From: a virus
Length of the DNA: 64,000 nucleotides
Direction: 5' to 3' (one strand)
Virus record (IMG/VR): IMGVR_UViG_3300023179_000086
Location: 9,400-73,399 of that record
Shown: in pieces, positions 1 to 64,000 of the stretch
Numbering within the stretch: the first letter of the stretch is position 1
Layout of the letters: every line of letters starts with the position of its first letter
Position numbers and translations under genes: made by a program
Notes under the pieces: generated by a model
What the model saw: the letters and a program-made list of their open reading frames with translations, nothing else
What the model was told of the DNA's origin: nothing
Database searches by the model: none

Positions 1-58
1 ATATAATTAATAATCCTCAAAGTCGTTGGAAATTTAATCCTGAGGAGGATTATTCGTA

Positions 59-442
59 ATGAGAGAAGAATATACATGGAGTTTAGTAGACCCAAAACCA
101 ATATTAGTTTACTTAGAACATTATGATGCTTATATTGTTTATTGGAATGGTATTGTCATGACGCACAATCAAGCATTATGCTTAGCGATGGAAATAAGTT
201 GTGGTAATTATATTACACCTGAAATGAAGAAAAAATTGCAAGAGAATTTTCTTAAATTGTACTATAGTAATGCTTTTGGAAGAAGGGATTGGGATGATAT
301 TATAGAATGTTATAGTTATTCTTATGATTTTCAAAAGAAAAAATTAATTGAGCATGTCAAAAGCCTAATTAAAGATATGTTACCAAGTGATGTTTTATCA
401 TGGTTTGATTATAAAAATGCAAGATCAAGTAAGGTTGTTTAA
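59..442 (+). CDS. hypothetical protein
   Basis: 127-aa ORF with GAGGAGG RBS upstream; no motif recognised. Confidence 0.75.
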   Translation: MREEYTWSLVDPKPILVYLEHYDAYIVYWNGIVMTHNQALCLAMEISCGNYITPEMKKKLQENFLKLYYSNAFGRRDWDDIIECYSYSYDFQKKKLIEHVKSLIKDMLPSDVLSWFDYKNARSSKVV

Positions 443-462
443 TTACAACATCAAAATAATGC

Positions 463-491
463 TTGACACATAGTTTGATTTTACCTATAAT
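463..491 (+). promoter_or_regulatory. sigma70-type early promoter
   Basis: TTGACA (463-468), 17 nt, TATAAT (486-491). Confidence 0.85.
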
Positions 492-521
492 ACATATATG
501 GTGATTAACAAGGAGATTGAG

Positions 522-833
522 ATGGAACTACGAATTGGTGACACGATTTCTTGGGTTTCTGCTGCAGGTGATCTAGTTGGTAAAATCAGCAATGTTTACA
601 TTGCATTGTCAGCAGCAGATAAAATGACTCCTTGGATTACAGTAGAGCGTTCAGGTATGAGTGGAGTAACATTCTGCGCATCTGATGCGTATTTGAAAAT
701 GTTGAAAGTTACAAAAGTAACCGAGCCTGAAATGAAAACGGTCACGAGTTATATGACAGGTGAAAAGGTTGAAATTCCTGCGGACACGCCATGGTGTTGC
801 AACCCTGCTAGCGAAACATATTGGAGCATGTGA
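522..833 (+). CDS. hypothetical phage protein
   Basis: AAGGAG RBS favours ATG 522; C-terminal TPWCCNPASETYWSM resembles a recurrent phage motif. Confidence 0.8.
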   Translation: MELRIGDTISWVSAAGDLVGKISNVYIALSAADKMTPWITVERSGMSGVTFCASDAYLKMLKVTKVTEPEMKTVTSYMTGEKVEIPADTPWCCNPASETYWSM

Positions 834-834
834 A

Positions 835-978
835 ATGAAAATTATTTTTAATCGCCTTTTGAACGGTTGGTATATTGTACGTGGTCCTCATCAAACACCT
901 ATCAGTGGTCGATTTGATAGTAAACAAGCTGCTTTAGCACATTTACGTAGTAGAAATCCATTATATACAGAAATTTAA
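835..978 (+). CDS. small hypothetical protein
   Basis: MKIIFNRLLNGWYIVRGPHQTP; ATG 835 abuts the upstream stop. Confidence 0.75.
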   Translation: MKIIFNRLLNGWYIVRGPHQTPISGRFDSKQAALAHLRSRNPLYTEI

Positions 979-985
979 GATAATC

Positions 986-1243
986 ATGAACGAACGAATT
1001 CGAGAACTAGTTAGAGAATCCAATTTAGATGTGTATGGTTTAGGCAAAGAAAGGTATAAGTGGGAATACACTGTAGAAAAATTCGCCGAGTTGATTGTGA
1101 AAGAATGTGTTCAGACCTTGTTGGATAACACACCAGACCCGTTTACCAACGAAGCAGCCGAGGAAGATTGGGATAGAGGATATGACCAAGCAATGAGAGA
1201 TTGTGTGCACCATATCAAAGAACATTTCGGAGTTGAAGGATGA
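986..1243 (+). CDS. hypothetical protein (MNERI..KFAELIV..EC family)
   Basis: Shares motifs with ORFs at 1418 and 2067. Confidence 0.8.
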   Translation: MNERIRELVRESNLDVYGLGKERYKWEYTVEKFAELIVKECVQTLLDNTPDPFTNEAAEEDWDRGYDQAMRDCVHHIKEHFGVEG

Positions 1244-1434
1244 CGGAAGATTATGACGTTGTATTGGCTACTCTTAAAGAAAAGAGAGATCAACTATGGA
1301 CTATGACCGAACGTAATATGCGTAGTGAATATATTGGAATGAACATTATGGATGACATTAGACTGGATCAGATCCAACAGTTGGAGGAGGCTATGCGTAT
1401 GTGGCAAGCAAGAGCAAATGACACCAAGGATTAA
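1240..1434 (+). CDS. hypothetical protein
   Basis: ATGA overlap with upstream gene. Confidence 0.7.
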   Translation: MTEDYDVVLATLKEKRDQLWTMTERNMRSEYIGMNIMDDIRLDQIQQLEEAMRMWQARANDTKD

Positions 1435-1657
1435 AGAACTCATACTAAAGTCAGGTGTGGTACACTTTGAATCTGATGGCAAAATACGGGATGCTGAACG
1501 ATTAGTTAGATTGGTCATAGAAGAATGCCTACTAGCCTTGGAACCTGATTGGTACGGTACCGAAATCGAATACGAGTTTGAACAACGGTTCTTTAGTCGG
1601 TGTAATGCAATTATAAAGAAACATTTTGGATTGAATATTAGAAATAATGATGAATAA
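1418..1657 (+). CDS. hypothetical protein, paralog of 986..1243
   Basis: MTPRIKEL..RLVIEEC..IKKHFG parallels MNERIREL..ELIVKEC..IKEHFG; start moved to ATG 1418. Confidence 0.7.
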   Translation: MTPRIKELILKSGVVHFESDGKIRDAERLVRLVIEECLLALEPDWYGTEIEYEFEQRFFSRCNAIIKKHFGLNIRNNDE

Positions 1658-2063
1658 CATAAACATAATTAATTATATTCAAAATAGATGGATGGTTATT
1701 GCAAGAATTTTGTATTTTGTATTGTCTTTGGCAATTATATTAGTTTTAATTTATGAGCGATCATATTTAATTAAACCACCACCACCTCCAATACTACAAC
1801 CATCAATTGATATTGATAATATTAATAAAATTATTAGTAATTTAGAGAGAGAAACTAATTCCCAATTAAATGCAATTAAAACACTTGAAACTAAAATTGA
1901 AGAACAAAAAGCAACAACAAATAATTTAGATAAGAAACTTCAATTACAACTTGAATTTAATAAAAGAATATGCGAATATATTTGGGTTATCACTATTGAT
2001 AAAAAAATAGTTCCTAGAAAATGTACTCCTGATTTTAATTGGACAAAAGAGGTTGAAAGATGA
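1647..2063 (+). CDS. membrane-anchored coiled-coil protein
   Basis: N-terminal hydrophobic helix, PPPPP linker, heptad-rich middle. Confidence 0.7.
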   Translation: MMNNINIINYIQNRWMVIARILYFVLSLAIILVLIYERSYLIKPPPPPILQPSIDIDNINKIISNLERETNSQLNAIKTLETKIEEQKATTNNLDKKLQLQLEFNKRICEYIWVITIDKKIVPRKCTPDFNWTKEVER

Positions 2064-2066
2064 AAG

Positions 2067-2315
2067 ATGAATGATAATATTAAACATATTTGGCATCAAG
2101 CTTCTGCATCTCATGTGCAAGCAATAACAAGTAAACAAACTAAAGAAAATTTTATAATTAAATTTTCTGAGTTGTTAGTTCAAGACTGTTTAGATTCTTT
2201 GACACACCTTAAAGGATATAGTGGAGTTGGGGAGGATGGTAATCCATACGACACTTCAAGTTGGAATGCTGCCTTAGCTGCTGCGCAAAAATATATTATT
2301 AATCGATTAAATTAA
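2067..2315 (+). CDS. hypothetical protein
   Basis: KFSELLVQDC motif related to 986..1243. Confidence 0.7.
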   Translation: MNDNIKHIWHQASASHVQAITSKQTKENFIIKFSELLVQDCLDSLTHLKGYSGVGEDGNPYDTSSWNAALAAAQKYIINRLN

Positions 2316-2337
2316 AAAATAATTAAAGGGAAAATAA

Positions 2338-2769
2338 ATGCATCCATTTTATCGTTTAAAAGAACGTTTACAACAAGAAGGATGGTATATAGGATGGGCA
2401 TTACCCTGTTGCCAAACTTGTGCTTGGCAAGAATTACCTTATGAACATGAGGAGGGACCTTTTAAGGGAGAGACACTTGATTGGACTAAATTATTGTTTA
2501 GTCATGAACAAGATTGCATGGTAGATTATGAATATGATGAAACAAATGATGTTCGTATTTTTCCTGATGGTAAAACTGAGGATGATTATGATTGTGTAAC
2601 TTTTCCTCATTATAAACCTGAAGAAACTAGCGGTAGTTTATTTTGTTTTAATGGAGATGATGAAGGTATTAAAAATTTAATTAATATTATTCCACTTATA
2701 GAAGAATGTGGTTGTAAAATACAATGGAACAAAAGCGGAGATTCTCGTCCGTATATAAATTGGAATTAA
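2338..2769 (+). CDS. hypothetical protein with CCxxC motif
   Basis: 143-aa ORF, LPCCQTCAW. Confidence 0.75.
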   Translation: MHPFYRLKERLQQEGWYIGWALPCCQTCAWQELPYEHEEGPFKGETLDWTKLLFSHEQDCMVDYEYDETNDVRIFPDGKTEDDYDCVTFPHYKPEETSGSLFCFNGDDEGIKNLINIIPLIEECGCKIQWNKSGDSRPYINWN

Positions 2770-2807
2770 CCATGAGTTACGATTTAAACAACAAGGAGAT
2801 TATTAAC

Positions 2808-3023
2808 ATGACTGATCGTTTCGATTTAGAGCAGCAAATTCTAGGATGTTGGGGGATTATTGACGAAATTAAATTATTAACTGAACAAGTATTAGAGAAT
2901 GATGATTTTGATAAGGATAAAATTTCTAATTTTTTGATTGGACTAGAAACTATATATCAATTAAAATTTGATCACTTATTTACTACATTTGAAACTTTAG
3001 TACAGGATAGAAAAATCGTATGA
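2808..3023 (+). CDS. hypothetical phage protein
   Basis: AAGGAG RBS before ATG 2808; DRFDLEQQILGCW. Confidence 0.75.
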   Translation: MTDRFDLEQQILGCWGIIDEIKLLTEQVLENDDFDKDKISNFLIGLETIYQLKFDHLFTTFETLVQDRKIV

Positions 3024-3256
3024 GTAAATATAAGTTTGGTGATTTTGTTCGGTATGACAACAATGATCTTTATGGCGTAGCATACGTAATTGGACACAAA
3101 AAAATTGAAAATATTGAAATACCAATTATTGCTAATAAAGATTTTATGGGCATGCCAATTAATAGTTTATTTTTGAAATTGGTAGAAACAGGTTGTTTGG
3201 ATATTGCTAAATCGTTACGTGAACAGTACCAATATAATTTTGGAGATTTAATTTAA
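3020..3256 (+). CDS. hypothetical protein
   Basis: ATGA overlap; KYKFGDFVR start. Confidence 0.7.
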   Translation: MSKYKFGDFVRYDNNDLYGVAYVIGHKKIENIEIPIIANKDFMGMPINSLFLKLVETGCLDIAKSLREQYQYNFGDLI

Positions 3257-3304
3257 TTATCTAAATAAATTGACTTTTTGTATAGATAAGGTTACATTTT
3301 GCAA

Positions 3305-3751
3305 ATGATATTAAAAGCTAAACCGATTATTAAAAATCAATTTTGGGTTGTTACTGATGGTAGCACTAAGATAGGTAATGTTGAAGCTAGTGGAAATGGA
3401 TTTGATTTTAAATCTATTGATGGTAAGATTACACATTTTAAAGATACTACATCTATTGAAAAAACTATTGCTATCCAATTTGAAAAACCGCAAAAAAAAT
3501 ATTACAATGTAAATATACCATTTGCAAAATGGCCTACTGAAGGTAAAACATACAATAATATGTATGATGTTAAAAGAAAATTACATGTTTATACTAAATC
3601 AAATAAAAGTAAATGTTATCATGCAGCAGGTTATTTTAAAATTAAAATGAATGATATTTGGCAAGTTATATTTTGTCCAAAGTATATTTTTGTACAGCGT
3701 TATCCTTATTATGGACCATATAATACTTTGGACGAGGTTAATTCCGAATAA
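3305..3751 (+). CDS. hypothetical phage protein
   Basis: Long ORF with genome-typical codons; ATG 3305 preferred to TTG 3299. Confidence 0.8.
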   Translation: MILKAKPIIKNQFWVVTDGSTKIGNVEASGNGFDFKSIDGKITHFKDTTSIEKTIAIQFEKPQKKYYNVNIPFAKWPTEGKTYNNMYDVKRKLHVYTKSNKSKCYHAAGYFKIKMNDIWQVIFCPKYIFVQRYPYYGPYNTLDEVNSE

Positions 3752-3759
3752 ATATAGCT

Positions 3760-3951
3760 ATGATTCATATAAAAAAGTTTATTGACAGGGTTGGTGCTAG
3801 TGATAATACATCAAATCGTGATTTTGTAATGCCCCTAAGTGATGCAAGATATTTACGTGATGAAATTGCTAAATTACTTGTAGATAAGGTACAAACTAAA
3901 CAATCTACTCAAGATATAGTTGAAGTACAAGTTAAAGGAGGTAGATTTTAA
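3760..3951 (+). CDS. hypothetical protein
   Basis: Preceded by AATAAATA late-promoter-like motif. Confidence 0.75.
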   Translation: MIHIKKFIDRVGASDNTSNRDFVMPLSDARYLRDEIAKLLVDKVQTKQSTQDIVEVQVKGGRF

Positions 3952-4244
3952 TGTCCCGTACTCAACCAAAAGTTCTTATAGAAATAGTAGACAAAAAGAC
4001 TTATAAACTTGATCAAATATTAGAAGCAGCAGGTATATGGGCTATTTTTTACGAAAATCAACCTATAAATTTAAAAAATAGTCATCATTATGATAGCAAT
4101 ACTGTTCCAAAATATAAAAAAACAAGTTTCAGTAACCCAGGCCACGCTCGTAATCTATGTAAAAAACTTAATAAACAATTCATGACCGATAAATTTTCCG
4201 TTGTTTTTATGAATCAAGGAACTAAAGTTTTCCCCGATCAATGA
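3951..4244 (+). CDS. hypothetical phage protein
   Basis: TAATG overlap; PKYKKTSFSNPGHA motif. Confidence 0.8.
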   Translation: MSRTQPKVLIEIVDKKTYKLDQILEAAGIWAIFYENQPINLKNSHHYDSNTVPKYKKTSFSNPGHARNLCKKLNKQFMTDKFSVVFMNQGTKVFPDQ

Positions 4245-4645
4245 AACAGTTTGCTGATAGAGATACTGTTGCAACTAAAATATTACAGCTTATAGAGCAA
4301 AACGATATCGTTTATAAAGAAACTTTTTGGTATAATTTACGTAAAGATGGTGGATGGAGACTATCTGATATCGGTCATGCTATGTGTGAGCAAGCTAAAA
4401 TTACAAGCACTAGTGTTAAATTGTGGGATGATGGTCACAAATATAGAACTGCAGTTGATTCAAAAACATTATTAAAACTGTCTAAATTCATTCAAAGTCC
4501 TTACTATATTCAGTTCGGAAAAATTAAAAAAAATATTATTAAAACTACGGATATATACCTTAAATTATATGACGAACGTATTGCTACCATGATGATATTA
4601 TATGGTAGTGTACAAGCATATTTAGAATCAATTGAAAATGTTTAA
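4241..4645 (+). CDS. hypothetical protein
   Basis: ATGA overlap, 134 aa. Confidence 0.75.
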   Translation: MKQFADRDTVATKILQLIEQNDIVYKETFWYNLRKDGGWRLSDIGHAMCEQAKITSTSVKLWDDGHKYRTAVDSKTLLKLSKFIQSPYYIQFGKIKKNIIKTTDIYLKLYDERIATMMILYGSVQAYLESIENV

Positions 4646-4655
4646 AGGAGAAAAT

Positions 4656-4823
4656 ATGAGTCACGATAAACCAAAAAGTAATATGGCTGATTTATTAGAA
4701 AAAAAGAAAATTTTACAAAGTAATCAACAAAGTAAACTTAATCCTAATGGTGGTAAACAAGGTAAAGTTACTAAAGGTAATAATGGTGCTGCTATGGTTC
4801 GTAGAAGTGGGCGTGGTGGGTAA
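4656..4823 (+). CDS. small basic protein
   Basis: AAGGAG RBS before ATG 4656; ends RRSGRGG. Confidence 0.7.
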   Translation: MSHDKPKSNMADLLEKKKILQSNQQSKLNPNGGKQGKVTKGNNGAAMVRRSGRGG

Positions 4824-4879
4824 TAATTTTGCAAAATATGTCAACCATTATTATCTTTATGCGTTATATGTAATAGTAT

Positions 4880-4937
4880 AGTTAATATTAAGTTTGCTCT
4901 GCGAAATATTAACTTAGTCCGTAAGGATTATAGAGCA
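4880..4937 (+). promoter_or_regulatory. candidate pseudoknotted 5'-UTR RNA element
   Basis: 10-bp stem 4880-4889/4905-4914; loop TGCTCTG pairs with TAGAGCA 4931-4937; inserted hairpin TAGTCC-GTAA-GGATTA. Confidence 0.45.
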
Positions 4938-4957
4938 TTTTTTAAAAAGAGATTATT

Positions 4958-5125
4958 ATGAAACAATTATTCATTGCATTATTTGCTAGCCTTTTTGCAG
5001 TAAGCGCATTCGCTGCTGATGCAAAAAAAGAAGAAAAGAAAGACGCACCTAAAGCTGAAGCTAAGAAAGACGCACCTAAAGCTGAAGCTAAGAAAGACGA
5101 CAAAAAGCCAGCAGAAAAAAAGTAA
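4958..5125 (+). CDS. small secreted Lys/Ala-rich protein (missed by ORF track)
   Basis: MKQLFIALFASLFAVSAFA-ADAKKEEKKDAPKAEAKKDAPKAEAKKDDKKPAEKK; Sec signal with AFA cleavage site. Confidence 0.85.
   Translation: MKQLFIALFASLFAVSAFAADAKKEEKKDAPKAEAKKDAPKAEAKKDDKKPAEKK
5036..5099 (+). repeat. 27-bp coding tandem repeat
   Basis: AAGAAAGACGCACCTAAAGCTGAAGCT twice plus a partial third copy (KKDAPKAEA). Confidence 0.9.
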
Positions 5126-5127
5126 TA

Positions 5128-5331
5128 TTGGTTCGTCGAAAAGACTTGCCACTATTACATAAAAATGACTTTACTGATTTAGAAATATTAGCTTTTGATG
5201 ATGTAGTAGGACGTAACCTAACAAGATTACGTATTGTTCAAGAAAATAATTTAAGTCATTTTGTTAAATTTAGGTTATGGTTGGCTAGACAACTTGCTTT
5301 AAAAAAGTTTGATAAAGTCTTTCAACACTAA
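5128..5331 (+). CDS. hypothetical protein
   Basis: 67-aa ORF ending at a terminator; TTG start uncertain. Confidence 0.55.
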   Translation: MVRRKDLPLLHKNDFTDLEILAFDDVVGRNLTRLRIVQENNLSHFVKFRLWLARQLALKKFDKVFQH

Positions 5332-5353
5332 AAGGCACTTCGGTGCCTTTTTT
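5330..5353 (+). terminator. intrinsic terminator
   Basis: AAAAGGCAC-TTCG-GTGCCTTTTTT. Confidence 0.9.
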
Positions 5354-5420
5354 ATCCACCTATTTTACCGCACTGCAACATATAAATAATTTATATACAC
5401 ATACACATGGAGAAACCAAA

Positions 5421-5591
5421 ATGTTTATAACCCAATTTATGCTCAATATCCTTGAGCGTTTGTCAGAAATGTTCCCAAATGATGGTTACCAAAATCGTTT
5501 GGAGCGTTATCTTAGTACAAAAAGCATTACAGATGCTGCTATTCTTGACAATTATATCAAAGAGTTCGAATATCAATCCCATAAGGAATAA
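5421..5591 (+). CDS. DUF3563-like small protein
   Basis: GGAGA RBS before ATG 5421; RLERYLSTKSITDAAILDNYIKEFE resembles betaproteobacterial DUF3563 (from memory). Confidence 0.65.
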   Translation: MFITQFMLNILERLSEMFPNDGYQNRLERYLSTKSITDAAILDNYIKEFEYQSHKE

Positions 5592-5595
5592 GAAT

Positions 5596-5706
5596 ATGTT
5601 TAGTTTTTTAGCAAGTATAGGTTATCAAATTTTTAAAGCATTAGAAGCTAGTGGGCAAGCACGTGCTCGCAGATATCTCAGTTTACATAAAGGAACTTGG
5701 CAATGA
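5596..5706 (+). CDS. small hypothetical protein (36 aa)
   Basis: AAGGA RBS; MFSFLASIGYQIFKALEASGQARARRYL. Confidence 0.65.
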   Translation: MFSFLASIGYQIFKALEASGQARARRYLSLHKGTWQ

Positions 5707-5810
5707 CTTTCTTCAAAATGATCTATGAAATATGGTGCCAAGGATTGTTAGCTAGTCATTTAACACGCAGAGGTAAATGGCAAAGTGCGGTAAAGTTGAT
5801 GGGGAAGTAA
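5703..5810 (+). CDS. small hypothetical protein (35 aa, missed by ORF track)
   Basis: ATGA overlap, AAGGA RBS; MTFFKMIYEIWCQGLLASHLTRRGKWQSAVKLMGK. Confidence 0.6.
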   Translation: MTFFKMIYEIWCQGLLASHLTRRGKWQSAVKLMGK

Positions 5811-5811
5811 T

Positions 5812-5934
5812 ATGATTTTTGCATACCTTACACTTGGTTCATTAGCACTTGTTGCTTATATTGATGAAAAGTTAAATCATCAATATGTACTTGGTGAAGA
5901 GTGGGATTTTGTGACACCTAGAATAAAAAATTAA
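5812..5934 (+). CDS. small membrane protein (40 aa, missed by ORF track)
   Basis: MIFAYLTLGSLALVAYIDEKL; fills the gap up to the convergent gene. Confidence 0.55.
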   Translation: MIFAYLTLGSLALVAYIDEKLNHQYVLGEEWDFVTPRIKN

Positions 5935-7316
5935 AGTAGTTGAATACCTGCTAATTGCTTGTAGCGATCTAAATCTTCGTTAGTCGTTTCTTCTTGTTTA
6001 AATTTGCTTTCAAACCAACGTCGATAATCAGTAGGTACATACTTTACTGCTTCTAAGCGAAATTCAGGAGTAAGTACTTTTTTGGGCACGTATTCTAATG
6101 CAGCAACATTTTGTTGTACTGCTGCTAAACATAATTCAGGAGTACGTAATTCTTCGGGTACATATCCTAGTGCTTGACCAAATTGTTGTACCGCTTTCAA
6201 AGCAAGTTTGTCATAATTTTTAGTATTTGGTGTTATATACTTTATATTGTTGCCATTGTATGAAACTAAATCACTGAGTAATTCAAAATCATTTCTCCAC
6301 TCATTTCTTGCTTTTAATAAATTAATAGGATTATATTTTAACAAAGTAAGTAGTTTTTTTCGGTAATTAGGTAGTTCGTTGGGAGCATATAATATATATT
6401 GAGAATTATGCTTTAGTACTTGCTCCCATGTTTCAATGCTAGGATTATCTAATAATAATTGTACATCCTTAGACACATAATTACTATATTTTTGCTGTAT
6501 GTCCCTTGGTGCTTTTAATATTTCAGATGGCGTAATTTTCAATTGATCTCTGATTAATTTTGGCTTGTTTTTATCTATTAGGTCTAAATTTTTTTCATCT
6601 AAGTCAAATATACTGAAATTCATATCAGGTAAATATCCTTTTCCTGTTATGCCTTTTATTATATTGTTTAATAATAATTGCATAATGTATGGGTGATACT
6701 TAGGGTCAGGTTTTCGATTAAAACGAGCTTTCATTTCACCAAGTGTACCATTAGGTTCTAAAATAAATGTCAATAGTACATGTCCACCTGTATCTCTATA
6801 GCTTAATATTCTTTGATCTTCTTTGTGTTGACCGACTACATTACCGCAGTGACCACCACTACGTGCTTCATCTGAACAATATGCTCGGTTTATATACCAC
6901 CATGCTGTGCCATTACTAAATGGTATTAGCTTATAATCACCTGTTTGTATTGCAGGTGGTGCTTCACTTCGTTGCTTTGATTGGTGTTCTTGCTCTATTT
7001 GTGCGAATTGGTTAAACAAATCTTGTGCATTAATTTCATTTTTAAATACTACTGCATCAATTTTTGGTATATTTTGTCCTAAGTAATGAGTAAGTTTTTC
7101 TTGAAATTGACCTAAATCTTTTTCACCACCTAATGGTTTATTATCATTCGGGTTTTGTAAATATTTTTTAAGTACATTTAAATACCAAACCACCCTATCT
7201 TGTTTTTTTAAGTTCTTTCCCCATCTTATATCTTGTTCATGGTCAGGGTACTTACGAACTAATGCGTCCAACATAGAATCATACGCAGCTTCAATAATAA
7301 ATTCAGTAACTCTCAT
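5931..7316 (-). CDS. DUF4116-repeat protein, probable virion-internal protein
   Basis: C-terminal AVQQ..AL.YVP...TPE repeats; N-terminal MRVTEFIIE; C-terminal DLDRYKQLAGI; ATAAATA upstream. Confidence 0.75.
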   Translation of the reverse strand: MRVTEFIIEAAYDSMLDALVRKYPDHEQDIRWGKNLKKQDRVVWYLNVLKKYLQNPNDNKPLGGEKDLGQFQEKLTHYLGQNIPKIDAVVFKNEINAQDLFNQFAQIEQEHQSKQRSEAPPAIQTGDYKLIPFSNGTAWWYINRAYCSDEARSGGHCGNVVGQHKEDQRILSYRDTGGHVLLTFILEPNGTLGEMKARFNRKPDPKYHPYIMQLLLNNIIKGITGKGYLPDMNFSIFDLDEKNLDLIDKNKPKLIRDQLKITPSEILKAPRDIQQKYSNYVSKDVQLLLDNPSIETWEQVLKHNSQYILYAPNELPNYRKKLLTLLKYNPINLLKARNEWRNDFELLSDLVSYNGNNIKYITPNTKNYDKLALKAVQQFGQALGYVPEELRTPELCLAAVQQNVAALEYVPKKVLTPEFRLEAVKYVPTDYRRWFESKFKQEETTNEDLDRYKQLAGIQLL

Positions 7317-7366
7317 TTATATATTTATTATTATCCAAAATAATTGTAATCAATCTGTAAATCATG

Positions 7367-7374
7367 TATAAATA
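7367..7374 (+). promoter_or_regulatory. T4-type late promoter
   Basis: TATAAATA upstream of 7435, followed by hairpin GAGAGCAC/GTGCTCTC. Confidence 0.6.
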
Positions 7375-7434
7375 TATATGAGAGCACATAGGGTGCTCTC
7401 AAACTAGACACATACACACATAAAGGAGAGTAGC

Positions 7435-7713
7435 ATGTCTAATTTAGATCTACCAAAAACTGAAGTAAAATTCAACAAAAACGGTTATGAAATCCGTACA
7501 GAAATCCTCAAAATGGCAAAAGACCTTATTAGCGAGGAATATCATTCTAAATTTCACGGTTGGGAAATGAGCGTACAACGTGACGAAAAAGGTGTTGTTA
7601 CAACAACCCTTGGTATGCCACAGTTCCCAGGCATCGAGCAAGTCCTAAAAACCGCAGAAACCATGTACAACTTTGTCAATCACGCTTCACAAAGCATGAC
7701 CAAAACAAAATAA
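7435..7713 (+). CDS. hypothetical phage protein
   Basis: AAGGAG RBS; NKNGYEIRTEILKMAKD; own terminator. Confidence 0.85.
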   Translation: MSNLDLPKTEVKFNKNGYEIRTEILKMAKDLISEEYHSKFHGWEMSVQRDEKGVVTTTLGMPQFPGIEQVLKTAETMYNFVNHASQSMTKTK

Positions 7714-7735
7714 TTTAGGGTAATTTCAATCCATT

Positions 7736-7761
7736 AAAGCACAGCTAGTCTGTGCTTTTTT
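7736..7761 (+). terminator. intrinsic terminator
   Basis: AAAGCACAG-CTAGT-CTGTGCTTTTTT. Confidence 0.85.
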
Positions 7762-7809
7762 ATTTCCTTCCTGCTACAATATAAGAAATTTTAAACGGAG
7801 AATATTCCT

Positions 7810-8466
7810 ATGACAGATTCAGGTTATATTTATATTGGTGGTTATTACCACTATAGCGGTAAAGATATCAGTTCACTTACTGAGAAAAAAGTAGGCAAAA
7901 GTATTAACGTACCTAGTAGAGAAAATGCCTTAAACAGTACTAAGTTTACTATTGGCTATACCATGATCAAATATTGGCAAGTTGATAGTATGAGCAGGGT
8001 TGAAAAACTTTTGCATGCTGTACTACCTGAACGTATGAATGGTGAATGGTTCGAAGACACTGATGGTATGCTAGTTGAACGTGTATCTAAGTTTATGGAT
8101 GTATATGGTGCTATTGAACAAAATGTTAATCCCACCGACTTAGAACCTGCAGCAGCTAAATTTGTAGCTAGTAATCGTTCACGTGATCGTGTTGCTGAGT
8201 TGGCAGGACAAACATTTAGTCAAGCTAAAAATAGTACTGATGGCAATCCCATAAAAGTAAGTTTTACCGTACAAGCTGATGGTTCATTCTTATGTCATGA
8301 AAATGGTAAAACCTATGATACTAGCCCACATAGCGCATTTTGTGAACTATGGGCGAATCGTGTAACAGGTGAAGCAAAAACTAACGTGTGGACAGGCCCA
8401 CGTAATGAACATGGTCGTAGCATGGATCAAGAATTAGCACTACTTACCCCTAAAGCAGGAGCATAA
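7810..8466 (+). CDS. GIY-YIG-like (T5orf172/MUG113) domain protein
   Basis: GYIYIG..KKVGKS..R..L..VEKLLH..GEWF. Confidence 0.75.
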   Translation: MTDSGYIYIGGYYHYSGKDISSLTEKKVGKSINVPSRENALNSTKFTIGYTMIKYWQVDSMSRVEKLLHAVLPERMNGEWFEDTDGMLVERVSKFMDVYGAIEQNVNPTDLEPAAAKFVASNRSRDRVAELAGQTFSQAKNSTDGNPIKVSFTVQADGSFLCHENGKTYDTSPHSAFCELWANRVTGEAKTNVWTGPRNEHGRSMDQELALLTPKAGA

Positions 8467-8467
8467 T

Positions 8468-8743
8468 ATGGCACATATTGAAGCATCAACTATTAAAAAT
8501 AATTTTAGCTTATGGCAAGCAGTTGGACTATCAGGTGATTCAGAATTAGCTGAATATTTACTTGAGCATGGATTTTATCGTGTTCCTATGGATAAGTGGA
8601 AAGTAGTTAATGAAATCATGAAAACTGCTGAAGTCAAATGCACCTATAAGTATATGGCAGATAGAGTTGTTACCAAACCACAAGCCACTCATTTTAGTGT
8701 GGTGATAAAACAACCAAGAAAAAAGAAGTTGACAAGTAAATAA
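8468..8743 (+). CDS. hypothetical protein
   Basis: AGGAG RBS, 91 aa. Confidence 0.75.
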   Translation: MAHIEASTIKNNFSLWQAVGLSGDSELAEYLLEHGFYRVPMDKWKVVNEIMKTAEVKCTYKYMADRVVTKPQATHFSVVIKQPRKKKLTSK

Positions 8744-8757
8744 AATTTAGATATACT
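8729..8757 (+). promoter_or_regulatory. sigma70-type promoter
   Basis: TTGACA-17-TATACT. Confidence 0.8.
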
Positions 8758-8785
8758 GCTTGTATCTTAACAAAAGGACGCAAGC

Positions 8786-9055
8786 ATGGACACCAAAATA
8801 CCTCCAACAATTTCTTTAAGCTGGTTAGAGTTTGACAAGCAAACAAAAATTCTTCGCATGCCCTCTGAATATTTGGGTATGCCTGATCAGTTTTTTGTGG
8901 AGTCGCATCATACAGGTAAAAATGTTCGTTTTACCAAAGTTAACCAATATGATGTACTGTATGACCAAGATGGTTGGGATGGTGAAATGCAGAAGTATCG
9001 CCCTGTTGGAAATGTACCAAACGTTGATCATTTAGTCATCTATCATCAATATTAA
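8786..9055 (+). CDS. hypothetical protein
   Basis: AAGGA RBS, follows promoter. Confidence 0.75.
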   Translation: MDTKIPPTISLSWLEFDKQTKILRMPSEYLGMPDQFFVESHHTGKNVRFTKVNQYDVLYDQDGWDGEMQKYRPVGNVPNVDHLVIYHQY

Positions 9056-9058
9056 TTG

Positions 9059-9088
9059 TTGACATACCAACAACAATGTTGGTATAAT
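9059..9088 (+). promoter_or_regulatory. sigma70-type promoter
   Basis: TTGACA-18-TATAAT with TG extension. Confidence 0.75.
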
Positions 9089-9121
9089 TGTATTTTCGAT
9101 TGACAAACAACGGAGCTAGAA

Positions 9122-10195
9122 ATGCCTAAGTTCATTACAGTGTTTGAAGGTCAGTATTTAGATAAGCCCATTCCTCATGGTACAAAGTTTCAAATTCACC
9201 AAGCGGGACAACGAGAAAATGAATGGGTTGTTCTTAACAAAGACCGTTTGTTGGTGAAAGCAAGCGGTAAAATTTCGGAGAAACCTACTATCGTGGTATC
9301 TCAAGGTCAAGTAACAGAAAACGGTGCAGTAACTGTTCCAAAAAAACAAGTAGTAAAATTTACTGCAGATGAGCATATCGATACAAAACCTGAGCCTACT
9401 GATGAACAAATTAAGCAGTGGTTCAGAGAAGATTTTGAGAATCTTGAAGAACATATTGAAGATATGTTACGTGGTGAAGAAAAAGGTGGTTTATTCATTT
9501 GCGGTGGGGGTGGTAGTGGAAAAACCTATATTGTAGAGCAAGTGCTAGATCGTTACTCTACTTTTACTAATGTTGGTGGTACACGTGAGCGATTCCAAAT
9601 CATACGTGGTTCGTTGGGTGATTCGCCTGTACACCTTTACAAGATTCTGTTTGAAGGTAGTGATTCAAATTATATTACTGTTTTTGATGACTGTGACGCA
9701 ATTTTCTTTAACCCTGAAATGCTTAATTTGCTTAAAGCAGCACTAGCAACTACGGGTGAACGTCGAATCAATATTCGTTCTAATAGTGCTCAGTTGCGTC
9801 GAGAAGATATTCCTGAAAGTTTTGTGTTCAAGGGTAATCTAATCTTTATTACCAACCTTGACCTTAACAAGATGCGTGATTCTAACCTTAAGAATCACTT
9901 GCAAGCGATGGAAACACGTTGGAAGTCTATTGAAGTACAGTGTTCTTCACCAAGACACATTGTGCTACGTGCAAAACAATTGCATGAAGATTTGCGTAAT
10001 GAAGGTGGATTCTTTGCTAATTTTGCCTTAGATAATGAACAAGTTGATGAATTGTTTGCCTATATTGAACAAAATGCAACTAAGTTTAAATCGTTTAGTT
10101 TGAGAACTTTTGTATATGTTGCTGATTACATGGTTCGTAAGGGTAATCGTTGGAAACAAGTTGTTGAGCGTACATTGATGTATAAAGATCGCTGA
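9122..10195 (+). CDS. AAA+ P-loop ATPase
   Basis: Walker A GGGGSGKT, Walker B VFDDCD, sensor IFITN. Confidence 0.85.
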   Translation: MPKFITVFEGQYLDKPIPHGTKFQIHQAGQRENEWVVLNKDRLLVKASGKISEKPTIVVSQGQVTENGAVTVPKKQVVKFTADEHIDTKPEPTDEQIKQWFREDFENLEEHIEDMLRGEEKGGLFICGGGGSGKTYIVEQVLDRYSTFTNVGGTRERFQIIRGSLGDSPVHLYKILFEGSDSNYITVFDDCDAIFFNPEMLNLLKAALATTGERRINIRSNSAQLRREDIPESFVFKGNLIFITNLDLNKMRDSNLKNHLQAMETRWKSIEVQCSSPRHIVLRAKQLHEDLRNEGGFFANFALDNEQVDELFAYIEQNATKFKSFSLRTFVYVADYMVRKGNRWKQVVERTLMYKDR

Positions 10196-10214
10196 TTATC
10201 TCCTGTAGTAATTT

Positions 10215-10246
10215 GGAGTAATTGGGAAACCGATTACTCCTTTTTT
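10215..10246 (+). terminator. intrinsic terminator
   Basis: GGAGTAATTGG-GAAA-CCGATTACTCC-TTTTTT. Confidence 0.9.
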
Positions 10247-10295
10247 ATTGACAATGCACAAATTAGTATTATAATGATTATAAATATATAAACAC

Positions 10296-11753
10296 ATGCC
10301 TACTGCAAAAATTATTGTAAAAGATGAAGTCAACGTAAAAATAGAAGGTCTTCATTTAGATGACAGGAAAACCTTAGTAAAACGATTTGAGTACGAAATC
10401 CCAGGTGCTCGCTACATACCCTCGGTAAAATTAGGTCGTTGGAATGGTAAAGTATCATATTTTCAATTAGGTGGAAGCACTTATATAAATTTACTTGAGC
10501 AAATAATACCGTATCTTGAAGAACAGGGATATGATATTGAATTAAATGACATACGTGATTATCATAGCTCATTTGATTTTAATCAGATTAATAAAAATAC
10601 TTTTTCACATTATTTGTGGCCTATAAAGCACCCTAAGGCTAATGAACCTATAGTATTACGTGATTATCAGGTTGAAATAACAAATCAATTTCTATCTAAT
10701 CCACAATGTGTACAAGAAATTGCAACAGGTGCGGGAAAAACTTTGATTACAGCAGCACTAAGTTATAGTTGCGAAGCGTTTGGTAGAACTTTAGTAATTG
10801 TTCCTAATAAATCATTAGTAACGCAGACTGAAGAAGATTATAGAAATTTAGGTTTAGACGTTGGTGTATATTTTGGTGATCGTAAAGAAATTGGACATCA
10901 GCATACCATATGTACGTGGCAAAGTTTAAACAACATTATTAAGAATACTTCTGATGGGGTTAGTGAATTTACAATAGATGAATTTATTGAAGGTGTTGTT
11001 GCATTGATTATTGATGAGTGCCATATGGCTAAAGCTGATGTATTAAAGTCAATGTTAAGTGGATGTATGGCTAAAATTTCAATACGATGGGGATTAACGG
11101 GTACTATACCAAAAGAAAAGTTTGCGTCGGAAGCGTTGTTAACATGTATCGGTCCTGTTATCAATAAGTTAGCGGCAACTGATTTGCAGGATCGTGGGGT
11201 ATTAGCTAATTGTCATGTACATGTTATGCAGTTACAAGATCATTCTGAATTTAAAAACTATCAAAGTGAATTAAAATATTTGTTAGAACAAGAAAATAGG
11301 TTAGATACTATTGCAAATATTATTGACAAAGTTAAAGAAAGTGGTAATACTTTGATATTAGTTGATCGTATTACTGCGGGTAAAGAGTTGGTAAAACGAT
11401 TACCAAATTCGGTATTTGTCAATGGTAGTACAAGTAATAAAAAGCGTAAAAAAGAATATGAAGAAGTTGCAATACAAGATGAAAAAATTATTGTAGCTAC
11501 TTATGGTGTAGCGGCAGTGGGTATTAATATTCCTAGGATTTTTAATTTAGTGTTTATTGAGCCTGGGAAGAGTTTTGTACGTGTTATACAAAGTATAGGG
11601 CGTGGTTTGCGCAAAGCTGAAGACAAAGATTTTGTGCAAATATGGGATATTACTTCGAGTTGTAGATTTTCAAAACGTCATTTGACTCAACGAAAAACAT
11701 TTTACAAAGAAGCTAATTACCCATTTACTATTGAAAAGTTTAATTACAAATGA
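10296..11753 (+). CDS. uvsW: SF2 DNA helicase, UvsW-like
   Basis: LRDYQ, ATGAGKT, DECH, GLTGT, QSIGRGLR. Confidence 0.9.
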   Translation: MPTAKIIVKDEVNVKIEGLHLDDRKTLVKRFEYEIPGARYIPSVKLGRWNGKVSYFQLGGSTYINLLEQIIPYLEEQGYDIELNDIRDYHSSFDFNQINKNTFSHYLWPIKHPKANEPIVLRDYQVEITNQFLSNPQCVQEIATGAGKTLITAALSYSCEAFGRTLVIVPNKSLVTQTEEDYRNLGLDVGVYFGDRKEIGHQHTICTWQSLNNIIKNTSDGVSEFTIDEFIEGVVALIIDECHMAKADVLKSMLSGCMAKISIRWGLTGTIPKEKFASEALLTCIGPVINKLAATDLQDRGVLANCHVHVMQLQDHSEFKNYQSELKYLLEQENRLDTIANIIDKVKESGNTLILVDRITAGKELVKRLPNSVFVNGSTSNKKRKKEYEEVAIQDEKIIVATYGVAAVGINIPRIFNLVFIEPGKSFVRVIQSIGRGLRKAEDKDFVQIWDITSSCRFSKRHLTQRKTFYKEANYPFTIEKFNYK

Positions 11754-12250
11754 ATATATTATTATTAGATGATACAAAATTTAATTTAGAAAATTTACCT
11801 GAAGAGATTGATGATTTAAGATTTGCTATATTGGATAATAGTAATCCTAATGCAGTAGACTATTTTTTTATTCCATTAATTTTTTTAGAGTCATTTAATA
11901 GTCCTGCTTTAGTATTGCGTATTGACGATCAAATTATTAAAATGCCATTAGATTGGCAAATATTAATAGGTGAACCTGAGTTTGGTGATCTTGAAACTGT
12001 ACCATTAACTAGTATTAATGATCGTGGATTTAAAGCATTTCAATTTAATCCTATTAGTGGGTTTAGACCAACTTTTCTTAATATTGAAATCATTGATATT
12101 TACCATGATGTTACATGGTTTGCTCCACGATTAAAAAATGGACAATTCTTATGCGTACCAATTGATGAAGATAGTAAACCACGGTGTATTTATTTTGTCA
12201 AAGAAATTAGTCGTAATAGTGAAATTGTAGATTATAAACAGGCATTTTAA
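11750..12250 (+). CDS. hypothetical phage protein
   Basis: ATGA overlap with helicase; 166 aa, beta-rich. Confidence 0.8.
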   Translation: MNILLLDDTKFNLENLPEEIDDLRFAILDNSNPNAVDYFFIPLIFLESFNSPALVLRIDDQIIKMPLDWQILIGEPEFGDLETVPLTSINDRGFKAFQFNPISGFRPTFLNIEIIDIYHDVTWFAPRLKNGQFLCVPIDEDSKPRCIYFVKEISRNSEIVDYKQAF

Positions 12251-12450
12251 TGAGTAAACAATTAGATCCAACAGCAATCAAAATGGAAACTATGATGACC
12301 ATTATTGATACAACACTTTTAAATTTAGAAAGTCCGACTGAACAACTTATGTTAGCATGTGCAATGTTACAACGTACTAAAGAAATATTTGACCATATCT
12401 TAGGTATAGAAGGATCTAAAAAAATGTTTCAGGACATTGTAGATAAATGA
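12250..12450 (+). CDS. hypothetical protein
   Basis: TAATG overlap. Confidence 0.75.
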   Translation: MSKQLDPTAIKMETMMTIIDTTLLNLESPTEQLMLACAMLQRTKEIFDHILGIEGSKKMFQDIVDK

Positions 12451-12680
12451 AGCAAATTAGTGCTTTTGATTTTTATGTGTATGTTGAGCGTTATTATACA
12501 GAAATTGAGTCCTATACTTTATACATACTTAAACCTAATTGTGAATTCAATTATTTAGGTAAGTATATTATAGTAACAGCAGAAATTAGTAATTTATGGT
12601 ATATTGAAAGAAAATATTACATGATTGATTCGGACGAAGAGCTTACTTTTTTTAGACTAAAGCAAGACTATTATGAATAA
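12447..12680 (+). CDS. hypothetical protein
   Basis: ATGA overlap. Confidence 0.7.
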   Translation: MKQISAFDFYVYVERYYTEIESYTLYILKPNCEFNYLGKYIIVTAEISNLWYIERKYYMIDSDEELTFFRLKQDYYE

Positions 12681-13257
12681 ATCTGATACTAAATTTCAAA
12701 ATATAGATCTTGATGTATTCAAAGTACTTGAGGCATTAGATCGTAAAGACTATGATTATTTTGATAAATTAACTACAGAGCAGCAAAATGCATTTATTGG
12801 ACAATCTTTTACATTATTGACTTGGATGAGTTGTATTAAAAATAGTGGTGAATTAGGTAAGTATTATGTGTTAGTTACAGAAGAATTAGCTAACAAACAT
12901 TTTTTTAATGAGCATATTCGTTCACATCCCAAGTTACAATGGTTATTATTATGTACTATCAGTCCAAACATGGGTAAGCAATATCATGAATATATACCTA
13001 GATTAGGAAATAAAATTTCTAATTTAACAGAACCTCCTGATAAAGGTATGTGGAAAAGATATCTGACAAAGATTTATAAAAATGTTAACGCAAAAGATAT
13101 TGATGAATGTGCAATAGAGTTAAGTGAAAACTATGGAATTAAATACAAATTAGCTAAGTTATTCCCTAATATGAAGATATCAGATATTGATGTATTAAGT
13201 AAAATGGTTACAGAAAAGGAAATATTAAATTATGAACGACAATGCGGTAAGCTGTGA
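12673..13257 (+). CDS. possible clamp-loader small subunit (gp62-like)
   Basis: Size, replication context and HPKLQWLLL..GKQYHEYI loosely recall gp62; function tentative. Confidence 0.5.
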   Translation: MNKSDTKFQNIDLDVFKVLEALDRKDYDYFDKLTTEQQNAFIGQSFTLLTWMSCIKNSGELGKYYVLVTEELANKHFFNEHIRSHPKLQWLLLCTISPNMGKQYHEYIPRLGNKISNLTEPPDKGMWKRYLTKIYKNVNAKDIDECAIELSENYGIKYKLAKLFPNMKISDIDVLSKMVTEKEILNYERQCGKL

Positions 13258-13915
13258 GTACTGCAATAAATCATTTATTAAACAAGGATCATTTTTAACT
13301 CATTTATGTGAACCAAAAAGACGTTGGATGGATCGTGATATGCCTACTAACAGAACTGCATATAGTGCATGGAAATATTATTTTTCAAAGCATCATCCTA
13401 ATATGAAATCAATTGAATATCAAGATTTTATAAAAAATTATTATTATAATAGTTTTATGAAGTTTGCAGAATATTGCATTAATATTAAAGTTGTTAATAT
13501 TATATTATTTCTTGATTATTTGGTATCGCATAAAGCACCAATAAATAAATGGTGTAATGATACACATTATTCTAAGTTTTTATTACAATATTTAAAATTA
13601 GAAGATATTAACGATGCTTTTAGACGTAGTATTCGAACTATAGAACAAATGTGTGAGGAAGAAAATATTCAAGTTAAAGATGCTTTTAAATATTTAAATG
13701 GTAATAGGTTGTGTCAAAAGATATATCAAGGATCGATAAGTCCATGGGTTTTATATAATTCCAATAGTGCAATAGATTTTTTGCATAATTTAAATGAAGA
13801 TCAAGTTAGGATTATATACGATATCATTAATCCTGATATATGGAAATTAAAATTATTTAGAGAACAAGATAAAACAGGACATGTTAAAGGATTATTAAAA
13901 GATTATAATTTATGA
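13232..13915 (+). CDS. protein with N-terminal zinc finger
   Basis: CEYCNKSF..FLTHLC. Confidence 0.75.
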   Translation: MNDNAVSCEYCNKSFIKQGSFLTHLCEPKRRWMDRDMPTNRTAYSAWKYYFSKHHPNMKSIEYQDFIKNYYYNSFMKFAEYCINIKVVNIILFLDYLVSHKAPINKWCNDTHYSKFLLQYLKLEDINDAFRRSIRTIEQMCEEENIQVKDAFKYLNGNRLCQKIYQGSISPWVLYNSNSAIDFLHNLNEDQVRIIYDIINPDIWKLKLFREQDKTGHVKGLLKDYNL

Positions 13916-14535
13916 AATTCAACAGTGATATTGACATTGATTTTGGTGATAGGTCTAAGATATTAAATCATATTAAACATATTTCTGCGCACTTAAAAGT
14001 AGACCAAAAATTAAGAAAACATCCAACGGGAATTTATGTTACTAAAATACCATATGATCCTATAAATGATTGGTCTTCATTAAATTATCATGAAGCAGAA
14101 AATCGTGGCTATTTAAAATTAGATTTATTAAATGTATGGATATATAAGTTTGTTCGTGATGAAGATCATTTAAGTGAATTGATGAAAGAGCCTAATTGGG
14201 CTAATCTAAAAAACAAAGAATATTTTAGTAAATTAATTCATATTGGTAATCATTACGATGTTATGATAAAAATGCCACAAGAAATTAATTCAATACCAAG
14301 AATGGCGATGTTTTTGTCGGTTATTAGACCTGGGAAACGGCAGTTAATTGGTCAACCATGGAATGAAGTAGCAAAAACAGTATGGTTGCGTGAAAATGAT
14401 GTTTATGCATTTAAAAAATCTCATAGTATTGCATATGCACATTTAGTTGTTGTGCATATGAATTTGATTGATGAGTTAGGGATACATGCGTTTGACAAGA
14501 GTAATACTTCGTCGCTTGATTCTACGTTTACCTAA
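13912..14535 (+). CDS. dnaE: minimal or split DNA polymerase III alpha-like catalytic fragment
   Basis: SDIDIDF, KHPTGIY, YLKLDLLN, IRPG and YAFKKSHSIAYA in 207 aa. Confidence 0.8.
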   Translation: MKFNSDIDIDFGDRSKILNHIKHISAHLKVDQKLRKHPTGIYVTKIPYDPINDWSSLNYHEAENRGYLKLDLLNVWIYKFVRDEDHLSELMKEPNWANLKNKEYFSKLIHIGNHYDVMIKMPQEINSIPRMAMFLSVIRPGKRQLIGQPWNEVAKTVWLRENDVYAFKKSHSIAYAHLVVVHMNLIDELGIHAFDKSNTSSLDSTFT

Positions 14536-14856
14536 TTCACTAATACTTATGGTCGGACCATGAATAATCACTAAGGATTTATTATTAAATGTTCTTAAAT
14601 ATTGTTTGAATGGTTGCCATTCTTCTTTTAAAAAAATATTTATTGGTATAAGACGGTTACTTTCCCACCACCAAACATCACCAAGTTCTAAAAAAAGCTT
14701 TTTAAGTTCTTGTTCGATGATTGCTCCGTAATCATAAAAGGTAGTAATGTCATCATCTTTATTTTGGACGACTCCAATATACTCTTGACCTGCATATGAG
14801 CAAACTGTGATAAAAGGATGGTTTGCACTCAATTTTTTTAAAAAATCTGAAGACAT
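14476..14856 (-). CDS. hypothetical phage protein
   Basis: 126 aa, WWWESNRLIPINIFLK; minus-strand TATAAATA near 14907. Confidence 0.75.
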   Translation of the reverse strand: MSSDFLKKLSANHPFITVCSYAGQEYIGVVQNKDDDITTFYDYGAIIEQELKKLFLELGDVWWWESNRLIPINIFLKEEWQPFKQYLRTFNNKSLVIIHGPTISISELGKRRIKRRSITLVKRMYP

Positions 14857-14882
14857 AAATATAATATAAAGGAACCTTTAAC

Positions 14883-15764
14883 GTGGCTGCATATCAAACG
14901 CAAATGTATTTATATAATCAACGACAATATGTAGTTTTATTAAGTTCAGTAGGAAGTATTGCAACAAGGAGATATAGTACAGTGTATGCTAAACAATTAA
15001 TGCTTAACCGTGGTGTAGATAATGTTTTAGAATTTGCGTTTATAAATCAAGACCAAAAACCTGTTAATTTATCAGGAAAATATTTATATTTCCGAGTAAT
15101 CAACAATAACGGCACTGAATTAATCTTAACTAAACAACTTACGCCAAATTTACCTGTAACAGGTATATTTAATTTAGAATTATCAATTTCTGAAGTAAAT
15201 TTGATTAACCCACAATATTGCTTCTATACTATTGAACTGACCAATACACCATGGGTTAACACAGATACTTCAGGATCGGCTGTATTTACGAATGCTACAG
15301 GTATGGCTAGAGGTGATTTAATTGTGGTTGATAGTATTTTTCCTGTAGTGATTCCTGCATTAGACGTAACTATACCTACACACCCTAAACCAACACAAGG
15401 AAATGCTATGCAAGGTGGTAATAGTACTCAACCTCAACCAAAAACGTATTACAGCAGTGAGATAAAGAATGAGGATACGCAAACATTAACTATTCAATAT
15501 AGGATTGAAGAATTTTGTGGTAATATTACAATAGAGGGTAGTAACATTGCTGATTTTACACGTAGTTATGCAATTGGAAACACCATAGTTTATGGTAACG
15601 CCAATGCATTGCCGTATCCTACGGGTGAAACTTTAACAATTGGAACTACAGTGACGGGATATCATCCTTATGTAAGGTTAGCCATACAGAATTATGGAAG
15701 CGGACCTCCTGAGACTAATCAACAGTACCTTAAAGGTGATGTAGTAAAAATTTTGGCTAGATGA
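14883..15764 (+). CDS. probable virion structural protein
   Basis: RGVDNVLEFAFINQDQKPVNL, beta-rich T/N/G composition. Confidence 0.65.
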   Translation: MAAYQTQMYLYNQRQYVVLLSSVGSIATRRYSTVYAKQLMLNRGVDNVLEFAFINQDQKPVNLSGKYLYFRVINNNGTELILTKQLTPNLPVTGIFNLELSISEVNLINPQYCFYTIELTNTPWVNTDTSGSAVFTNATGMARGDLIVVDSIFPVVIPALDVTIPTHPKPTQGNAMQGGNSTQPQPKTYYSSEIKNEDTQTLTIQYRIEEFCGNITIEGSNIADFTRSYAIGNTIVYGNANALPYPTGETLTIGTTVTGYHPYVRLAIQNYGSGPPETNQQYLKGDVVKILAR

Positions 15765-15810
15765 TTTAATTTATTTCATTTATTATTTTTTTGTGTCATA
15801 ATAGTGACGC

Positions 15811-16791
15811 ATGAATAAAATCATTGATAAAACTCTTTTTTACTATTTGCAGCGCAAAACCAAACGTTCGACGGGCGGATGGATAAGCACTAACGCCGTT
15901 TGTTGTCATCATCGTGGGCATAGACCTGATAGAAGAATGCGTGGTGGGTTAATTTACTCTGATGACAAGCTAAGTTATTCTTGTTTCAACTGTCAATTTA
16001 AATGTGGTTATTCTGTTGGTAAACTTTTTTCGTCTAATTTTAAGTTGTTTTTAAATTGGATTGGTATGGATGAAAAAGAAATACAACAGTTAGCATTTGA
16101 TGCGATGAAATCACGTGATACTAGTTTATTAATAAATAATTCAATATCAAACGAAGTTAATTTTAAAGAATATAATTTACCTCCCGATGCTATTCGACTT
16201 AATAAACATGATGAATCGCATTATAAATATATAGAATTTTTGTCAAATCGTGGGTTTTCATGTGATGATTATCCATTTTATATTACTCCAAATTCTACAT
16301 TAAGAGAAAAAGATAGAATCATTATACCATATTATTACGACAAAAAACTTGTTGGATATACAAGCAGATATTGCGATCATCGTAAACCTAAGTATATTTC
16401 TGAGCAGCAATCAGGATATGTTTTTAATATTGATGAGCAAGATCCAAGTTGGCAAATATGTATTGTTGTAGAAGGACAATTTGATGCATTAGCAATTGGT
16501 GGGTGTGCAATTATGTCAAACAATGTAAGCGAAAAACAGTCTTGGGTATTGAAAAAACTAAAAAGAAAAATAATATATGTTCCTGATCGTGATTTAGCAG
16601 GTATGGAAGGTATTCAATCTGCATTAGAATATGGATATGAAGTAAGCATACCACCTTATTGGGATCGTTCTATTAAAGATGTTAATGATGCGGTAATAAA
16701 GTACGGTCGTTTTCCTACGTTGTTAAGTATAATACAGCATGCTACAACAAGTGCTGCTAAAATTAAAATTTATAAAGATAAAATATTGTGA
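15811..16791 (+). CDS. dnaG: DNA primase (gp61/DnaG-like)
   Basis: Zn-binding CCH..CFNC, RIIIP, KY, Toprim VEGQFDA, PDRDLAG, KDVND. Confidence 0.9.
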   Translation: MNKIIDKTLFYYLQRKTKRSTGGWISTNAVCCHHRGHRPDRRMRGGLIYSDDKLSYSCFNCQFKCGYSVGKLFSSNFKLFLNWIGMDEKEIQQLAFDAMKSRDTSLLINNSISNEVNFKEYNLPPDAIRLNKHDESHYKYIEFLSNRGFSCDDYPFYITPNSTLREKDRIIIPYYYDKKLVGYTSRYCDHRKPKYISEQQSGYVFNIDEQDPSWQICIVVEGQFDALAIGGCAIMSNNVSEKQSWVLKKLKRKIIYVPDRDLAGMEGIQSALEYGYEVSIPPYWDRSIKDVNDAVIKYGRFPTLLSIIQHATTSAAKIKIYKDKIL

Positions 16792-18176
16792 AATTAGACT
16801 ATACAAAAGATATACAGCAATTTTTCTTATCAATGATGATTACTGAACCTAATCTGTTTATTCGTGTTCAAAACATATTAAATGCAGAAAATTTTGATCG
16901 TTCATTAAAAGATACAGTAAAGTTTATTATTGATTTTGCCAATAAATATCATGTTGTACCTGATCCTGAAAAAATTAAGCTCACAACAGATATAGAATTA
17001 ACAAAAATTGTTGATTTACGAGAACAAGATATTGAATGGTTTTTTGATGAATTTGAAAAATTTACACGAAAACAAGAATTAGAACGTGCAATTTTAAAAA
17101 GCGCAGATTTACTTGAAAAAGGTAATTATGATCCTGTAGAAAAAATTATTAAAGACGCAGTACAAATTAGTCTTACTAAGGATTTAGGCACTGATTATTT
17201 TGCTGATCCAAAAGGACGATTATTAGCAATTAAACAAAATAATGGACAAACGAGTACAGGGTGGCCTTGTCTTGATAATAAGTTATATGGTGGGTTTAAT
17301 CGTGGTGAATTACAGTTATTTTTAGGTGGATCAGGGTCGGGTAAATCATTATTTATGCAAAATCTTGCGGTGAATTGGGTTCGTGCAGGATTAAATGGGG
17401 TATACATCACTTTAGAACTTGCTGAAAATTTATGTGCATGGCGAATTGATAGTATGATGACAGATATTGCAACAAAAGAAATTTTTAAACAAATTGATGA
17501 TGTTGAACTAAAAATTAAAATGGCACAGAAAAAATCAGGTAAATTATTTTTAAAATATTTACCTGCTCAAAGTAATATCAATGATATACGTTCATATTGT
17601 CAAGAATTACAGGTGCAAACTGAAAAGAAGATAGATTTTCTGTGTATTGATTATATGGATTTATTAATGCCTGTATCAGTTAAAATCAATGCTAGTGATT
17701 TATTTACTAAGGATAAATTTGTAAGTGAAGAACTTAGAAATTTTGCAAAAGAATTAAATGTAATATTTGTAACTGCTAGTCAATTAAATCGTTCTGCGGT
17801 AGAAGAAGTAGAATTTGATCATAGTCATATTAGTGGTGGTATTAGTAAAATCAATACTTCGGATAATGTATTTGGTATTTTTACAAGTAGAAATATGCGT
17901 GAGCGTGGTCAATATCAGTTACAGTTAATGAAAACAAGAAGTAGTAGTGGTGTGGGACAGAAAATTAATTTAAAATTTAATGTCGAAACTTTAAGAATAT
18001 ATGATGACGAATCAGATGAAGAGCATACTACAGCATCATCTATTTTAGAACAGATTAAAGTTGGTAGTAATATTGTTCCAACTAACGTGGAGAATGAAAT
18101 AAAACCATCTCCTGTTGCAGATTTAAGTAGTAACTTGAAAGCTAAACTGCAACATTTTCGTAACATTTCCTCTTAA
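16788..18176 (+). CDS. dnaB: replicative helicase (gp41/DnaB-like)
   Basis: GGSGSGKS, YITLE, IDYMDL, TASQLNR, KTR. Confidence 0.92.
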   Translation: MKLDYTKDIQQFFLSMMITEPNLFIRVQNILNAENFDRSLKDTVKFIIDFANKYHVVPDPEKIKLTTDIELTKIVDLREQDIEWFFDEFEKFTRKQELERAILKSADLLEKGNYDPVEKIIKDAVQISLTKDLGTDYFADPKGRLLAIKQNNGQTSTGWPCLDNKLYGGFNRGELQLFLGGSGSGKSLFMQNLAVNWVRAGLNGVYITLELAENLCAWRIDSMMTDIATKEIFKQIDDVELKIKMAQKKSGKLFLKYLPAQSNINDIRSYCQELQVQTEKKIDFLCIDYMDLLMPVSVKINASDLFTKDKFVSEELRNFAKELNVIFVTASQLNRSAVEEVEFDHSHISGGISKINTSDNVFGIFTSRNMRERGQYQLQLMKTRSSSGVGQKINLKFNVETLRIYDDESDEEHTTASSILEQIKVGSNIVPTNVENEIKPSPVADLSSNLKAKLQHFRNISS

Positions 18177-18195
18177 TTTAGATAAATACTGTATC

Positions 18196-18444
18196 ATGGA
18201 AAAAAAGACTCGCAGTTTACTAGAAGAGTTAGAAATACTTAGTAAAAATCGTGATACAAAACATATCATTGAAAATCGTGCTAATAGTATTATAACTAGT
18301 GCAATACACTTGTTAGAAGTTATTGAACGTAATTTTACTGCAGAACAAGCACAAATATTAGAAAAAAAACTATTAGTTGCAATTAAAAATCGTGATAATA
18401 ATAAATTTTTAAGAAGCTTAAGAAAGAATTCAGATCATGAATAA
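18196..18444 (+). CDS. hypothetical late protein
   Basis: GATAAATA upstream; MEKKTRSLLEEL. Confidence 0.8.
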   Translation: MEKKTRSLLEELEILSKNRDTKHIIENRANSIITSAIHLLEVIERNFTAEQAQILEKKLLVAIKNRDNNKFLRSLRKNSDHE

Positions 18445-19333
18445 AGTTCATGAAAATTACGCTTACGCCGCACTTAAGAGAGATTTAACACAATTTGACC
18501 CTAATCAGGCTAAAGTAAGAAATGCTCAAATTAAAGCTAAAATTGATGCTGCTTTAAAAGCTTATCCGAATTGGGCTAAAACACAAAGAAGTATAACACC
18601 GCAACAACCCACTCAAGCTCAGCCTACTCAAGCTCAGCCTACTCAAGCTCAACCCATTCAAGCTCAACCCACTCAAGCTCAATTAGTTCAACCAAAAATT
18701 CAACAAACTCCAACTTCCTTGCCAAATTATGCTGAAAAACGTGCTGCCGCTGCTCAAAAAGCACAAGCAGATATACAAAGAGGTCCATTGCCCCCAGGCG
18801 ATTACAATACAAAAATGGCTGATTTGCTTAAAAGAAGGCAATCGCAAGGCATGACCGAAAGTAAATTTTCTAAGCTATATCGTTTATTAGAATCTGCAAT
18901 TGCCGAACAAGAAGACGATAGAGGAAGTTTTACTGAATATTTAAAAAATGTTATTAAAATGGATTTTGAATCTAATCCTGAAATATCAGTAGATGCAATT
19001 AAAATTGACAATTTATTTAAATCAAATAAACCTAATGAAGCATATGCGGTAGCTAGAAATTTACTTGATAAACATTACAAACAACAATATACATCTAAAT
19101 CAAATGGAATTTCTAGTGGTATTTCTTCAGCTTCAACTGAAAATTCTAGATTAAATAGAATTGTTCAAAATATTCAAAGTGGTATTTTAGATCAAAATGA
19201 TTTAAATGAAATTATAATGCAATCATTAATTAGATTAAAAACCAAATTTCCTGAAAATTATTCTAATATAGTTAGTGATATTAAAGGTGCACTTCGTAAT
19301 TTTGAAACATCAATTTCTCAAAACGTAAAATAA
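18437..19333 (+). CDS. hypothetical protein with QPTQA repeats
   Basis: 298-aa ORF with Gln/Pro linker. Confidence 0.8.
   Translation: MNKVHENYAYAALKRDLTQFDPNQAKVRNAQIKAKIDAALKAYPNWAKTQRSITPQQPTQAQPTQAQPTQAQPIQAQPTQAQLVQPKIQQTPTSLPNYAEKRAAAAQKAQADIQRGPLPPGDYNTKMADLLKRRQSQGMTESKFSKLYRLLESAIAEQEDDRGSFTEYLKNVIKMDFESNPEISVDAIKIDNLFKSNKPNEAYAVARNLLDKHYKQQYTSKSNGISSGISSASTENSRLNRIVQNIQSGILDQNDLNEIIMQSLIRLKTKFPENYSNIVSDIKGALRNFETSISQNVK
18605..18679 (+). repeat. 15-bp coding tandem repeat, five copies
   Basis: CA(A/G)CC(C/T)A(C/T)TCAAGCT units encoding QPTQA. Confidence 0.9.
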
Positions 19334-19415
19334 AATATCCTAATATATTATTTTTTAAATTTAATGATAAATAAAAGTATAGCCTATAAAGCTTAAAACA
19401 TTAAGGAGAAAGAAA

Positions 19416-19817
19416 ATGGCAGGTTTTACAAGAGTTAATGGTGATTTTAAACCCGTAGCAGTATTTGATGATGGTACAGGTAATGCGTATACTAATAGTA
19501 ATGGTAACGTAAATGCAATGACAAGTGGAGTACCCGTACAACCACAGGGTCCTGCTCTTGAGTTTTTCACAATTACAGGTAATGGTTCACAGATTGCTGA
19601 TTATGCAACAGCAGTATTTCAGTCAATTGAGCAATTAGCTACAATTCATTTGTATGAGTACACAAATTCAACAGATGACACATTAGCAATTGCTGTATAT
19701 CCTGTACGTGCATGGACAACAAGCACATTAGATACAGCTATTACAAATGGTATTCAGGCAGCGAATAGCAGCTTTACAGCTAATATTGCAGTTGCAAACG
19801 GTGCGACATTTAGTTAA
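19416..19817 (+). CDS. probable abundant virion protein
   Basis: GATAAATA promoter motif, TAAGGAG RBS, own terminator, A/T/N/G-rich protein. Confidence 0.75.
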   Translation: MAGFTRVNGDFKPVAVFDDGTGNAYTNSNGNVNAMTSGVPVQPQGPALEFFTITGNGSQIADYATAVFQSIEQLATIHLYEYTNSTDDTLAIAVYPVRAWTTSTLDTAITNGIQAANSSFTANIAVANGATFS

Positions 19818-19846
19818 TTAATATAATATTATATAATATGCACACT

Positions 19847-19872
19847 AGCCCCGATTTTTATCGGGGCTTTTT
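19847..19872 (+). terminator. intrinsic terminator
   Basis: AGCCCCGAT-TTTT-ATCGGGGCT-TTTT. Confidence 0.9.
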
Positions 19873-19891
19873 ATTGGTATTAAATATCAAT

Positions 19892-20320
19892 ATGAAGATA
19901 AGATGTGCAACATTATTTGATATTACACAGACAGGTGTAAATCATAGAAGATCAAAATTAGAAAGAAAAGAAGAATTTGATATAGCAGGTAGTCAACAAT
20001 CTAATTTTGAAACAATTTTACAATGTATAGGTATACGTGCACAACCTGAAGATATTACTTCTCCTATTAAAAAAACTCAACAAATTAAAAATTTTGGAAC
20101 AAAATACAAAGTAAATCATGATATTCCTATATGGATGTTTACATTTACAGTATCAAAAAATGGTGTATTTCAAGTTGGAGAACAAGAATTAGATGGTTTA
20201 TATCAAGATTGTGAATCAGTACCAATGATTATAGGTTTGGAAGAATACAAATTTATTAACAAAACATTAAATACGACACAAGAATATAAAAATATACATT
20301 TTGAAATTATTGATGAATAA
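19892..20320 (+). CDS. hypothetical phage protein
   Basis: Start moved past the terminator to MKIRCATLFDITQTG. Confidence 0.8.
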   Translation: MKIRCATLFDITQTGVNHRRSKLERKEEFDIAGSQQSNFETILQCIGIRAQPEDITSPIKKTQQIKNFGTKYKVNHDIPIWMFTFTVSKNGVFQVGEQELDGLYQDCESVPMIIGLEEYKFINKTLNTTQEYKNIHFEIIDE

Positions 20321-20792
20321 AATACCCTACAAAAAATTAGAAAAAATAGCAGAAATAGTAATTCCAAAAATTATTAATAATATAATTATTGATACTGATA
20401 ATGGGTATGTTGTTTTTAATCAATATTATATTGAAAAAAATAAAACTTTTTATAAATTAATTAGACGTGGTGATGAAAAGACCATTAAATTTTCAAAATT
20501 GAAGAATGCAATAACCTATGCTATTTTGCATAAAAATTATAAAATGTTTGAAGCTAACAGAGTTTATGAATTAGACTATATCTTAGAGGGTATAGATTTA
20601 GAAAAATCTATTAATGAGAAAAAGAACAAAAAGCTTAAAATCAATGATTTTTTATTAAAGGCGATAAAGTTACAATCAATTTTAGATAAACGAAGAAGAT
20701 TTGAACATGAGTTGGATAAATACATAATAGTTGCTAAAGACTGTCAACAAAAAGGATTTGAAAATGAGATTAACAGAACTAAACGAAAGTAA
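20313..20792 (+). CDS. hypothetical protein
   Basis: Lys-rich ORF overlapping both neighbours. Confidence 0.7.
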   Translation: MNKIPYKKLEKIAEIVIPKIINNIIIDTDNGYVVFNQYYIEKNKTFYKLIRRGDEKTIKFSKLKNAITYAILHKNYKMFEANRVYELDYILEGIDLEKSINEKKNKKLKINDFLLKAIKLQSILDKRRRFEHELDKYIIVAKDCQQKGFENEINRTKRK

Positions 20793-21474
20793 AGCTAGTA
20801 GAATTGCCAATCGTGCTTTGAAAGAGCATTATGGTATGCAATATGATTTAGACAAGCTAGATTTTAGAACAACAAAAGCAATGCTTGACAAAGTACGTAA
20901 TTTATTACAGGGAGTTAGATCCACTAGTAAATTACATGAAAGTCATAGAGATAGTTCATATTTAAAATTAGTTATGATGGAGCAAATGCTATCTCATCAT
21001 TTTTCTGATTTGAATGTTAAACCTACCATTGTTGTAGAAGATGACACTGTTACTTCTGCGGCAAATGTTATGGCAGCAGAAAATATGATTCAAGAATTGC
21101 AAAAGATGGTTGAACGAGTAAGTGATATGCGTGTTAAAGATCTTGCGGCTATTGAAGAACAAATGCGTCAATCTGAACAAAGTGCACAAGGAGCAGATCA
21201 ATTTAGTCAAAGTGCAAGTGATGCTCTATCACAATTGCAAGATGCTATTGCACAAGCAAAATCATCTATCGTAGGTGCTCAAGATATATTATTAGGTAGG
21301 ACAAATGCAGTAGGAATGGATTCTGCGGCAGCGGTGGCACCTGTTAGTGATGAACCTGAAATGGCGGCACCTTCAGCGGAGTTGGGTGGGGATTTAGATG
21401 CAGCAGAGGAAATGCCCGAACTTCCTGCACCTGATGAAGAAGAAACAGGAAACGTAGGTAGAGAGTTACGCTAA
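20764..21474 (+). CDS. acidic coiled-coil protein, possible head scaffold or internal protein
   Basis: AAGGA RBS before MRLTELNE; acidic C-terminus; GATAAATA upstream. Confidence 0.7.
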   Translation: MRLTELNESKASRIANRALKEHYGMQYDLDKLDFRTTKAMLDKVRNLLQGVRSTSKLHESHRDSSYLKLVMMEQMLSHHFSDLNVKPTIVVEDDTVTSAANVMAAENMIQELQKMVERVSDMRVKDLAAIEEQMRQSEQSAQGADQFSQSASDALSQLQDAIAQAKSSIVGAQDILLGRTNAVGMDSAAAVAPVSDEPEMAAPSAELGGDLDAAEEMPELPAPDEEETGNVGRELR

Positions 21475-21476
21475 TC

Positions 21477-21818
21477 GTGCGATTTTATGAAATTATTAAG
21501 GAAGATAATGAAGATGATCCTTTAAAAGTTAAGATCACTTCAATTTTATCTCAATTAAAAGCACGACAGCGAGAAAGTGGTGCAAAAAATAATTATAGTG
21601 TAGATTCTGTACTCAACATATTAGGTAAAGATGGTGTACATATTAGTAAAGATGATTTGTACGATATTATAAAAAATGATCCTGTTAAAAATATTATTTC
21701 GGACTTTGATAAAGGAATTCGTTTTAAGGGTATTGATAAAGATAATAAAAGTTTACCTACCGACGATAGTGAAAAAATTGTTAAGGATAAGGCGATAAAA
21801 GCAACTAAATCAATGTAA
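21477..21818 (+). CDS. hypothetical protein
   Basis: GTG start, MRFYEIIKE motif. Confidence 0.75.
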   Translation: MRFYEIIKEDNEDDPLKVKITSILSQLKARQRESGAKNNYSVDSVLNILGKDGVHISKDDLYDIIKNDPVKNIISDFDKGIRFKGIDKDNKSLPTDDSEKIVKDKAIKATKSM

Positions 21819-21820
21819 TT

Positions 21821-22141
21821 ATGATTACGTTAACTGAAATAGCAGCAAACAAAATAAAAATGTTAATAGAAAAGCGTGGACGTGGTATAGGTATACAGGT
21901 CGGTGTAAAAACTACAGGATGTAGTGGTTTATCATACACATTAGAATATATTGATATTTTACCAATCGGTTATACTATACACGAATCATACGGAGTACAT
22001 GTGTATACAAAACCTGAACACCATGTATATCTTAATGAACTAGAAATAGACTATCAAAAAAAAGGATTAAACGAAGGATTTGAATTTGTCAATCCAATTG
22101 AAAAAAATCGTTGCGGTTGTGGGTCTAGTTTTAGTATTTAA
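21821..22141 (+). CDS. iscA: iron-sulfur cluster assembly protein IscA (HesB family)
   Basis: MITLTE.AA, GVKTTGCSGLSY, GLNEGFEFVNP, CGCGSSF. Confidence 0.93.
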   Translation: MITLTEIAANKIKMLIEKRGRGIGIQVGVKTTGCSGLSYTLEYIDILPIGYTIHESYGVHVYTKPEHHVYLNELEIDYQKKGLNEGFEFVNPIEKNRCGCGSSFSI

Positions 22142-22207
22142 AACCCAATGAACATTAAAACATATATTTTTCTTTCGTTTGGATAAATAAAAGGAAGGAG
22201 ATGTAAT

Positions 22208-22834
22208 ATGTTTTTATGCGAATCAAAAGAAACAACTAATTATGAAAGAAAGAGCAAATACGGAAAGTGTGTTTCTTATAATAGAACAAAAACTCTAACA
22301 CATTGGAAATGCGACAATTGCGGCGAAGAATTTTCTAAAATAAGAAACGGAATATACGATCCTAATGCAAAATCGTATTGTAAATCTTGTATATCTAAAA
22401 TTGGACTTAATAAATTAGCAAGTCTAGCAGGTTACGAGTCAAAAGTAAAAAATATATTTGAACCTAAAGTGGGTTCTGTAGTTATAGATAAAGAGGGGTA
22501 TCCTCAAATATATATAGGAAAAAATTATCCCTATAGAAATGGCGGCTATACACATATTAGAGAACATCAGTATGTAATGGAAATACACCTAGGAAGAAGA
22601 CTAGAAAAAGGCGAGATAGTTCATCATATTGATGGTAACAAAAGAAATAATAAACTAGAAAACTTATACCTAACAAGTGTAGAAGAACACAATAAACTTC
22701 ACGCAGAATCAGAAAGTATTATATTTGAACTTTATAAAAGAGGCGTTGTAGGGTTTGATAGGATTACAGGTAGATACTTTCTACACGAGGATAAATTACG
22801 AAAATGCGGTTGCGGTGAAAGTTTCGCTGTTTAA
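22208..22834 (+). mobile_element. free-standing HNH homing endonuclease
   Basis: CDNC..CKSC, REHQYVME.HLGR.L..GEIVHHIDGNKRNN.LENL; ends in IscA-like CGCGESFAV. Confidence 0.88.
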
Positions 22835-22883
22835 CATATCCTAATTATTTGACAAACACTCTTAATTGATCTAACATTTATAA

Positions 22884-23594
22884 ATGTATACTCCAAAATA
22901 TAACTATATTAACTTTAACCGTGTAAATTATGATGGTAAACGTCACTATGAAACACCTACAGGTGCATTACCTTCAGTTACAACAATATTAGATGCTACT
23001 AAACCTGAAGAAGAAAAACGTGCGTTATTTGAATGGAAGAAACGTGTAGGAAAAGAAAAAGCACAACACATAACTACTGAAGCAGCAAATCGTGGTACAA
23101 AAATGCATTCGTATCTAGAACATTTTGTAAAAAATGGGATACAGCAACCAAAAAGCACTAATTTTATGCATCATCCTAGTTGGGATATGGCAGAGCAAAT
23201 TATTTTAGGTGGGTTGAATCATTGTCAAGAATTTTGGGGAGTTGAAGTACCACTTTATTATCCTGATTTATATGCAGGAACTACTGATTGTGTTGGAATT
23301 CATAAAAACATACCTAGTATTATAGATTTTAAACAATCTAATAAAGTTAAAAAGAAAGAATGGATTGATGGTTATTTTTTACAGTTAGTTTTTTATGCCA
23401 ATGCCCATAATGAGGTACATGGTACTAACATTAAACAAGGTGTTATAATGATGTGTGTAAAACCCGATGAAAATACTAAACCATTATATCAAGAGTTTAT
23501 TTTGGCAGGTGATGATTGGAAAAGATTCAACCGAATGATGTGGGATCGTTTAGAACAATACTATACAGAAAAACAAACGATTCAAGTAGCATAG
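22884..23594 (+). CDS. PD-(D/E)XK exonuclease
   Basis: LPSVTTIL, RGTKMH, AGTTD, IIDFKQS, QLVFY. Confidence 0.88.
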   Translation: MYTPKYNYINFNRVNYDGKRHYETPTGALPSVTTILDATKPEEEKRALFEWKKRVGKEKAQHITTEAANRGTKMHSYLEHFVKNGIQQPKSTNFMHHPSWDMAEQIILGGLNHCQEFWGVEVPLYYPDLYAGTTDCVGIHKNIPSIIDFKQSNKVKKKEWIDGYFLQLVFYANAHNEVHGTNIKQGVIMMCVKPDENTKPLYQEFILAGDDWKRFNRMMWDRLEQYYTEKQTIQVA

Positions 23595-23631
23595 TTTGAA
23601 TAAATAAGTATATCACTTTAAAAGTTATACT

Positions 23632-26304
23632 ATGTCTATTATTCAAATTAGTAAAATCCAAGTAAGAACAGGTAATTTAGTTGATGTACCTCAGCTAAGT
23701 GCAGGTGAATTTGGTTGGGCAGATGATGAGCGCAGACTATTTATTGGCAATGATTCAAACCGAGTAGGCGATCCCGATCCAAATAACACTGAAATTTTAA
23801 CAACCTACAGTCCTATTGAACTCAGTGGTAACGTTACAATTGCCAATGTTGAAAATTTTCATGTTGGTGGTGGTAACAATGGTTATTTTTTGCAAACTGA
23901 TGGTAATGGAACTTTAGTATGGAGCGCACTACCTGGGACCTCTAACATTACCATAGCAGGTTCGAATAATCAAATACAATATAATGTAGGCGGAGCATTT
24001 AATGCAAGTGCTAATTTAAGGTATTTTGATTCAAATACAACATTGCAGTTAGGCGGTGGTAATGGTAATATTGTAAGTTCATATTTGTCTATAAATGTTT
24101 CATCAGAATTTGCAAATGCTCTTTTCACAGGTAATCTTAGATTATCTAATACTGATCAAAATACTTTTGCAGTTGGTAGCTTAGCAAATACAGGAAATTA
24201 TGTAACTATTGGTAGTGGACAAATATTTGGCAATCGAATTACAGTAAATCAAGCCAACGTAAATGCTAATATTATTGCTAATACTATAACAGCTAATTTA
24301 GTGCTAAGAGCAGCATCTGATTTGATCGTTAACGATGGTACATGGTCAAATTCATCAGGTGAACTTATTGTTGCTAATTATAATGTTAGAGCAAACGGTC
24401 TTGGTTTATTGACCACAGGTTATATTAACGCTGCAGGTGCCATTTATGGTAATAGTTTTACAGGAAATACTTTAACTGTTAATACCTCAGCAAATATCAA
24501 TAATGTTATTGTAGCCAATGGAGATATTACTGCAGCAAATATCAATTCAATTGGTGGAGTGCTGACGGGTAATGGAAGCGGTTTAAGTGCATTAAATGCA
24601 AGTAATATATCATCGGGCACGATACCAAGTGCACGTTTATCAGGTAGTTATTCTATAAACGCAAATAATGCAAATACTGCAGGAACAGTTACTACTGCTG
24701 CTCAACCAAATATTACGTCAGTTGGTACGTTAACATCTTTAGCGGTTGGTGATGTTACATCAAGTGGTACAGTTACTGCTGATGATTTAATTGTTTTAAA
24801 TGGAGCAATTGTTTCAGGAAATATTACACAAACAGGTAATACGAGTATAAGTGCTGCTCTTTCTGTTGGTGGAAATTTAACGGGTACTGATGCTACATTT
24901 AGTAATACAATAACTGCGGCTACATTTGTTGGTAATGTAACTACACCATCTATTGTAAATGGAAATAGTAATATTACTATATTTTCTAATGGTGATATAC
25001 GTGTCAGTAGTTTTAGTCAAGCAGATATTATCTCTATTGTGTCTAATGGTATTACTGCTACGACAACAATCGCCAACAGTTTAACAGTAGTTAGTAATGT
25101 CAACGCAGAAAATTTTGTTGGTGCATTAGCAAATGGTACGAGTAATGTATTAGTAGCAACTAATGCGAATATTAGTATTAATGTTAATAACAATAATGTT
25201 GCTAATTTTACTGCTACACAAGCTAATATTTTTAATAATTTAGTAGTCAGTGGAAATATCACTGCAACTAACTTAATCGGATTGTATGCTAATGGCAATA
25301 GTAACGTATCTATTCCCGCAGTCAATGGTAATGTTAATATTAGTGCAATTGGTACACCTAACGTAGTTGTTGTATCTAATACAGGTATAAACGTTAGTGG
25401 TGTATTAAATTCAAGTAATACAATATCTGCACCTAATATTACAGTAACTAATACATTAACATCAAATTTATTGACAGGGGTGTTAACAACTGCTTCTCAA
25501 CCTAATATTACTGCAGTTGGTAATTTAGTAAATCTTATTGTAAGTAATACGATTTCAGTAGGAAGCAATGTTACAGCCAATATTTTAATAGCAAACAATG
25601 GCATTTATGGTGAATTACAAACATCAAGCCAACCATACATCACAGAGATTGGACAATTATCTAATTTAACGATTGGTAATATAACTGACTATATTGAATT
25701 ATATGCTAATGGTGACGTACAAGCTACGGGTAATGCTGTTATTGGTGGTACGTTAACTGTTACAGGTAATGTTGTTGTTACAAACTTAGATCTTGCTAGT
25801 GGTTTTACTGCAAATGGCAATATTGTTGCAGATTATTTTGAAGGTAATGGTTCTGCATTAACGGGTATAAAAGGACCGTTATTTTTAGCGTACAATTCTG
25901 TAAATCAAACATTAACTGCAGGTAACGTTGATTTAATTTACAACACAACTACTGTAAATGATGATAATTATTATGATGAAACAACAGGCGTATTCACTCC
26001 ATTAGTAGAAGGATTTTATCAAGTAAATGTTGTATTAACTCCTGAATTAGCATCAGGTGTGGCAAATGGTTCTTTCTACATATTATTAAAAAAGAATGGA
26101 ACAATTATTGCTAAAAGTCCTAAGGTAGCACAAACACCAACATGGGGAATTGTTGGATCGACTGCAATTTCTACCATGGTTTACATGAATGGAACAACCG
26201 ATGAACTTATTGCTACTGCTGTTAATTCGGTAACAGGTGGTGTATGGCAGAGTGAGATATCTACTACAAATTATTTTCAGGCATTTTGGATTAAAAGTAC
26301 TTAA
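23632..26304 (+). CDS. tail fibre or receptor-binding structural protein
   Basis: MSIIQISKIQVRTG..L.AGEFGW.D.RRLFIG N-terminus, N/T/G-rich repeats, C1q-like C-terminus (TGVFTP.VEGFYQVN). Confidence 0.8.
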   Translation: MSIIQISKIQVRTGNLVDVPQLSAGEFGWADDERRLFIGNDSNRVGDPDPNNTEILTTYSPIELSGNVTIANVENFHVGGGNNGYFLQTDGNGTLVWSALPGTSNITIAGSNNQIQYNVGGAFNASANLRYFDSNTTLQLGGGNGNIVSSYLSINVSSEFANALFTGNLRLSNTDQNTFAVGSLANTGNYVTIGSGQIFGNRITVNQANVNANIIANTITANLVLRAASDLIVNDGTWSNSSGELIVANYNVRANGLGLLTTGYINAAGAIYGNSFTGNTLTVNTSANINNVIVANGDITAANINSIGGVLTGNGSGLSALNASNISSGTIPSARLSGSYSINANNANTAGTVTTAAQPNITSVGTLTSLAVGDVTSSGTVTADDLIVLNGAIVSGNITQTGNTSISAALSVGGNLTGTDATFSNTITAATFVGNVTTPSIVNGNSNITIFSNGDIRVSSFSQADIISIVSNGITATTTIANSLTVVSNVNAENFVGALANGTSNVLVATNANISINVNNNNVANFTATQANIFNNLVVSGNITATNLIGLYANGNSNVSIPAVNGNVNISAIGTPNVVVVSNTGINVSGVLNSSNTISAPNITVTNTLTSNLLTGVLTTASQPNITAVGNLVNLIVSNTISVGSNVTANILIANNGIYGELQTSSQPYITEIGQLSNLTIGNITDYIELYANGDVQATGNAVIGGTLTVTGNVVVTNLDLASGFTANGNIVADYFEGNGSALTGIKGPLFLAYNSVNQTLTAGNVDLIYNTTTVNDDNYYDETTGVFTPLVEGFYQVNVVLTPELASGVANGSFYILLKKNGTIIAKSPKVAQTPTWGIVGSTAISTMVYMNGTTDELIATAVNSVTGGVWQSEISTTNYFQAFWIKST

Positions 26305-26313
26305 CAGTATTAA

Positions 26314-26745
26314 ATGAATATTTTTCAATGCTCATTTCATCAACGATTACGTAGTTGGAGAGACTTACGTTTATCGATAAAAGACTTACCAATACAAGAA
26401 AAATGCGTTAGAATAGATGAATGGTGGCAGATGGCACCATTAATAACTCATTATTTACATCCTTTAGATTATAATAATTGGCCTGATCCATGGACTTTAT
26501 TATCTGAAAATATGTATTGCATATTGACTAGAGCATTAGGAATTGTATATACTCTTAAAATGAATGGAATATATAACATAAAATTACTAATAGCTACTGA
26601 TTCACAAGCTGAAGAAATACCCATAGTCACAGTCGATGACGCAAAATATGTACTTAATTATTGGCCTGGGATGGTTCTAAATAATTGTTTCAAAGATTTC
26701 ACAGTCAAGCGTGAAATATCGCTATCTTTTATAAAATTAAAATAA
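26314..26745 (+). CDS. hypothetical phage protein
   Basis: WPDPWTLL..YC..RALG..YTL; possibly transglutaminase-like fold. Confidence 0.75.
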   Translation: MNIFQCSFHQRLRSWRDLRLSIKDLPIQEKCVRIDEWWQMAPLITHYLHPLDYNNWPDPWTLLSENMYCILTRALGIVYTLKMNGIYNIKLLIATDSQAEEIPIVTVDDAKYVLNYWPGMVLNNCFKDFTVKREISLSFIKLK

Positions 26746-26759
26746 TTTAGGATGTAAGA

Positions 26760-29084
26760 ATGACAATCAATGTAATAAAAAGGGATGGGACAAGTGTCCC
26801 CTTAGATATCGCAAAAATACAAAGACAAGTACAAAATGGATGCCGTGGAATAGATAATGTTAGTCCTAGTATGATTGAGATTCGTGCACAAATACAATTT
26901 ACTGATGGTATGTCTACAGAAACAATTGATAAATTACTATTAAAAGCAATGGTAGATTTAATCGATGAATCTGAAAATCCTGATATTAATAACGTAAACT
27001 ACCAATATGTTGCAGGTCGTCAACGTGTTTCTATGTTACGTAAAGAGGTATATGGTAAATATGAACCACCACGTTTATACGATATTGTAAAATCCAACGT
27101 AGAACTAGGAATGTATACGCCTGATTTATTATCATGGTATACAGAACAAGAATGGGATACTATTGAATTATTCATAGACCATGATAAAGATCAAAAATAT
27201 ACATATAGTGCAATCGAACAACTATGTCAGAAATATTTAGTACAAAATCGTGCTACAGGTAAAATTTACGAAACCCCTCAAATTAGATATGCCATTGCAG
27301 CAGCAACAGCATTTCATAAAGAACCACAAGATAAAAGATTAAAATATGTAAAGGATTACTATGAATGTGCGTCAGATGGTCATTTCACTCTTGCCACCCC
27401 TGTGCTTGCTGGGCTTGGCACTACTACTAAACAATTCAGTTCTTGCGTTCTTATCAGTAGTGATGATACCCTTGATAGCATATTCGCTGCAGGAGAAATG
27501 ATGGCAAAATATGCGAGTAAACGTGCAGGTATTGGATTAGAAATTGGTCGTATACGTCCTTTAGGTGCACCCATTCGCAACGGAGAAATAAAACATACAG
27601 GGTTAGTACCATTCCTTAAAAAATGGTTTGCTGACTTACGTAGTTGTTCACAAGGTGGTATTCGTAACGCAAGTTGTACCGTTACAATACCTATATGGCA
27701 TGCACAATTTGAAGATTTTATTGTACTTAAAAATAATCAAGGTACTGAAGAAACACGTGTTCGTCAAATGGATTATAGCGTAGTTATTAGTAAATTATTT
27801 TGGCGCAGATATAAGGATGGAGAAAATATCACGCTGTTTGATCCACATGAAGTACCTGATTTATATGAAGCATATTATCGAGATACTAAAGAATTTGAAA
27901 AGTTATATGTCAAGTATGAGCATGCTAAAAATATTAAGAAAAAAATCATTTCAGCAGAAGAAATCTTTAAGAATGGCATATTAAAAGAAAGAACCGATAC
28001 AGGAAGAATATATTTTGTAAATATTGATAATGTTATTAATCAAGGATCTTTTGATACTAAAACAGATCCTATCTATCAATCAAATTTGTGTCAAGAAATA
28101 TTATTACCTACAAAACCATTTCAGCGTATCGAAGACCCCAATGGTCGTATAGCGTTGTGCACATTAGGTAGTATTAATTGGGGAGCATTTCGTAATCCAC
28201 AAGACATGCGTAAGGCATGTCGTGTATTAGTTCGTTCATTGAGTAATTTATTATCGTATCAAGATTTTCTTAGTGTTCAAAGTCAATTAGCCAATCTTGA
28301 TTTTGAACCATTAGGTGTAGGAATTACTAATTTAGCGTATTGGCATGCACGTAGAAACTTCAAATATGGTGCCCCAGACTCATTAGCTGAAGTGAAGCGT
28401 TGGATCGAACATCAATCATTCTATTTGACTGAAGCTAGTGTAGAACTTGCTGAAGAGCGTGGTTCGTGTAAACGTAGCCAATATACTTATTATGGTCGTG
28501 GAATATTTCCATGGGAACGTAGGGCATCAGGTGTTAACGAATTAACTGATTTTACACCAAGTATTGATTGGGAACCATTAAGAGCTAGAATGAAGAAATA
28601 TGGTATTCGTAATGCTACATTAATGGCAATTGCGCCCGTTGAAAGTAGCTCAGTAGTATTGAACAGTACCAATGGTATCGAAATGCCAATGGAATTAATT
28701 AGTGTAAAAGAAAGTAAAGCAGGAAGTTTTGTACAAGTTGTCCCTGAATACAAACGATTAAAAGGTCGTTATCAACTTATGTGGGAACAAACAGATTGTG
28801 TTGATTATTTAAAAACAGCAGCAGTTTTAGCAGCGTATATTGATCAAAGTATAAGTACAAACACTTTTTATAATCCTGCATATTATAATGATGGCAAAGT
28901 TCCTGCTACATTGATAGCGAAAAATTTAATGTTGGGTATACATTGGGGATTAAAAACTTATTATTATAGTTTAATCAATAAAATGGGTGCAAAAGCTGTA
29001 TTAAAAGATGATAATATCACATCATTTACGCCTCTTATTGAATCAGAATTAATTGAAGAAGATTGTGAAGCATGTAAACTTTAG
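26760..29084 (+). CDS. nrdA: ribonucleotide reductase class Ia alpha subunit with ATP cone
   Basis: VIKRDG, QFSSC, SNLCQEI, ALCTL, KTYYY, C-terminal CEAC. Confidence 0.97.
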   Translation: MTINVIKRDGTSVPLDIAKIQRQVQNGCRGIDNVSPSMIEIRAQIQFTDGMSTETIDKLLLKAMVDLIDESENPDINNVNYQYVAGRQRVSMLRKEVYGKYEPPRLYDIVKSNVELGMYTPDLLSWYTEQEWDTIELFIDHDKDQKYTYSAIEQLCQKYLVQNRATGKIYETPQIRYAIAAATAFHKEPQDKRLKYVKDYYECASDGHFTLATPVLAGLGTTTKQFSSCVLISSDDTLDSIFAAGEMMAKYASKRAGIGLEIGRIRPLGAPIRNGEIKHTGLVPFLKKWFADLRSCSQGGIRNASCTVTIPIWHAQFEDFIVLKNNQGTEETRVRQMDYSVVISKLFWRRYKDGENITLFDPHEVPDLYEAYYRDTKEFEKLYVKYEHAKNIKKKIISAEEIFKNGILKERTDTGRIYFVNIDNVINQGSFDTKTDPIYQSNLCQEILLPTKPFQRIEDPNGRIALCTLGSINWGAFRNPQDMRKACRVLVRSLSNLLSYQDFLSVQSQLANLDFEPLGVGITNLAYWHARRNFKYGAPDSLAEVKRWIEHQSFYLTEASVELAEERGSCKRSQYTYYGRGIFPWERRASGVNELTDFTPSIDWEPLRARMKKYGIRNATLMAIAPVESSSVVLNSTNGIEMPMELISVKESKAGSFVQVVPEYKRLKGRYQLMWEQTDCVDYLKTAAVLAAYIDQSISTNTFYNPAYYNDGKVPATLIAKNLMLGIHWGLKTYYYSLINKMGAKAVLKDDNITSFTPLIESELIEEDCEACKL

Positions 29085-29089
29085 GAGTT

Positions 29090-29287
29090 ATGATGAAAGA
29101 AAAAGAAGTAGAATTATTAACCGAAAGATTAAATCAGTCAGTGAGTGATATAAACGGAATCATTGATTTATTGTATAAAAAATACAATGTTGAAACTATT
29201 TTGTATTATGAACATAATAATGGTACGGGTAAATCTTCTCAATTGAAAACACTTAGAATAACACAGATAGTGGATTATTTAAAATAA
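29090..29287 (+). CDS. hypothetical protein
   Basis: AGGAG RBS. Confidence 0.7.
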   Translation: MMKEKEVELLTERLNQSVSDINGIIDLLYKKYNVETILYYEHNNGTGKSSQLKTLRITQIVDYLK

Positions 29288-29288
29288 A

Positions 29289-29930
29289 ATGTTAGAAACA
29301 TGTTGTGACATATTAGTTGAAGCGTATAATAGAAATTGGATAACAAGTCGTGATGGAAACATTTCTATACGTTATCATGATCGAAATCATTTTTATATTA
29401 CGCCAAGTGGAGTACGTAAACAAAAAATGCAGTATGATATGTTTAAAAAAATTCGTATTGCTTGTAAAGGAATAACTGAATATCCCGAAGTCATTGAACA
29501 AAATGATATTAGTGGTAATCTACAGCCTAGTGGTGAATTACCCTTACATTTTGGGTTACAACGACAAATGGGACAACATAGTGAAGATATTAGAGTAGTT
29601 GTTCATGTACATCCTACTTACATTATAGCTGCAATGCATGCAGGTATTATATTACAAGATTTAGTAAAAAGCTTCCCTGAACTTAGTAGATATACCAAAG
29701 TTGCACCTAATGTAGGTGATGTTCCACCAATAAGTCAAGAATTAGGTGATGCATGTCATGAAGCATTAGGATTAGATTTAAATGGTTTTATAAAATATGA
29801 CATTGTTGGTATTAAGGGACATGGTGTAGTAGCAGTAGATAGTACACCATGGAGAGCATTTGAACATATTGAACGGTTAGAACATATATGTAAAATAGTG
29901 TTAGCAAGTGGAGTGCATAATAAATTTTAA
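29289..29930 (+). CDS. class II aldolase/adducin family protein
   Basis: DGNIS, ITPSG, PSGELPLH, VVHVHP, GHGV. Confidence 0.9.
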   Translation: MLETCCDILVEAYNRNWITSRDGNISIRYHDRNHFYITPSGVRKQKMQYDMFKKIRIACKGITEYPEVIEQNDISGNLQPSGELPLHFGLQRQMGQHSEDIRVVVHVHPTYIIAAMHAGIILQDLVKSFPELSRYTKVAPNVGDVPPISQELGDACHEALGLDLNGFIKYDIVGIKGHGVVAVDSTPWRAFEHIERLEHICKIVLASGVHNKF

Positions 29931-29944
29931 TAATGGATTGAAAG

Positions 29945-31051
29945 ATGAGTAAAGAACAATATAATTTAACAACGAAAGTAGATTACCTAAATCGTAGAAT
30001 GTTTTTGGATGGTGCAGTAACTGTACAACGTTTTGAAGAAGTTAAGTATCCTAAAATTGCAAAGTTTGAAGAAACTGCACGTGGATTTTTTTGGGTTCCC
30101 GAAGAAGTAACGTTGACTAAAGATAAAATTGATATGAAAGATGCTACTGAAGCAATCAAACACATATTTACTTCTAATTTACTTCGTCAAACTGCGCTTG
30201 ATAGCATACAAGGTCGTGCACCATCACAAGTTTTTATGCCTGTAGTAAGTTTACCTGAATTAGAAGCATTGGTTAATAATTGGTCATTCTTTGAAACTAA
30301 TATTCATAGTAAAAGCTATAGTCATATAATTCGCAATATTTATGGTGTACCCAAAGATGTATTCAATACCATTCATGATACTCAAGAAATTATAGATATG
30401 GCATCTAGTGTAGGAAAATATTATGATGACTTACATAGATTGAATTCACTTAAAGAAATCGCTGATCCTACTAAAGAAACAGTTTTAGAACCTGTACATA
30501 TTAAAGCAATTTGGTTAGCATTAAACGCAAGTTATGCATTAGAAGCATTTAGATTTATGGTGTCATTTGCGACAAGTTTAGCTATGGTCGAGAATAAAAT
30601 TTTTATTGGTAATGGTAATATTATTAGTTTGATATTGCAAGATGAATTGTTACATACTGAATGGACAGCATGGATTATTAATCAAGTTGTTAAAGATGAT
30701 CCAAGATTTGCAGTAGCGAAAACAGAATGTGAACTTGAAGTTTATATAATGTATCAAGATGTTATACGTGAAGAAAAAGCATGGGCGGATTATCTTTTTA
30801 AGAAAGGACCTGTTATTGGATTGAATGCTGATATTTTAAAAGAGTTTGTTGACTACACTGCTTTTTTAAAGTTAAAAGATATTGGTATTAAATATCAAGA
30901 CGGTCATCCTAAGAGCAACCCAATTCCTTGGTTTAATAAACACTTAAACGTAAACAAGAAACAGGCTGCTCTACAAGAAACAGAAAGCACAAGTTATGTT
31001 ATTGGTGTAATGAGTGACAATGTTGAAAAGGAATTACTGCCTGACTTATAA
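29945..31051 (+). CDS. nrdB: ribonucleotide reductase class Ia beta subunit
   Basis: FFWVPEEV, QTALDSIQGR, ETNIHSKSY, DELLH, ALQETE. Confidence 0.96.
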   Translation: MSKEQYNLTTKVDYLNRRMFLDGAVTVQRFEEVKYPKIAKFEETARGFFWVPEEVTLTKDKIDMKDATEAIKHIFTSNLLRQTALDSIQGRAPSQVFMPVVSLPELEALVNNWSFFETNIHSKSYSHIIRNIYGVPKDVFNTIHDTQEIIDMASSVGKYYDDLHRLNSLKEIADPTKETVLEPVHIKAIWLALNASYALEAFRFMVSFATSLAMVENKIFIGNGNIISLILQDELLHTEWTAWIINQVVKDDPRFAVAKTECELEVYIMYQDVIREEKAWADYLFKKGPVIGLNADILKEFVDYTAFLKLKDIGIKYQDGHPKSNPIPWFNKHLNVNKKQAALQETESTSYVIGVMSDNVEKELLPDL

Positions 31052-31058
31052 GGCATAT

Positions 31059-31457
31059 ATGGATTTAAAACTTGCTAAAAAAATAATTAATAGTATAAAG
31101 TGGAGTATGAACAGAAACAAAATAAGTCATAGACCTATTAAAAATATAACAATTACTCCACAGGATATAGTTGATATTTATAATAATCAAGATGGAAAAT
31201 GTTATTGGACTAAAGTTATTTTAGACGAGCAATTTAATTATATACCATATCATCCACTTGCAATTAGTGCAGATAGAGTAGATAATAAAAAAGCTTATGA
31301 AAAAGAAAATATTGTTTTGACAATGAGAATATTAAATTTAGGTAGACGTGAATTTCCTGAAAAAGAATTTCCCAAAGTTATAGAACAATTAATGGAAAGT
31401 TTTGCTATAGAATATAAAATAAAAAAGGATAAGAATGAAAGCAATCGTATGGAGTAA
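31059..31457 (+). CDS. HNH-like endonuclease
   Basis: QDGKCYWT..ISADRVDN..Y..ENI; start moved to ATG 31059. Confidence 0.65.
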   Translation: MDLKLAKKIINSIKWSMNRNKISHRPIKNITITPQDIVDIYNNQDGKCYWTKVILDEQFNYIPYHPLAISADRVDNKKAYEKENIVLTMRILNLGRREFPEKEFPKVIEQLMESFAIEYKIKKDKNESNRME

Positions 31458-31656
31458 GTATCATTGTACATTTTGTGAACAAGCCAAAGCGTTATTGTCA
31501 CAAAAAGGTATTGAATTTGAAGAGCGTAAAATTGGTGATGGTTGGACTAAAGAAGATTTATTAAGTGCAGTTCCAACCGCCCGATCAGTGCCTATTGTAT
31601 TCTTAGATGATGAATACATTGGTGGATTTGAACAACTTAAACAGAGGTTAATGTGA
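31435..31656 (+). CDS. glutaredoxin
   Basis: CTFC, RSVP, YIGGF. Confidence 0.92.
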   Translation: MKAIVWSKYHCTFCEQAKALLSQKGIEFEERKIGDGWTKEDLLSAVPTARSVPIVFLDDEYIGGFEQLKQRLM

Positions 31657-31961
31657 ATATTAAAATAAATGAGATTTATACATTTAAAATGAATAGTGGT
31701 GAAGAACTTGTCGCTAAAGTAGTGGAATTTGGTGAAAAAGACAATTACCTTATTATTAAAGATCCTGTGAGCATTGCTCCTGGGCCGCAGGGGATGGGTC
31801 TTATACCAAGTATGTTTACTGTTGACCATGACAAAAATATTATACTAAATACTAATAATGTAGTGTTACATGGCGTAACTGAAGATGCAATTAGGTCAAA
31901 ATACATTGAAGCAACTACAGGTATTGCCACACCAACACAAAAGAAAGTAATTTTAGGATAA
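31653..31961 (+). CDS. hypothetical phage protein (Sm-like fold possible)
   Basis: FKMNSGEELVAKV..YIEATTGI. Confidence 0.75.
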   Translation: MNIKINEIYTFKMNSGEELVAKVVEFGEKDNYLIIKDPVSIAPGPQGMGLIPSMFTVDHDKNIILNTNNVVLHGVTEDAIRSKYIEATTGIATPTQKKVILG

Positions 31962-31965
31962 TAAT

Positions 31966-32235
31966 ATGCCAGCATTAAGCAGAAAAGGTGACAAAAATCA
32001 AGAAGGTGGAGCGATTATTCGAGGTTCTGAGACTGTTTTCTGCAATGGTATACCTGTAGGGTTACACGTGAGTGATATTACTCCACATCCTACTGATGAA
32101 CGACATAAAAAAGCATTCACCACTTCTGCTAGTTCAACAGTAATATGTGAAGGATCTGCTGTACTTAAAGTAGGTAGTGGTAATAGTTGCGGTCATAGTA
32201 TTATACAAGGTTCTAGTAACGTTTTTGTACCATGA
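31966..32235 (+). CDS. PAAR spike-tip protein
   Basis: MPALSRKGD, GSETVFCNG, PH..H, CGH.IIQGSSNV. Confidence 0.9.
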   Translation: MPALSRKGDKNQEGGAIIRGSETVFCNGIPVGLHVSDITPHPTDERHKKAFTTSASSTVICEGSAVLKVGSGNSCGHSIIQGSSNVFVP

Positions 32236-34961
32236 GTTATACAGGTAAGTTTACACCATTACAACTTAATGTTTTAAGTGGTTTGTTAAATAATGAGGGT
32301 TTAAATATAAATCCTACAGTGAGTGGTTTTCAAGGTGTATACGATCCTACCACTATTAACGTTTATACCCCAGGCTCTTTAGTCTCATCAACTGTTTTAA
32401 AAGATTTAACAGCAGCTTTGCCATTATTATATAGTGTTGTTCAATATACCACATTTCGTGGGTTACTAAATATTGGAAGTACTACAATTCCTGCTTTAGG
32501 TAATAGTAGACCTGCTGACTTTATAAGAACTTATCCTGGTCCCTCTGATCCATTCCCTCCACAAGAACCATTAGTATATCCACAATATCCTAGTCCAACT
32601 TCGTCACCATGGAGTGCAACTGCTAATATAGATAATTACGCTTGGTTAACGGGTTGGACTAAAGATGATTATACATATGCAACTATTTTTAATCCTAACG
32701 CATATAGTGAGGCAGATAATTATTTTCAATATGGTTACATTGCTTGTCACGCTAGAGAAGCATATTATGAATTTTGGAATTTAAAAACAGAAGCAAGACC
32801 TAATCATTATTTAAGATTATGCAGAAGTATTGGTCAGCATAAAAGTTGGAGGGATATGACCAACCAAACAATTGCAAGTTTTAAAAATACAAAAGGATTT
32901 TTAGATGGTTCATACTCAAATATAAATGATTTAACAACATCTGATTTAGCAGGAGTTAGCTTAGCTTTTAAAGCATTTGGTAATGATTTAATTGCCTTAG
33001 GTAATACTATAAATTTAGCTGATATTGAATATTTTGGGCAAGCAGATAAGTTACTATTACAACTTCAAGCTACTAATGCAATTACAAACTCATTGAAATT
33101 AGCTCTATTAACACAAGGATTGTCAACGGAAGAAATTAATAATATATTAATTAGTAAAATTCCAGCAACCTTTACACAAATGAAACAAATTTATGATGCT
33201 TTTTTACTAATTCAGAATACAGATTTAGATGAAATTAAAATAATTACTAATTGTCAAACTAAAAATTTGACATCACTAGCTGATTTATTAAATGTTAAAA
33301 AAATGTTTCCAAATTCTTATGGTAGTATAACAGTACCAAGATGGAGTTTAGACACAATTTCAGTTAAAATTTATGATTTTATTTATGTTGATGGTGGTGT
33401 TAATACACGAATTATTGATCATAGTGAATATTTAGGTGGTTCATTACCGCCTGAAATTGCAATTCCCGCTGCATCATTTGCTTATACATTACAACAAATA
33501 AGATATTTAAAGCAAATGAATTTTGAAAGATTTGCTCAATCTGTATCACAACTTGAAATAACAAATCGAAATTTACCTTTAATTAATAATAATGAAGGAG
33601 TACCTGGATCAAAGATTGCAGCAGACGATGCACTTTATTTGACTGCTTTAGGTAGCGGAAATAGTGGTACTTATACCATGATTGATTTTATTGGTAGTAT
33701 TAGTGGTGATCAATATAATGTATTATATGCTAATATTATTCCATTAATTAGAGAATTACAAACATCACTTTTATTTCAGATTTACAAAAACATTTATGAT
33801 ATGGCGATAAGTACGTTTAATTATGGATTAATATTCAATCGTACAACAAGAAATGATCTACCATTTCCTAATCCTCCATATCCTCCTCAACCCGCAGGAT
33901 CAACATCATTAGAAATGTCATCAGTTTTGGGGTTAGTTAAAAATCAATATGTATATGGTGTTGGTATTATTACCGACACAAGAATTACTAATATTAGTGG
34001 CAACATTATTAGTTTAAGTAATGCTACAACTGCTCCTTTATCATCAAATACAAGTTTACAGTTTAGAAATGAACCAGGTATTATCTACGAAACTAATCGA
34101 GCTAATGTTGAAATTACAAACATTACAACTTATGCGGGTGATCGAATGCAATTGTTAAATTTTTTGTGGAATTCTATAGGAAACTTATTAAGTTTACAGC
34201 AGCGTGCCATTGTTTTTAGTGCACCAAGCCCACAACAAATTACTCAAGGAACAAACCGAAGTGACTTTTATGAATTTGTTAGATCTTTACCAAATTGGGC
34301 TACAGAAACTGAGTACAAAGAAATCGCTAGATCAATTGAAAACATTGCCAATTTAAATACGTTAGCAGGACAAAGTATAGTTGGTGTTATGCGTGAAGCA
34401 CGAAATGCATCAAGACTTTCTCAAGTTGGGGGTGTTTTATATAACGATGTAGATGATTTTCTAGTAACGCAAACGGCTAGTGCTAAAGCTGTAGTTACAG
34501 ACGGTAAAGTAACAAGTGTTTCTCTAATTAATAACGGAAGCGGATATGATATTACGAACCCACCAAAAATATATATTAATGGAATATTACCACCAAATGG
34601 TATAGCTCCAATTCTAGAACCTGTATTGACCGAAATTGGTTTGCCATTAAACAATCCATCTATTTCAGGTAGTGGTGGTTTGCAAAATCCTGCTGCAACA
34701 ATAACAGCTATAAACATAGTGAACCCAGGATCAAATCTTCCTAATACAAATCCCGATGGTAGTGGGGGTATTGACATTGTTATTCAAAACCCTCCCGAAC
34801 CTACCAAAGAAGGATTTCCCACCACTCCAGGCGTTATTCCCAATTATGATGTGATAAATACTATACCACCTGAATTAGTTAGTCCACCATCTTCAAGTTA
34901 TACTGTTGAGGAGGCAATAGAAGATGTGACTATATGTAACTGTGAATGTTGGCTTGTTTGA
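32232..34961 (+). CDS. probable baseplate or tail structural protein
   Basis: 909 aa after PAAR; NNGSGY..PP and NPGS motifs. Confidence 0.7.
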   Translation: MSYTGKFTPLQLNVLSGLLNNEGLNINPTVSGFQGVYDPTTINVYTPGSLVSSTVLKDLTAALPLLYSVVQYTTFRGLLNIGSTTIPALGNSRPADFIRTYPGPSDPFPPQEPLVYPQYPSPTSSPWSATANIDNYAWLTGWTKDDYTYATIFNPNAYSEADNYFQYGYIACHAREAYYEFWNLKTEARPNHYLRLCRSIGQHKSWRDMTNQTIASFKNTKGFLDGSYSNINDLTTSDLAGVSLAFKAFGNDLIALGNTINLADIEYFGQADKLLLQLQATNAITNSLKLALLTQGLSTEEINNILISKIPATFTQMKQIYDAFLLIQNTDLDEIKIITNCQTKNLTSLADLLNVKKMFPNSYGSITVPRWSLDTISVKIYDFIYVDGGVNTRIIDHSEYLGGSLPPEIAIPAASFAYTLQQIRYLKQMNFERFAQSVSQLEITNRNLPLINNNEGVPGSKIAADDALYLTALGSGNSGTYTMIDFIGSISGDQYNVLYANIIPLIRELQTSLLFQIYKNIYDMAISTFNYGLIFNRTTRNDLPFPNPPYPPQPAGSTSLEMSSVLGLVKNQYVYGVGIITDTRITNISGNIISLSNATTAPLSSNTSLQFRNEPGIIYETNRANVEITNITTYAGDRMQLLNFLWNSIGNLLSLQQRAIVFSAPSPQQITQGTNRSDFYEFVRSLPNWATETEYKEIARSIENIANLNTLAGQSIVGVMREARNASRLSQVGGVLYNDVDDFLVTQTASAKAVVTDGKVTSVSLINNGSGYDITNPPKIYINGILPPNGIAPILEPVLTEIGLPLNNPSISGSGGLQNPAATITAINIVNPGSNLPNTNPDGSGGIDIVIQNPPEPTKEGFPTTPGVIPNYDVINTIPPELVSPPSSSYTVEEAIEDVTICNCECWLV

Positions 34962-35022
34962 CATTTATGTTATAATCATAGAAAATCTATAGTAAGATTT
35001 TCAGTAAGAAAGGAGTTAATAA

Positions 35023-35670
35023 ATGCTTATATTAAGCAATATAAGACTAATTTCCTTATTGATACCGTTGGCACTAGCTTTACAGTTGTATCAACCGAAA
35101 TTATTCAATAGTAAAATTGGAAATGATTCGTTAGAGTATGTTGCAGAAGAAATTTCTACTAGCGTAAAAGAAGTGTCTAACGTCGTTAAAAATAATCCCA
35201 TAATAAAAACTATCACACAAGATCAAATACGTTGTTTAGCTACCAATATATATTATGAGGCAGGCAATGAACCTTATCAGGGTAAGGTGGCTGTTGCACG
35301 TGTTGTTATTAATCGTGTATTACATGGTTATGGTAGCACACCATGTAATGTAGTTTATGCTCAACATAATATACCTGATCCTAAGCAACCTGCAATCTAT
35401 AAAAAATTGTGTCAATTTAGTTGGGTATGTCAGGGTAAAGTTACACCTAACATTAATAGCAATTCATATAAAAAAGCAGAAGAAATTGCTCGTAAAGTAT
35501 TAATTGAAAACTATGGACATGATTTACTTCCAAATAATGTTCTTTATTTTCATGCAACTTACGTTAATCCACAATGGACTTACCGTAAGTTAAAACGTAT
35601 TGGCAATCATATTTTTTATACTAAAGGTAAAGAAAAACCAACTGAAATTAACGATACTAAGGAAATATAA
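35023..35670 (+). CDS. SleB-like cell wall hydrolase (Hydrolase_2)
   Basis: CLATNIYYEAGNE..GKVAVA.V.INR, CQFSW, YFHATYV.P.W, IGNHIFY. Confidence 0.92.
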   Translation: MLILSNIRLISLLIPLALALQLYQPKLFNSKIGNDSLEYVAEEISTSVKEVSNVVKNNPIIKTITQDQIRCLATNIYYEAGNEPYQGKVAVARVVINRVLHGYGSTPCNVVYAQHNIPDPKQPAIYKKLCQFSWVCQGKVTPNINSNSYKKAEEIARKVLIENYGHDLLPNNVLYFHATYVNPQWTYRKLKRIGNHIFYTKGKEKPTEINDTKEI

Positions 35671-35671
35671 T

Positions 35672-35902
35672 ATGAAAGATTATAATAAAAACTTCCTTAT
35701 AGGACTATTAGGTTTAACTTTTTTTGTTTTGATATTAATTGGTTCACCGTTGGCACTAATTTGGGCATGGAACACATTATTTTTTAAATTACATTTTATT
35801 GAATTTTCATTTGAAAATTGGGTAGCAGTATCTATTTTTATGTGGGCTTTTGGTTTGTTAAAACTTGACTTTACAAATTTAAATAATAAAAATGGACATT
35901 AA
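35672..35902 (+). CDS. small two-helix membrane protein
   Basis: AAGGA RBS before ATG 35672; PLALIWAWNTLF. Confidence 0.75.
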   Translation: MKDYNKNFLIGLLGLTFFVLILIGSPLALIWAWNTLFFKLHFIEFSFENWVAVSIFMWAFGLLKLDFTNLNNKNGH

Positions 35903-36287
35903 AAATAAACCTAATCTAGAATTTGACATTATACGCACACCTTGGATGGTTGAAAAAATACAAAACAGCAAGGTGTATGCCCAAAATTTGTACGCAGCAA
36001 TATGTAATAATCGTTTTTTTAAATTAGATGATTCTTTTGCCATCATTAAAGATGAACAAAATTGGTCAGCATCTTGGAGATATGCAGGACAAATTGTTTC
36101 AAACTTAAGGATAGGAGAAGATTACCTTGATTATTATTGCAGTGGTATACATTGGCTAGATAATCATTCTAATATTTCATCTGCCTATACTACAGCAGTT
36201 AGTGGATTTGTTGAAGAAAGTATGGTAACCGATGAAATAAGAGATGATTTATTAAAATTAGGATGGATGGTAAAATCATATGATTAA
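35892..36287 (+). CDS. hypothetical phage protein
   Basis: YAQNLYAAICNN, WSASWR, YLDYYCSG. Confidence 0.8.
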   Translation: MDIKNKPNLEFDIIRTPWMVEKIQNSKVYAQNLYAAICNNRFFKLDDSFAIIKDEQNWSASWRYAGQIVSNLRIGEDYLDYYCSGIHWLDNHSNISSAYTTAVSGFVEESMVTDEIRDDLLKLGWMVKSYD

Positions 36288-37192
36288 AATAAATCATTAT
36301 AGTTTGTTGTACTTCCAATAATATTTCCAATTATATTTCCCCAAGATATTGAATTTTTAGTTTCGGGTAAAATATAAGATATAATTTTGTGTTTTTCATG
36401 ATTAAATATATAACTTGGCAAATTATCCCACCCATAACTTCTTGTTCTTAATTCAAATTTACCTAATCCTAAACTATTATAAATTTTTTGTTTCAGTACA
36501 GGAACTAGTGCATGCCCATTAAAATTATTAAAAAAATTATCTTTATGTGCATTTAAAAGTATAGAAACACTGTCTATACTATTACCTAACATGTTTCCAA
36601 TCCCATTTATACTCTTTTCTTTCATATATAAATCATAACATTGATAATCATATTTAAATGGACTTAATAAAGGTTTAGTAATCCAAGGCCATGGATAATC
36701 TCCTCCCAATATTGGATATGTATGACACTTTTCTATTAACCAAAAATGACTAGCCACATGAAATTGGTTAATTTTATATATTTTTAAATAATTTAGATAT
36801 TGAAAATTATTAAAAAACTTTTCAATATCTAAATCAAAAAAATATTGTTTTAAATGGTTTTCCCTACAAAATTTTTCACTATAATACAAATCAACTATAT
36901 TAATAGGATATCCATTTTTTATTAAACGAAGTGTAATTACACTAGTTGGTATTTTTTGTGTAATTAAAAACTTTAACACTAGTTCACTATCAAGTCCTCC
37001 ACTATATAATAATTCACAAGTTCCTCTATAGTCGCCTAAGTTTTTGTAAAATGCTTCAGTAATATTTTTAGATGTTATTTCTTGATCACGGATCTCGCAA
37101 TGATAAGTTGCTGAATGAGTTGAGTTATAGTAATTGTGTGTATGTTTACAAAATTCTCCAATACCACTAAACCAAATATTATTAGTATCCAT
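36284..37192 (-). CDS. asparagine-synthetase-like ATP pyrophosphatase
   Basis: PP-loop LLYSGGLDSE; start moved to MDTNNIW to avoid overlap. Confidence 0.75.
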   Translation of the reverse strand: MDTNNIWFSGIGEFCKHTHNYYNSTHSATYHCEIRDQEITSKNITEAFYKNLGDYRGTCELLYSGGLDSELVLKFLITQKIPTSVITLRLIKNGYPINIVDLYYSEKFCRENHLKQYFFDLDIEKFFNNFQYLNYLKIYKINQFHVASHFWLIEKCHTYPILGGDYPWPWITKPLLSPFKYDYQCYDLYMKEKSINGIGNMLGNSIDSVSILLNAHKDNFFNNFNGHALVPVLKQKIYNSLGLGKFELRTRSYGWDNLPSYIFNHEKHKIISYILPETKNSISWGNIIGNIIGSTTNYNDLF

Positions 37193-37211
37193 AAAATTAA
37201 TAAATATCTTA

Positions 37212-37823
37212 ATGATTATATTTACTCCAATTAATTTGCCTATAGTAAAACCTGATAGTTGGGATATATTTTGGAATATTTGGAATAAACACAGTCGAAT
37301 ATTAGTTAAAGAAAAAATTAATACTAAAACTACCCCTGCATTAGTAGGAACTAAAAATGTTTGGATTGGTTTAGATATTTTTAAAAAATTTGACATTCCT
37401 TTAGTATATTCAGCACCTTATTTTGATATAAAAGATTCTTTACCAAACCTATTTGAGTCATTAAATAATTTATGCACTAATTTACATACTATAAGATTAG
37501 TTCAAAGTATTACGGATTTTGTGGCACATACGGATGATGACTTAGATAAATGGAGTTTAAGAGCTTTTTTTCATGGGGAAAATGTTTCAGAACAATGGTA
37601 CTTTACAAAACCATACGATAGAAATGGGCAAAGATATTATATTGAAATGCCAAACGACACTAATTGGTTTATGTATAATGACAAATATTGTTGGCATGGG
37701 ACAGATTTTGATTCTACCCGAAAAAAAATAATACTTCAAGTATTTTGTTTTGGATCACCTAATGTTGATTATTTGACTTCAAGCATAGAAAAATATAAAT
37801 TATATACTATAAAATTTTTATGA
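37212..37823 (+). CDS. 2OG-Fe(II) oxygenase-like protein
   Basis: AHTD..WHG..RK iron-triad pattern; start moved to ATG 37212. Confidence 0.65.
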   Translation: MIIFTPINLPIVKPDSWDIFWNIWNKHSRILVKEKINTKTTPALVGTKNVWIGLDIFKKFDIPLVYSAPYFDIKDSLPNLFESLNNLCTNLHTIRLVQSITDFVAHTDDDLDKWSLRAFFHGENVSEQWYFTKPYDRNGQRYYIEMPNDTNWFMYNDKYCWHGTDFDSTRKKIILQVFCFGSPNVDYLTSSIEKYKLYTIKFL

Positions 37824-38578
37824 TTGTTGGATCTACTTCTACAAATATAGCTATTATTACAACATGCTCCGCAGTATTGTCAATATTAGGTTTTTTCCAC
37901 TTTAATTTTACTATTAGTAATTGTTTAATTTTTATTTTAAGTTTTTACGTTTTAAATATTTTAGGTAATTGGTTAATGTTACATCGTTACTATTCTCATA
38001 AATCTTTTGAATTTAAATACGATTTTATAAGAATAATTTTAACATTTTTCACTATTTTAAGTGCAAGAGGAAGTCCTATAGGTTGGGCATATATTCATAG
38101 GAAACACCATAGATTTAGTGATACAGAAAAAGATCCTCATAGTCCCCTACATTTAGGATTAAAATTGTTTGGTTTTCAACATTATAAAAGTATGGAATCA
38201 CAAAACATGGAACTATTTTTAGTTAAAGATTTAATGAATAAAGAACAAATTTTTATACATAAGTATTATGTATTGTTATTATTATTTTGTATTATACCTA
38301 TTAGCCTTTATAGTGTGGAATTATTTTATTTTTTATGGATACTACCAATTACCATTGTTCATTTAAGTCAAAATTTGTTTAATTATTTTGGACATACGTA
38401 TGGTTATAAAAATCATATTACTAACGATAATAGTAAAAACAATTTGTGGTTGTTTCCTTTACTATTAGGTGAAGCTTGGCATAATAATCACCATTATAAT
38501 CCAAAATTAAATACAACAAAATTTTTAAAATATGAGTTTGATCCATTAAATATTTTTATACGGTTAGTAAAAAAATGA
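37820..38578 (+). CDS. membrane fatty-acid desaturase (delta-9/OLE1-like) 1
   Basis: His boxes HRYYSH, HRKHH, HNNHH; DPHSP. Confidence 0.93.
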   Translation: MIVGSTSTNIAIITTCSAVLSILGFFHFNFTISNCLIFILSFYVLNILGNWLMLHRYYSHKSFEFKYDFIRIILTFFTILSARGSPIGWAYIHRKHHRFSDTEKDPHSPLHLGLKLFGFQHYKSMESQNMELFLVKDLMNKEQIFIHKYYVLLLLFCIIPISLYSVELFYFLWILPITIVHLSQNLFNYFGHTYGYKNHITNDNSKNNLWLFPLLLGEAWHNNHHYNPKLNTTKFLKYEFDPLNIFIRLVKK

Positions 38579-39090
38579 AAGAGTCTGATTTTTTTATAAA
38601 ATTAAATACAATGTCTAATATTACTGAAAATATTTTAAAAATAGTAAAATCATCTGATAATTCAATGTGGAAAGAATTATTTGGACTAACTATTTTTACT
38701 TTAGATATAGATCATTTTAAAAATGATAAAGAAATCTTTCAAGCTATTCAACATTTAGATTGTAAAACTAGGTTAAGCATTTTTAGAACTAATCCAAATA
38801 CTTGTTATGATTGGCATTTTGATAAAATAAGACATTCAGCTATAAACATGTTAATTGATGGATTTGATAGTTTTTGTGCATTTGGAGAATATTCTCTAGG
38901 AAATACGTATAAAAATATTTATAAATTACAATATGAACCAAATTATTACTATTTAATTAATGTAAAAAAAACACATTGTGTTTTTAATTTTTCCAATAAT
39001 ATGAGATATATTTTAAGTATTGGGATCCCAAATACAACTTATGAGGATTCAGTAAATTATTTTGTTGAAAAAAAACTAATTACTTTATGA
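38575..39090 (+). CDS. 2OG-Fe(II) oxygenase-like protein
   Basis: WHFD..THCVFN..RYILS. Confidence 0.7.
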   Translation: MKESDFFIKLNTMSNITENILKIVKSSDNSMWKELFGLTIFTLDIDHFKNDKEIFQAIQHLDCKTRLSIFRTNPNTCYDWHFDKIRHSAINMLIDGFDSFCAFGEYSLGNTYKNIYKLQYEPNYYYLINVKKTHCVFNFSNNMRYILSIGIPNTTYEDSVNYFVEKKLITL

Positions 39091-39671
39091 AAACTAGACA
39101 ATTATTAGGACCTGAAGACTTTGACAAGTTTAAATTATTATTAACATGTCATAAGAAAATTGGCGGCACACAAGCATTAAATATAGAAAGTTATGAATTA
39201 ATATATAGTAAATATTTTGACTTTAATGAAAACTATAAAATTTTTGGTTATTTTGAAAATAATATTTTAATTAGTTCAATAAGTTTAGCCTATAGAAATA
39301 ACAACACTAGGGGACGATATTGGATGATCTCAGGCTTATTTACTACTAAAAAATATAATATATTCTCTTTTAACAATCCTGAAATTGGATTATTAATTAA
39401 AAAAGCATTTGATATTGCGGAAGAAAATGCATACTATGAATACTATTATTGTATATCTGCACAAGTATCACGTGTATACGAAAGACAAATTGACAAAAAT
39501 AATTATATACCATTACAAAGATATGATAGAATTTCTCTAGATATTGTCCCAAAAAATACTGTACCATCTATAGACCTCTATTTTAAATTAATGGGCGGTA
39601 AAACAAAACCTCATGATATTATAATTAAAAAAAGAGTTTTACAAGAACAATTTCGTAAAAAAATTATTTAA
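39087..39671 (+). CDS. GNAT-like protein
   Basis: RQL..EDF, IFGYFENNILIS; similar to 43981..44604; fold tentative. Confidence 0.55.
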   Translation: MKTRQLLGPEDFDKFKLLLTCHKKIGGTQALNIESYELIYSKYFDFNENYKIFGYFENNILISSISLAYRNNNTRGRYWMISGLFTTKKYNIFSFNNPEIGLLIKKAFDIAEENAYYEYYYCISAQVSRVYERQIDKNNYIPLQRYDRISLDIVPKNTVPSIDLYFKLMGGKTKPHDIIIKKRVLQEQFRKKII

Positions 39672-39693
39672 TTTAGTAACAATAAATATTAAT

Positions 39694-40470
39694 ATGAAAA
39701 ACTTTTTTGCAAGCAGCACATTGGGTGCACAGATTTTTTTTGTAATTTCTTTAGTAAGTATTTTTTTTGCTACAATACTTTATGGATTTACAATAAAAGA
39801 ACTAGGATTAATAATCTTGGGTTATTTTTTGTATGGCTGTTTAGGAGTGGTAATTACCTTTCATCGATATCTAACTCATAATAGTTTTAAGACACATTCA
39901 TTTATTGTTAAATTATTTTCTATTTTAGGGTGTTTTTCGGGTACAGGAAGTCCTTTAGCGTGGGTGGCAATACATATAAATCATCATCTTAAAAGTGATA
40001 AACCTGATGACCCACATAGCCCATATTATAGGGGATTTAAAATTTTCACTTTGGATTATGTTGATAATGTTAACATAGATACAAAATGGCGTATGCGCTC
40101 TCTAGTAAAAGATAAATTTCAACAGTTTTTACATCGTTATTATTTTTTAATAAATTTAATTTATAGTATAGTATTGTTTATGTTGGGTGGGATGTACCTA
40201 GTTATATTTTTTCATTGGGCACCTGCAGCACTCACAGCAATTATGAGTAATGTAGTTAATTATTTCGGACACAAACCCAATTGGCTTGGGAGTTTTAGAA
40301 CATATAATATTAATGATCAAAGCGTAAATAGTTGGTTGTGGGCTATACCAAGTTGGGGAGAAGCATGGCATAATAATCATCATCGATTTCCTAAACGTAG
40401 TTATTTTGGAGAAAAATGGTATCAAGTAGATATATCAGGATTTTTAATTAAACTTATATCAATAAAATAA
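39694..40470 (+). CDS. membrane fatty-acid desaturase 2
   Basis: HRYLTH, HINHH, GEAWHNNHH. Confidence 0.93.
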   Translation: MKNFFASSTLGAQIFFVISLVSIFFATILYGFTIKELGLIILGYFLYGCLGVVITFHRYLTHNSFKTHSFIVKLFSILGCFSGTGSPLAWVAIHINHHLKSDKPDDPHSPYYRGFKIFTLDYVDNVNIDTKWRMRSLVKDKFQQFLHRYYFLINLIYSIVLFMLGGMYLVIFFHWAPAALTAIMSNVVNYFGHKPNWLGSFRTYNINDQSVNSWLWAIPSWGEAWHNNHHRFPKRSYFGEKWYQVDISGFLIKLISIK

Positions 40471-40476
40471 ACTTTT

Positions 40477-41283
40477 ATGTTTTTAGCTCACATTAACTCA
40501 GTAAAACCTAATTCATATTATGTATTAGATCAATTTAACAAAAAAAAAGTTCTTGTAAATTCAGATAAATTTAAATTAATTTCAAATATTTGTCCACATC
40601 AAAATAGTTTAATATCATCTACTGATGGATCAGGTATTAGAGTATGCCCGTATCATAATTGGTCTTTTACAATAGATGGACAATCTATATCTTCAGGTAG
40701 AACAGAATATTATTGCAAAAATAAAATTAACTTAAAAGAAGAAAACGTTTATTTATGGAATGGATTATTGTTAAGCTCAGATGTTGACTTTTACATTACT
40801 GAAAATTTTGACAATATGGTTTTGATAGAAAATCGAATTGATGTTGTAAAAGCTGATTATCGTATTATTATGGATTTATTTTTAGATGTTGATCACATTC
40901 CATCTGTGCATAAAGGGGTTTATGATAAAATTGGAATAACAAATTTAAATGTAATGTGGAGTTATTATAACAATGGCAATGTTCAAAAAGTGGATCGAAA
41001 TGCATTGTGGATTGCAATTTATCCATATACAATGATTGAATGGCAATACGGAGCATTATTCATTACCGTCGCTATCCCTAATGGAAATAAATCAAATGTC
41101 CATATATTTAAATATACAGATAAACAAAATATTGATAAATGGAAATTAAATGAAGATGTTTGGGAAACAGCTTGGTTGCAGGATAAAACACAAGCAGAAT
41201 TAATTACTGAATTTCCAAAACATAATCTAGAAACACAAAAAATACATTTTAGGAATTTTTTAAAAGAAAATGGAATTAATTAA
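40477..41283 (+). CDS. Rieske [2Fe-2S] oxygenase alpha-subunit-like protein
   Basis: CPHQ..CPYHNW Rieske motif; DVDHIPSVH and LQD mononuclear iron site. Confidence 0.88.
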   Translation: MFLAHINSVKPNSYYVLDQFNKKKVLVNSDKFKLISNICPHQNSLISSTDGSGIRVCPYHNWSFTIDGQSISSGRTEYYCKNKINLKEENVYLWNGLLLSSDVDFYITENFDNMVLIENRIDVVKADYRIIMDLFLDVDHIPSVHKGVYDKIGITNLNVMWSYYNNGNVQKVDRNALWIAIYPYTMIEWQYGALFITVAIPNGNKSNVHIFKYTDKQNIDKWKLNEDVWETAWLQDKTQAELITEFPKHNLETQKIHFRNFLKENGIN

Positions 41284-42181
41284 AAATAATTATTTGTATG
41301 GTACAGGAAATGGTACAACATGGCACGTTAATATTGATCCTCCTACACGCAAGGTAAAAACATATTTTGAAGAAACTTTAGAAGCTGTAAAATATGTTTA
41401 TGAAAATAAAACAGGTAAGTTTCAAGTTTTATTTAGTGGAGGACTTGACAGCCAATATGTATGCGAAGTATTACTATATTTGGGAATGGAATTTGAAATA
41501 ATAATTATTGAATTAAAAAATAATAAAAATGAAATTCTTAATATGCATGATATTAAATATGCATATGAATTTTGTAATTTTAAAAACATTACTCCAACCA
41601 TATACGATTTGAATTTTGAACAGTTTATCGATACAGATAAAAACATACAAATAGCAGAATCAGTTCAATGTTGTTCGATAGCCATCCCTGCGACAATGTA
41701 TGTAGCTGAAAAAATGGATGGTTTTACATTATTGGGCAATGATCCACCCTATATAAAATATGTACCTGAAAAAAATTATTGGGCATTACAAGAATTAGAA
41801 TATATTCATAGTTTATTACGATATTATGAAAAATTTAATTTAAATGGTTGTCCTTTTTTATTATCTTATACATCTGAAATGATGCTTTCTTTTTTAATTG
41901 ATCCAACAATTATGAAATTAGGAATGGGTATGATATTAGGTAAAACAGGTAGTAATTCAAGTAAATCGTATGTATTTAATAATGGATCAGGTTTTAATAT
42001 GCCTGGTTATGACTTTGTAACCAAATCACGTATAAAATATACAGGATATGAAGAAATTTATCAATCTAATCTAATGAATCATCCAAATTTGCAAATATTT
42101 AAACAATACAGAGAAAAGTGGAATGGAGAATATCTTGAAAATTTTTCAGATGTAATTAATAGATTATCGATAAATCAATAA
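41270..42181 (+). CDS. asparagine-synthetase-like ATP pyrophosphatase
   Basis: VLFSGGLDSQ PP-loop; KYTGYE near C-terminus. Confidence 0.75.
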   Translation: MELIKNNYLYGTGNGTTWHVNIDPPTRKVKTYFEETLEAVKYVYENKTGKFQVLFSGGLDSQYVCEVLLYLGMEFEIIIIELKNNKNEILNMHDIKYAYEFCNFKNITPTIYDLNFEQFIDTDKNIQIAESVQCCSIAIPATMYVAEKMDGFTLLGNDPPYIKYVPEKNYWALQELEYIHSLLRYYEKFNLNGCPFLLSYTSEMMLSFLIDPTIMKLGMGMILGKTGSNSSKSYVFNNGSGFNMPGYDFVTKSRIKYTGYEEIYQSNLMNHPNLQIFKQYREKWNGEYLENFSDVINRLSINQ

Positions 42182-43345
42182 TTAATTATTGATTTTTTTA
42201 AAATTTTCTACTTTTCCGATAAAGTAAGGTTTAATTTGTGTCATAAGACCTGTTTTACTTGAATTCAAGTATATTGAATCAATAGTTGAATAAAAATGTT
42301 TAGTATCAGATGTAATCATATCAAATACTCGTGTAGTGTTATGCAGATCATAAAACCATTGATCATGCTCTCCTAAAATTATTTTTGTTGGTTTTTCTGC
42401 TTGAAATATTTTAGTGTAAGTTGATGGATAAAGTATTGGAATAATGCTTCTTTCGTACTTACTATGTTTAATTCTTTTTTCTACATCGTTTAAAAATTTA
42501 TGATTTTCTGTATTAACCGTATATTTACTTACATCAGTTGTTTCATCTACTGCAGCACGTGCAACAGAATGAGCTTGTTTTATGAGCAAAGCTGTACAAG
42601 TTTTTGCCCAATAAAATGGAACATTGTTAACATTAGAATATTCTCGATCAAAAACGGGTCTTGCCACATTCAATGCCAAATCATTAAAAACCATATAAAC
42701 TGAATTATTATCAATAGCAATTTTTGGTTTGTCTATCCCATATACAAACCCAATTTTTAATCCTAAATCTGCTAATTTTACTAAATGTTTTTGTCGCTCT
42801 AATCTATATCTTGCAATTCCTGAAGGATGAACCCAATCTTCGCTTCTATATAGCCAATCGTCAGTTTTAAAATCTAAAATATCTTGAAAATAATCATGTA
42901 AAGTAATTTTTACTTTAGGATACTCTTTTTCGATTTGTTTAATAAAAGGAATTTGAGCATAATAAGTTTCACTCATAGTGTTTTTATGAGAAGTATCAGT
43001 ATTATTATGTTTAAAGTTGCTAAGACCACTTAACGGTGCTGAAGCAATAATTTCATCAATATGTATATTGTTTCTTAAAAAAGATAAAGCAACATTTCTA
43101 CTATCTGCGCCACCACTGCAAAATACTGCTAGATAATCATAGTTATCTCTAAGTTCTTTTGCTCGTTGCTCATATAATACATGTAGGGAAGTATCAGGTT
43201 CGATAGTCCAATTTACTTTAGAATATTCTTTATCATTAAAATACCATTCTATGTTATATTTATATGGATTTGCTGCAAGAACGGCATCTATTTTATGTAA
43301 AAAAAATTGATTATTTACTTTATAAAATGAATCGTTTTCAATCAT
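42182..43345 (-). CDS. asparagine-synthetase-like ATP pyrophosphatase
   Basis: RAKELRDNYDYLAVFCSGGADS, GIDKP, LIKQAH. Confidence 0.75.
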   Translation of the reverse strand: MIENDSFYKVNNQFFLHKIDAVLAANPYKYNIEWYFNDKEYSKVNWTIEPDTSLHVLYEQRAKELRDNYDYLAVFCSGGADSRNVALSFLRNNIHIDEIIASAPLSGLSNFKHNNTDTSHKNTMSETYYAQIPFIKQIEKEYPKVKITLHDYFQDILDFKTDDWLYRSEDWVHPSGIARYRLERQKHLVKLADLGLKIGFVYGIDKPKIAIDNNSVYMVFNDLALNVARPVFDREYSNVNNVPFYWAKTCTALLIKQAHSVARAAVDETTDVSKYTVNTENHKFLNDVEKRIKHSKYERSIIPILYPSTYTKIFQAEKPTKIILGEHDQWFYDLHNTTRVFDMITSDTKHFYSTIDSIYLNSSKTGLMTQIKPYFIGKVENFKKINN

Positions 43346-43352
43346 TGATAAT

Positions 43353-43979
43353 TTAAATATGTGTTCGTGATTTCATGGGATTATGTTCATCTCTTGGCCC
43401 ATCTTCACTATCGGGATGAAAAGCTACTAAACTCATATGGCTATTATTAGTTTTGAATCTATGTCTAGCATATCTATCTAAAATAAATACATCACCTTTT
43501 TCTAAATTGAATTTTTCATCTGTTGTTTCAGCAATACCACGTCCTGATGTAATAAATCCTATCCTTAAACTTGGATGTGTGTGAAAAGTTTGATTAATAT
43601 TTTTTGGGAAATATAAATAATTTAGACAAGGATCACCATTTCTAGGCGGACTTATAATATTACTGTTGCTACAACCATCAATATAAGATAAATTACCCAC
43701 TAAACTTGCATTTAAAATTGCCATATATTGTTCAGCAAAACAGAAACCTGGCATTTCGATGACCATTCCACCCGTAATATCATTAAGGTTAAATTCTTTT
43801 GTCGTTGTTACAGTAAATAATGAATTTTTAATATCAAAATCTTCGCTAATAAAACTTCCAAATCCTACAATAAATCTTGAATATCCGCAATCATAAAATC
43901 TTAGATTCTCACTCAATGGTATAAGATTTATTACAAAACGATCTCTTATTTGTATTGATGATTTTATTATTTGAAACAT
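43353..43979 (-). CDS. cupin-domain protein
   Basis: HTHPS.R.G..G.G, HRF.T, FHPDS. Confidence 0.8.
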   Translation of the reverse strand: MFQIIKSSIQIRDRFVINLIPLSENLRFYDCGYSRFIVGFGSFISEDFDIKNSLFTVTTTKEFNLNDITGGMVIEMPGFCFAEQYMAILNASLVGNLSYIDGCSNSNIISPPRNGDPCLNYLYFPKNINQTFHTHPSLRIGFITSGRGIAETTDEKFNLEKGDVFILDRYARHRFKTNNSHMSLVAFHPDSEDGPRDEHNPMKSRTHI

Positions 43980-43980
43980 A

Positions 43981-44604
43981 TTAACCTTCTAAATTTAATA
44001 ATTTAACACGATATTGTTGTTTTAATGCAAATAAACATATTACTGTATCTATTTCAAATGTTTTTCTATACTCAGGAAAATAAAAACTATGTAAACGTGA
44101 TTTGCATGGTTCATTTGCTTTATAAATAGTTTCATAAAAGCAATTATATTTATTTTCAATTATACCATCTGAAACAAATCTCTTCCATACTTTATCAAGT
44201 GCTCGTTGATGTTTTAAATCACGTCTGCTATAAAAACTATAATAATTGTTTTGTTCTCCATGTTCCATAAGCATATACATACATTTTCCCCATACACTCA
44301 TGCTAAGTTTATAATTATTCAAATCTTTTTTATTAAAATTAGAAAATTGGTTAAATGCATACCAATATTGAATGGTTGGTGGAAAATAACCACTTTGTGC
44401 ACAAATCAATTCATCGTTATAAAATGCACCATAAACTAATTTATCTTTGTTATTTAAATCGTTTGAAAATTGATTAATCATAATTGAAGAATATTCTTGT
44501 TTTTTTTTAAGTCTTAATAATTTTTCATTACTATTAAATAATTCTATGTAAATATTTAAGTCATTAATATCTAATTTTCTTATTATAAATTCATTTATTT
44601 CCAT
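43981..44604 (-). CDS. GNAT-like protein
   Basis: IRKLDINDL, VYGAFYNDELIC; fold tentative. Confidence 0.55.
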   Translation of the reverse strand: MEINEFIIRKLDINDLNIYIELFNSNEKLLRLKKKQEYSSIMINQFSNDLNNKDKLVYGAFYNDELICAQSGYFPPTIQYWYAFNQFSNFNKKDLNNYKLSMSVWGKCMYMLMEHGEQNNYYSFYSRRDLKHQRALDKVWKRFVSDGIIENKYNCFYETIYKANEPCKSRLHSFYFPEYRKTFEIDTVICLFALKQQYRVKLLNLEG

Positions 44605-45805
44605 TATATTTCTCTACAATGATAGATGCGCATTTACCTCCAAAACCAAAACTATTTTTTAAACCTATATTGAATTCGCTAATAATAGATACTTTAGGTA
44701 AATTAATTTTGTCACCTATACAATGTTGGAGGGTTGGTATGAAACTTATTTGGTTATTATTTATACTTTCAATAAGATAGCTTAATTCAATTAAGCCACA
44801 TGCAGCCATAGTGTGTCCAATATTAGCTTTTAATGCCATAACAGGAGAATTTGGAAAATAGTCAGCAATAATATTATATTCTACTTCATCGCCATTGGGA
44901 GTACTAGTAGCATGTGCCCCTATAATATCTATATCTTCATACTTTAACTTTGCTTTTCTTAAAGCCATATCAATACTATTTCTACCACCTAAACCGTTTG
45001 GGTGTACTGCTGTATCGTGATATGCCTCAGAAGCGTAACCAATACCATTGATAGTTGCTAATATGTTGTCACCATGAGATATGGCTGTTTCTATTTTTTT
45101 TATAATAAAAACAGCAGCCCCCTCTCCCATAATAAATCCATTACGATTTATATCAAATGGACTACTTTTAGGAGGAACTCTAGTATCTAATGCACCAAGT
45201 GATTGAAACATGTAAATGTTCATTGGATCTACCATAACATCACATCCTCCTACAATAACTTGTTCATAATCATTATCATTAAGTAATTTTATAGCATAAT
45301 CTAAACCCATAATACCACTTGCACATGCACTTGTAATATTAAAAGTTGCACCATAAAATCCAAACTTTTTACTTATTAAACTTGTTAGAGAATCTCTTTG
45401 TGCTGCTAAACACTGTCGTGGAGTAGATCTTTTATTACTTAACAACTGTTTTGTACATTCTAATGTGGTTGATGCACCACCACCTAAAGAACTAAAAATT
45501 AATGCTGTGTTTTTAGGATTAGGTATATTACATTCGTTTATTGCTTGTTTACAAGCATAAAATCCTATTATACTATAACGATCAAGATTCTTTTTTTCAT
45601 TGGTTGAAATATATTCATTTATGTCTAACTCATTAATATTTACTTCTGCAGCATGAGTAATTTTAATTATTGAATATTCCTCTAAAGAAAAATTTGTAAT
45701 TGGTTGTACAGCAATGTCACCATTAATGTATTTTTTCCAATTATTAGTTCTATTAAATCCAAGAGGATCAACTAATCCAATAGCAACAATTGCATATTTA
45801 TTCAT
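44591..45805 (-). CDS. fabF: beta-ketoacyl-ACP synthase II
   Basis: TSACASG, GFIMGEGA, AHATST..GD..E, K.NIGHT, NSFGFGG. Confidence 0.92.
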   Translation of the reverse strand: MNKYAIVAIGLVDPLGFNRTNNWKKYINGDIAVQPITNFSLEEYSIIKITHAAEVNINELDINEYISTNEKKNLDRYSIIGFYACKQAINECNIPNPKNTALIFSSLGGGASTTLECTKQLLSNKRSTPRQCLAAQRDSLTSLISKKFGFYGATFNITSACASGIMGLDYAIKLLNDNDYEQVIVGGCDVMVDPMNIYMFQSLGALDTRVPPKSSPFDINRNGFIMGEGAAVFIIKKIETAISHGDNILATINGIGYASEAYHDTAVHPNGLGGRNSIDMALRKAKLKYEDIDIIGAHATSTPNGDEVEYNIIADYFPNSPVMALKANIGHTMAACGLIELSYLIESINNNQISFIPTLQHCIGDKINLPKVSIISEFNIGLKNSFGFGGKCASIIVEKYNGNK

Positions 45806-45940
45806 GTTTCAAATTTGATATATTATCGTGGCTATTGTTCATAAAAAATTTTTCTATTACCCAACCACAAAAATCTTTTTCATTATCTTTAATTGATAGC
45901 TTATAATTGCCAGGATATTAATTTTTTGGTTATATGTCAT
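45798..45940 (-). pseudogene. internally deleted desaturase remnant
   Basis: MTYNQKINIL joined out of frame to YPGNYKLSIKDNEKDFCGWVIEKFF..stop, matching desaturase C-termini; stop overlaps the fabF ATG. Confidence 0.7.
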
Positions 45941-45944
45941 CTGA

Positions 45945-46760
45945 TTATATTTTATAAGCTTTTATATCACTAGGATCGATAACGAAGATTTTTTTAACCA
46001 ACCAACCACTAAAATCAAATTCACCAGGAGCCATTGCTTGATTGTATTCATTTGGTTTAGCATGGTGATTATTATGTAATCCTTCACCTAATGTATACCA
46101 ATGTATCCATTTATTATTTTGACTATTATCTGTTGTTTCAAAATTTCTATAAGACAATTTTGTAGGTATATGACTCAATGTTGTCACAAATACCCCACTA
46201 CCAAAGATATACCATCCAATTGGAGCAGCAATAATAAAAACAGGTATTTTCCAATTAAAGAGACCTAGTAATATAGATACAATACCTATAATAGCCCAAA
46301 TCTTAAAATAGTTATGATGAACAAACTGTACCGTTGGATCTCTTATAATATCTTTTGGCAATGTTCTAACTTGTTTTACATTTCTAAACCAATCAAAAGG
46401 TTTTATTTCCCATAGCCCCAATGATTCAAAAATATTATTTTTTGGGCTATGAATATCCCTTTCTTGGTCGCTATATTGATGATGATGTCTATGACTTGTA
46501 GCATATAACACTGGACTTCCAGCACCAATTAACACACTAGCCCAACATAGGAATTTATGTTTATTCCTTGTAGTTACAAAACTACGATGTGCAAAATATC
46601 TATGCATGGCAATATGATTGGCTGGAATAACCACAATTTTAGCAACTAAAAATGATAGTAAGGTCCATAACCAATTACCAGTATAAAATCCATATACAAA
46701 TGAAAATATCCAGCAAGCTATACCAATAGCCCAAATTGTTCTTAATTTATATAAATTCAT
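45945..46760 (-). CDS. membrane fatty-acid desaturase 3
   Basis: HRYFAH, HRHHH, GEGLHNNHH. Confidence 0.93.
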   Translation of the reverse strand: MNLYKLRTIWAIGIACWIFSFVYGFYTGNWLWTLLSFLVAKIVVIPANHIAMHRYFAHRSFVTTRNKHKFLCWASVLIGAGSPVLYATSHRHHHQYSDQERDIHSPKNNIFESLGLWEIKPFDWFRNVKQVRTLPKDIIRDPTVQFVHHNYFKIWAIIGIVSILLGLFNWKIPVFIIAAPIGWYIFGSGVFVTTLSHIPTKLSYRNFETTDNSQNNKWIHWYTLGEGLHNNHHAKPNEYNQAMAPGEFDFSGWLVKKIFVIDPSDIKAYKI

Positions 46761-47347
46761 ATTGAATATTTTTTAATTATTGTATAATAAATTTTTTCAT
46801 CAAAAAAACCAATAGTGAAAGATAATCTATTTGTTTTTATATTATGCACACTGTGAATTATATCAGTACGCATGATATTCCAATTGTTTTCAGGAAATAT
46901 GATACTGTCTTGTCTTTCCAGTAAATTTAGATCCCAAACATGGGACCAAGGAGATCTAATTAAATCATTACCAAATTCTTTCCACCATAAAGTTTCAACA
47001 TTTGATCCACCTGTATTAAGAATAAAACTTATACAAAAAGGTCCACGAACTTTACCATCTGTATGAGGATGTAATTGACTTAATTCATTACTATAATTTT
47101 TAATACTTTGAAATCCTATATTAAAATTTGTTTGATTAAATTCTGGGATTATTTCCTTTACATAGTCTATGTATTGATTTTCTAAAGGCCATCTTTTATA
47201 TACAGCATCATTAACTTCAGTTTTATCAATTTGTAATATTTTTTTATTGCTAATTGCCTGCATATGATCTCCAACAATAGCATTTTCAATTCCATTCCTC
47301 AAATTTGTTGGCAAGGTTGGTAAATTTAAAAGAGCAAATAATTTCAT
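46757..47347 (-). CDS. 2OG-Fe(II) oxygenase-like protein
   Basis: PHTD..IHSV.N..RLSFT. Confidence 0.7.
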   Translation of the reverse strand: MKLFALLNLPTLPTNLRNGIENAIVGDHMQAISNKKILQIDKTEVNDAVYKRWPLENQYIDYVKEIIPEFNQTNFNIGFQSIKNYSNELSQLHPHTDGKVRGPFCISFILNTGGSNVETLWWKEFGNDLIRSPWSHVWDLNLLERQDSIIFPENNWNIMRTDIIHSVHNIKTNRLSFTIGFFDEKIYYTIIKKYSI

Positions 47348-48111
47348 ATTTTAATTAAAAAGTATTTTATAAAATATCCTGGAAGATCCCATTCATATTT
47401 TTTCACTGCATAATATGGACTTTTACTATCGGCATGATGATTATTGTGTAGCCCACTACCTAACATTAAAATATTTACTAAAGTATTGTTCTTACTATCA
47501 TCTTTTGTATCAAAATTCCTATAACCCCATTTATGGCAGACTATGTCTATAAGTAAACTACTAGTATGAAAAGTCCAGACTGCACTTGCGCTTATTAGAA
47601 AAACAGCAATTCTAATGTCTATTATAGCTAATGTAAAATATATTATTGTAACAATTAAAAAATAATACTTATGAAAAAATAAGTGCCAAGGTTCAATCGC
47701 TAAATCTTTAACAAGTTTAGGACTAAATTTAACTGGGATCCAATTAACCAACCAAATATTATACCATTTGTAATGCCTAGGACTTTGTGGATCTTTATTT
47801 GTATCACTATATCTGTGATGTATTCTATGTGTTCCTACCCATCCATAACTACTGCCCAAACAATTCAAACTACCTAATACAAGTAGAATTCTTTCTTTCC
47901 ACAGTTGAGTTTGAAAACTTCTATGTGCAAATAATCTATGAAATCCAATTTCACCACCGATTTTTCCAAATAGAATCCATCCAAGCAAGGATACCCACAA
48001 CCAACCCCAATCCAAATCTAAATAAAATAGTGATAACAATGCTAAATGATGAAATACAATTAATATTTTAAATTGTATGTCCATATTTGGTTTTTTAATA
48101 TTATTAAACAT
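47344..48111 (-). CDS. membrane fatty-acid desaturase 4
   Basis: HRLFAH, HRIHH, HNNHH. Confidence 0.93.
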   Translation of the reverse strand: MFNNIKKPNMDIQFKILIVFHHLALLSLFYLDLDWGWLWVSLLGWILFGKIGGEIGFHRLFAHRSFQTQLWKERILLVLGSLNCLGSSYGWVGTHRIHHRYSDTNKDPQSPRHYKWYNIWLVNWIPVKFSPKLVKDLAIEPWHLFFHKYYFLIVTIIYFTLAIIDIRIAVFLISASAVWTFHTSSLLIDIVCHKWGYRNFDTKDDSKNNTLVNILMLGSGLHNNHHADSKSPYYAVKKYEWDLPGYFIKYFLIKI

Positions 48112-48887
48112 TATAAAAAATTACCATTGTAGGATGAAATTGATTTTTCAATCAGTTTTTCTAATTTTGGATTATCTCTTGTGTCATTGTATATAAGAAC
48201 ATCAAATCTATGTTCATTACTATAGTTTTTATACGAATGTTGGTGATAACTATTTAAAAACCAAATTTTTTTTATAGATAAATTCTCAACAAAATATCTA
48301 CTATCATTTTGATAATATTCTAAATCTTTAAAATGATAGCGATCTTCATGTACTTCTTTAGTAACAATATGAACTACTTTGCTATTAGTAATTATTGGAA
48401 TATGCAGTATACATTGCTCAGGTGTATTATATTTTTTAATTAGTGGATCATTTTGATGACTATGCCATCCTAATGAATGTCCGCCTTCAGATTTAACTAT
48501 TTTTGCCATTAACGGTTTATCTGTAATAGAGTTTATTAAGTTTAATAGTATTGGAAATCTTTCAGCAACTTCAGTATAATACCATTTTTGATCTTCAAGA
48601 GGCCATGAATAATATTCTTCTAACACTGTTTTTTCTTCGTTTTTCCATCTAGCAAAATGTTCTCTTACTATCGATGAACTTTTAAATTTATGAATTGTTG
48701 TCAATGCACAGTGTTTATATGAATTATGTAATTCTTTAAGAAAGGGTGTAAGTTCAAAGTATGGTGGATGGTAATCATACCAAACATTGTTTTTTAATAC
48801 TTCATACTTTATACTTTCAAAATCAAAATTAATATCTAAAGTCATAAATGGTATGTTCTTAAGATGTTCAATTATTAGCTGTTTCAT
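48111..48887 (-). CDS. Asp/Asn beta-hydroxylase-like 2OG-Fe(II) protein
   Basis: WHSH..LHIPIITN..HSYKN.S..R. Confidence 0.65.
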   Translation of the reverse strand: MKQLIIEHLKNIPFMTLDINFDFESIKYEVLKNNVWYDYHPPYFELTPFLKELHNSYKHCALTTIHKFKSSSIVREHFARWKNEEKTVLEEYYSWPLEDQKWYYTEVAERFPILLNLINSITDKPLMAKIVKSEGGHSLGWHSHQNDPLIKKYNTPEQCILHIPIITNSKVVHIVTKEVHEDRYHFKDLEYYQNDSRYFVENLSIKKIWFLNSYHQHSYKNYSNEHRFDVLIYNDTRDNPKLEKLIEKSISSYNGNFL

Positions 48888-49644
48888 TTTTAATTAGTAA
48901 ATGTTTGATGATTAGGCCTGGGAGATCAAATTCATCACTTTTATGATTAAAGTAGGGTTCGTTTGGTCGGGCATGATGATTATTATGTAAACCACTACCA
49001 CCTGTTAGTATATTTACAATGAGATTATTTTTGCTCTGATCTTTTGTATTATAATTTCTGTATCCATACTTATGGCATACTATATCAATCAAATACGAAC
49101 CAACATGGAATTGAATAACTGATGGTATAATAATTCCAAAAATTAATAATTTAAAATCTATAAATCCAAAAAGTAAAATTACTAAAAACGATAATGTAAA
49201 ATAATATTTGTGTATGAATCTATGCCATGGATCTTTAATTAAATCAGAGATTGATCGGGGATTTACTATAAACGGTTTCCACATAATTAACCATACTTTT
49301 ATAAGTGAATTAAAATAAGGACTATGTGGATCTTTATCGGTGTCGGCGGTGGCATGATGCACACGATGTACGCCACAAAAATGTAAACTACTCCCTACAA
49401 AATTTAGACTTCCTAATATTAGTAATAACCGTTCTTTCCATTTATCTGTTTTAAAACTTTTGTGAGCAAATAATCTATGGTAACCAATTTCTCCCCCTAT
49501 TTTACCTATAACAATGTAAGATAAAAACGTTATCAAAAAATAGTACCATTCTACATTTGATATAAAAAATGCTGTAATAAACAGAACATGTGTTATCAAT
49601 AGTAAAAATCTAATTTTAGTTAATGTGCTTAAATGTAACGACAT
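48868..49644 (-). CDS. membrane fatty-acid desaturase 5
   Basis: HRLFAH, HRVHH, HNNHH. Confidence 0.93.
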   Translation of the reverse strand: MSLHLSTLTKIRFLLLITHVLFITAFFISNVEWYYFLITFLSYIVIGKIGGEIGYHRLFAHKSFKTDKWKERLLLILGSLNFVGSSLHFCGVHRVHHATADTDKDPHSPYFNSLIKVWLIMWKPFIVNPRSISDLIKDPWHRFIHKYYFTLSFLVILLFGFIDFKLLIFGIIIPSVIQFHVGSYLIDIVCHKYGYRNYNTKDQSKNNLIVNILTGGSGLHNNHHARPNEPYFNHKSDEFDLPGLIIKHLLIKNETANN

Positions 49645-49647
49645 TAT

Positions 49648-50019
49648 TTATAAGTTATATAAATTTTTAGCCTCTTTATCAGTAATATTATAAATTTGAT
49701 ATATGAATTCAAATTTTTCAGGATGATTTTGAATACTTTTATTATCCTCATAAATTACGTCTAACTGAGTTTTACATTCTTGTGCAATCTCTTCCGACAC
49801 AAATACTCTTTCAGTAACTAAAAGATGACTAGCTAAATATCTTTTAAATGCTTTTTGCGTACCATTTACTACATACGAATTGCATATTTCCATATACTTT
49901 AAAATATTATTTGGTTTAAAAATGTAAGGAAACAGAGCGTGTAAAGTTTCATCTACGGTACCTCTAAGAAGACTGTGGTCATTTATAACAGTTGTTGTTT
50001 TATATACGCAATAACCCAT
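49648..50019 (-). CDS. hypothetical protein
   Basis: First gene of the minus-strand operon; ATG 50019. Confidence 0.65.
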   Translation of the reverse strand: MGYCVYKTTTVINDHSLLRGTVDETLHALFPYIFKPNNILKYMEICNSYVVNGTQKAFKRYLASHLLVTERVFVSEEIAQECKTQLDVIYEDNKSIQNHPEKFEFIYQIYNITDKEAKNLYNL

Positions 50020-50034
50020 AAAAAAATTCCTATA

Positions 50035-50073
50035 ATATATCAATATTTATTCTACCGATAAATATTGATATAT
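50035..50073. promoter_or_regulatory. back-to-back late promoters within a 16-bp inverted repeat
   Basis: ATATATCAATATTTAT-7 nt-ATAAATATTGATATAT between divergent genes. Confidence 0.6.
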
Positions 50074-50091
50074 TTATATTATAAAGTAAAG

Positions 50092-50868
50092 ATGTTTTAT
50101 TCAAACGTTAAAAGCATAAAAATATTACAGGTTTTAACTACCATTATTACCTGCGGTTTACTTTTTTTAAATTTTAGTTGGTATTGGTGGAGTATATCAA
50201 TTTTTGTGTATTTTTTAACAGGTTGTTTAGGTATTACTATAACATATCATCGATATCTTTCTCATAAAGCATTTAAAATGCCCAAAATATTAGAATATAT
50301 TTTTAGTTTTTTTGGTGCTATTGGTGGTACAGGGTCAACTATTGGATGGTTAGCAGTTCATAATGTTCATCACAAATATAGTGATAAAGATAAAGACCCA
50401 CACAGTCCACATATCCTAGGTTTGAGATTAATGCTTACAAACTATAATTACAAATTTAACCCACTTGATGCTAAAGTATTGCTAAGAGATAAATTTCACA
50501 TTTTCTTACACCAATATTATAATCTAATATTAATAACATGGGCAATCTTATTAATATTAATAGATATAAAAATTTTTCTATTTGTATTCGTTGTACCAAT
50601 TTTTTTACAGATTTGGGCAAGTAACATAAGCAATTATGCTAATCATTTGTATGGGTATAAGAATTTCGAAACAACCGAAGGCAGTAAAAATACATGGTGG
50701 GTAAGCGCAATTACTTGGGGAGAAGGATGGCATAATAATCATCATGCAGAACCATGGTCGTATACTTTTCAAAAAAAATGGTGGGAAATTGATATAAGTG
50801 GGTATATAATATATATAATGGTTTTACTGACGGGTAACAAAGCTAGCTTATATAATTCTAAATATTAG
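50092..50868 (+). CDS. membrane fatty-acid desaturase 6
   Basis: HRYLSH, HNVHH, GEGWHNNHH; ATG 50092. Confidence 0.93.
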   Translation: MFYSNVKSIKILQVLTTIITCGLLFLNFSWYWWSISIFVYFLTGCLGITITYHRYLSHKAFKMPKILEYIFSFFGAIGGTGSTIGWLAVHNVHHKYSDKDKDPHSPHILGLRLMLTNYNYKFNPLDAKVLLRDKFHIFLHQYYNLILITWAILLILIDIKIFLFVFVVPIFLQIWASNISNYANHLYGYKNFETTEGSKNTWWVSAITWGEGWHNNHHAEPWSYTFQKKWWEIDISGYIIYIMVLLTGNKASLYNSKY

Positions 50869-51635
50869 TTATATTTTATAACTTTAATTACTAAACCACT
50901 AATATCTATTTCATACCATTTTTCACCATAATACCAACGTTTAGGATAACGATGATGATTATTGTGCCATGATTCGCCCCAACTTGGTATAGCCCATACC
51001 CAATTATTAGCACTCCTATCGTTTAAATTATATCGTCTTGATCCACCAAACCAATTGGGCATATGACCTGAAAAGTTAACTATGTTACTCATAAACACCG
51101 AGAGTACAACAGGTGCCCAATGTAGAAATATCATTAAATACCATCCACCGATTAAGTATAATAACCCACTCCAACTAAGTAATATCAAAACATAATAACG
51201 ATGTAAAAAACGATGGTAAGGATCTGATATTAATTCACGCATGCGCCATTTTACAGAATGGTCCATGGGGTAACGATGAAAAAACAATTTCCAACCATAA
51301 ACGTATGGTGTATGTGGATCATCTTCTTTATCACTTCGTAAATGATGTTTTAAATGTATACTTACCCATACTATACTACTGCCTGTACCTGCCAAACATC
51401 CAAATAATGTGAATAATTTTATAATCCATGGATGTGTGTTATATGCTTTATGTGTGTGAAAACGATGAAATGCTACTACAATACCCAAACAAACGTATAT
51501 AAAGTAACCTAATATAGTTAATCCTACTGTTTGCCATGTAACGCCATAGGTATAAAATGCCCATATACTAGCTACACAACTTGTTGCAAGTAGTGCTTGT
51601 GTAAAATTGTTATTGCTGACATACCATTTTTGCAT
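50865..51635 (-). CDS. membrane fatty-acid desaturase 7
   Basis: HRFHTH, HLKHH, GESWHNNHH; ATG 51635 follows AATAAATA. Confidence 0.93.
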   Translation of the reverse strand: MQKWYVSNNNFTQALLATSCVASIWAFYTYGVTWQTVGLTILGYFIYVCLGIVVAFHRFHTHKAYNTHPWIIKLFTLFGCLAGTGSSIVWVSIHLKHHLRSDKEDDPHTPYVYGWKLFFHRYPMDHSVKWRMRELISDPYHRFLHRYYVLILLSWSGLLYLIGGWYLMIFLHWAPVVLSVFMSNIVNFSGHMPNWFGGSRRYNLNDRSANNWVWAIPSWGESWHNNHHRYPKRWYYGEKWYEIDISGLVIKVIKYN

Positions 51636-51643
51636 GTTAGTAT

Positions 51644-52264
51644 TTATTGCTGTTCTTCCACCCATCTAATACTATTCCAATCAGGTTCATAACTCTCATC
51701 TATTTTATGATAGACAACATATTGCTTAGTGTTATTAATCTTAAGTGGATAATCAACATGAAATTGACCATTGTAAAACAAGCTATTTACATTGCGTTTT
51801 TTCTGTATGCCTAAACCACTCCGTTTAAAATAAGGTATAAGTCGTTTATTATATTCATTAAATGTTAAACACAATGTCTTATAATTTCTTTGTTTTGCCC
51901 ACGCTAGTTGTAGTGGACATAGATGCCGACCAACTAAAAACTGTCCACGATATGATTTATTGACCCAAGTTCTTACACCACCAAGTGCAACATAAGGATC
52001 AAAATCTGATTTGTTTACCCCACTAATGGCAATCATTTCACCAAACTTTAATAAAGCAAATACATCACCATTATCTTGCTTAAATCGATTGCTATGATAA
52101 ATTAAGTACGGTAAGGTTGATGGGTTATTTCCCCAATCATCATCCCACATATTTATATGGCTTGGTTCATCCTTTTCTTGAAATGCATCAAAACAAAATT
52201 TAAGAATAAAATTTTTATGATCAACATGAAAATTATTGTCAAATATACTTAAAGTAGTAAGCAT
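51644..52264 (-). CDS. GNAT-like acyltransferase
   Basis: IAISG, RTWVNKSYRGQ (motif A-like), LTFNEYN. Confidence 0.7.
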   Translation of the reverse strand: MLTTLSIFDNNFHVDHKNFILKFCFDAFQEKDEPSHINMWDDDWGNNPSTLPYLIYHSNRFKQDNGDVFALLKFGEMIAISGVNKSDFDPYVALGGVRTWVNKSYRGQFLVGRHLCPLQLAWAKQRNYKTLCLTFNEYNKRLIPYFKRSGLGIQKKRNVNSLFYNGQFHVDYPLKINNTKQYVVYHKIDESYEPDWNSIRWVEEQQ

Positions 52265-53019
52265 TATTTTTTAAGAAGTTTAATAATATTACCTGCAATA
52301 TCATATTCCCATGGCTGAACAGTTGTGGTATAGTTAGTACTGTTATGATGGTGATTATTATGCCAACCTTCCCCCCATAAAAACAAATTTAATAACCAAC
52401 TATTTGTACTATTGTCATTAGTTTCAAATGATTTATAACCATTACTATGAGGAACTAAAATAAATGCGGCTGCAGCAAAATGCGTTAAAATAACAGGGAT
52501 TGCATAAAAATATATCATTGTTTTAATACTTATTATACTAAGTAAAGTTACCCATATTAAAATTATTAATACGTAATAATCATTTATAAAAACATGTTTT
52601 TTAGTTAACAGATCCTTTATATATTTTTTTTGTATAGTTTCTCCAAAATTTATCATGATAGGCATTAAAACTTTTAATCCAACATTTTTTGGATTATGTG
52701 GATCATTAATAGTATCTGATTGTTTATGATGTAAACGGTGAATATAACTCCATCCTAATGGACTCCCACGAACTGATAATATAGCCACGATAGTAAAAAA
52801 ATGTTTTAATAAATTTGTTTTAAAAACAAAACTACGATGTGCATAGTAACGATGTAAACCAATTACAAACCCCAAACAACTGAAAATAAAATAACCTATA
52901 ATAATATTAAGTATATCAATTGTTGTTATATCATATGTAACCAATCCATAGATACTTAATAATAAAAAGGAACCATGTAAGATTGATAAATTTAATCCTG
53001 TTGGACGCAAATAATTCAT
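52264..53019 (-). CDS. membrane fatty-acid desaturase 8
   Basis: HRYYAH, HRLHH, GEGWHNNHH. Confidence 0.93.
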   Translation of the reverse strand: MNYLRPTGLNLSILHGSFLLLSIYGLVTYDITTIDILNIIIGYFIFSCLGFVIGLHRYYAHRSFVFKTNLLKHFFTIVAILSVRGSPLGWSYIHRLHHKQSDTINDPHNPKNVGLKVLMPIMINFGETIQKKYIKDLLTKKHVFINDYYVLIILIWVTLLSIISIKTMIYFYAIPVILTHFAAAAFILVPHSNGYKSFETNDNSTNSWLLNLFLWGEGWHNNHHHNSTNYTTTVQPWEYDIAGNIIKLLKK

Positions 53020-53022
53020 AAT

Positions 53023-53043
53023 AATATTTAGGTCCTAAATATT
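53023..53043. promoter_or_regulatory. palindromic divergent late-promoter pair
   Basis: AATATTTAGG-T-CCTAAATATT; TAAATA on each strand. Confidence 0.6.
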
Positions 53044-53048
53044 TCAAT

Positions 53049-54515
53049 ATGCAAATAATACTTTTTACAGACGTAGCAGACACTATTGGTTATGGAAAAT
53101 ATGCAGGTACATACAAATTAGCTACAGAATTACGATTACACAGCTACACTTGTCAAGTTATTGATGTGTTTTCTTATTATTCATGGGCACAACTTACATC
53201 TTTAGCAACCAAATTTATAACAAAAGATACTGTATTGGTTGGATTTAGTTGTACGCTAAGCGAAAAAAGAATACATGGTAAAGTATATAACTTTGGAATG
53301 GAGGATCAACGATTTGTAGATTTCCTTACTTATATAAAACAAATTAATCAAAATGTTCGTGTGGCCTTAGGTGGTGCAAGAATGAATAATATATGCCATT
53401 GGCAAGGTGTAGATTATGTTGTATTAAATAAAGCAGATCGAGCAATTATCGCTATTGTTGAACATCTTTTATACAAAAAAGAATTAATTACTCATCGTCA
53501 AAGTCCATCGTTTCTTGTAGATGGTAACGACTACCCATATAACCAAGAAGATTTTAGTCGTAGCCAAATTATTTTTGAACCTAATGATATCATTTTTCAA
53601 AACGAAGCACTTCCTATTGAAGTTAGTCGTGGTTGTATCTTTCAATGCGCATTCTGTAGATACGATCACATCGGTAAAAAAATTGGAGAATGGCAAAAAA
53701 CTGCGGATACTTTACGCAACGAATTTCTTCGCAACTATGAATTATATGGTACAACGAATTACATGTTTAGTGATGAGTTAATTAATGAAAGTTTAGACAA
53801 GATGAATTTTTTGTGTGAAGTAGTGAGTAGTTTACCATTTAAGTTGCAGTATACGAGTTACGCTAGGATTGATTTAATATGGCGATACCCTCAAATGCGT
53901 GAATTATTGTTAGAAAGTGGTGCTATTAGTTTGCAATTTGGTATAGAAACATTGAATGAATCAGTAGGAAAAAAGATTGGTAAAGGATTAGCTACACAAA
54001 AAATTAAAGATACTTTAAGTTATTGTGGTGAATTATGGAAAGATAAAATTATTATGGCAAGCAATTTTATTGTAGGGTTACCCAACGAAACTGAAGAAAG
54101 TATTTGGAATACAGTAAATTATTTAGTAAGTGACGAATGTAAATTAGATATATTTGGATTTCTGCCATTGGCAATAAAAGTAGAAGATGATGGTAGAAAA
54201 TCAAGTAAAATAGATCGAGATCCAAAAAATTTTGGATATACTATTGTTGCAACAAATGATTGGGATAATGGGCACATGAAATATGAAGATGCTAAAAAAT
54301 TAGTACACAGAATTTGGAGAGATCCAAGAGTTCAAAAAAAAGCTAAATTTGGGGCAGCAACTTGGATTGGGAGAATTATTAATCTAGGATATTCATTAGA
54401 GGAAATTTTTATCTTATTAAATGGAAATCTTACTCAACATGAACTATCAACTTTTTTTAAAGACAAAACACTTTCAAAAAAATTAGAATATTATAACAAA
54501 TTAATGGAATTATAA
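53049..54515 (+). CDS. B12-binding radical SAM protein
   Basis: EVSRGCIFQCAFC, FGIET, FIVGLPNET; N-terminal VGFS..LGG cobalamin-binding-like domain. Confidence 0.88.
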   Translation: MQIILFTDVADTIGYGKYAGTYKLATELRLHSYTCQVIDVFSYYSWAQLTSLATKFITKDTVLVGFSCTLSEKRIHGKVYNFGMEDQRFVDFLTYIKQINQNVRVALGGARMNNICHWQGVDYVVLNKADRAIIAIVEHLLYKKELITHRQSPSFLVDGNDYPYNQEDFSRSQIIFEPNDIIFQNEALPIEVSRGCIFQCAFCRYDHIGKKIGEWQKTADTLRNEFLRNYELYGTTNYMFSDELINESLDKMNFLCEVVSSLPFKLQYTSYARIDLIWRYPQMRELLLESGAISLQFGIETLNESVGKKIGKGLATQKIKDTLSYCGELWKDKIIMASNFIVGLPNETEESIWNTVNYLVSDECKLDIFGFLPLAIKVEDDGRKSSKIDRDPKNFGYTIVATNDWDNGHMKYEDAKKLVHRIWRDPRVQKKAKFGAATWIGRIINLGYSLEEIFILLNGNLTQHELSTFFKDKTLSKKLEYYNKLMEL

Positions 54516-55372
54516 TGATACAAGAAAATAAACTCATTGGTTTTAGTAATGCGGAAACAACTTATTTTGCATACGAATCATTGCCATTGTGCGGCATTGG
54601 TATAAACAAACATCCAATTATTTCAATGGATCCATATATTGATATTTCAAAAAATATTGAATTGCATAGTGAATGTTGTCGTGGATTGGCACAAATTGAA
54701 ACATTTAAAATGGCGATGTTTCCTGGCACGGTTCATGCTTCGGAAAGTAAATTAGGAAAAATAAATTTTACTGAAATGCTTTATGATTTACAAAAATATG
54801 ACGAAACAGGATTACATAAAGAAAACTTATTATGGTTAGATAAAAATAGTTCTGATCCAAAAAGAGCAATGTACAAATATATGTACTACGCAATGGGAGC
54901 AAATATTCCATGGTTTTTTGCTTATTACCTGCGTAATCAACATTTTTTGGAAAAATTAACCGAACCCGACAAATTATGGACGGATGAAGCTAAAAAATTA
55001 TTTCCTAATTTAATAAAATATATCAGTACATTGCCTTTTAAAACAATTGGCAGGGTATTATTTTTTACTACTTATCCAAATGCAGGGGTTACTGCACATC
55101 GTGATTTGTACGTCACCCCACATAAAGATCAAAACATTAATTTATTTTTTGCAGGTGGTTGGAGACCAAGTTTTGTATGGGATGATAGTATTAATCAAAA
55201 AATTTATTTACCTCAAGGTGCAACAAGTTACTTCTTTAATAATCGTGATTATCATGGTGTTGATCCTGAACCTAAATTTAGATACACATTACGTATTGAT
55301 GGAGTATTTGAAGATTGGCTACAAGATGAATTAGGTATGGTAGATGGATATGTTTGGAATGGTTATTTGTAA
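54515..55372 (+). CDS. 2OG-Fe(II) oxygenase-like protein
   Basis: AHRD..YHGV..YTLRIDG. Confidence 0.65.
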   Translation: MIQENKLIGFSNAETTYFAYESLPLCGIGINKHPIISMDPYIDISKNIELHSECCRGLAQIETFKMAMFPGTVHASESKLGKINFTEMLYDLQKYDETGLHKENLLWLDKNSSDPKRAMYKYMYYAMGANIPWFFAYYLRNQHFLEKLTEPDKLWTDEAKKLFPNLIKYISTLPFKTIGRVLFFTTYPNAGVTAHRDLYVTPHKDQNINLFFAGGWRPSFVWDDSINQKIYLPQGATSYFFNNRDYHGVDPEPKFRYTLRIDGVFEDWLQDELGMVDGYVWNGYL

Positions 55373-55926
55373 CCAATCATCATATAACGCTCATAATATT
55401 TACCATTTTTGTTAAGTTGTATTGGTTTTATACCAAACATGCAAATTTGACTTAAAATAAATTTATTTTTAAATTCATTTATTGAGGATGTTGGTTGTTT
55501 TACTAACCATGGTTCTTCCTTGTTGGTTATATTTGTTGTTTGTAAACACACTAAAGTACCATTTGGTATGGAATCAAACCAACTATTATCAGAAAAATGT
55601 TCAAAACTACAATTTATTACAATTTGTGGTGGATCACTCCAATCTAATTTATTTGCATCTGCAAAAATATTATTTACAGTTATCGGATTATATACTGTAA
55701 AAGCTTCACAAATCTTTTCACTTATATTAATAGATAAATTATCAAAGTCATATCCAACAATTAACTTATAAAAATCAGGTTTACGAACATGTAACATAAA
55801 GCCAAGAACATTATACCAACTACCAAGAATCCATATTGTAGATTGATATTTGGCATAACGTTCTAATTCTTCACATAGCCATATTTTACTTAATATTTGT
55901 CCGTGACTAAACGCATCAAAATTCAT
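55363..55926 (-). CDS. class I SAM-dependent methyltransferase-like protein
   Basis: SKIWLCEEL, ILGSWY, GYDFD, INCSFEH, RYMMIG. Confidence 0.7.
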   Translation of the reverse strand: MNFDAFSHGQILSKIWLCEELERYAKYQSTIWILGSWYNVLGFMLHVRKPDFYKLIVGYDFDNLSINISEKICEAFTVYNPITVNNIFADANKLDWSDPPQIVINCSFEHFSDNSWFDSIPNGTLVCLQTTNITNKEEPWLVKQPTSSINEFKNKFILSQICMFGIKPIQLNKNGKYYERYMMIGYK

Positions 55927-55965
55927 GAAATTATTTACAGAATTAGATACAGTGTAAATAAATTC

Positions 55966-56820
55966 ATGAATACTAAAATTTTAATAATGGGCTTGCCTGG
56001 CTCTGGAAAAACATATCTTGCTGAACGGTTGAAGGCATATTTAGAAATACCCCGTTCAGTTACCGAAATGCCAATTAGCAAATTAGCAAACTATGAAGTT
56101 GCACCTATGAATTGGTACCCATCCGTAAAATGGTTTAACGCAGATGATATTCGTAAACGTTATAATGATTGGGATTTTAGTACAGAAGGGCGTATTCGGC
56201 AATCATTAAGAATGGCTGACTTTGCATTGAATAGTGGAAGTGATTATGTAATATGTGATTTTGTTGCACCATTAGTAGAAATGCGTAATAATTTTAAAGC
56301 TGATTGGACAATATGGATGGATACTATTGATGCAGGACGTTTTGAAGATACTAATAAAGCTTTTATTCCACCTGACGTATATGATTTTAGAATCACAGAA
56401 AAAAATGCTGATTTTTGGGCAAAATTTATTGGTAAACATATTATAGAAGACAAACGTAGACCTAAATTTGATTGGCGTAAAGAAACAGTACAAATGCTAG
56501 GCAGATGGCAACCTTGGCATGCAGGTCATCGTGCTTTATTCGAACGTTTACTAACACGTACAGGACAGGTTATTATTCAGATACGTGATGTACAAGGTTG
56601 GCAAGGCAGCAATCCATTTACATTTGATCAAGTCAAAAATTTTATTAAAAAAGATTTAGATCCATTTTACCAAGGACAATATGAAATTATGTTAGTTCCA
56701 AACATTGTACATATTGGTTGGGGTCGTGGTGTAGGATATACAAGCGGTGAAGAAACATTTGAAGAACATATTACCAATATTAGCGCAACTCAAATTAGAA
56801 AGGAAATGGGTCTTCAATGA
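55966..56820 (+). CDS. cysC: adenylylsulfate-kinase-like domain fused to HxGH nucleotidyltransferase
   Basis: GLPGSGKT, NADDIR, DFSTEGR, DFVAP; then GRWQPWHAGH..ISATQIR. Confidence 0.75.
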   Translation: MNTKILIMGLPGSGKTYLAERLKAYLEIPRSVTEMPISKLANYEVAPMNWYPSVKWFNADDIRKRYNDWDFSTEGRIRQSLRMADFALNSGSDYVICDFVAPLVEMRNNFKADWTIWMDTIDAGRFEDTNKAFIPPDVYDFRITEKNADFWAKFIGKHIIEDKRRPKFDWRKETVQMLGRWQPWHAGHRALFERLLTRTGQVIIQIRDVQGWQGSNPFTFDQVKNFIKKDLDPFYQGQYEIMLVPNIVHIGWGRGVGYTSGEETFEEHITNISATQIRKEMGLQ

Positions 56821-57536
56821 CCTACAAAAAAACATGTATTATTTGTACGCCGAGATCAGGTAGTCAATTATGTGAAAAATTAATTCAACAAATATCACCT
56901 AATACTGTTTTGTTAGGTGAATATTTCGAAAAATGGAATCAAAATAATTATGAAATAGAACAAAATAATATTAAAAAAATTATACACATTAGCAAAAAAA
57001 CAGGTTTTAGTATTGATCCAACATATTCTCAACGATTAAATTTACTACGTGATTTAGAGCAATCACTTACGATAAGATTATTTTATTTGTATGGGTACGA
57101 ACCATTTAAAATAAAAACAATTATAGAAACTTTACATCAATTTGGATTTGAATTTATAATACTGTCAAGAAATAATAAAAAAGAACAATTATTAAGTTGG
57201 TTAATAGCTAAAGCTCATAGTGATTTTTATAAAGATAATAAAATTTTTGTAATCAATAATGTATTACAATGTAAAGTAAAAATATATTTAGATAACTATA
57301 AAAACATCGTAAATCAATTTATTTTTACATATAGGTATTGGGATAAAAATATTACACAATTATTCAAAAAAATAAATTATCATAGCATTGTATATGAATC
57401 TATTTTTAATGATTTACAAAAAGCTTATCAGTTTGAATTTATGCCTATTGGTGCTAAAACCATTAATGGTAATCATTTAGATTATGTTGAGAACCACAAC
57501 GAAGTAAGTGATTATTTAGATAAATTACTTATTTGA
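56817..57536 (+). CDS. sulfotransferase (Stf0-like)
   Basis: TPRSGSQ PAPS loop, LGEYF, LSR..QLLSW, YE. Confidence 0.75.
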   Translation: MTYKKTCIICTPRSGSQLCEKLIQQISPNTVLLGEYFEKWNQNNYEIEQNNIKKIIHISKKTGFSIDPTYSQRLNLLRDLEQSLTIRLFYLYGYEPFKIKTIIETLHQFGFEFIILSRNNKKEQLLSWLIAKAHSDFYKDNKIFVINNVLQCKVKIYLDNYKNIVNQFIFTYRYWDKNITQLFKKINYHSIVYESIFNDLQKAYQFEFMPIGAKTINGNHLDYVENHNEVSDYLDKLLI

Positions 57537-57561
57537 CAGCCAACTAATTGTTTGCTATAGT
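57533..57561 (+). promoter_or_regulatory. sigma70-type promoter for tRNA(CAT)
   Basis: TTGACA-17-TATAGT with TG extension. Confidence 0.75.
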
Positions 57562-57573
57562 TCGTTTCACTTT

Positions 57574-57652
<79 letters not shown>

Positions 57653-57741
57653 AAAGTAGTAAAAAATGTAAATAATGTGGCTTTTTTATATGGTTTTTTT
57701 GCAAATGTATAAATAACCATACAATAAAGTAACAAAAGTAG

Positions 57742-57770
57742 TTGACAAAAAAAAATTTATAAGGTAAGGT
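57742..57770 (+). promoter_or_regulatory. sigma70-type promoter of the tRNA array
   Basis: TTGACA-17-TAAGGT; predicted start at or next to ATG 57778. Confidence 0.7.
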
Positions 57771-57777
57771 AACAAAC

Positions 57778-57894
57778 ATGCAACATCTCAGAAACATTAT
57801 GTGTTTAGTAAAAGGTACGCAACCAACATGGTGTGCGTTTCCCTATGCTTGCTCATTTAGTTCTGAGGATAATAGGGGGTTGGGTTCAGTCTAA
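57778..57894 (+). CDS. putative attenuator leader peptide (38 aa, missed by ORF track)
   Basis: MQHLRNIMCLVKGTQPTWCAFPYACSFSSEDNRGLGSV; 3' end overlaps the antiterminator arm. Confidence 0.7.
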   Translation: MQHLRNIMCLVKGTQPTWCAFPYACSFSSEDNRGLGSV

Positions 57895-57926
57895 TCACAG
57901 TTTGTTTATAAGATTAAATTGAACCC
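57882..57926 (+). promoter_or_regulatory. antiterminator hairpin
   Basis: GGGTTCAGTCTAATC (57882-57896) pairs at 14 of 15 positions with GATTAAATTGAACCC (57912-57926). Confidence 0.7.
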
Positions 57927-57956
57927 TAGGAATAAACCCCTAGGGTTTTTTGTTTT
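57922..57956 (+). terminator. intrinsic terminator (attenuator)
   Basis: AACCCTAGG-8 nt-CCTAGGGTT-TTTTGTTTT. Confidence 0.85.
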
Positions 57957-57957
57957 A

Positions 57958-58121
57958 CGTGTGTGAGAAACGAGGTCTCAGTGGTGCACGATAAACATGC
58001 CACGAACGGTCGGAGTCTCGGTATGAAACTGTTGGCGATAACACAGGAGTAAGATGAGCAAGTGGGGGATAGCCCCACTACATTCTTAAAATAATTGGTT
58101 TACAGTTTTTTTAAGAATGTA
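57958..58121 (+). ncRNA. candidate structured RNA
   Basis: GC-elevated non-coding tract; stems TGAGA/TCTCA, GTGGTG/TGCCAC, CTGT/ACAG, AGTGGGG/CCCCACT, TACATTCTTAAAA/TTTTAAGAATGTA. Confidence 0.5.
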
Positions 58122-58135
58122 ATATTGGTATCTAG

Positions 58136-58215
58136 GCATCGTTGGCTGAGTGGTCTAAAGCAATCGTCTGCAAAACGATTTATAACCGCAGGTTCAAATC
58201 CTGCACGATGCTCCA
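58136..58215 (+). tRNA. tRNA-Cys(GCA)
   Basis: GCATCGT/ACGATGC, loop CTGCAAA, U discriminator, CCA. Confidence 0.9.
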
Positions 58216-58223
58216 ATAAAAAT

Positions 58224-58299
58224 GTATCGCTAGCTCAATTGGCAGAGCAGTGGCCTCCAAAGCCAAAGGTTCAGGGTTCGACTCCTTGGCGGTACGCCA
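58224..58299 (+). tRNA. tRNA-Trp(CCA)
   Basis: GTATCGC/GCGGTAC, loop CTCCAAA, CCA. Confidence 0.9.
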
Positions 58300-58320
58300 A
58301 TTTATATAAATACTATAATC

Positions 58321-58815
58321 ATGCGTATTAAAGAATTTATTACAGAATCATCCGATAGAAAAATTGGTAAATTAATTGGTGGACAATTGTATGTGCATAA
58401 AGATTACGTTAATTCACCATTACTAAAACGTGAAATACCTTTATCATGGTATAAACTTGCTGCAAGTAAATTGCCATCTGATTTTGACTATACAGTTGTA
58501 CGTTATGACCTTAAAGATGCTTCTATTGCTTTCATATCATCACCTGATTTTGATACAGCAGATGAACCAACTGTTGGCACATCCATTAAAGTGACTAGAG
58601 ATGGTGACGTTAAAATTACAAAACCATTAGCTGATCCTTGGATATGGCATCACAAATGGGAATGGGTTGGTGATGATTATACAGGTTTTGATGTAGAACA
58701 AAGTAAAGCACGATCACAAAAATGGAAATCCATTGTGGGTGTTGATAAATCTGTTTCTTCTAGAATAGGTAAGAAAAGTTATTGGGATCGTGAAATTGTC
58801 CCTAAAATAAAATAA
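58321..58815 (+). CDS. late protein resembling a domain of DNA phosphorothioation-associated methyltransferases
   Basis: GKLIGGQLYVH..FISSPDFDTADEP..S..PWIWHHK..V..DY; TATAAATA at 58305; family call from memory. Confidence 0.6.
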   Translation: MRIKEFITESSDRKIGKLIGGQLYVHKDYVNSPLLKREIPLSWYKLAASKLPSDFDYTVVRYDLKDASIAFISSPDFDTADEPTVGTSIKVTRDGDVKITKPLADPWIWHHKWEWVGDDYTGFDVEQSKARSQKWKSIVGVDKSVSSRIGKKSYWDREIVPKIK

Positions 58816-58904
58816 GGAGGGGCAACCCGATTGGTGACGGTACCTGTCTTGAAAACAGATAGATCGCTGATGCGATTGGAGTTCGACTCCGCCTCCCTCC
58901 GCCA
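58816..58904 (+). tRNA. tRNA-Ser(TGA), T-arm degenerate
   Basis: GGAGGGG/TCCCTCC, loop CTTGAAA, long variable arm, G discriminator, CCA; T-stem pairs poorly. Confidence 0.7.
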
Positions 58905-58916
58905 ATAAATAATAAC

Positions 58917-59051
58917 ATGACAATGTGGCAACTTCATCTTTATCATGGTGCTTGGTTAGCTCTATTAATTATTGTAGGTGCATTAACCTATTGGTGGGTA
59001 TCATTACTCATATTCATAGCAATTTTTATATACGCATTTGTATTTGCTTAA
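58917..59051 (+). CDS. small hydrophobic membrane protein (missed by ORF track)
   Basis: MTMWQLHLYHGAWLALLIIVGALTYWWVSLLIFIAIFIYAFVFA; AATAAATA upstream; fills the gap between two tRNAs. Confidence 0.55.
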   Translation: MTMWQLHLYHGAWLALLIIVGALTYWWVSLLIFIAIFIYAFVFA

Positions 59052-59054
59052 ATA

Positions 59055-59131
59055 CTGATTGTAGCTCAGCAGGATAGAGCAATGGATTTCTAATCCATTG
59101 GTCGGGGGTTCGAATCCCTTCAGTCAGGCCA
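59055..59131 (+). tRNA. tRNA-Arg(TCT)
   Basis: CTGATTG/CAGTCAG, stem ATGGA/TCCAT, loop TTTCTAA, CCA. Confidence 0.9.
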
Positions 59132-59147
59132 CATAAAAAGATAATTT

Positions 59148-59241
59148 GGAACGTTGACCGAGAGGCTGAAGGTACTTTCCTGCTAAGAAAGCATCGGGGC
59201 TACAACCCTGATCGTTGGTTCGAATCCAACACGTTCCGCCA
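59148..59241 (+). tRNA. tRNA-Ser(GCT)
   Basis: GGAACGT/ACGTTCC, loop CTGCTAA, long variable arm, CCA. Confidence 0.92.
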
Positions 59242-59280
59242 AAAAATTATAGTGTATAAAATATCTATAAATAAAAATAT

Positions 59281-59353
59281 TCCAATGTAGCTCAGTCGGT
59301 AGAGCAGCAGACTGTTAATCTGTTGGTCCGTGGTTCGAACCCACGCATTGGAG
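59281..59353 (+). tRNA. tRNA-Asn(GTT), no encoded CCA
   Basis: TCCAATG/CATTGGA, loop CTGTTAA; followed by CAC rather than CCA. Confidence 0.88.
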
Positions 59354-59363
59354 CACAAGAGCA

Positions 59364-59463
59364 ATGTCGAGGCTCAAACAAGATGAATGGTTGGTATTAC
59401 CTAAAAAACCAAAAGTCTTGACGACATATGTAGATTCGGGGGCTAAAAGCCTACCGAATCTAC
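59364..59463 (+). ncRNA. candidate structured RNA
   Basis: Nested stems ATGTCG/CGACAT, CAAGAT/GTCTTG, TGGTT/AACCA, then GTAGATTCGG/CCGAATCTAC. Confidence 0.5.
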
Positions 59464-59487
59464 TTCTAGATTATATATTGTAAATTA

Positions 59488-59937
59488 ATGAAAACCGTAC
59501 CAATAATTCAATCACGTCAATGTAATGGATGTTCATGTTGTTGCGAAGGATTCTTAAACGCAAAAATTTACGGTTTTAACATGAGTTTAAATGATGGTCC
59601 ATGTAGGTTTTTGATTAGAGACAAATGTGGTATCTATCCCGTAAGACCTGAATTATGCAAAAAGTTTTTATGTGGATGGAGAGAAAATACATCTTTTCCC
59701 GAATTTATGAAACCAAATTTAAGTAACATTATTCTTTTAAATAAATATATTGAAAACTTTTTTTACTATCGAATGGTTAAATGCAACATAAAAATTAAAC
59801 AAGAAGTTTATAATTGGGCTGAACAAGAATCAATGAATGGAAAACATTTTATTGGTTATGATAATGATGGTAATCCATTAATTTATTCAACAAGCGATGA
59901 GTTTAAGAAGTTAATTGAAGATAAAGGATTATTATGA
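59488..59937 (+). CDS. YkgJ-like CxxCxxCC metal-binding protein
   Basis: CNGCSCCC..PCRFL..CGIY..RP..CKKF.C. Confidence 0.8.
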   Translation: MKTVPIIQSRQCNGCSCCCEGFLNAKIYGFNMSLNDGPCRFLIRDKCGIYPVRPELCKKFLCGWRENTSFPEFMKPNLSNIILLNKYIENFFYYRMVKCNIKIKQEVYNWAEQESMNGKHFIGYDNDGNPLIYSTSDEFKKLIEDKGLL

Positions 59938-60290
59938 CACATTATTTTGGGTATCATCTTTTATTGGATTGTAGTGGATGCGAGAATATTAATGACCGCA
60001 TTAATATCTATAATTGGATAAAATATTTGGTGCCCACCATTGACATGGTTGCCGCAGGTGAACCATATCTTGAATATTTACTTGAAGGTGATCCAAAACA
60101 AGGATACACATTGATGCAAGCAATCACCACGAGTAGTATTACCGCACATTTTATGGAACTTGATGGTACTGCTTACATTGATATTTTTAGTTGTAAAACA
60201 TTTGATGTAGATTTGGCACAGAAGGTTATCCAAAATTATTTCAATCCAAAGAAAATTCGTGTAAATTATCTTACACGTCATGCAGATTAA
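59934..60290 (+). CDS. speD: S-adenosylmethionine decarboxylase family proenzyme
   Basis: GYHLLLD..GYT..ITTSSITAHF..YIDIFSCK.FD. Confidence 0.85.
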   Translation: MTHYFGYHLLLDCSGCENINDRINIYNWIKYLVPTIDMVAAGEPYLEYLLEGDPKQGYTLMQAITTSSITAHFMELDGTAYIDIFSCKTFDVDLAQKVIQNYFNPKKIRVNYLTRHAD

Positions 60291-60295
60291 AACAC

Positions 60296-60378
60296 GCTGA
60301 AGTCGCATAGTGGCAATTGCACCTGATTTGTAATCAGGCCCGAAAGGTACGTGAGTTCGAGTCTCTCCTTCAGCACCA
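60296..60378 (+). tRNA. tRNA-Thr(TGT) with enlarged variable arm
   Basis: GCTGAAG/CTTCAGC, stem CCTGA/TCAGG, loop TTTGTAA, CCA. Confidence 0.85.
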
Positions 60379-60395
60379 ACCTAACTTTTATAACT

Positions 60396-60917
60396 ATGAA
60401 CATCACTGAAAAACGTGGTATGCAAGGTACGCTCAAAGTGTTTGACCGTACTGACCATGACACCTATGATACTAAAGGTAAACAAGCATTTATTAAATAC
60501 TTAGATGGATTTTTACCTAAACATTTAAAGACTATAGAAAACCCTGACCAACATGGTATTGACTTATTAACCATTGATAAAAATACCAATTTAGTTGTGC
60601 AAACATGGGAAATAGAAGTGCGTTATGGTAATTGGAAAAATGATACACCATTCCCATTTGATGAAATCAACTGTATTGAACGTAAAGATCATCAGTGGCG
60701 TAAAAGCAACGAATACTTGAAAAAAATTCCACATAAGATTGCTGATAATCATGAAGTATGTTATGTACAACTTAACGCAATTTGTACAAGGGCAGTGTTG
60801 ATTGATAGTCAATTAATTTTGCAATACCCACTTAAGCCATGGGCTAATCGTAAAAGTGATGGTGAATATGTACGACAAGTACCTGTTGCAAAAACCATAC
60901 AAATAAAAATTGCTTGA
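60396..60917 (+). CDS. hypothetical protein, possible PD-(D/E)XK fold
   Basis: ENPD.HGIDLL..WEIEVR; start moved past the tRNA. Confidence 0.7.
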   Translation: MNITEKRGMQGTLKVFDRTDHDTYDTKGKQAFIKYLDGFLPKHLKTIENPDQHGIDLLTIDKNTNLVVQTWEIEVRYGNWKNDTPFPFDEINCIERKDHQWRKSNEYLKKIPHKIADNHEVCYVQLNAICTRAVLIDSQLILQYPLKPWANRKSDGEYVRQVPVAKTIQIKIA

Positions 60918-60942
60918 CAGCATATCCTAATTTTGCTAATAT
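60914..60942 (+). promoter_or_regulatory. sigma70-type promoter
   Basis: TTGACA-17-TAATAT with TG extension. Confidence 0.7.
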
Positions 60943-60974
60943 TTCTCTGTTGACAACGAAACGGAGATTATTAA

Positions 60975-61286
60975 ATGAGTATCGTAACTATCAAGTTAGC
61001 TCCCCAAGAAGTTTGTAGGGAGTTTTATTTCGCTAAAAATAGAATCGGATTGGTCAGAGCGAACAAAGATTTTTATACACCATGCCCACCATTTTTCTCT
61101 TCTAGAGATGGTACAAATGCTGCTGAAGATGCGTTTGACCTTTCTAACAACCCATATCGTCAAGAAGAACGTATGGATGTTATTGGACGGGTTAGGTCGC
61201 TCAGTGTGGGTGATATTGTGGAAGTGGAAGTAAACGGTAAGTATGATGAATTCTTGTGCGATAGTTTTGGTTGGATAAAACTGTAA
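60975..61286 (+). CDS. YodL-like protein
   Basis: RSLSVGDIV..CDSFGW. Confidence 0.7.
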   Translation: MSIVTIKLAPQEVCREFYFAKNRIGLVRANKDFYTPCPPFFSSRDGTNAAEDAFDLSNNPYRQEERMDVIGRVRSLSVGDIVEVEVNGKYDEFLCDSFGWIKL

Positions 61287-61296
61287 GGAGTTAAAA

Positions 61297-61545
61297 ATGA
61301 TACCTCAGTACACAATCAATGCCATTAACAATTATGTTGAAAATGGCATTATTCCAGGTGGTTTCCTCAAAGCAGTATTAACCAACGATTTGTTTGGTGC
61401 TTTAGCTCATGCTGATTCAAGTAATAAAGAAGCATTGTCTGAAATTTGCCAATATATTTACAATGAAATTCCTGCAAATTGTTGGGGTAGCAAAGAAATA
61501 CTTTTGAAGTATTCCAAATCAAAATTAGTTGACAACGTATCCTAA
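61297..61545 (+). CDS. hypothetical phage protein
   Basis: TAAGGAG RBS; PGGFLKAVLTNDL..CWGS. Confidence 0.8.
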   Translation: MIPQYTINAINNYVENGIIPGGFLKAVLTNDLFGALAHADSSNKEALSEICQYIYNEIPANCWGSKEILLKYSKSKLVDNVS

Positions 61546-61557
61546 TTAACATATAAT
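61529..61557 (+). promoter_or_regulatory. sigma70-type promoter
   Basis: TTGACA-17-TATAAT. Confidence 0.85.
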
Positions 61558-61581
61558 AATCTCTGTTGATAGGAGATTGAT

Positions 61582-62058
61582 ATGCGATTAAATAAAGATT
61601 TCTACAACAGCCCTGTTACGGTAACTAGCATGAGAGCAGATAATTGCTCTTATGTACAAACAGACGGTGGACGGTCTGAAAGCGGATTTACAGTTGGTAA
61701 GAAACAAAAGCGTGATTGTGTACCACGAGCCATTGCAATATTATTAAACAAGCCATATAAAAAAGTATGGGGAGATTTATATGAGCGACAGTATAAAGCG
61801 GGATATGATTTTAATCCTGACAAAGGTGTTATTACTCATGTTTGGCAAAATTATCTTGCTGAACATGGTTACAAATATTTTTGTGTAAAGAAGTCAAGAA
61901 AATATGTATTACCTAAAGACATACCAATGGGTAAAGTTTTACTACATACAAGGGGGCATATTGCCGCTTGTATTGATCATACGATTTATGACAATTGGGA
62001 TAGTCGTACTAAAAAAAGTAAGCCACGTAAATTATATGGTTATGTAGTTATTGAGTAA
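61582..62058 (+). CDS. hypothetical protein, possible papain-like fold
   Basis: DGGR..DCVPRAIA..GHIAA.ID..IYDNWDS. Confidence 0.7.
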   Translation: MRLNKDFYNSPVTVTSMRADNCSYVQTDGGRSESGFTVGKKQKRDCVPRAIAILLNKPYKKVWGDLYERQYKAGYDFNPDKGVITHVWQNYLAEHGYKYFCVKKSRKYVLPKDIPMGKVLLHTRGHIAACIDHTIYDNWDSRTKKSKPRKLYGYVVIE

Positions 62059-62060
62059 AT

Positions 62061-62149
62061 GGGTGGTGCCCCCTACGGCGGTCTGTAAAACCGTTGGCAT
62101 TGTAAAGTAGGGAAGTTGCCTCGTGGAGCGTTACCATCACTACCCACCA
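62061..62149 (+). ncRNA. atypical tRNA-Tyr(GTA)-like RNA lacking a D-arm
   Basis: GGGTGGT/ACTACCC-A-CCA, stem GCGGT/ACCGT with loop CTGTAAA, non-canonical T-loop AGCGTTA. Confidence 0.7.
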
Positions 62150-62208
62150 TAAATTCGTGATTCTGTCACCATTAAATATTATTTTATATCAAATATTTTA
62201 TAAATATA

Positions 62209-62407
62209 GAACCTCGGTTTACACTTTTCCCGTTAGTACAAAGTGGGTATTGATATTTCCAAAATATCACGGTGCTTATGATCTACCGCAAAACCCGCCA
62301 TATGGGTGCATGAAAAATCATAGGAGGATACGATACCTTCCATATAAAACATCGTTGAGACAGGGTAAACAACTCAGTTTAGGGCTAATGAGGGTTAGTA
62401 GCTAAAC
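62209..62407 (+). ncRNA. structured ncRNA, possibly manA-motif-like
   Basis: TATAAATA just upstream; stems CACTTT/AAAGTG, TGATATTT/AAATATCA, TATGAT/ATCATA, GTTTAC/GTAAAC, GTTTAG/CTAAAC; family name from memory only. Confidence 0.5.
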
Positions 62408-62422
62408 ACTAATTTAAGTTTT

Positions 62423-62481
62423 AGGATGCTAACAGCAAATAAAAACATCAAACTGCTAATTTGAACCGTTAAATGCATCCT
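62423..62481 (+). ncRNA. small RNA presenting a Ser(GCT)-type anticodon stem-loop
   Basis: AGGATGC/GCATCCT closing stem; TCAAA-CTGCTAA-TTTGA. Confidence 0.5.
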
Positions 62482-62506
62482 GTATAAAAATCCAAAGAGA
62501 AATTAA

Positions 62507-63283
62507 ATGAATATATTAGTGACAGGTTATAAAGGATTTATTGGTAAAAATATGGTTAATAGTTTAAACCATAATCTCATATTGTATGATTATGGTGATC
62601 AACTTCCTGATTTTAAGAATTTAAATTTAGTTATACATTTAGGAGCAAACAGTTCAACGACTGAAACAGACGTAGATAAAATTTTTACTCAAAATTATGA
62701 CTTTTCTTGCATGATATTAGACTTATGTAAAACTCATAAAGTAAATTTACAATACGCAAGTTCTGCAAGTGTATATGGTAAATTAAAAGAATTTAAAGAA
62801 GATGGTGCAGTAAATCCACAAAGTCCTTATGCTTGGAGTAAATATTTGTTTGATCGGGTGGTTACATCTCAAAATTTTAAAGAAATTACTGTACAAGGTT
62901 TCAGGTATTTTAATGTGTATGGTGAATATGAAGACCACAAAGGAAATCAAGCTAGTCCTTTTTATCAATTTGCAAAGCAAGCAAAAGAAACGGGTGAAAT
63001 AATATTATTTGAAAATTCTGAAAATTATCATAGAGATTTTGTTCATGTAAGTAAAATTATCGATGTACATAAACATTTTTTTAATATTAAAGAATCAGGT
63101 ATATGGAATATTGGAACAGGTCAAACACAATCATTTTATGATGTAGCAAAATATATTGCTAATAAGCATAATGCACAAATTAAATTTATTCCTATGCCAA
63201 ATAATGTAAAGTTACAATATCAAGAATATACTTGCGCTGATTTAACCAAGTTGAAAAAATATATGAATATTAATGGGCTGTAG
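62507..63283 (+). CDS. rfaD: ADP-L-glycero-D-manno-heptose 6-epimerase-like SDR
   Basis: TGYKGFIG, HLGANSSTTE, YASSASVYG, YAWSK, FRYFNVYG..E.HKG.QAS, YQ.YT.AD. Confidence 0.88.
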   Translation: MNILVTGYKGFIGKNMVNSLNHNLILYDYGDQLPDFKNLNLVIHLGANSSTTETDVDKIFTQNYDFSCMILDLCKTHKVNLQYASSASVYGKLKEFKEDGAVNPQSPYAWSKYLFDRVVTSQNFKEITVQGFRYFNVYGEYEDHKGNQASPFYQFAKQAKETGEIILFENSENYHRDFVHVSKIIDVHKHFFNIKESGIWNIGTGQTQSFYDVAKYIANKHNAQIKFIPMPNNVKLQYQEYTCADLTKLKKYMNINGL

Positions 63284-63349
63284 GTGTTGTAGGGGGCACA
63301 CGGGCTTTGCAAGCCTGGAGGACCAGTTCGAGCCTGGTACGGTCCACCA
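63275..63349 (+). tRNA. tRNA-Ala(TGC)
   Basis: GGGCTGT/ACGGTCC with G3:U70, loop TTTGCAA, CCA; overlaps last 9 nt of the epimerase gene. Confidence 0.88.
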
Positions 63350-63407
63350 TGATATTCCAAAGTTGTGATTCTGTTAGGCGTGAGTTCGAATCTCATCAAT
63401 CACCCCA
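63350..63407 (+). pseudogene. 3' remnant of tRNA-His(GTG)
   Basis: TTGTGAT loop, T-arm GTGAG-TTCGAAT-CTCAT, CAATCAC-C-CCA; 5' acceptor strand and D-arm missing. Confidence 0.65.
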
Positions 63408-63593
63408 TTAAATAGGATATTCAAAATCTAGTATAAATTGAAATGCTAGTTTATAATCAGTAAAGTACTTTATTTGAAAATTTTCATCAAATATATCACG
63501 TATGATGACTAAACAAACACCATATTCACTACGACATAGGTAAATATGTAGACCATTTGGTGTAAATGTTTCATATGTTTCGTACATAACCAT
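63408..63593 (-). CDS. hypothetical protein
   Basis: 61 aa; minus-strand TAAATA next to the start. Confidence 0.55.
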   Translation of the reverse strand: MVMYETYETFTPNGLHIYLCRSEYGVCLVIIRDIFDENFQIKYFTDYKLAFQFILDFEYPI

Positions 63594-63613
63594 ATTTAGT
63601 TTAGGAAAATTTA

Positions 63614-63757
63614 ATGAAAATCAATAACAAAGATGATCCACTCTTTAGTATTACATCACGAGATTTAGAATGGTCTTATACTAAGGGTACAGGCGCAGGT
63701 GGACAAAAAAGTAAGAATTTTCCTGAATATAAAATTTTATCCCGGTGTGTAGGCTAG
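63614..63757 (+). pseudogene. truncated GGQ peptidyl-tRNA hydrolase / release-factor-domain gene
   Basis: AGGA RBS; ..LFSITSRDLEWSYTKGTGAGGQK then similarity is lost; frame ends inside tRNA-Pro. Confidence 0.7.
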
Positions 63758-63829
63758 TCAGGTCAAGTCACCGGCTTTGGGAGCCGGCGTGTTCGCACAT
63801 CGCAGGTTCGAATCCTGCCACACCGACCA
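63743..63829 (+). tRNA. tRNA-Pro(TGG) with enlarged variable arm
   Basis: CGGTGTG/CACACCG, stem CCGGC/GCCGG, loop TTTGGGA, extra GTG-TTCG-CAC arm, CCA. Confidence 0.9.
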
Positions 63830-63852
63830 AAACCCTTTATTACGAATTAAAT

Positions 63853-63886
63853 GCCCAAGTGGTGAAACGGTATACACGCTTGCCTT
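63853..63886 (+). pseudogene. 5' half of a tRNA-Leu-type gene, interrupted at the anticodon loop
   Basis: GCCCAAG-TGGTGAAACGGTATACACG-CTTGC-CTT then unrelated sequence. Confidence 0.65.
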
Positions 63887-63903
63887 TTTGTATAAATAAA
63901 TGT

Positions 63904-64000
63904 ATGAAAAGGATTGCTGATCCCATACAAACTACTGAACTATGTTCATACGGATGCGGCTCTGTTGCTAATTTTATAAACGGATCTAAAAAATTAATGT
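63904..64000 (+). CDS. probable homing endonuclease N-terminus (partial)
   Basis: TATAAATA at 63891; MKRIADPIQTTELCSYGCGSVANFINGSKKLM runs off the window. Confidence 0.55.
   Translation, partial: MKRIADPIQTTELCSYGCGSVANFINGSKKLM

Follow-up and report, generated by a model that had tools for sequence, protein, structure and literature searches.

Single desaturases of cyanophages act as delta-9 lipid desaturases, as was demonstrated in yeast according to the excerpt available of one published study (PMC5776448), and freshwater pelagimyophages are reported, in the accessible part of another (PMC7029224), to carry fabF, a stearoyl-CoA desaturase and a 2OGFeDO protein. The locus described here, in a 73-kb IMG/VR virus fragment (IMGVR_UViG_3300023179_000086), has eight desaturase genes within 21 kb, interspersed with genes for a ketosynthase, oxygenases and other enzymes. 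A sequence-only reading of this DNA had proposed that it is a phage-encoded cluster that builds unsaturated, oxidised acyl chains and attaches them to a target.

Extent, borders and modules of the island

The island covers positions 36284-57536 of the window, the 64,000-nucleotide stretch of the record that was analysed, and its claimed phage origin was borne out. Its source is an uncultured low-GC jumbo-type phage, the replication genes of the record resembling those of jumbo phages, and the region is a genuine accessory island of hypervariable content, made up of three gene modules that are also found in other phages (Table 1). Module 1 (36284-43345) consists, in this order, of a PP-loop protein, a 2OG-like protein, desaturase A, a second 2OG-like protein, a GNAT, desaturase C, a Rieske protein, another PP-loop protein and a PP-loop-motif protein. 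Module 2 (43353-50043) starts with a cupin, a GNAT and a KAS-II-like synthase, followed by three subfamily-D desaturases alternating with two oxygenase-like genes, while module 3 (50065-55926) has desaturases B, C and A around a phage-specific GNAT; the genes after these encode, in turn, a B12 radical SAM enzyme, a 2OG-like and a SAM-transferase-like protein. Two of the gene starts in Table 1 were chosen among candidates: 37192 is most likely for ORF 36284, rather than 37396, and 37212 is most likely for ORF 37134, because its homologues align from residue 27.

At the left border, the o358-family protein had no match in Pfam and PHROG searches, and its gene is preceded by those of a 909-aa protein and a SleB-like hydrolase in the window as in loci L030, L032, L066 and L068; in the locus survey presented below, 6 of the 13 loci with this family have it no more than three genes away from a desaturase. 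The right border is formed by the first of nine tRNA genes, and an AdoMet decarboxylase gene is found 4 kb from the island (59955-60278; PF02675, 1.6e-16).

Table 1. Features of the island and of its borders (window coordinates)
Feature	Position	Strand	Basis
Conserved protein, o358 family; left border marker	35892..36287	+	13/80 loci
PP-loop ATPase, 41270 paralogue	36284..37192	-	YSGGLDSE motif; same blastp family as 41270
2OG-oxygenase-like, HxD...H...K	37212..37823	+	hhalign 55.9% to AspH-like family
Desaturase, subfamily A (GNAT-adjacent type)	37820..38578	+	PF00487 9e-14; tree clade A
2OG-oxygenase-like, O38 family	38575..39090	+	hhalign 85.6% to AspH-like family
GNAT-fold, second family	39087..39671	+	hhalign 98.3% to 43981 family
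Desaturase, subfamily C	39694..40470	+	PF00487 6.5e-17; tree
Compact Rieske non-haem iron oxygenase	40477..41283	+	PF00355 9.2e-9
PP-loop ATPase, PPa family	41270..42181	+	Family profile vs PDB
387-aa PP-loop-motif protein, PPb family	42182..43345	-	SGGxDS motif
Cupin	43353..43979	-	Cupin_2 1.8e-7
GNAT-fold, second family	43981..44604	-	Model pLDDT 86.5
KAS-II-like beta-ketoacyl synthase	44591..45805	-	Pfam N- and C-terminal KS domains
Desaturase, subfamily D	45945..46760	-	PF00487 1.3e-17; L001 orthologue (tree)
HTD...H...R-motif protein, 2OG-like by motif only	46757..47347	-	Motif in sequence
Desaturase, subfamily D	47344..48111	-	PF00487 3.5e-16
AspH-type 2OG oxygenase	48111..48887	-	hhalign 99.1%, E 1.9e-18, to Asp_Arg_Hydrox-containing family
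Desaturase, subfamily D	48868..49644	-	PF00487 9.5e-18
Small protein, common to L001 and L002	49648..50043	-	Family of 3 members
Desaturase, subfamily B-like	50065..50868	+	PF00487 2.4e-17
Desaturase, subfamily C	50865..51665	-	PF00487 6.4e-14
Phage-specific GNAT, GN1	51644..52264	-	Model GNAT-fold
Desaturase, subfamily A	52264..53019	-	PF00487 4.2e-15; tree clade A
B12-type (class B) radical SAM enzyme	53049..54515	+	Radical_SAM 9.4e-13
2OG-oxygenase-like, O54 family	54515..55372	+	hhalign 52.9%
Class I SAM-dependent-transferase-like protein	55363..55926	-	Family profile vs PDB
P-loop kinase fused to HxGH nucleotidyltransferase	55897..56820	+	phrog_10255 'kinase' 8.2e-44
Claimed sulfotransferase, no family match	56817..57536	+	
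tRNA-Met; first of 9 tRNA genes after the island; right border	57574..57652	+	ARAGORN

Enzymes of the island

The core of the gene inventory given by the sequence-only reading was confirmed, with uneven support for the 2OG-like proteins and exceptions at the right end of the island. All eight claimed desaturases pass the Pfam FA_desaturase cut-off of 29.7 bits (52-65 bits), and each displays the three intact histidine boxes (HRxxxH, HxxHH and HNNHH), a fourth conserved His and two hydrophobic double-helix regions. They are of the SCD type (profile match to mouse SCD1, 4YMK, 7.8e-32), and the metal-binding His residues are retained in 124-127 of 127 distinct phage desaturases. Pairwise identities among the eight are 28-54%, with 53.5% between those starting at 39694 and 50865 and 50.2% between those at 47344 and 48868, and the protein at 50065 is 79% identical to its L001/L002 orthologues. 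A tree distributes them over at least four subfamilies, each represented by orthologues in other phages, where the neighbouring genes are similar. Since the eight copies are spread over at least four old subfamilies, they are not recent duplicates, nor are they redundant copies of one another.

The ketosynthase, previously labelled FabF with a Cys-His-His triad, aligns end to end with FabF 1OX0 (7.1e-48) with the triad conserved. It scored 247.7 bits against TIGR03150, whose cut-off is 493.75, and it belongs to a metagenomic lineage of its own (36-73% identity), ordinary FabF proteins coming next at about 31-35%. The Rieske and cupin assignments also held. In the former, CxH...CxxH and DxxxDxxHxxxxH are visible, C39, H41, C57 and H60 are invariant in seven sequences, and 517 metagenomic homologues were found. 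The radical SAM enzyme has the CxxxCxxC motif, and its best NCBIfam matches, all below cut-off, are B12-binding families (PhpK at 2e-19, the ladderane-lipid B12 radical SAM family and HpnJ), in agreement with the original call.

The three PP-loop (SGGxDS) proteins are supported by profiles and motif, and no glutaminase domain was found in them by Pfam search. The proteins at 36284 and 41270 share 25.7% identity over 113 aa (E 1.5e-10), and their family profile matches NAD synthetase (1.4e-6), TtuA (2.7e-4), TilS and QueC in the PDB. It is these enzymes, rather than asparagine synthetase, that the PP-loop proteins resemble, and their closest relatives of known structure act mostly on nucleotides and tRNA. 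The nearest ESM Atlas clusters of PPa are 85-98% viral. In the PPb family, all 12 sequences keep S77, G78, G79, D81 and S82, and a comparison with PPa gave hhalign 93.6% over 53 columns; none of the 12 members reached E 0.01 in Pfam, and a search of the PDB returned no credible match.

A GNAT fold was found for all three GNAT-like proteins, by models and Foldseek and, for the pair forming the second family, by hhalign. The GN1 model (pLDDT 84) matched at 5.7e-8 in Foldseek (VIA Z 13.1), and the 43981 model matched GNAT acetyltransferases at 1.8e-8. Both resemble ordinary acetyl-CoA N-acetyltransferases (PaiA, SpeG, RimI, Naa), and no long-chain acyltransferase is among the structural matches listed for either model. 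GN1 has 140 metagenomic homologues and no match among GenBank phages; the 120 homologues listed are all unnamed or 'hypothetical', except for one labelled GNAT acetyltransferase. The gene at 43981 overlaps the ketosynthase gene by 14 nt.

The five proteins described as 2OG-Fe(II)-like all have the metal motif, and profiles support the assignment strongly for one, weakly for three and not at all for the fifth. The strong case is the AspH-type protein at 48111: PF05118 is matched by 10 of the 13 members of its family, the window's own member being without a match. Invariant residues were found in the families of the three weaker cases, namely H106, D108, H162 and K172 for 37212 (nine sequences), H81, D83, H134 and R144 for O38 (nine sequences) and H195, D197, H247 and R260 for O54 (seven sequences). 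For the protein at 46757, from a four-member family including L001, L002 and L073, hhalign values of 1.5% and 0.3% gave no support for a 2OG fold. Its neighbour at 49648, 41-42% identical to the L001/L002 copies, had no match in family searches.

The labels of the last three genes fared less well. The 'methyltransferase' at 55363 had no match in Pfam and PHROG searches, and its family profile matched spermidine synthase (2.5e-4) better than methyltransferases (0.05). In the 'APS-kinase fusion', the fusion stood, its two parts being a P-loop kinase and an NMNAT-like nucleotidyltransferase (NMN adenylyltransferase in NCBIfam, 1.3e-6), and the APS part is weak (APS_kinase only 3e-4). The claimed sulfotransferase matched nothing better than E 0.08 in Pfam, NCBIfam, PHROGs and the PDB, and this label is unsupported. 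Since neither of the last two proteins has a relative in the 80 loci surveyed, nothing ties them to the island.

As stated before for the window, no ACP or acyl-AMP ligase was found, and this holds for the rest of the 73-kb record, where [2Fe-2S] ferredoxin and rubredoxin were not found either. Among five related records, one has a KAS, and one has both an ACP and an AMP-binding enzyme, with about 100 kb between the two genes and a long distance from either to the desaturases.

Recurrence in other phages

Related desaturases are encoded by at least 588 viral stretches, of which the best 80, ranked by their match to one desaturase, were surveyed; the resulting counts are not independent, because near-duplicates such as L017, L018 and L019 are included. 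No other island members are as constant or as strongly amplified as the desaturases, of which 36 of the 80 loci carry 2-8. The enzymes do co-occur across genomes: GN1, PPa, Rieske and AspH-type genes recur beside desaturases. GN1, the most constant partner, is present in 41 loci, in 37 of them at most three genes away from a desaturase; the corresponding figures are 31 and 23 for the AspH-like family, 33 and 17 for PPa, 15 and 15 for the O48 family, and 13 and 12 for the B12 radical SAM family. The cupin family is found in six loci, and the 55363 family in 21, only two of which place it so close to a desaturase. The Rieske gene adjoins the PPa gene in the window and in all seven loci that have it. 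The gene order GN1-desaturase-desaturase-PPa(-Rieske) recurs under differing flanks in loci such as L032, L035, L044, L045 and L065, with gene overlaps of 1-4 nt; such short overlaps are widespread in phage genomes regardless of function. In L069 and L078, the 2OG-like family of 37212 and the GNAT family of 39087 are fused into a single protein.

Possible functions of the island

We tentatively read the island as a modular lipid or acyl-chain tailoring system working during infection. The earlier interpretation stands as far as the cluster is phage-borne, co-occurring and non-redundant; the building and attachment of acyl chains through GNAT and AsnB-like enzymes is conjectural. The analysis shows the enzyme folds, intact catalytic residues, recurrence and adjacency across phages and one domain fusion, whereas substrates, order of steps and product are inferred. 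The tailoring reading is favoured by the intactness of the enzymes, the joint recurrence and repeated order of the genes, the GNAT/2OG-like fusion and the orthologues of each desaturase subfamily in other phages. It is weakened by the lack of ACP, acyl-AMP ligase, [2Fe-2S] ferredoxin and rubredoxin genes in the record, the likeness of both GNAT models to ordinary acetyltransferases, the mostly nucleotide- and tRNA-acting relatives of the PP-loop proteins and the strong variation of island content between related phages. The desaturase paralogues may introduce double bonds at different positions or in different host acyl substrates, with acyl-CoA, acyl-ACP or membrane lipid as candidates. Chain extension would fall to the ketosynthase, with ACP and malonyl-ACP supplied by the host, and hydroxylation to the AspH-type, 2OG and Rieske oxygenases, while the GNAT and PP-loop enzymes might modify an amine or carboxyl moiety of the same compound.

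Somewhat doubtful, in our view, is a hyperplastic region with a loose set of mutually independent auxiliary genes, in which each desaturase would separately tune host membrane fluidity while oxygenases, GNATs, PP-loop and radical SAM enzymes would do unrelated jobs, together only where insertions are tolerated. Related phages have from 1 to 8 desaturases, a variation expected for such a region, modules are shuffled between contigs, and gene adjacency could also come from cassettes moving as blocks. The GC content of the island is also lower (27.8% versus 31.7%), and its tetranucleotide signature correlates less well with the flanks (r 0.75) than the signatures of two flank pieces do with one another (r 0.91). 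The available excerpts of two studies (PMC7029224, PMC3037559) describe hypervariable islands of pelagimyophages and cyanomyophages that contain radical SAM cassettes and numerous 2OG oxygenases. However, GN1, PPa, Rieske and AspH-type genes remain neighbours of desaturases despite different flanks and protein identities of 20-40%, the GNAT/2OG-like fusion exists, and eight divergent paralogues with orthologues elsewhere fit poorly with one fluidity function.

It is unlikely that the oxygenases and the radical SAM, GNAT, PP-loop and transferase enzymes modify a protein or peptide (a tail fibre, another virion protein or a ribosomal peptide), the desaturases having a separate lipid function. 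In favour of this, hydroxylation of proteins is the classical activity of the AspH family, and both GNAT models look like acetyltransferases of proteins and amines. Tail-fibre genes are the immediate neighbours of the cassette in phage Mosig and in many of the related loci, and loci L005-L008 have multiple copies of SPASM-type radical SAM genes. Yet none of the flanking ORFs tested in the window was recognised as a tail-fibre or structural gene next to the island, a candidate precursor peptide was not found (a repeated 100-aa family of other loci, family 6, is unlike one by eye), and it is the desaturases, not their partners, that are most constant and most amplified.

We regard as quite improbable an amine-based small-molecule pathway, e.g. 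from polyamines, leading to an N-acyl amine. The amine would come from a SAM decarboxylase and an aminopropyltransferase-like enzyme and be acylated or amidated by GNATs and PP-loop enzymes, with a fatty-acyl partner shaped by the desaturases. The nearby AdoMet decarboxylase gene would fit, as would spermidine synthases as best solved relatives of the 55363 family and the polyamine acetyltransferases SpeG and PaiA, which rank high among the structures matched by both GNAT models. The combination of speH with fabF and a stearoyl-CoA desaturase, reported for freshwater pelagimyophages in the available part of PMC7029224, would fit too. Nevertheless, Pfam Spermine_synth had no match in the record, SpeG-type matches may merely mirror the abundance of such structures in the PDB, the 55363 family is seldom near desaturases, and speH is a common stand-alone phage gene.

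Finally, host DNA joined to phage DNA by misassembly is scarcely credible: the island's composition is somewhat unlike that of its flanks, but in the independent contig L030 the left junction is the same, genes of the 909-aa protein family, a SleB-like hydrolase and the o358 family leading into PP-loop, GNAT and desaturase genes, and eight desaturases occupy the same genomic position, which holds two in L032, L039, L066, L068 and L078. Furthermore, all known occurrences of GN1, PPa and the KAS lineage are on metagenomic contigs no longer than about 360 kb, and tRNA and phage-type genes come after the island.

Returning to lipid or acyl-chain tailoring, the island and the smaller recurring gene sets point to unstudied virus-run chemistry, most likely on host lipids. 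In the cultured Pelagibacter phage Mosig, an Asp_Arg_Hydrox gene adjoins an FA_desaturase gene, and the closest precedents for the island are phage desaturases that occur singly and, in cyanophages, dioxygenase genes in tandem arrays.

Desaturases of the island and their genomic setting

Eight proteins encoded between window positions 36284 and 57536 had been taken, from the sequence alone, for intact desaturases with three histidine boxes, and this held for all of them: 8/8 fell into the Pfam family FA_desaturase (PF00487) with 52.3-65.3 bits against a gathering cut-off of 29.7, and searching the entire record for the family returned the same eight matches and none further. All carry HRxxxH, HxxHH and HNNHH; a further, fourth His is conserved as well, as is an Asn, and H62, R63, H67, H99, H102, H103, H194, N209, H223, H226 and H227 are invariant across the eight copies. 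Among 127 distinct phage desaturases, 124-127 retain the metal-binding His residues, which argues that these are, as a prediction, active enzymes. The desaturase profile matched mouse stearoyl-CoA desaturase SCD1 (4YMK) at 7.8e-32, and a simple hydropathy scan, a crude method, found that 8/8 have hydrophobic double-helix regions, roughly spanning residues 5-65 and 145-190, in agreement with the expected four transmembrane helices in two pairs.

Pairwise identity among the eight is 28-54%, and a maximum-likelihood tree of the 127 distinct phage desaturases placed them in at least four supported subfamilies with orthologues elsewhere, so that the possibility, raised beforehand, that all would be redundant delta-9 enzymes was not borne out as far as redundancy is concerned. 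Since these are old paralogues, different positions or substrates explain them more easily than dosage. Orthologues of every window subfamily are present in other contigs with similar neighbours and, considering also that the ketosynthase block is shared, the window looks like two diverged copies of a GNAT/desaturase/PP-loop cassette plus a ketosynthase module.

Features of the island and of related records (window positions unless another record is named; single numbers are left-hand gene coordinates)
Feature	Position	Strand	Remark
Island	36284-57536	both	densely packed ORFs
PP-loop protein, PPa family	36284-37192	-	likely start near 37192
2OG-like protein	37212-37823	+	gap 37192-37212 to preceding gene
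Second PPa-family protein	41270
PP-loop protein, PPb family	42182
Desaturases, subfamily A	37820, 52264		typically adjoin GN1
Desaturases, subfamily C	39694, 50865		placed by tree
Desaturase, B-like group	50065		placed by tree
Desaturases, subfamily D	45945, 47344, 48868		within ketosynthase block
Ketosynthase	44591-45805		KAS-II-like
GNAT, GN1 family	51644
GNAT, second family	39087, 43981
AspH-type oxygenase (O48)	48111
Other 2OG-like proteins	38575, 46757, 54515
Radical SAM enzyme	53049
Right-end genes	55363, 55897, 56817
Nine tRNA genes	57574-63829		Met, Cys, Trp, Arg, Ser, Asn, Thr, Ala, Pro; small ORFs between
AdoMet decarboxylase, SpeH-type	59934-60290	+	PF02675, 1.6e-16, 56.7 bits
258-aa ORF	62507-63283	+	N-terminal GxxGxxG and YxxxK
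GNAT/2OG-like fusion, locus L069	8790-9965		391 aa
GNAT/2OG-like fusion, locus L078	8770-9966		398 aa
ACP and His-rich protein, locus L085	9497-10512		genome G003
Mosig island (locus L088)	MT647606.1, 52771-67334

The window covers bases 9400-73399 of an IMG/VR virus record of 73,399 bases, which represents ~12% of a genome (CheckV). The island is flanked by genes for helicases, a primase, a DnaB-like helicase, both ribonucleotide reductase subunits and a SleB-type cell-wall hydrolase, and the DnaB-like protein is nearest to those of 285-470-kb jumbo phages (47% identity). With 27.8% GC against 31.7% in the flanks, and a tetranucleotide signature that correlates with the flanks at r 0.75 when one flank piece correlates with another at r 0.91, the island fits a mobile accessory region. 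That it is host DNA joined by misassembly, another possibility raised beforehand, is scarcely credible, since the left-hand genes are the same in an independent contig (L030, a 49-kb record), which continues with an 8-desaturase island of its own, and five more contigs have a 2-desaturase island in the same position.

A DNA search for near-identity gave no match among GenBank phages, and a tblastn search of GenBank phages with a window desaturase gave matches in only three records, one from a pelagiphage and two from Acinetobacter phages. Just 19 bp separate the likely starts of the two divergent genes at the left end, so that two promoters would have little space there. Scans for promoter-like sites (156 seen, 156.7 expected) and terminator-like sites (2 seen, 4.9 expected) were uninformative. 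The tRNA genes begin right after the island, and the 258-aa ORF among them resembles, by eye, an NAD-dependent sugar epimerase/dehydratase.

Enzymes accompanying the desaturases

The 44591 protein, initially described as a FabF with a Cys-His-His triad, aligns over its full length with FabF 1OX0 (7.1e-48), conserves the triad and has both the N- and C-terminal KS domains, but it stays below the FabF equivalog cut-off (NCBIfam TIGR03150, 247.7 bits for a cut-off of 493.75). It is ~29% identical to bacterial FabF and forms a separate metagenomic lineage; judging from its sequence, it is best called KAS-II-like. Its block is common to loci L001 and L002 with 41-66% protein identity, and when the KAS protein was used by itself to scan viral contigs, no relative turned up.

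The labels of Rieske oxygenase and cupin hold. The supposed B12 radical SAM enzyme (53049) has a Radical_SAM core with CxxxCxxC; NCBIfam B12-binding radical SAM families match it best, from about residues 92-107 onwards, but all below their cut-offs, and no Pfam B12-binding match was listed. Five proteins had been considered 2OG-Fe(II)-like. One of them, 48111, belongs to the AspH-type oxygenase family, among whose members are the acyl-chain hydroxylases LpxO and OlsC. The assignment is weaker for 38575, 54515 and 37212, where HxD...H...R/K is invariant with profile support of 85.6, 52.9 and 55.9%, and 46757 has the motif alone. No kinship was detectable between the 37212 and 38575 families (0.15%). 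In loci L069 and L078, single proteins join an N-terminal GNAT of the 39087 type to a C-terminal 2OG-like part of the 37212 type; in the window, each of the two has a gene of its own.

Predicted structures and a fold search confirmed a GNAT fold for the three GNAT-like proteins, that is for 51644 (GN1, a phage-specific family) and for the 43981/39087 family: the two models have pLDDT values of 84 and 86.5 and Foldseek values of 5.7e-8 and 1.8e-8, and a fold comparison gave a VIA Z of 13.1 with an rmsd of 2.8 over 141 residues. The two families show no detectable relation to each other (hhalign 6.0% and 0.3%). Among the matches listed for both models we found ordinary acetyltransferases and no long-chain enzyme, including none of the OlsB, FeeM or LuxI type that we sought. 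GN1 has 140 metagenomic relatives, nearly all unnamed or "hypothetical", and no match in GenBank phages.

As for the three proteins read as SGGxDS ATP-pyrophosphatases, PPa is a PP-loop ATPase, with S56, G57 and G58 invariant and D60/S61 near-invariant in 30 sequences; its profile reached the PDB at 1.4e-6, with NAD synthetase, TtuA, TilS and QueC as nearest solved relatives. PPb has an invariant SGGxDS and a short profile match to PPa only (hhalign 93.6%), with no credible PDB or Pfam match beyond the motif. No Asn_synthase match to Pfam was found in the three proteins and no asparagine synthetase among the 23 PDB rows of the PPa profile; one ESM Atlas cluster among the nearest has Asn_synthase in 14% of its members and QueC in 14%.

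Names given to genes at the right end of the island fared less well. The "sulfotransferase" 56817 has no family match and so no support. The "APS-kinase fusion" 55897 matches APS_kinase at 3e-4 with no stretch passing alone, and is better described as a phrog_10255 "kinase" with an NMNAT-like C-terminal nucleotidyltransferase. The "methyltransferase" 55363 gave a weak class I SAM-transferase match, its best solved relatives being spermidine synthases. An AdoMet decarboxylase gene sits 4 kb to the right of the island, among the tRNA genes, and may be connected with the spermidine-synthase-like matches of the 55363 family; a PDB search with its sequence returned nothing, and the Pfam search of the record did confirm its family.

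The observation that no ACP or acyl-AMP ligase is visible was upheld throughout the 73-kb record (~12% of the genome), in which PF00501 and PF00550 had no match at E<=1; neither a [2Fe-2S] ferredoxin (Fer2) nor a rubredoxin was found there. Host carriers and reductants would consequently be needed. We also searched five related records, three of them 92-95% complete and 335-345 kb long. All five have desaturases (5, 8, 5, 2 and 2 matched stretches; two of the stretches in G003 share one frame, hence four genes there). A ketosynthase was found only in G001, and an ACP and an AMP-binding enzyme only in G003, where they lie ~100 kb apart and neither is beside desaturases. In this 345-kb near-complete phage, the gene of the 79-aa ACP overlaps the 3' end of that of a 259-aa His-rich protein.

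Recurrence of the gene set in other phages

An IMG/VR scan with an alignment of the eight desaturases showed that at least 588 viral stretches encode relatives, of which we retained the best 80; every ORF in the window and in these loci was translated, and the products were clustered by all-against-all blastp. Within ~10 kb either side of the match, one desaturase was counted in 44 of the 80 loci, two in 28, three in four, four in two, five in one and eight in one. The enzymes do co-occur across these related phages, as the sequence-only reading would have it, in loci picked by likeness to one desaturase, near-duplicates among them, with counts that lack a control set built around an unrelated gene.

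Families found with desaturases in the 80 loci (near-duplicates included, no control set)
Family	Loci (of 80)	Loci with family at most 3 genes from a desaturase
GN1	41	37
PPa	33	17
AspH-like (family 3)	31	23
O48	15	15
B12 radical SAM	13	12
PPb	11	9
Rieske	7	7

The order GN1-desaturase-desaturase-PPa(-Rieske), with overlaps of 1-4 nt, is repeated in loci whose wider flanks differ, and the Rieske gene adjoins PPa in the window and in 7/7 loci that have it. The first 6 kb of L005-L008 and L016 each encode a run of three to four radical SAM paralogues, 404 aa long and equipped with a SPASM domain, as well as another radical SAM family, upstream of a GN1-desaturase-B12 radical SAM cassette. Downstream of PPa/PPb in L032, L039, L066, L069 and L078 lie two to four tandem copies of a ~100-aa family (family 6), fused in some loci to a longer C-terminal part; the idea that these are precursor peptides was dropped after reading the sequences, by eye only.

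Candidate functions and comparison with known systems

We tentatively propose, at somewhat less than even confidence, that the island is a modular acyl/lipid-tailoring system, because the most constant neighbours of the desaturases are oxygenases of the family that contains LpxO and OlsC and because the condensing enzyme stands among three desaturases. To our knowledge, fatty-acyl chains are the sole substrates of SCD-type desaturases; the paralogues would act on such chains, at different positions or on different substrates, and the embedded condensing enzyme would belong to acyl tailoring. This proposal is weakest on what the GNAT and PP-loop proteins would do, since the GNAT models look like ordinary acetyltransferases and the solved relatives of the PP-loop proteins act mostly on nucleotides and tRNA. 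A bolder version, which we consider unlikely, is that uncultured aquatic phages, with this one as the extreme case, encode a complete multi-step pathway in which ketosynthase, regiospecifically different SCD-type desaturases and oxygenases would make polyunsaturated or oxygenated acyl chains, which phage-specific GNAT and PP-loop enzymes would turn into amide-type lipids, a lipid class made by the virus that would serve to remodel the host envelope, or as a signal or toxin, in the course of infection.

Other explanations can be weighed against lipid tailoring. The genes may be a loose hyperplastic set of independent auxiliary genes, which we find rather doubtful, if the most credible of these alternatives. 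A protein or virion modification system, with lipid genes merely sharing the island, is unlikely; tail-fibre genes directly adjoin the cassette in the cultured phage Mosig and in many of the related loci, and hydroxylation/sulfation of tail-collar proteins by related bacterial operons was predicted by Iyer et al. 2010 (PMC2938197). Still more improbable is an amine/polyamine-centred small-molecule pathway, to which the AdoMet decarboxylase 4 kb away and the spermidine-synthase-like matches of 55363 would point and which a negative Pfam search of the record for Spermine_synth contradicts.

The acyl/lipid-tailoring reading can be compared with two bacterial systems. Polyyne/polyene clusters consist of an acyl-AMP ligase, an ACP, two to three desaturases and a thioesterase. 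The island resembles them in its several clustered membrane desaturases, which would work in series on one acyl chain, and differs in that its record has no ligase and no ACP, no thioesterase is among its Pfam matches, and its desaturases are short and SCD-type. Lipid A/ornithine-lipid tailoring employs the AspH-family acyl hydroxylases LpxO/OlsC, the N-acyltransferase OlsB, the di-iron hydroxylase OlsE and the methyltransferase OlsG; the island has the same classes (an AspH-family oxygenase, a His-box di-iron enzyme, an acyltransferase fold and a SAM-dependent transferase), which is a functional analogy only. Those enzymes act on one membrane lipid, and no OlsB-type match to the island was among the rows listed.

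Phage systems are compared here on the available parts of the cited papers. The single desaturases of cyanophages have been characterised as delta-9 lipid desaturases (Roitman et al. 2017, PMC5776448). Until now, desaturases of phages have been regarded as lone genes for membrane fluidity. Like ours, the cyanophage vFAD is a phage-borne three-His-box membrane desaturase of the delta-9 (DesC/SCD) type, read as an auxiliary gene for host acyl chains, but it is a single gene in T4-like cyanophages (PMC5776448), whereas here a jumbo-type phage has eight divergent paralogues of at least four subfamilies, accompanied by a ketosynthase and by GNAT, PP-loop and oxygenase proteins as constant partners. 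Cyanophage Syn9 has 10 tandem dioxygenases, and related bacterial operons combine dioxygenases with acetyltransferases, PAPS synthetases and sulfotransferases, for which secondary-metabolite synthesis or tail-collar protein modification was predicted (Iyer et al. 2010, PMC2938197). Such arrays share with the island a dense set of unrelated Fe/2OG oxygenases and a function that is likewise predicted only; membrane desaturases, ketosynthase, PP-loop and Rieske proteins are not mentioned in the available part of that paper. Marine-phage oxygenase arrays have been without assigned chemistry since 2010. Asn beta-hydroxylases also occur in two co-isolated Prochlorococcus phages, which have an ACP with its synthetase as well (PMC3037559).

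In the literature searched (full text, supplements aside), we found no description of multi-desaturase phage islands or of a GNAT-desaturase-PP-loop cassette; the island and the recurrent GNAT-desaturase-desaturase-PP-loop cassette are a defined, testable gene set. Should these genes work together, host lipids would be rewritten by phages of abundant aquatic bacteria far more deeply than assumed, which would bear on membrane biology, superinfection and marine lipid biomarkers.

Further parallels are in pelagimyophages, whose hypervariable island/host recognition cluster holds radical SAM cassettes and for which, in freshwater, fabF, stearoyl-CoA desaturase, speH and a 2OGFeDO protein were reported (Zaragoza-Solas et al. 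2020, PMC7029224). In the Pelagibacter phage Mosig, Asp_Arg_Hydrox adjoins FA_desaturase, in an island beside tail-fibre genes that also encodes three radical SAM ("MoaA-like") proteins, TauD, a methylase, an N-acetyltransferase, a nitroreductase, an FMN reductase and aminotransferases. GN1 is absent from this locus, which shares several families with L012-L025, L047 and L071. Like ours, these islands are variable; they contain radical SAM cassettes together with genes for an Asp/Asn beta-hydroxylase, TauD, a methylase and an N-acetyltransferase, in some phages with fabF and a stearoyl-CoA desaturase. These phages, going by the available parts of the sources, are T4-like, of ~140 kb and with one desaturase beside tail-fibre genes, and the replication genes of the window are nearest to those of 285-470-kb jumbo phages. 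Mosig on Pelagibacter provides a cultured relative with a minimal hydroxylase-desaturase pair.

What the first reader, a model, noticed from the sequence alone, without database searches (positions are those of the whole stretch)
57742..57956. Candidate pan-codon attenuator: an all-20-amino-acid leader peptide gating the tRNA array
Seen: a TTGACA-17-TAAGGT promoter places the start at about ATG 57778 (leaderless). The 38-codon uORF MQHLRNIMCLVKGTQPTWCAFPYACSFSSEDNRGLGSV contains all 20 amino acids by residue 31 and uses 32 different codons. Its last codons and stop (57882-57896) pair at 14 of 15 positions with 57912-57926, which overlaps the 5' arm of the terminator AACCCTAGG/CCTAGGGTT-TTTT. 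Every downstream tRNA seen in the window has a cognate codon in the leader. ATA is absent, and the CAT (Ile2-like) tRNA lies upstream with its own promoter. Established: trp/his-type attenuation uses this geometry but with runs of one amino acid. Inference: a ribosome reaching the stop masks the antiterminator and transcription ends; a stall at almost any earlier codon (tRNA cleavage by anticodon nucleases, starvation) frees it and turns on the phage tRNAs. That would be a general sensor of tRNA-pool integrity. I do not know of a described example.
Basis: partly seen in the sequence, partly recalled or inferred. Interest (0 to 1): 0.92.

Follow-up and report, generated by a model that had tools for sequence, protein, structure and literature searches.

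The report
All-amino-acid leader gating phage tRNAs
A tiny gene that spells out all 20 amino acids sits in front of this phage's tRNA genes and is wired to a switchable transcription stop, so the phage can probably sense when any tRNA runs short and then make its own.

Summary
The window has a 38-codon uORF (57778-57894) with all 20 amino acids. A helix (57882-96 with 57912-26) competes with an intrinsic terminator (57921-57948 plus a T-run). A conserved ncRNA and a tRNA array follow.

I collected homologous leaders from uncultured phage contigs using a downstream ncRNA, flanking proteins and a 5'UTR motif.
- Of 38 distinct complete leader peptides (38-59 aa, 12 clusters at 60% identity), 34 hold all 20 amino acids and 4 hold 19.
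- Phage protein windows of the same lengths reach 20 in 0.4-7.6% of cases. The other two frames reach it in 1 and 0 of 38.
- Codon diversity and the use of both Ser, Leu and Arg codon boxes exceed synonymous resampling.
- Antiterminator and terminator both covary and share six alignment columns.
- 26 of 27 leaders with enough downstream DNA head a same-strand tRNA array of up to 42 genes.

The best reading is a trp-style ribosome-mediated attenuator that gauges the whole tRNA pool. The direction of control and translation itself are inferred, not shown. I found no published account. This scan has noted codon-matched relatives in other genomes.

The parts
57533..57561 (+). sigma-70-like promoter (TTGACA-17-TATAGT) in front of tRNA(CAT)
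   Evidence: 11 of 12 matches. Such matches are as common as in shuffles (54 found, 54.6 expected), so this is only a candidate.
57574..57652 (+). tRNA with anticodon CAT, upstream of the leader (lineages A and B only)
   Evidence: Whether it is an initiator, an elongator Met or an Ile2 tRNA was not tested.
57698..57725 (+). alternative promoter candidate TTTGCA-16-TACAAT, which would give a 5'UTR of about 45 nt
   Evidence: 9 of 12. Conserved as TTGCAA-17-TACATT in relatives, read by eye.
   Evidence: TTGACA is invariant in 5 of 5 aligned sequences and the -10 is TAAAGT in relatives. Not listed.
57778..57894 (+). leader ORF of 38 codons plus TAA, holding all 20 amino acids
57882..57896 (+). 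antiterminator 5' arm, covering the last four codons, the stop and 2 nt beyond
   Evidence: covariation
57912..57926 (+). antiterminator 3' arm, overlapping the terminator 5' arm at 57921-57926
57921..57958 (+). intrinsic terminator hairpin (57921-57948) and T-run
   Evidence: hairpin energy -15.8 kcal/mol; covariation
57954..58085 (+). conserved structured RNA of unknown family, the first product after the terminator
   Evidence: Nearly invariant across 5 sequences, with 1 indel, while flanks are about 86% identical. nhmmer finds homologues in other lineages. One stem covaries. No Rfam match.
58080..58120 (+). A/T-rich hairpin between the RNA and the first tRNA
58136..63829 (+). tRNA array interspersed with ORFs: Cys, Trp, Arg, Ser, Asn, Thr, Ala, Pro, all on the + strand; it runs to the end of the record

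Best explanation
This is a ribosome-mediated (leader-peptide) transcription attenuator at the head of the phage's tRNA array. Its leader ORF has been selected to contain every amino acid, and an unusually wide set of codons, instead of a run of one amino acid. Transcription starts just upstream of the uORF. A ribosome that decodes all codons quickly reaches the last codons and stop. There it covers the 5' arm of the antiterminator, or in the long variants sits on that arm or inside its loop. The terminator hairpin then forms and transcription ends about 55 nt after the stop. If the ribosome is held up at any earlier codon, the antiterminator forms first. Causes could be a missing, uncharged or cleaved tRNA, or starvation. 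The antiterminator takes away 5-6 nt of the terminator's 5' arm, and RNA polymerase reads on into the conserved small RNA and the tRNA genes. The element would thus gauge the whole aminoacyl-tRNA pool and supply phage tRNAs on demand.

Shown here: the conserved frame-specific all-20 ORF, two covarying and mutually exclusive helices, and the position in front of tRNA arrays. Inferred: that the uORF is translated, the direction of the switch, and the physiological trigger.
For: 1. Replication in relatives chosen without regard to peptide composition. They were found through the ncRNA, flanking proteins and a 5'UTR motif. Of 38 distinct complete leader peptides, 34 have 20 kinds and 4 have 19.
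2. Null expectation. Windows of 408 phage ORFs reach 20 kinds in 0.44% of cases at 38 aa, rising to 7.6% at 59 aa.
3. Independence. At 60% identity there are 12 clusters, and 10 representatives have 20 kinds and 2 have 19. The product of null probabilities would be 10^-19.9 if they were independent. At 50% identity there are 6 clusters, which share at most 47% identity. Random replacement of half the residues keeps 20 kinds in only 4-16% of trials.
4. Frame specificity. Frames +1 and +2 reach 20 kinds in 1 and 0 of 38 leaders and carry about 4 stops each. Mean pN/pS is 0.50 over 21 pairs.
5. Codon level. Both Ser boxes occur in 38 of 38 leaders (31.2 expected), both Leu boxes in 36 of 38 (25.6) and both Arg boxes in 29 of 38 (21.2). 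Summed distinct codons are 1352 against 1223 +/- 12. Between 0 and 1 of 2000 resamples reach these values.
6. Structure on an unfitted MAFFT alignment of 23 short-class leaders. Antiterminator: 87.9% of cells paired, 6 of 12 pairs changed on both sides, 0 of 500 shuffles reach the score, and slid controls give 20-64%. Terminator: 99.1% paired and 5 of 10 pairs changed on both sides. Columns 100-105 belong to both helices.
7. A hairpin followed by at least four T lies 16-33 nt after the stop in 36 of 40 distinct leaders.
8. Co-transcriptional proxy. With a ribosome mask at any codon from 2 to stop-12, the terminator 5' arm is sequestered in 95% of positions, and in at least 80% of positions in 34 of 36 leaders. 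In the 38-45-aa leaders this is lost over roughly the last 8 codons. With the ribosome at the stop, the full-length fold has the terminator in 35 of 36.
9. All 20 kinds are reached before the first codon of the antiterminator arm wherever the arm is defined.
10. Context. 26 of 27 leaders with at least 1250 nt downstream have a same-strand tRNA within 1250 nt, none has an opposite-strand one, and only 2 of 34 have a tRNA within 1 kb upstream. Arrays reach 42 tRNAs covering 19 amino acids.
11. The same 5'UTR-ATG motif also starts two long ORFs that match PHROG families, so it works as a translation start in these phages.
Against: - There are no expression, 5'-end or ribosome data, and the host is unknown.
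- Only one 175-nt contig in one RNA library spans 57829-57997 across the terminator, and DNA carry-over is not excluded.
- Equilibrium folds do not by themselves give the switch. Free full-length RNA has the terminator in 24 of 36 leaders. For stalls between codon 6 and stop-12 the terminator is absent in only 38% of positions on average. The window's own profile is mostly 'terminator formed'.
- In the folding proxy, 20 of 36 leaders still sequester the terminator arm with the ribosome at the stop. These are mainly the 47-aa group and the 55-59-aa class. The simple 'ribosome at stop masks the arm' rule therefore fits the short class only.
- Three leaders have the hairpin but a broken T-run (L186, L183, L141), and four more have only TTTT then CC. 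L186 and L141 also carry a TTGACA-17-TAnAAT site after the hairpin, read by eye.
- Window to lineage B alone is not significant: 16 random replacements keep at least 19 kinds in 28% of trials.
- The early-completion test is not significant for any single leader (P 0.08-0.54).
- Long-class antiterminator covariation is thin, with 1 of 17 pairs changed on both sides.
- The sequences are homologous, so the resampling P-values overstate independence.
- The window's -10 hexamer is weak, at 3 of 6.
Confidence: 0.7

Rival explanations
1. The same element works with the opposite or a different logic. It could report transcription-translation coupling or general translation activity, in the manner of pyrBI, or respond to any ribosome inhibitor rather than to individual tRNAs. 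Read-through might even need a ribosome near the stop.
For: In the proxy, 20 of 36 leaders keep the terminator arm sequestered with a ribosome at the stop. In the 55-59-aa class the stop lies inside the antiterminator loop. Equilibrium folds are ambiguous.
Against: Any short ORF would serve as a coupling or inhibitor sensor. That does not explain selection for all 20 amino acids, for both split codon boxes and for excess codon diversity. In the short class the arm overlaps the stop exactly as in trp-type attenuators.
Confidence: 0.12
2. The uORF encodes a small protein or peptide with a function of its own, or the terminated 170-nt leader RNA acts in trans. The hairpin is then simply the gene's terminator.
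For: pN/pS of 0.50 shows some constraint on the peptide. Parts of the peptide recur across clusters, such as NFTC, LKH, W and SIRG. Trans-acting leader peptides and attenuator RNAs exist: peTrpL and rnTrpL (listing and abstracts only).
Against: Identity between clusters falls to 18-47% while the count of 20 kinds is kept. A covarying helix competes with the terminator. The element always sits at the head of tRNA arrays on the same strand. A trans function could exist in addition, but it would not replace the switch.
Confidence: 0.08
3. The leader is a protein- or ligand-binding RNA switch (a riboswitch or T-box-like element), and the open frame is incidental.
For: The region folds better than shuffles (z -3.2, 0 of 200 shuffles). 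The terminator loop sequence is unusually conserved.
Against: RNAalifold on 18 leaders finds no conserved structure in the uORF body, only the terminator and the lower antiterminator. No Rfam family matches, T-box included. The all-20 property exists only in the translated frame.
Confidence: 0.04
4. It is a chance ORF next to an ordinary terminator.
For: Within one window, an ORF with 20 kinds among 51 candidates is only a modest outlier after correction.
Against: The property repeats in 34 of 38 distinct homologues from 12 clusters.
Confidence: 0.01

Closest known systems
Leader-peptide attenuators of amino-acid operons (trp and his; the multivalent thr and ilvGMEDA leaders). Established textbook knowledge, recalled.
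   Same: A short translated leader ORF, an intrinsic terminator before the regulated genes, an antiterminator that shares bases with the terminator, and the stop codon at or in the antiterminator's 5' arm. All are seen here.
   Different: There are no runs of one or a few regulatory codons. Instead all 20 amino acids appear, mostly once to three times each, with raised codon diversity. The regulated genes are tRNAs and a small RNA, not biosynthetic enzymes. The owner is a phage. No Rfam leader family matches. A 1:2 'protector' helix shows up only in some single-sequence folds and not in the family consensus.
Ribosome-mediated attenuator of Bacillus subtilis bmrCD (leader bmrB), induced by ribosome-targeting antibiotics (PMC4191407; title and start of abstract seen, details recalled)
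   Same: It works like a general sensor of slowed translation, using a leader ORF and an alternative terminator or antiterminator.
   Different: That leader is not known to me to be composed for all amino acids. It controls a drug exporter. No homology was tested or is expected.
The silent long tRNA operon of Anabaena PCC 7120, induced under translational stress (PMC8421152, passages searched; PMC10272220, abstract read)
   Same: An accessory tRNA array is kept off and turned on when translation is impaired.
   Different: Control there is by a protein repressor, TrcR (abstract). The words leader, attenuat- and terminator do not occur in PMC8421152.
T-box riboswitches
   Same: Transcription antitermination that answers to the charging state of a tRNA.
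   Different: A T-box binds one uncharged tRNA directly and needs no ribosome. No T-box match in Rfam, and no conserved structure in the leader body.
Codon-matched leader-peptide attenuators before phage tRNA blocks, noted earlier by this scan in other genomes (unpublished AI notes)
   Same: A tiny ORF plus a switchable terminator in front of phage tRNA genes.
   Different: Those leaders are described as spelled in the subset of amino acids of the block that follows. Here one leader holds all 20 and heads a near-complete array. I did not examine their DNA.

Membership tests
Ribosome-mediated leader-peptide transcription attenuators | Short ORF in the 5' leader that is translated | tested here: inconclusive
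   The ORF is conserved in 38 distinct homologues. The all-20 property and the lack of stops are specific to this frame. pN/pS is 0.50. The same 5'UTR-ATG motif starts two ORFs that match PHROG families. Translation itself is not shown.
Ribosome-mediated leader-peptide transcription attenuators | Intrinsic terminator between the leader ORF and the regulated genes | tested here: met
   A hairpin plus at least 4 T lies 16-33 nt after the stop in 36 of 40 distinct leaders. Three more have the hairpin with a broken T-run and one is cut off. 99.1% of cells are paired with covariation.
Ribosome-mediated leader-peptide transcription attenuators | Alternative antiterminator helix that excludes the terminator | tested here: met
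   It is the MFE partner of the terminator 5' arm in 35 of 36 leaders before the 3' arm exists. 87.9% of cells are paired, 6 of 12 pairs changed on both sides, and 0 of 500 shuffles reach the score. It shares columns 100-105 with the terminator.
Ribosome-mediated leader-peptide transcription attenuators | Ribosome position decides which helix forms | tested here: inconclusive
   The proxy fits the short class but not the long class at the stop codon. Equilibrium folds are mixed. This needs an experiment.
Amino-acid-operon attenuators (trp, his, leu, phe, thr, ilv type) | Runs or clusters of codons for the regulating amino acid or acids | tested here: not met
   All 20 kinds are present in 34 of 38 leaders and no single amino acid dominates.
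Amino-acid-operon attenuators (trp, his, leu, phe, thr, ilv type) | Controls amino-acid biosynthesis genes; matches an Rfam leader model | tested here: not met
   Downstream lie an ncRNA and tRNA genes. No Rfam leader hit at E<=1 in the window or at E<=0.1 in 6 other loci.
T-box riboswitch | Specifier loop and T-box antiterminator bulge (Rfam model) | tested here: not met
   No match.

The most novel reading that the evidence does not exclude
The leader is a whole-pool tRNA gauge tuned at the level of isoacceptors, not only of amino acids. It carries all 20 amino acids, both codon boxes of Ser, Leu and Arg, and more distinct codons than its peptide needs. Loss, cleavage or uncharging of almost any single tRNA species would then de-repress a near-complete phage tRNA set and a co-transcribed conserved small RNA. 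Causes could be host anticodon nucleases, the phage's own host shut-off, or starvation. That would make it a self-adjusting counter-defence and homeostasis circuit in large uncultured freshwater phages.
Probability: 0.5. Interest if true: 0.93.

Novelty: new variant of a known kind. Interest (0 to 1): 0.88.

Why it matters
Attenuation by leader peptides is a classic mechanism, but every textbook case senses one or a few amino acids and controls biosynthetic enzymes. Here the same hardware appears rebuilt as a general probe of decoding capacity that controls tRNA genes themselves.

If confirmed, it would explain how large phages time and dose the expression of tRNA arrays. That question has become sharper since phage tRNAs were proposed to counter tRNA-targeting defences (PMC10264068, PMC11555353, PMC12409363; titles and starts of abstracts seen).

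It would also give a compact natural part of about 180 nt that reports shortage of any aminoacyl-tRNA. The prediction is directly testable in a defined transcription-translation system: 20 single omissions should each raise read-through.

Tried and rejected
- Searches of isolated phages found nothing useful. The region 57500-58400 matched only tRNA pieces. A 909-aa window protein and an L170 leader had no match. The phage has no cultured relative in that collection and the host stays unknown.
- The 239-aa upstream protein gave no related loci.
- An alignment query of the AhpC-like upstream gene gave no loci beyond.
- The metagenome scan with an ncRNA pattern returned 108 stretches. nhmmer confirmed only L024, L100 and L110 as strong homologues; about ten others matched at E 8e-5 to 9e-4 over 30-40 nt and I took them for chance.
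- The genome-contig scan with the 5'UTR motif gave 3 hits (Saprospiraceae MAG, Legionella, Butyrivibrio MAG). None has a leader-like ORF, so they are chance hits and give no host clue.
- A conserved start-region to post-stop-region helix (a trp-like 1:2 'protector') appeared in single-sequence folds of some lineages. It is not recovered in the family consensus, so I dropped it as a family feature.
- The equilibrium stall-scan does not reproduce the switch in most leaders. I keep it as evidence against, not for.
- RNA runs: 4 runs were laid. Nearly all cover is on tRNA-like parts, from other organisms. Parts without cover say nothing.
The tRNA's identity was not tested.
- A resemblance of the recurrent SIRG motif to arrest peptides is only recalled. 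It was not tested and is not claimed.
- Supplementary files of papers were not consulted.
- Literature searches for a published account found none: and 53 for the Anabaena case.
Full report
**What is in the window.**
The window is part of a 73-kb fragment of an uncultured virus (about 33% G+C; CheckV completeness 12%). It carries replication genes: ribonucleotide reductase and helicases.

From 57533 the + strand carries, in order:
- a promoter-like site and a tRNA with anticodon CAT (57574-57652);
- TTGACA(57742)-17-TAAGGT(57765-70);
- an ATG at 57778 that opens a 38-codon ORF ending in TAA at 57892-94;
- a 14-of-15 helix between 57882-96 and 57912-26;
- a 10-bp G+C-rich hairpin (57921-48) with a T-run;
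- about 130 nt with no ORF;
- an A/T hairpin;
- tRNA-Cys, tRNA-Trp and six more tRNAs up to the end of the record.

The peptide holds all 20 amino acids by residue 31 and uses 32 different codons.

- The leaderless start is not settled. The -10 hexamer matches only 3 of 6. An upstream candidate promoter (57698-57725) with TAAGGTAAGGT acting as a ribosome-binding site is an equal alternative.
- The ATA remark does not hold for the family, because ATA is common in relatives.

**Is it more than chance in this window?**
Of the 51 six-frame ATG ORFs of 36-44 codons in the window, only this one has 20 kinds. Windows of 38 aa taken from phage proteins reach 20 kinds in 0.19% (window ORFs) or 0.44% (408 ORFs of the family's loci) of cases. 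Taken alone that is suggestive only, so I looked for relatives.

**Relatives.**
- The 164-aa protein downstream gave 8 loci. Four of them (L001-L004, lineage B) align with 57530-58122 at 86-87% identity.
- In lineage B the ORF keeps its frame and stop. 16 of the 38 residues differ from the window's peptide, and it has 19 kinds, lacking Val.
- The stretch 57921 to about 58100 is nearly invariant in all five sequences, with one indel that would break any frame. It is a structured RNA and is not in Rfam.
- A weak hit led to L007. Read by eye, L007 has the same layout at far greater divergence: TTGACA-17-TATAAT, a 41-codon ORF with 19 kinds, an antiterminator and terminator, the same RNA, an HNH gene and a tRNA array.
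- Patterns from the RNA, the AhpC-like upstream gene and a 5'UTR motif shared by L007 and L016 (AGGACTAAATA.A.TTACTATG, 60 stretches) brought many more.
- None of these handles looks at peptide composition, so they form an unbiased replication set.
- The 5'UTR motif also precedes two long ORFs that match PHROG families. The motif is therefore not specific to the leader, but it does serve as a translation start in these phages.

**The all-20 property.**
- Among 38 distinct complete leader peptides (38-59 aa), 34 contain all 20 amino acids and 4 contain 19. The exceptions are two lineage-B peptides without Val, L007 without His and L183 without Cys.
- The null probability of 20 kinds rises from 0.44% at 38 aa to 7.6% at 59 aa, and the mean count is 16.0-17.8 kinds.
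- The peptides form 12 clusters at 60% identity and 6 at 50%. Identity between the 50% clusters is 18-47%. Of the twelve 60% representatives, 10 have 20 kinds and 2 have 19.
- If the representatives were independent, the product of null probabilities would be 10^-19.9.
- They share ancestry, so a more cautious figure is this: starting from an all-20 leader and replacing half of the residues at random keeps 20 kinds in 3.8-16% of trials. My own multiplication of these values over five diverged clusters gives about 10^-6.
- The comparison of the window with lineage B alone is not significant, because 16 random replacements keep at least 19 kinds in 28% of trials.
- The property belongs to the translated frame. 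Frames +1 and +2 give 20 kinds in 1 and 0 of 38 leaders and carry about 4 stops each.
- Mean pN/pS is 0.50 over 21 pairs, which shows moderate constraint.

**Codon level.**
Synonymous codons were resampled from the phages' own usage for each peptide.
- Both Ser boxes: 38 of 38 observed, 31.2 +/- 2.2 expected.
- Both Leu boxes: 36 of 38 observed, 25.6 expected.
- Both Arg boxes: 29 of 38 observed, 21.2 expected.
- Summed distinct codons: 1352 observed, 1223 +/- 12 expected.

Between 0 and 1 of 2000 resamples reach these values. Homology among the leaders inflates the significance. The direction agrees with a design that samples many tRNA species.

**The RNA switch.**
- A hairpin followed by at least four T lies 16-33 nt after the stop in 36 of 40 distinct leaders. 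Three more have the hairpin with a broken T-run and one is cut by the contig end.
- When the transcript is folded only up to the end of the terminator's 5' arm, that arm pairs with the stop-proximal part of the uORF in 35 of 36 leaders. The partner lies at -14 to 0 nt from the stop in the 38-47-aa class and at -41 to -22 in the 55-59-aa class, where the stop lies inside the antiterminator loop.
- On a MAFFT alignment of 23 short-class leaders, which was not fitted to any structure, the antiterminator has 87.9% of cells paired. 6 of 12 pairs changed on both sides (for example U-A to C-G, and G-C to A-U). 0 of 500 shuffles reach the covariation score, and slid controls give 20-64%.
- The terminator has 99.1% of cells paired, with 5 of 10 pairs changed on both sides. 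Columns 100-105 are used by both helices, so the two cannot coexist in full.
- In the long class the helix is kept (86.8% paired), but only 1 of 17 pairs changed on both sides.
- RNAalifold on 18 whole leaders finds no conserved structure in the body of the uORF. This argues that the body is kept for its coding content and not as an aptamer.

**Does ribosome position select the helix?**
- Proxy for the co-transcriptional situation: the RNA ends at the terminator's 5' arm and 30 nt are masked around the P site. With the ribosome at any codon from 2 to stop-12, the arm is sequestered in 95% of positions, and in at least 80% of positions in 34 of 36 leaders. In the 38-45-aa leaders this is lost over roughly the last eight codons, including the stop.
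- All 20 kinds are reached before the first codon of the arm wherever the arm is defined. In the window that is residue 31 against codon 35. In the long class it is residues 39-44 against codons 43-49. No single leader is significant against shuffles.
- Against the simple picture: with the ribosome at the stop, 20 of 36 leaders still show the arm sequestered in this proxy, mainly the 47-aa group and the long class. The proxy ignores the bulk of a ribosome sitting inside the loop.
- Equilibrium folds of the full RNA have the terminator in 24 of 36 free RNAs and at many stall positions, including most positions in the window's own leader.

The direction of the switch is therefore an inference from geometry and from analogy with trp-type attenuators.

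**Context.**
- Of 27 distinct leaders with at least 1250 nt of downstream DNA, 26 have a same-strand tRNA within 1250 nt (first tRNA at 233-1179 nt, median 544) and none has an opposite-strand tRNA there.
- Only 2 of 34 have a tRNA within 1 kb upstream. These are lineages A and B, with the CAT tRNA.
- Arrays run to the ends of the loci. L170 shows 42 tRNAs in 10 kb for 19 amino acids, plus a tRNA with anticodon TTA.
- The conserved RNA lies between the terminator and the array in many lineages, though nhmmer does not detect it in all.

**Expression.**
One search for sequencing runs and one laying of four runs gave mostly tRNA-like matches from other organisms. One 175-nt contig at depth 3.3 in a riverine RNA library covers 57829-57997 with 20 differences; 15 of them are listed by place, and these match lineage B. 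It bridges the terminator, which is compatible with read-through RNA, but DNA in the library is not excluded.

**Comparison with what is known.**
- The hardware is that of leader-peptide attenuation. Two of its defining features were met here (a terminator and a competing antiterminator, both with covariation). Two could only be tested indirectly (translation, and control by ribosome position).
- The features that define the amino-acid-operon families are not met. There are no runs of regulatory codons, no biosynthetic genes downstream and no Rfam leader match.
- It works like general translation-stress attenuators such as bmrB-bmrCD (PMC4191407, listing and abstract start only). Its apparent purpose resembles the stress-induced tRNA operon of Anabaena, which is controlled by a protein repressor (PMC10272220 abstract). 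PMC8421152 contains no mention of leader, attenuation or terminator.
- Four full-text searches found no account of a leader peptide composed of all amino acids, or of attenuation in front of phage tRNA genes.
- This scan has earlier noted codon-matched leader attenuators before phage tRNA blocks in other genomes. I did not examine that DNA. The present family would be the all-amino-acid form, heading near-complete arrays.

**Verdict.**
The mechanism's direction and trigger are still inferred. I class it as a new variant of a known kind of system, of high interest.

Noticed in passing
window 57954-58085 (homologues, for example L007 559-688 and L016 1696-1825): Conserved structured RNA directly after the terminator. 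It is nearly invariant between lineages A and B, with one indel, while the flanks are about 86% identical. It recurs in many lineages. One stem with an invariant AACGAGG loop covaries (3 of 4 pairs changed on both sides), and blocks AACGGGCGGA, ATGAA and AGTAAAA are conserved. It has no Rfam match.
   Followed up: partly
window 58816-58900: Probable tRNA-Ser(UGA) that ARAGORN missed. Rfam gives a tRNA-Sec hit of 35.4 bits, below the gathering score of 47. It aligns with the tRNA-Ser(tga) at the same place in L003 and L004 and keeps the anticodon loop CTTGAAAA.
   Followed up: partly
L145 7914-8510, L180 85-511 and all leaders of lineages C-F: A 21-22-nt motif AGGACTAAATA.A.TTACT directly before the ATG is shared by the leaders and by at least two unrelated protein genes (phrog_14802 virion structural protein, phrog_7595). 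It looks like a common 5'UTR or translation-initiation cassette of these phages, with AGGA about 15 nt before the ATG.
   Followed up: partly
L170 8492-8564 (also L143): The array holds a tRNA with anticodon TTA, which would read UAA. The leader of that lineage ends in TAA, so late read-through of the leader stop is conceivable.
   Followed up: no
L007 783-1343, L014 468-1028; L002 832-1557: Extra genes are inserted inside the unit. An HNH endonuclease lies between the conserved RNA and the first tRNA in lineages C and D. In L002 a 241-aa ORF lies between the CAT tRNA and the leader's promoter region.
   Followed up: partly
L186 and L141, downstream of the leader hairpin: The T-run is broken (GGGGTTTCC...) and a TTGACA-17-TAGAAT or TACAAT site follows the hairpin. 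This may be a bypass promoter or a decaying terminator, yet the leaders still hold 20 kinds (read by eye).
   Followed up: no
window 57850-57852 versus L001; L001 2612-2689: Lineage B has a CGC (Arg) codon where the window has TGC (Cys). Lineage B alone carries a tRNA-Arg(ACG) right after the conserved RNA, and the window's leader uses only AGA and AGG. This is a single anecdote of leader-array matching.
   Followed up: no
L007 404-550, L016 1528-1692 and relatives: A conserved 48-54-aa acidic ORF (…DEQLD.LIREKFERLR…) with a good ribosome-binding site lies between the terminator and the conserved RNA in lineages C and D. It has no Pfam or PHROG match and is absent from the window.
   Followed up: partly

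Follow-up and report, generated by a model that had tools for sequence, protein, structure and literature searches.

The 89-nt element at positions 62061-62149 (+ strand) of the window, that is, the whole 64,000-nt stretch of viral DNA analyzed here, is quite probably a phage gene for a working tRNA-Tyr with a non-cloverleaf core. Read directly from the sequence, it is a tRNA-Tyr-like gene that lacks a D hairpin. Comparison with its homologues shows the fold, through covariation; it also shows that the gene is sharply bounded, that its Tyr anticodon does not vary, and that it fills the Tyr slot of the tRNA sets of phages.

Results

Position and parts of the element

The window comes from a viral record of 73 kb with an estimated completeness of 12%. 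Phage-like genes of the carrier included ribonucleotide reductase, helicases, and AdoMet decarboxylase; S-adenosylmethionine decarboxylase was located at window positions 59934-60290 (PF02675, E = 2.2e-15). The DnaB-like helicase at 16788-18176 was closest (47% identity) to those of the jumbo phages PA5oct, Phosso, and Atu_ph07, which fits the completeness estimate of 12% for a 73-kb record.

Nine ordinary tRNA genes on the same strand surround the element (57.5-63.8 kb), and ARAGORN did not assign Tyr to any of them. Three were large for isotypes with normally short variable loops: tRNA-Pro (63743-63829; 87 nt with a stem-loop variable arm), tRNA-Thr (60296-60378; 83 nt with a variable region of about 13 nt), and tRNA-Cys (58136-58215; 80 nt). 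All three were still scored as tRNA by Rfam.

The 5' end of the element lies two bases past the stop codon of ORF 61582-62058, whose sole match was phrog_3754, a PHROG without known function. The promoter-like site upstream of this ORF and the element (Table 1) is a possible transcription start region, judged by its consensus match; the count of promoter-like sites in the region was not above that in shuffles. Downstream, a terminator-like hairpin was observed at 62229-62247, 80 nt past the element. The 357 nt at 62150-62506 contained no convincing gene, and contigs of relatives in other metagenome runs matched parts of it, for example 62368-62484.

Every feature pointed out in the sequence-only reading was found in the element, with one refinement to the stem lengths described below. 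Among these were the Tyr anticodon arm at 62078-62094; the absence of a D arm, with ten bases only between the acceptor and anticodon stems; a GGCA/TGCC variable arm whose large loop holds GTAGGG, complementary to CCCTAC in the linker; and, at 62127-62133, a T loop that reads AGCGTTA instead of the consensus. The space for a D arm, GCCCCCTACG (62068-62077), reads G CC CCCTAC G. The acceptor strands, GGGTGGT(G) at 62061-62068 and (C)ACTACCC at 62138-62145 (in full, GGGTGGTG with CACTACCC), pair with one G-U pair. The variable-arm loop is 17 nt long, and its GTAGGG is the exact complement of the linker CCCTAC.

Table 1. Features of the element and its upstream region, in window coordinates
Feature	Positions	Strand	Remarks
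Promoter-like TTGACA-17-TATAAT, 12/12, upstream of ORF 61582-62058 and the element	61529..61557	+	Consensus match only
Acceptor stem, 5' strand, G1-G8	62061..62068	+	8 nt; pairs with 62138-62145
Two-base connector CC, at the place of ordinary tRNA positions 8-9	62069..62070	+	CC in 73/78 sequences
Linker helix, 5' strand CCCTAC, in the place of the D stem	62071..62076	+	Pairs with 62107-62112
G17, wobble partner of U35 (62095), between linker helix and anticodon stem	62077	+	
Anticodon arm GCGGT-CTGTAAA-ACCGT, 5-bp stem	62078..62094	+	Anticodon GTA (Tyr) at 62085-62087
Variable-arm stem, 5' strand GGCA	62096..62099	+	Pairs with 62117-62120
Variable-arm loop, 5' part TTGTAAA	62100..62106	+	Sequence varies; about 3-11 nt across subtypes
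Linker helix, 3' strand GTAGGG, inside the variable-arm loop (pseudoknot)	62107..62112	+	Pairs cross the variable stem
Conserved AAGT, putative D-loop stand-in contacting the T loop	62113..62116	+	Putative contact
Variable-arm stem, 3' strand TGCC	62117..62120	+	Covariation, 42 sequences
T arm: 4-bp stem GTGG/CCAT and loop AGCGTTA (62127-62133)	62123..62137	+	
Acceptor stem, 3' strand	62138..62145	+	79-sequence covariation
Discriminator A (62146) and encoded CCA (62147-62149)	62146..62149	+	

Response of standard detectors

ARAGORN made no call at the element in bacterial and mitochondrial modes at default thresholds, and in mitochondrial mode with a lowered threshold it made a mis-bounded call. 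The Rfam tRNA family RF00005 had no match over 61900-62400, either at the gathering threshold (29 bits) or at E <= 10, and no other Rfam family matched this region; the nine neighbouring tRNAs scored 39-71.5 bits against RF00005. The nested fold energy of the element was no better than that of shuffles (MFE -28 kcal/mol, z = -0.19); this value is uninformative, and the pseudoknot is outside what nested folding scores.

Homologues and gene boundaries

Pattern scans with script filtering located the element at at least 181 viral or metagenome loci, with at least 78 distinct sequences besides the window's own. The loci came from word scans of a viral collection and one scan of a metagenome collection. 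Many of them are the same contig present in two collections, or close relatives; 78 distinct sequences is therefore the fairer count, and counts of paired cells overstate the number of independent events. Ordinary tRNAs were also present at 180 of the 181 listed loci. No RNA sequencing run was identified that contains the element; the single run taken for RNA is probably DNA and contained just a relative. The exact 23-nt anticodon-arm word retrieved two near-identical elements with quite different flanks, together with a normal class II tRNA-Tyr (L004).

The homologues were not normal tRNA-Tyr genes with a D-arm deletion local to the window: the rearranged architecture was shared by 78 of 78 sequences. 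For the 77 distinct copies whose flanking sequence was long enough, identity between pairs averaged 0.29 over the 40 nt upstream, 0.82 over element positions 1-35, 0.90 over the last 29 nt of the element, and 0.27 over the 40 nt downstream. Column conservation in the same copies jumped to 1.0 at G1 and dropped past CCA, and the contig of a relative from one metagenome run diverged from the window precisely at 62060/62061. Flanks were unrelated between loci, with no conserved neighbour gene. By these comparisons, the element is a discrete gene with sharp boundaries.

No copy of the element was found in 50,697 GenBank phage records by megablast or blastn, with a second subtype also used as query. 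When the 2-kb region was compared with GenBank phages, megablast gave no match, and blastn matched only the neighbouring epimerase and one other stretch. A search of prokaryote genomes (185,579 species, one genome each) with a 19-nt T-arm word revealed no element; five exact matches to the word occurred in bacterial or archaeal genomes, none of them inside a tRNA-like element.

Covariation of the helices and the pseudoknot

A covariance model was built from 19 window-subtype sequences, gap-free on the window numbering, and was then used to align 79 distinct sequences. In the 19 sequences, the full structure with the pseudoknot was 98.8% paired, and the linker helix (element positions 11-16/47-52) was 100% paired, with both sides changed in four of its six pairs. 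The results for the 79 sequences are given in Table 2. Taken together, the four nested helices showed changes on both sides in 18 of 23 pairs. Overall, 99.3% of cells were paired, versus 82.4% in shuffles, and none of 500 shuffles attained any of the observed pairing measures. Sliding the partners by 1-3 columns lowered pairing to 34-63%.

Table 2. Pairing and compensatory change in the helices aligned with the covariance model
Helix	Cells paired	Compensatory pairs	Sequences
Acceptor helix	98.9%	6/8	79
Linker helix	99.8%	5/6	79
Anticodon stem	99.7%	5/5	79
T stem	99.1%	2/4	79

Because an alignment made with a covariance model is fitted to that model, the linker-helix count was repeated with a pairing-independent anchor, the six bases directly before the conserved AAGT. 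With this anchor, 467 of 468 cells were paired across the 78 sequences, which carried 29 different linker-helix sequences, including CCCGUC/GAUGGG, CACUAC/GUAGUG, CCGGUC/GAUCGG, and CUCAUU/AAUGAG. A search for homologues and for covariation of CCCTAC with GTAGGG was one of the checks proposed in the sequence-only reading, and these 29 paired variants support its view of a selected alternative fold rather than decay.

The crossing variable stem was 95.8% paired, with compensatory changes in all four pairs (MAFFT alignment, 42 sequences); its forms included GGCA/UGCC, ACUC/GAGU, ACCU/AGGU, and ACCC/GGGU. In one subtype, the MAFFT alignment sets the linker-helix 3' strand one column off, and it therefore served for the variable stem only. 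The covariance-model alignments, in which the variable-stem 3' strand is scattered, accordingly served for the nested helices only. Since the linker helix and the crossing variable stem both covary, the pseudoknot is judged to be real, and its support is covariation in both halves.

Two further features bear on the stacking of the helices. Element positions 17 and 35 were G/U in 61 of 78 sequences and A/C in 14 of 78. G-U and A-C wobble pairs are taken as isosteric, and this exchange argues for one continuous stack from the linker helix to the anticodon stem. At the other limb, 76 of 79 sequences retained G8-C78, and in the window a C-C mismatch stands where a fifth T-stem pair would be expected. 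The acceptor stem is therefore 8 bp and the T stem 4 bp long, not 7 and 5. The sequence-only reading had described a 7-bp acceptor stem with A-CCA; the A-CCA end was confirmed, and the stem length was not. The arms of 8 and 4 bp keep the same 12-bp total as in ordinary tRNA, where the usual acceptor and T stems are 7 + 5 bp.

Judged from textbook tRNA structure, the anticodon limb would consist of 5+1+6 stacked layers, approximately the length of the anticodon/D limb of ordinary tRNA. The strands are ordered differently than in a D arm. In the linker helix, the 5' strand runs directly into the anticodon stem, and the 3' strand enters from the variable loop and exits at the far (elbow) end into AAGU. 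The two-base connector must consequently span to the far end of a 6-bp helix, a geometric demand that counts against our reading.

Tyr identity and the vacant isotype slot

The anticodon loop was CUGUAAA in all 89 pseudoknot-type elements retrieved by scans that specified the T arm only, with U33 and A37-A38 invariant. The anticodon arm is canonical, with a 5-bp stem, a 7-nt loop, U33, and a purine at 37. Bacterial-type tRNA-Tyr is marked by a GUA anticodon, A73, G1-C72, and a long variable arm; GUA with A73 is a Tyr-type mark and not a serine identity. The element has all of these, its long variable arm being stemmed. In the homologues, the discriminator A73 was present in 78 of 78 sequences, G1-C72 in 77 of 78, and CCA in 76 of 78. 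The variable arm has a covarying stem of 3-4 bp, and its loop, unlike that of an ordinary arm, is engaged in the pseudoknot. Other canonical cloverleaf features, namely a D hairpin with G18 and G19, a 5-bp T stem, and a UUCRANY loop, are absent.

We examined which isotypes accompany the element. At the 181 listed loci, ARAGORN detected 2,396 tRNAs, with 73-210 for each of the other isotypes and three for Tyr. These ordinary tRNA-Tyr genes lay beside the element at three of the 181 loci (L248, L344, and L388), showing that the element is not always the sole Tyr tRNA. All 29 element loci with at least 17 isotypes lacked Tyr, and in 11 of the 29 no other isotype was missing. At control loci without the element, Tyr accounted for 7 of 236 tRNAs.

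In five whole records, every Rfam tRNA match was taken, its region was fetched, and its isotype was typed. One complete record (G003; 169 kb, 100% complete) and two partial ones (G002 and G004) each held 19 isotypes, with Tyr alone missing and the element within the tRNA cluster. A phage tyrosyl-tRNA synthetase (PF00579) had no match in the five records, one of them complete, so that a host enzyme would have to charge the element.

Two tRNAs in element-bearing clusters, at L277:51-126 (-) and L261:586-658 (+), have the anticodons CUA and UUA, and judging by these stop-reading anticodons they are possible phage suppressor tRNAs. A 95-nt tRNA at L257:2968-3062, for which ARAGORN gave a four-base anticodon call and left the isotype undetermined, may carry an insertion or intron.

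A possible elbow: AAGU and the T loop AGCGUUA

AAGT follows directly after the 6-mer complementary to positions 11-16 in 78 of 78 sequences, a figure that is not an independent count, as AAGT was the parser's own anchor; judged by eye, it also lines up in the 79 rows of the covariance-model alignment. The search patterns included the T loop and, for some scans, the anticodon loop as well, so that the invariance of these loops is only partly unbiased. The unbiased evidence comes from the T-arm-only scans for the anticodon loop and, for the T arm, from a scan anchored on the 5' half only. In the latter, 17 of 17 family matches had this T arm, with an identical T loop, and the 11 extra loci were chance matches.

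The T-loop consensus is UUCRANY, and m5U54 and pseudouridine-55 are the usual modifications in this loop of tRNA. Both U54 and U55 are replaced in AGCGUUA, and these two modifications could therefore not be made. The same T loop was found in 14 phage tRNAs with an ordinary cloverleaf, some of them in element loci. These comprised Ile-GAU/UAU, Val-GAC, Gln-CUG, and Glu-YUC tRNAs, at L206, L222, L334, L346, L354, L361, L399, L411, L135, L136, L139, and L156. Their D loops contained GG in 0 of 14 and AAGU in 10 of 14, versus GG in 1531 of 1533 and AAGU in 97 of 1533 for tRNAs with a normal T loop. From this association we infer that AAGU and AGCGUUA may form a matched alternative D-loop/T-loop elbow. 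As the T loop departs from UUCRANY and the usual G18/G19 partners are absent, an elbow that RNase P, EF-Tu, and the ribosome would accept is putative, a further point against our reading.

Discussion

Relation to known tRNAs and tRNA-like RNAs

The element resembles bacterial-type class II tRNA-Tyr in its GUA anticodon within a CUGUAAA loop, A73, G1-C72, CCA, and stemmed variable arm, and, like ordinary phage tRNA-Tyr, it lies in a phage tRNA cluster. With the class II tRNA-Tyr at L004 it has in common an exact stretch of 23 nt that spans the anticodon arm and reaches into the beginning of the variable arm. This match may bear on the origin of the element, and we counted it for a working tRNA-Tyr. 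The element differs from class II tRNA-Tyr in the lack of a D hairpin, an enlarged variable loop that pairs with the connector, acceptor and T stems of 8 and 4 bp, the T loop AGCGUUA, and the lack of an Rfam or ARAGORN score. Pseudoknots in tRNA-shaped viral RNAs are familiar from plant RNA viruses such as TYMV. The tRNA-like structures of these viruses are not decoding tRNAs, and their acceptor stem, at the 3' terminus of the RNA genome, is formed by the pseudoknot. In the element, by contrast, a pseudoknot takes the place of the D arm, and the tRNA is encoded by a free-standing gene of a DNA phage.

D-arm-less tRNAs occur in mitochondria, as in nematodes and in mammalian mt-tRNA-Ser, and the available portion of a review describes them as flexible molecules with a short unpaired connector (PMC7609411). 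The element likewise lacks the D hairpin and the canonical D-loop/T-loop contact; its connector, however, is held in a conserved 6-bp helix (99.8% paired), and its carriers are bacterial phages, not organelles. According to the same portion, tRNA-Sec and allo-tRNAs have 8/5, 8/4, or 9/3 acceptor/T stems, and the D stem of tRNA-Sec is 6 bp long (PMC7609411). With these RNAs the element shares acceptor and T stems of 8 and 4 bp (12 bp in all), a 6-bp helix at the D position, and a long variable arm. As far as the available text describes them, tRNA-Sec and allo-tRNAs keep a D hairpin and a serine-type identity, whereas the element has Tyr marks and forms its 6-bp helix with the variable loop.

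A designed D-arm-less tRNA, 'mini HisT', is described in the accessible part of PMC11551756 as accepted by E. coli HisRS, EF-Tu, and the ribosome. Evolved E. coli uses this tRNA, but in vivo it could do so only with a mutated pnp, a gene for an RNase involved in degrading tRNA (PMC11551756, same part). We took the acceptance of mini HisT as an indication that a D-arm-less tRNA is feasible in bacteria. The mini HisT described there is man-made, whereas the element is natural and widespread and has a pseudoknot. The available portions of the literature yielded no phage or bacterial tRNA with a pseudoknot in place of the D arm. The family may be included under a number in the PMC10690425 catalogue of candidate structured RNAs from IMG/VR, in whose accessible part one entry, DNAVirus_1423, overlaps with calls of tRNA-Tyr in some cases. 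The 2020 review of non-canonical tRNAs, in the portion available, places D-arm loss in mitochondria and does not contain the words 'pseudoknot', 'phage', or 'virus' (PMC7609411). The element is apparently a natural tRNA shape new outside mitochondria.

Alternative explanations

The sequence-only reading had offered a decoy and an aminoacyl donor outside translation as possible roles, both of which became less likely, since the gene fills an otherwise empty Tyr slot; a nuclease-resistant tRNA, its third suggestion, is compatible with a working tRNA-Tyr. As a decoy, the element would be a tRNA-Tyr look-alike outside translation, a sponge for a defence nuclease or another tRNA-binding host factor that spares the host tRNA-Tyr. 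We consider this unlikely. It would suit the three loci that pair the element with an ordinary tRNA-Tyr and the retention of the anticodon and variable arms while the core and T loop changed. Moreover, according to the accessible parts of PMC13096335 and PMC11555353, defence systems that cut tRNA-Tyr exist and are countered by phage tRNA-Tyr genes. However, a perfect acceptor stem, A73, G1-C72, and an encoded CCA are retained by 76-78 of 78 sequences, although a decoy needs none of these, and a decoy leaves unexplained why the ordinary tRNA-Tyr alone is missing from full phage sets. If the nuclease recognizes an ordinary variable loop, the element would also make a poor decoy, since its loop is locked in a helix.

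Less probable still, with only a slim chance of being correct, is a charged tRNA used off the ribosome, for example to supply a phage transferase with its aminoacyl group, or a regulatory RNA with tRNA-like ends for processing or stability. An elbow with AGCGUUA and without G18/G19 could hinder ribosomal use and leave charging intact, which would agree with the donor role proposed in the earlier reading. Nevertheless, an invariant anticodon loop including U33 and A37-A38 is expected for decoding and needless for a donor, and in the same phages AGCGUUA also occurs in cloverleaf tRNAs for Ile, Val, Gln, and Glu, which are most simply translational. The element lies among ordinary tRNAs, with unrelated flanks and no conserved neighbour gene. 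Finally, a decaying tRNA-Tyr pseudogene or a chance tRNA-like sequence with accidental complementarity, suggested by the rejection by standard tRNA finders and the ordinary fold energy, is refuted as far as sequence analysis reaches. The element is conserved in 78 distinct copies between unrelated flanks, compensatory changes occur in each of its helices and in the pseudoknot, and functional positions are invariant; the probability of decay or chance is negligible.

Proposed mechanism and implications

For the working tRNA-Tyr, we infer an L shape, charging, ribosomal use, and a possible selective advantage, along the following lines. Six connector bases after the acceptor stem pair with six in the variable-arm loop, in place of a D hairpin. 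The resulting linker helix would stack directly against the anticodon stem, with a wobble pair, G-U or A-C, between the two, and AAGU at its far end probably substitutes for the D loop as the partner of the T loop AGCGUUA. The pseudoknot may supply the stability missing from a D-arm-less tRNA. The RNA would be charged by the host tyrosyl-tRNA synthetase and would read UAU/UAC for the phage.

A variable loop locked in a helix may allow the RNA to escape defence nucleases that cleave tRNA-Tyr, and resistance to exonucleolytic decay is a further possible advantage. The accessible parts of PMC13096335 and PMC11555353 state that the PtuAB of Septu and retron-Eco7 cuts tRNA-Tyr in the variable loop, discuss the tRNA-Tyr of phage T6 as a possible decoy or supplement, and report that the tRNA-Tyr of T5 is resistant through a distinctive variable loop. 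A broader proposal, which we put forward tentatively and regard as rather doubtful, is that a natural tRNA with a pseudoknot for a D arm is used in bacterial translation and, with the AAGU/AGCGUUA tRNAs for Ile, Val, Gln, and Glu, belongs to a re-engineered, defence-proof phage tRNA set that tRNA finders partly miss.

If the element is charged and decodes, it would be a natural tRNA that serves the bacterial translation machinery without a D hairpin, and it would represent a third route to the L shape besides the cloverleaf and the floppy mitochondrial forms. The apparent Tyr gap in otherwise complete phage tRNA sets would be explained, and a whole family would have been overlooked by standard annotation tools. 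On the same condition, the element would be a candidate structural escape in the tRNA-Tyr arms race described in the available portions of PMC13096335 and PMC11555353. It would also offer a compact, possibly nuclease-resistant scaffold for engineered tRNAs.
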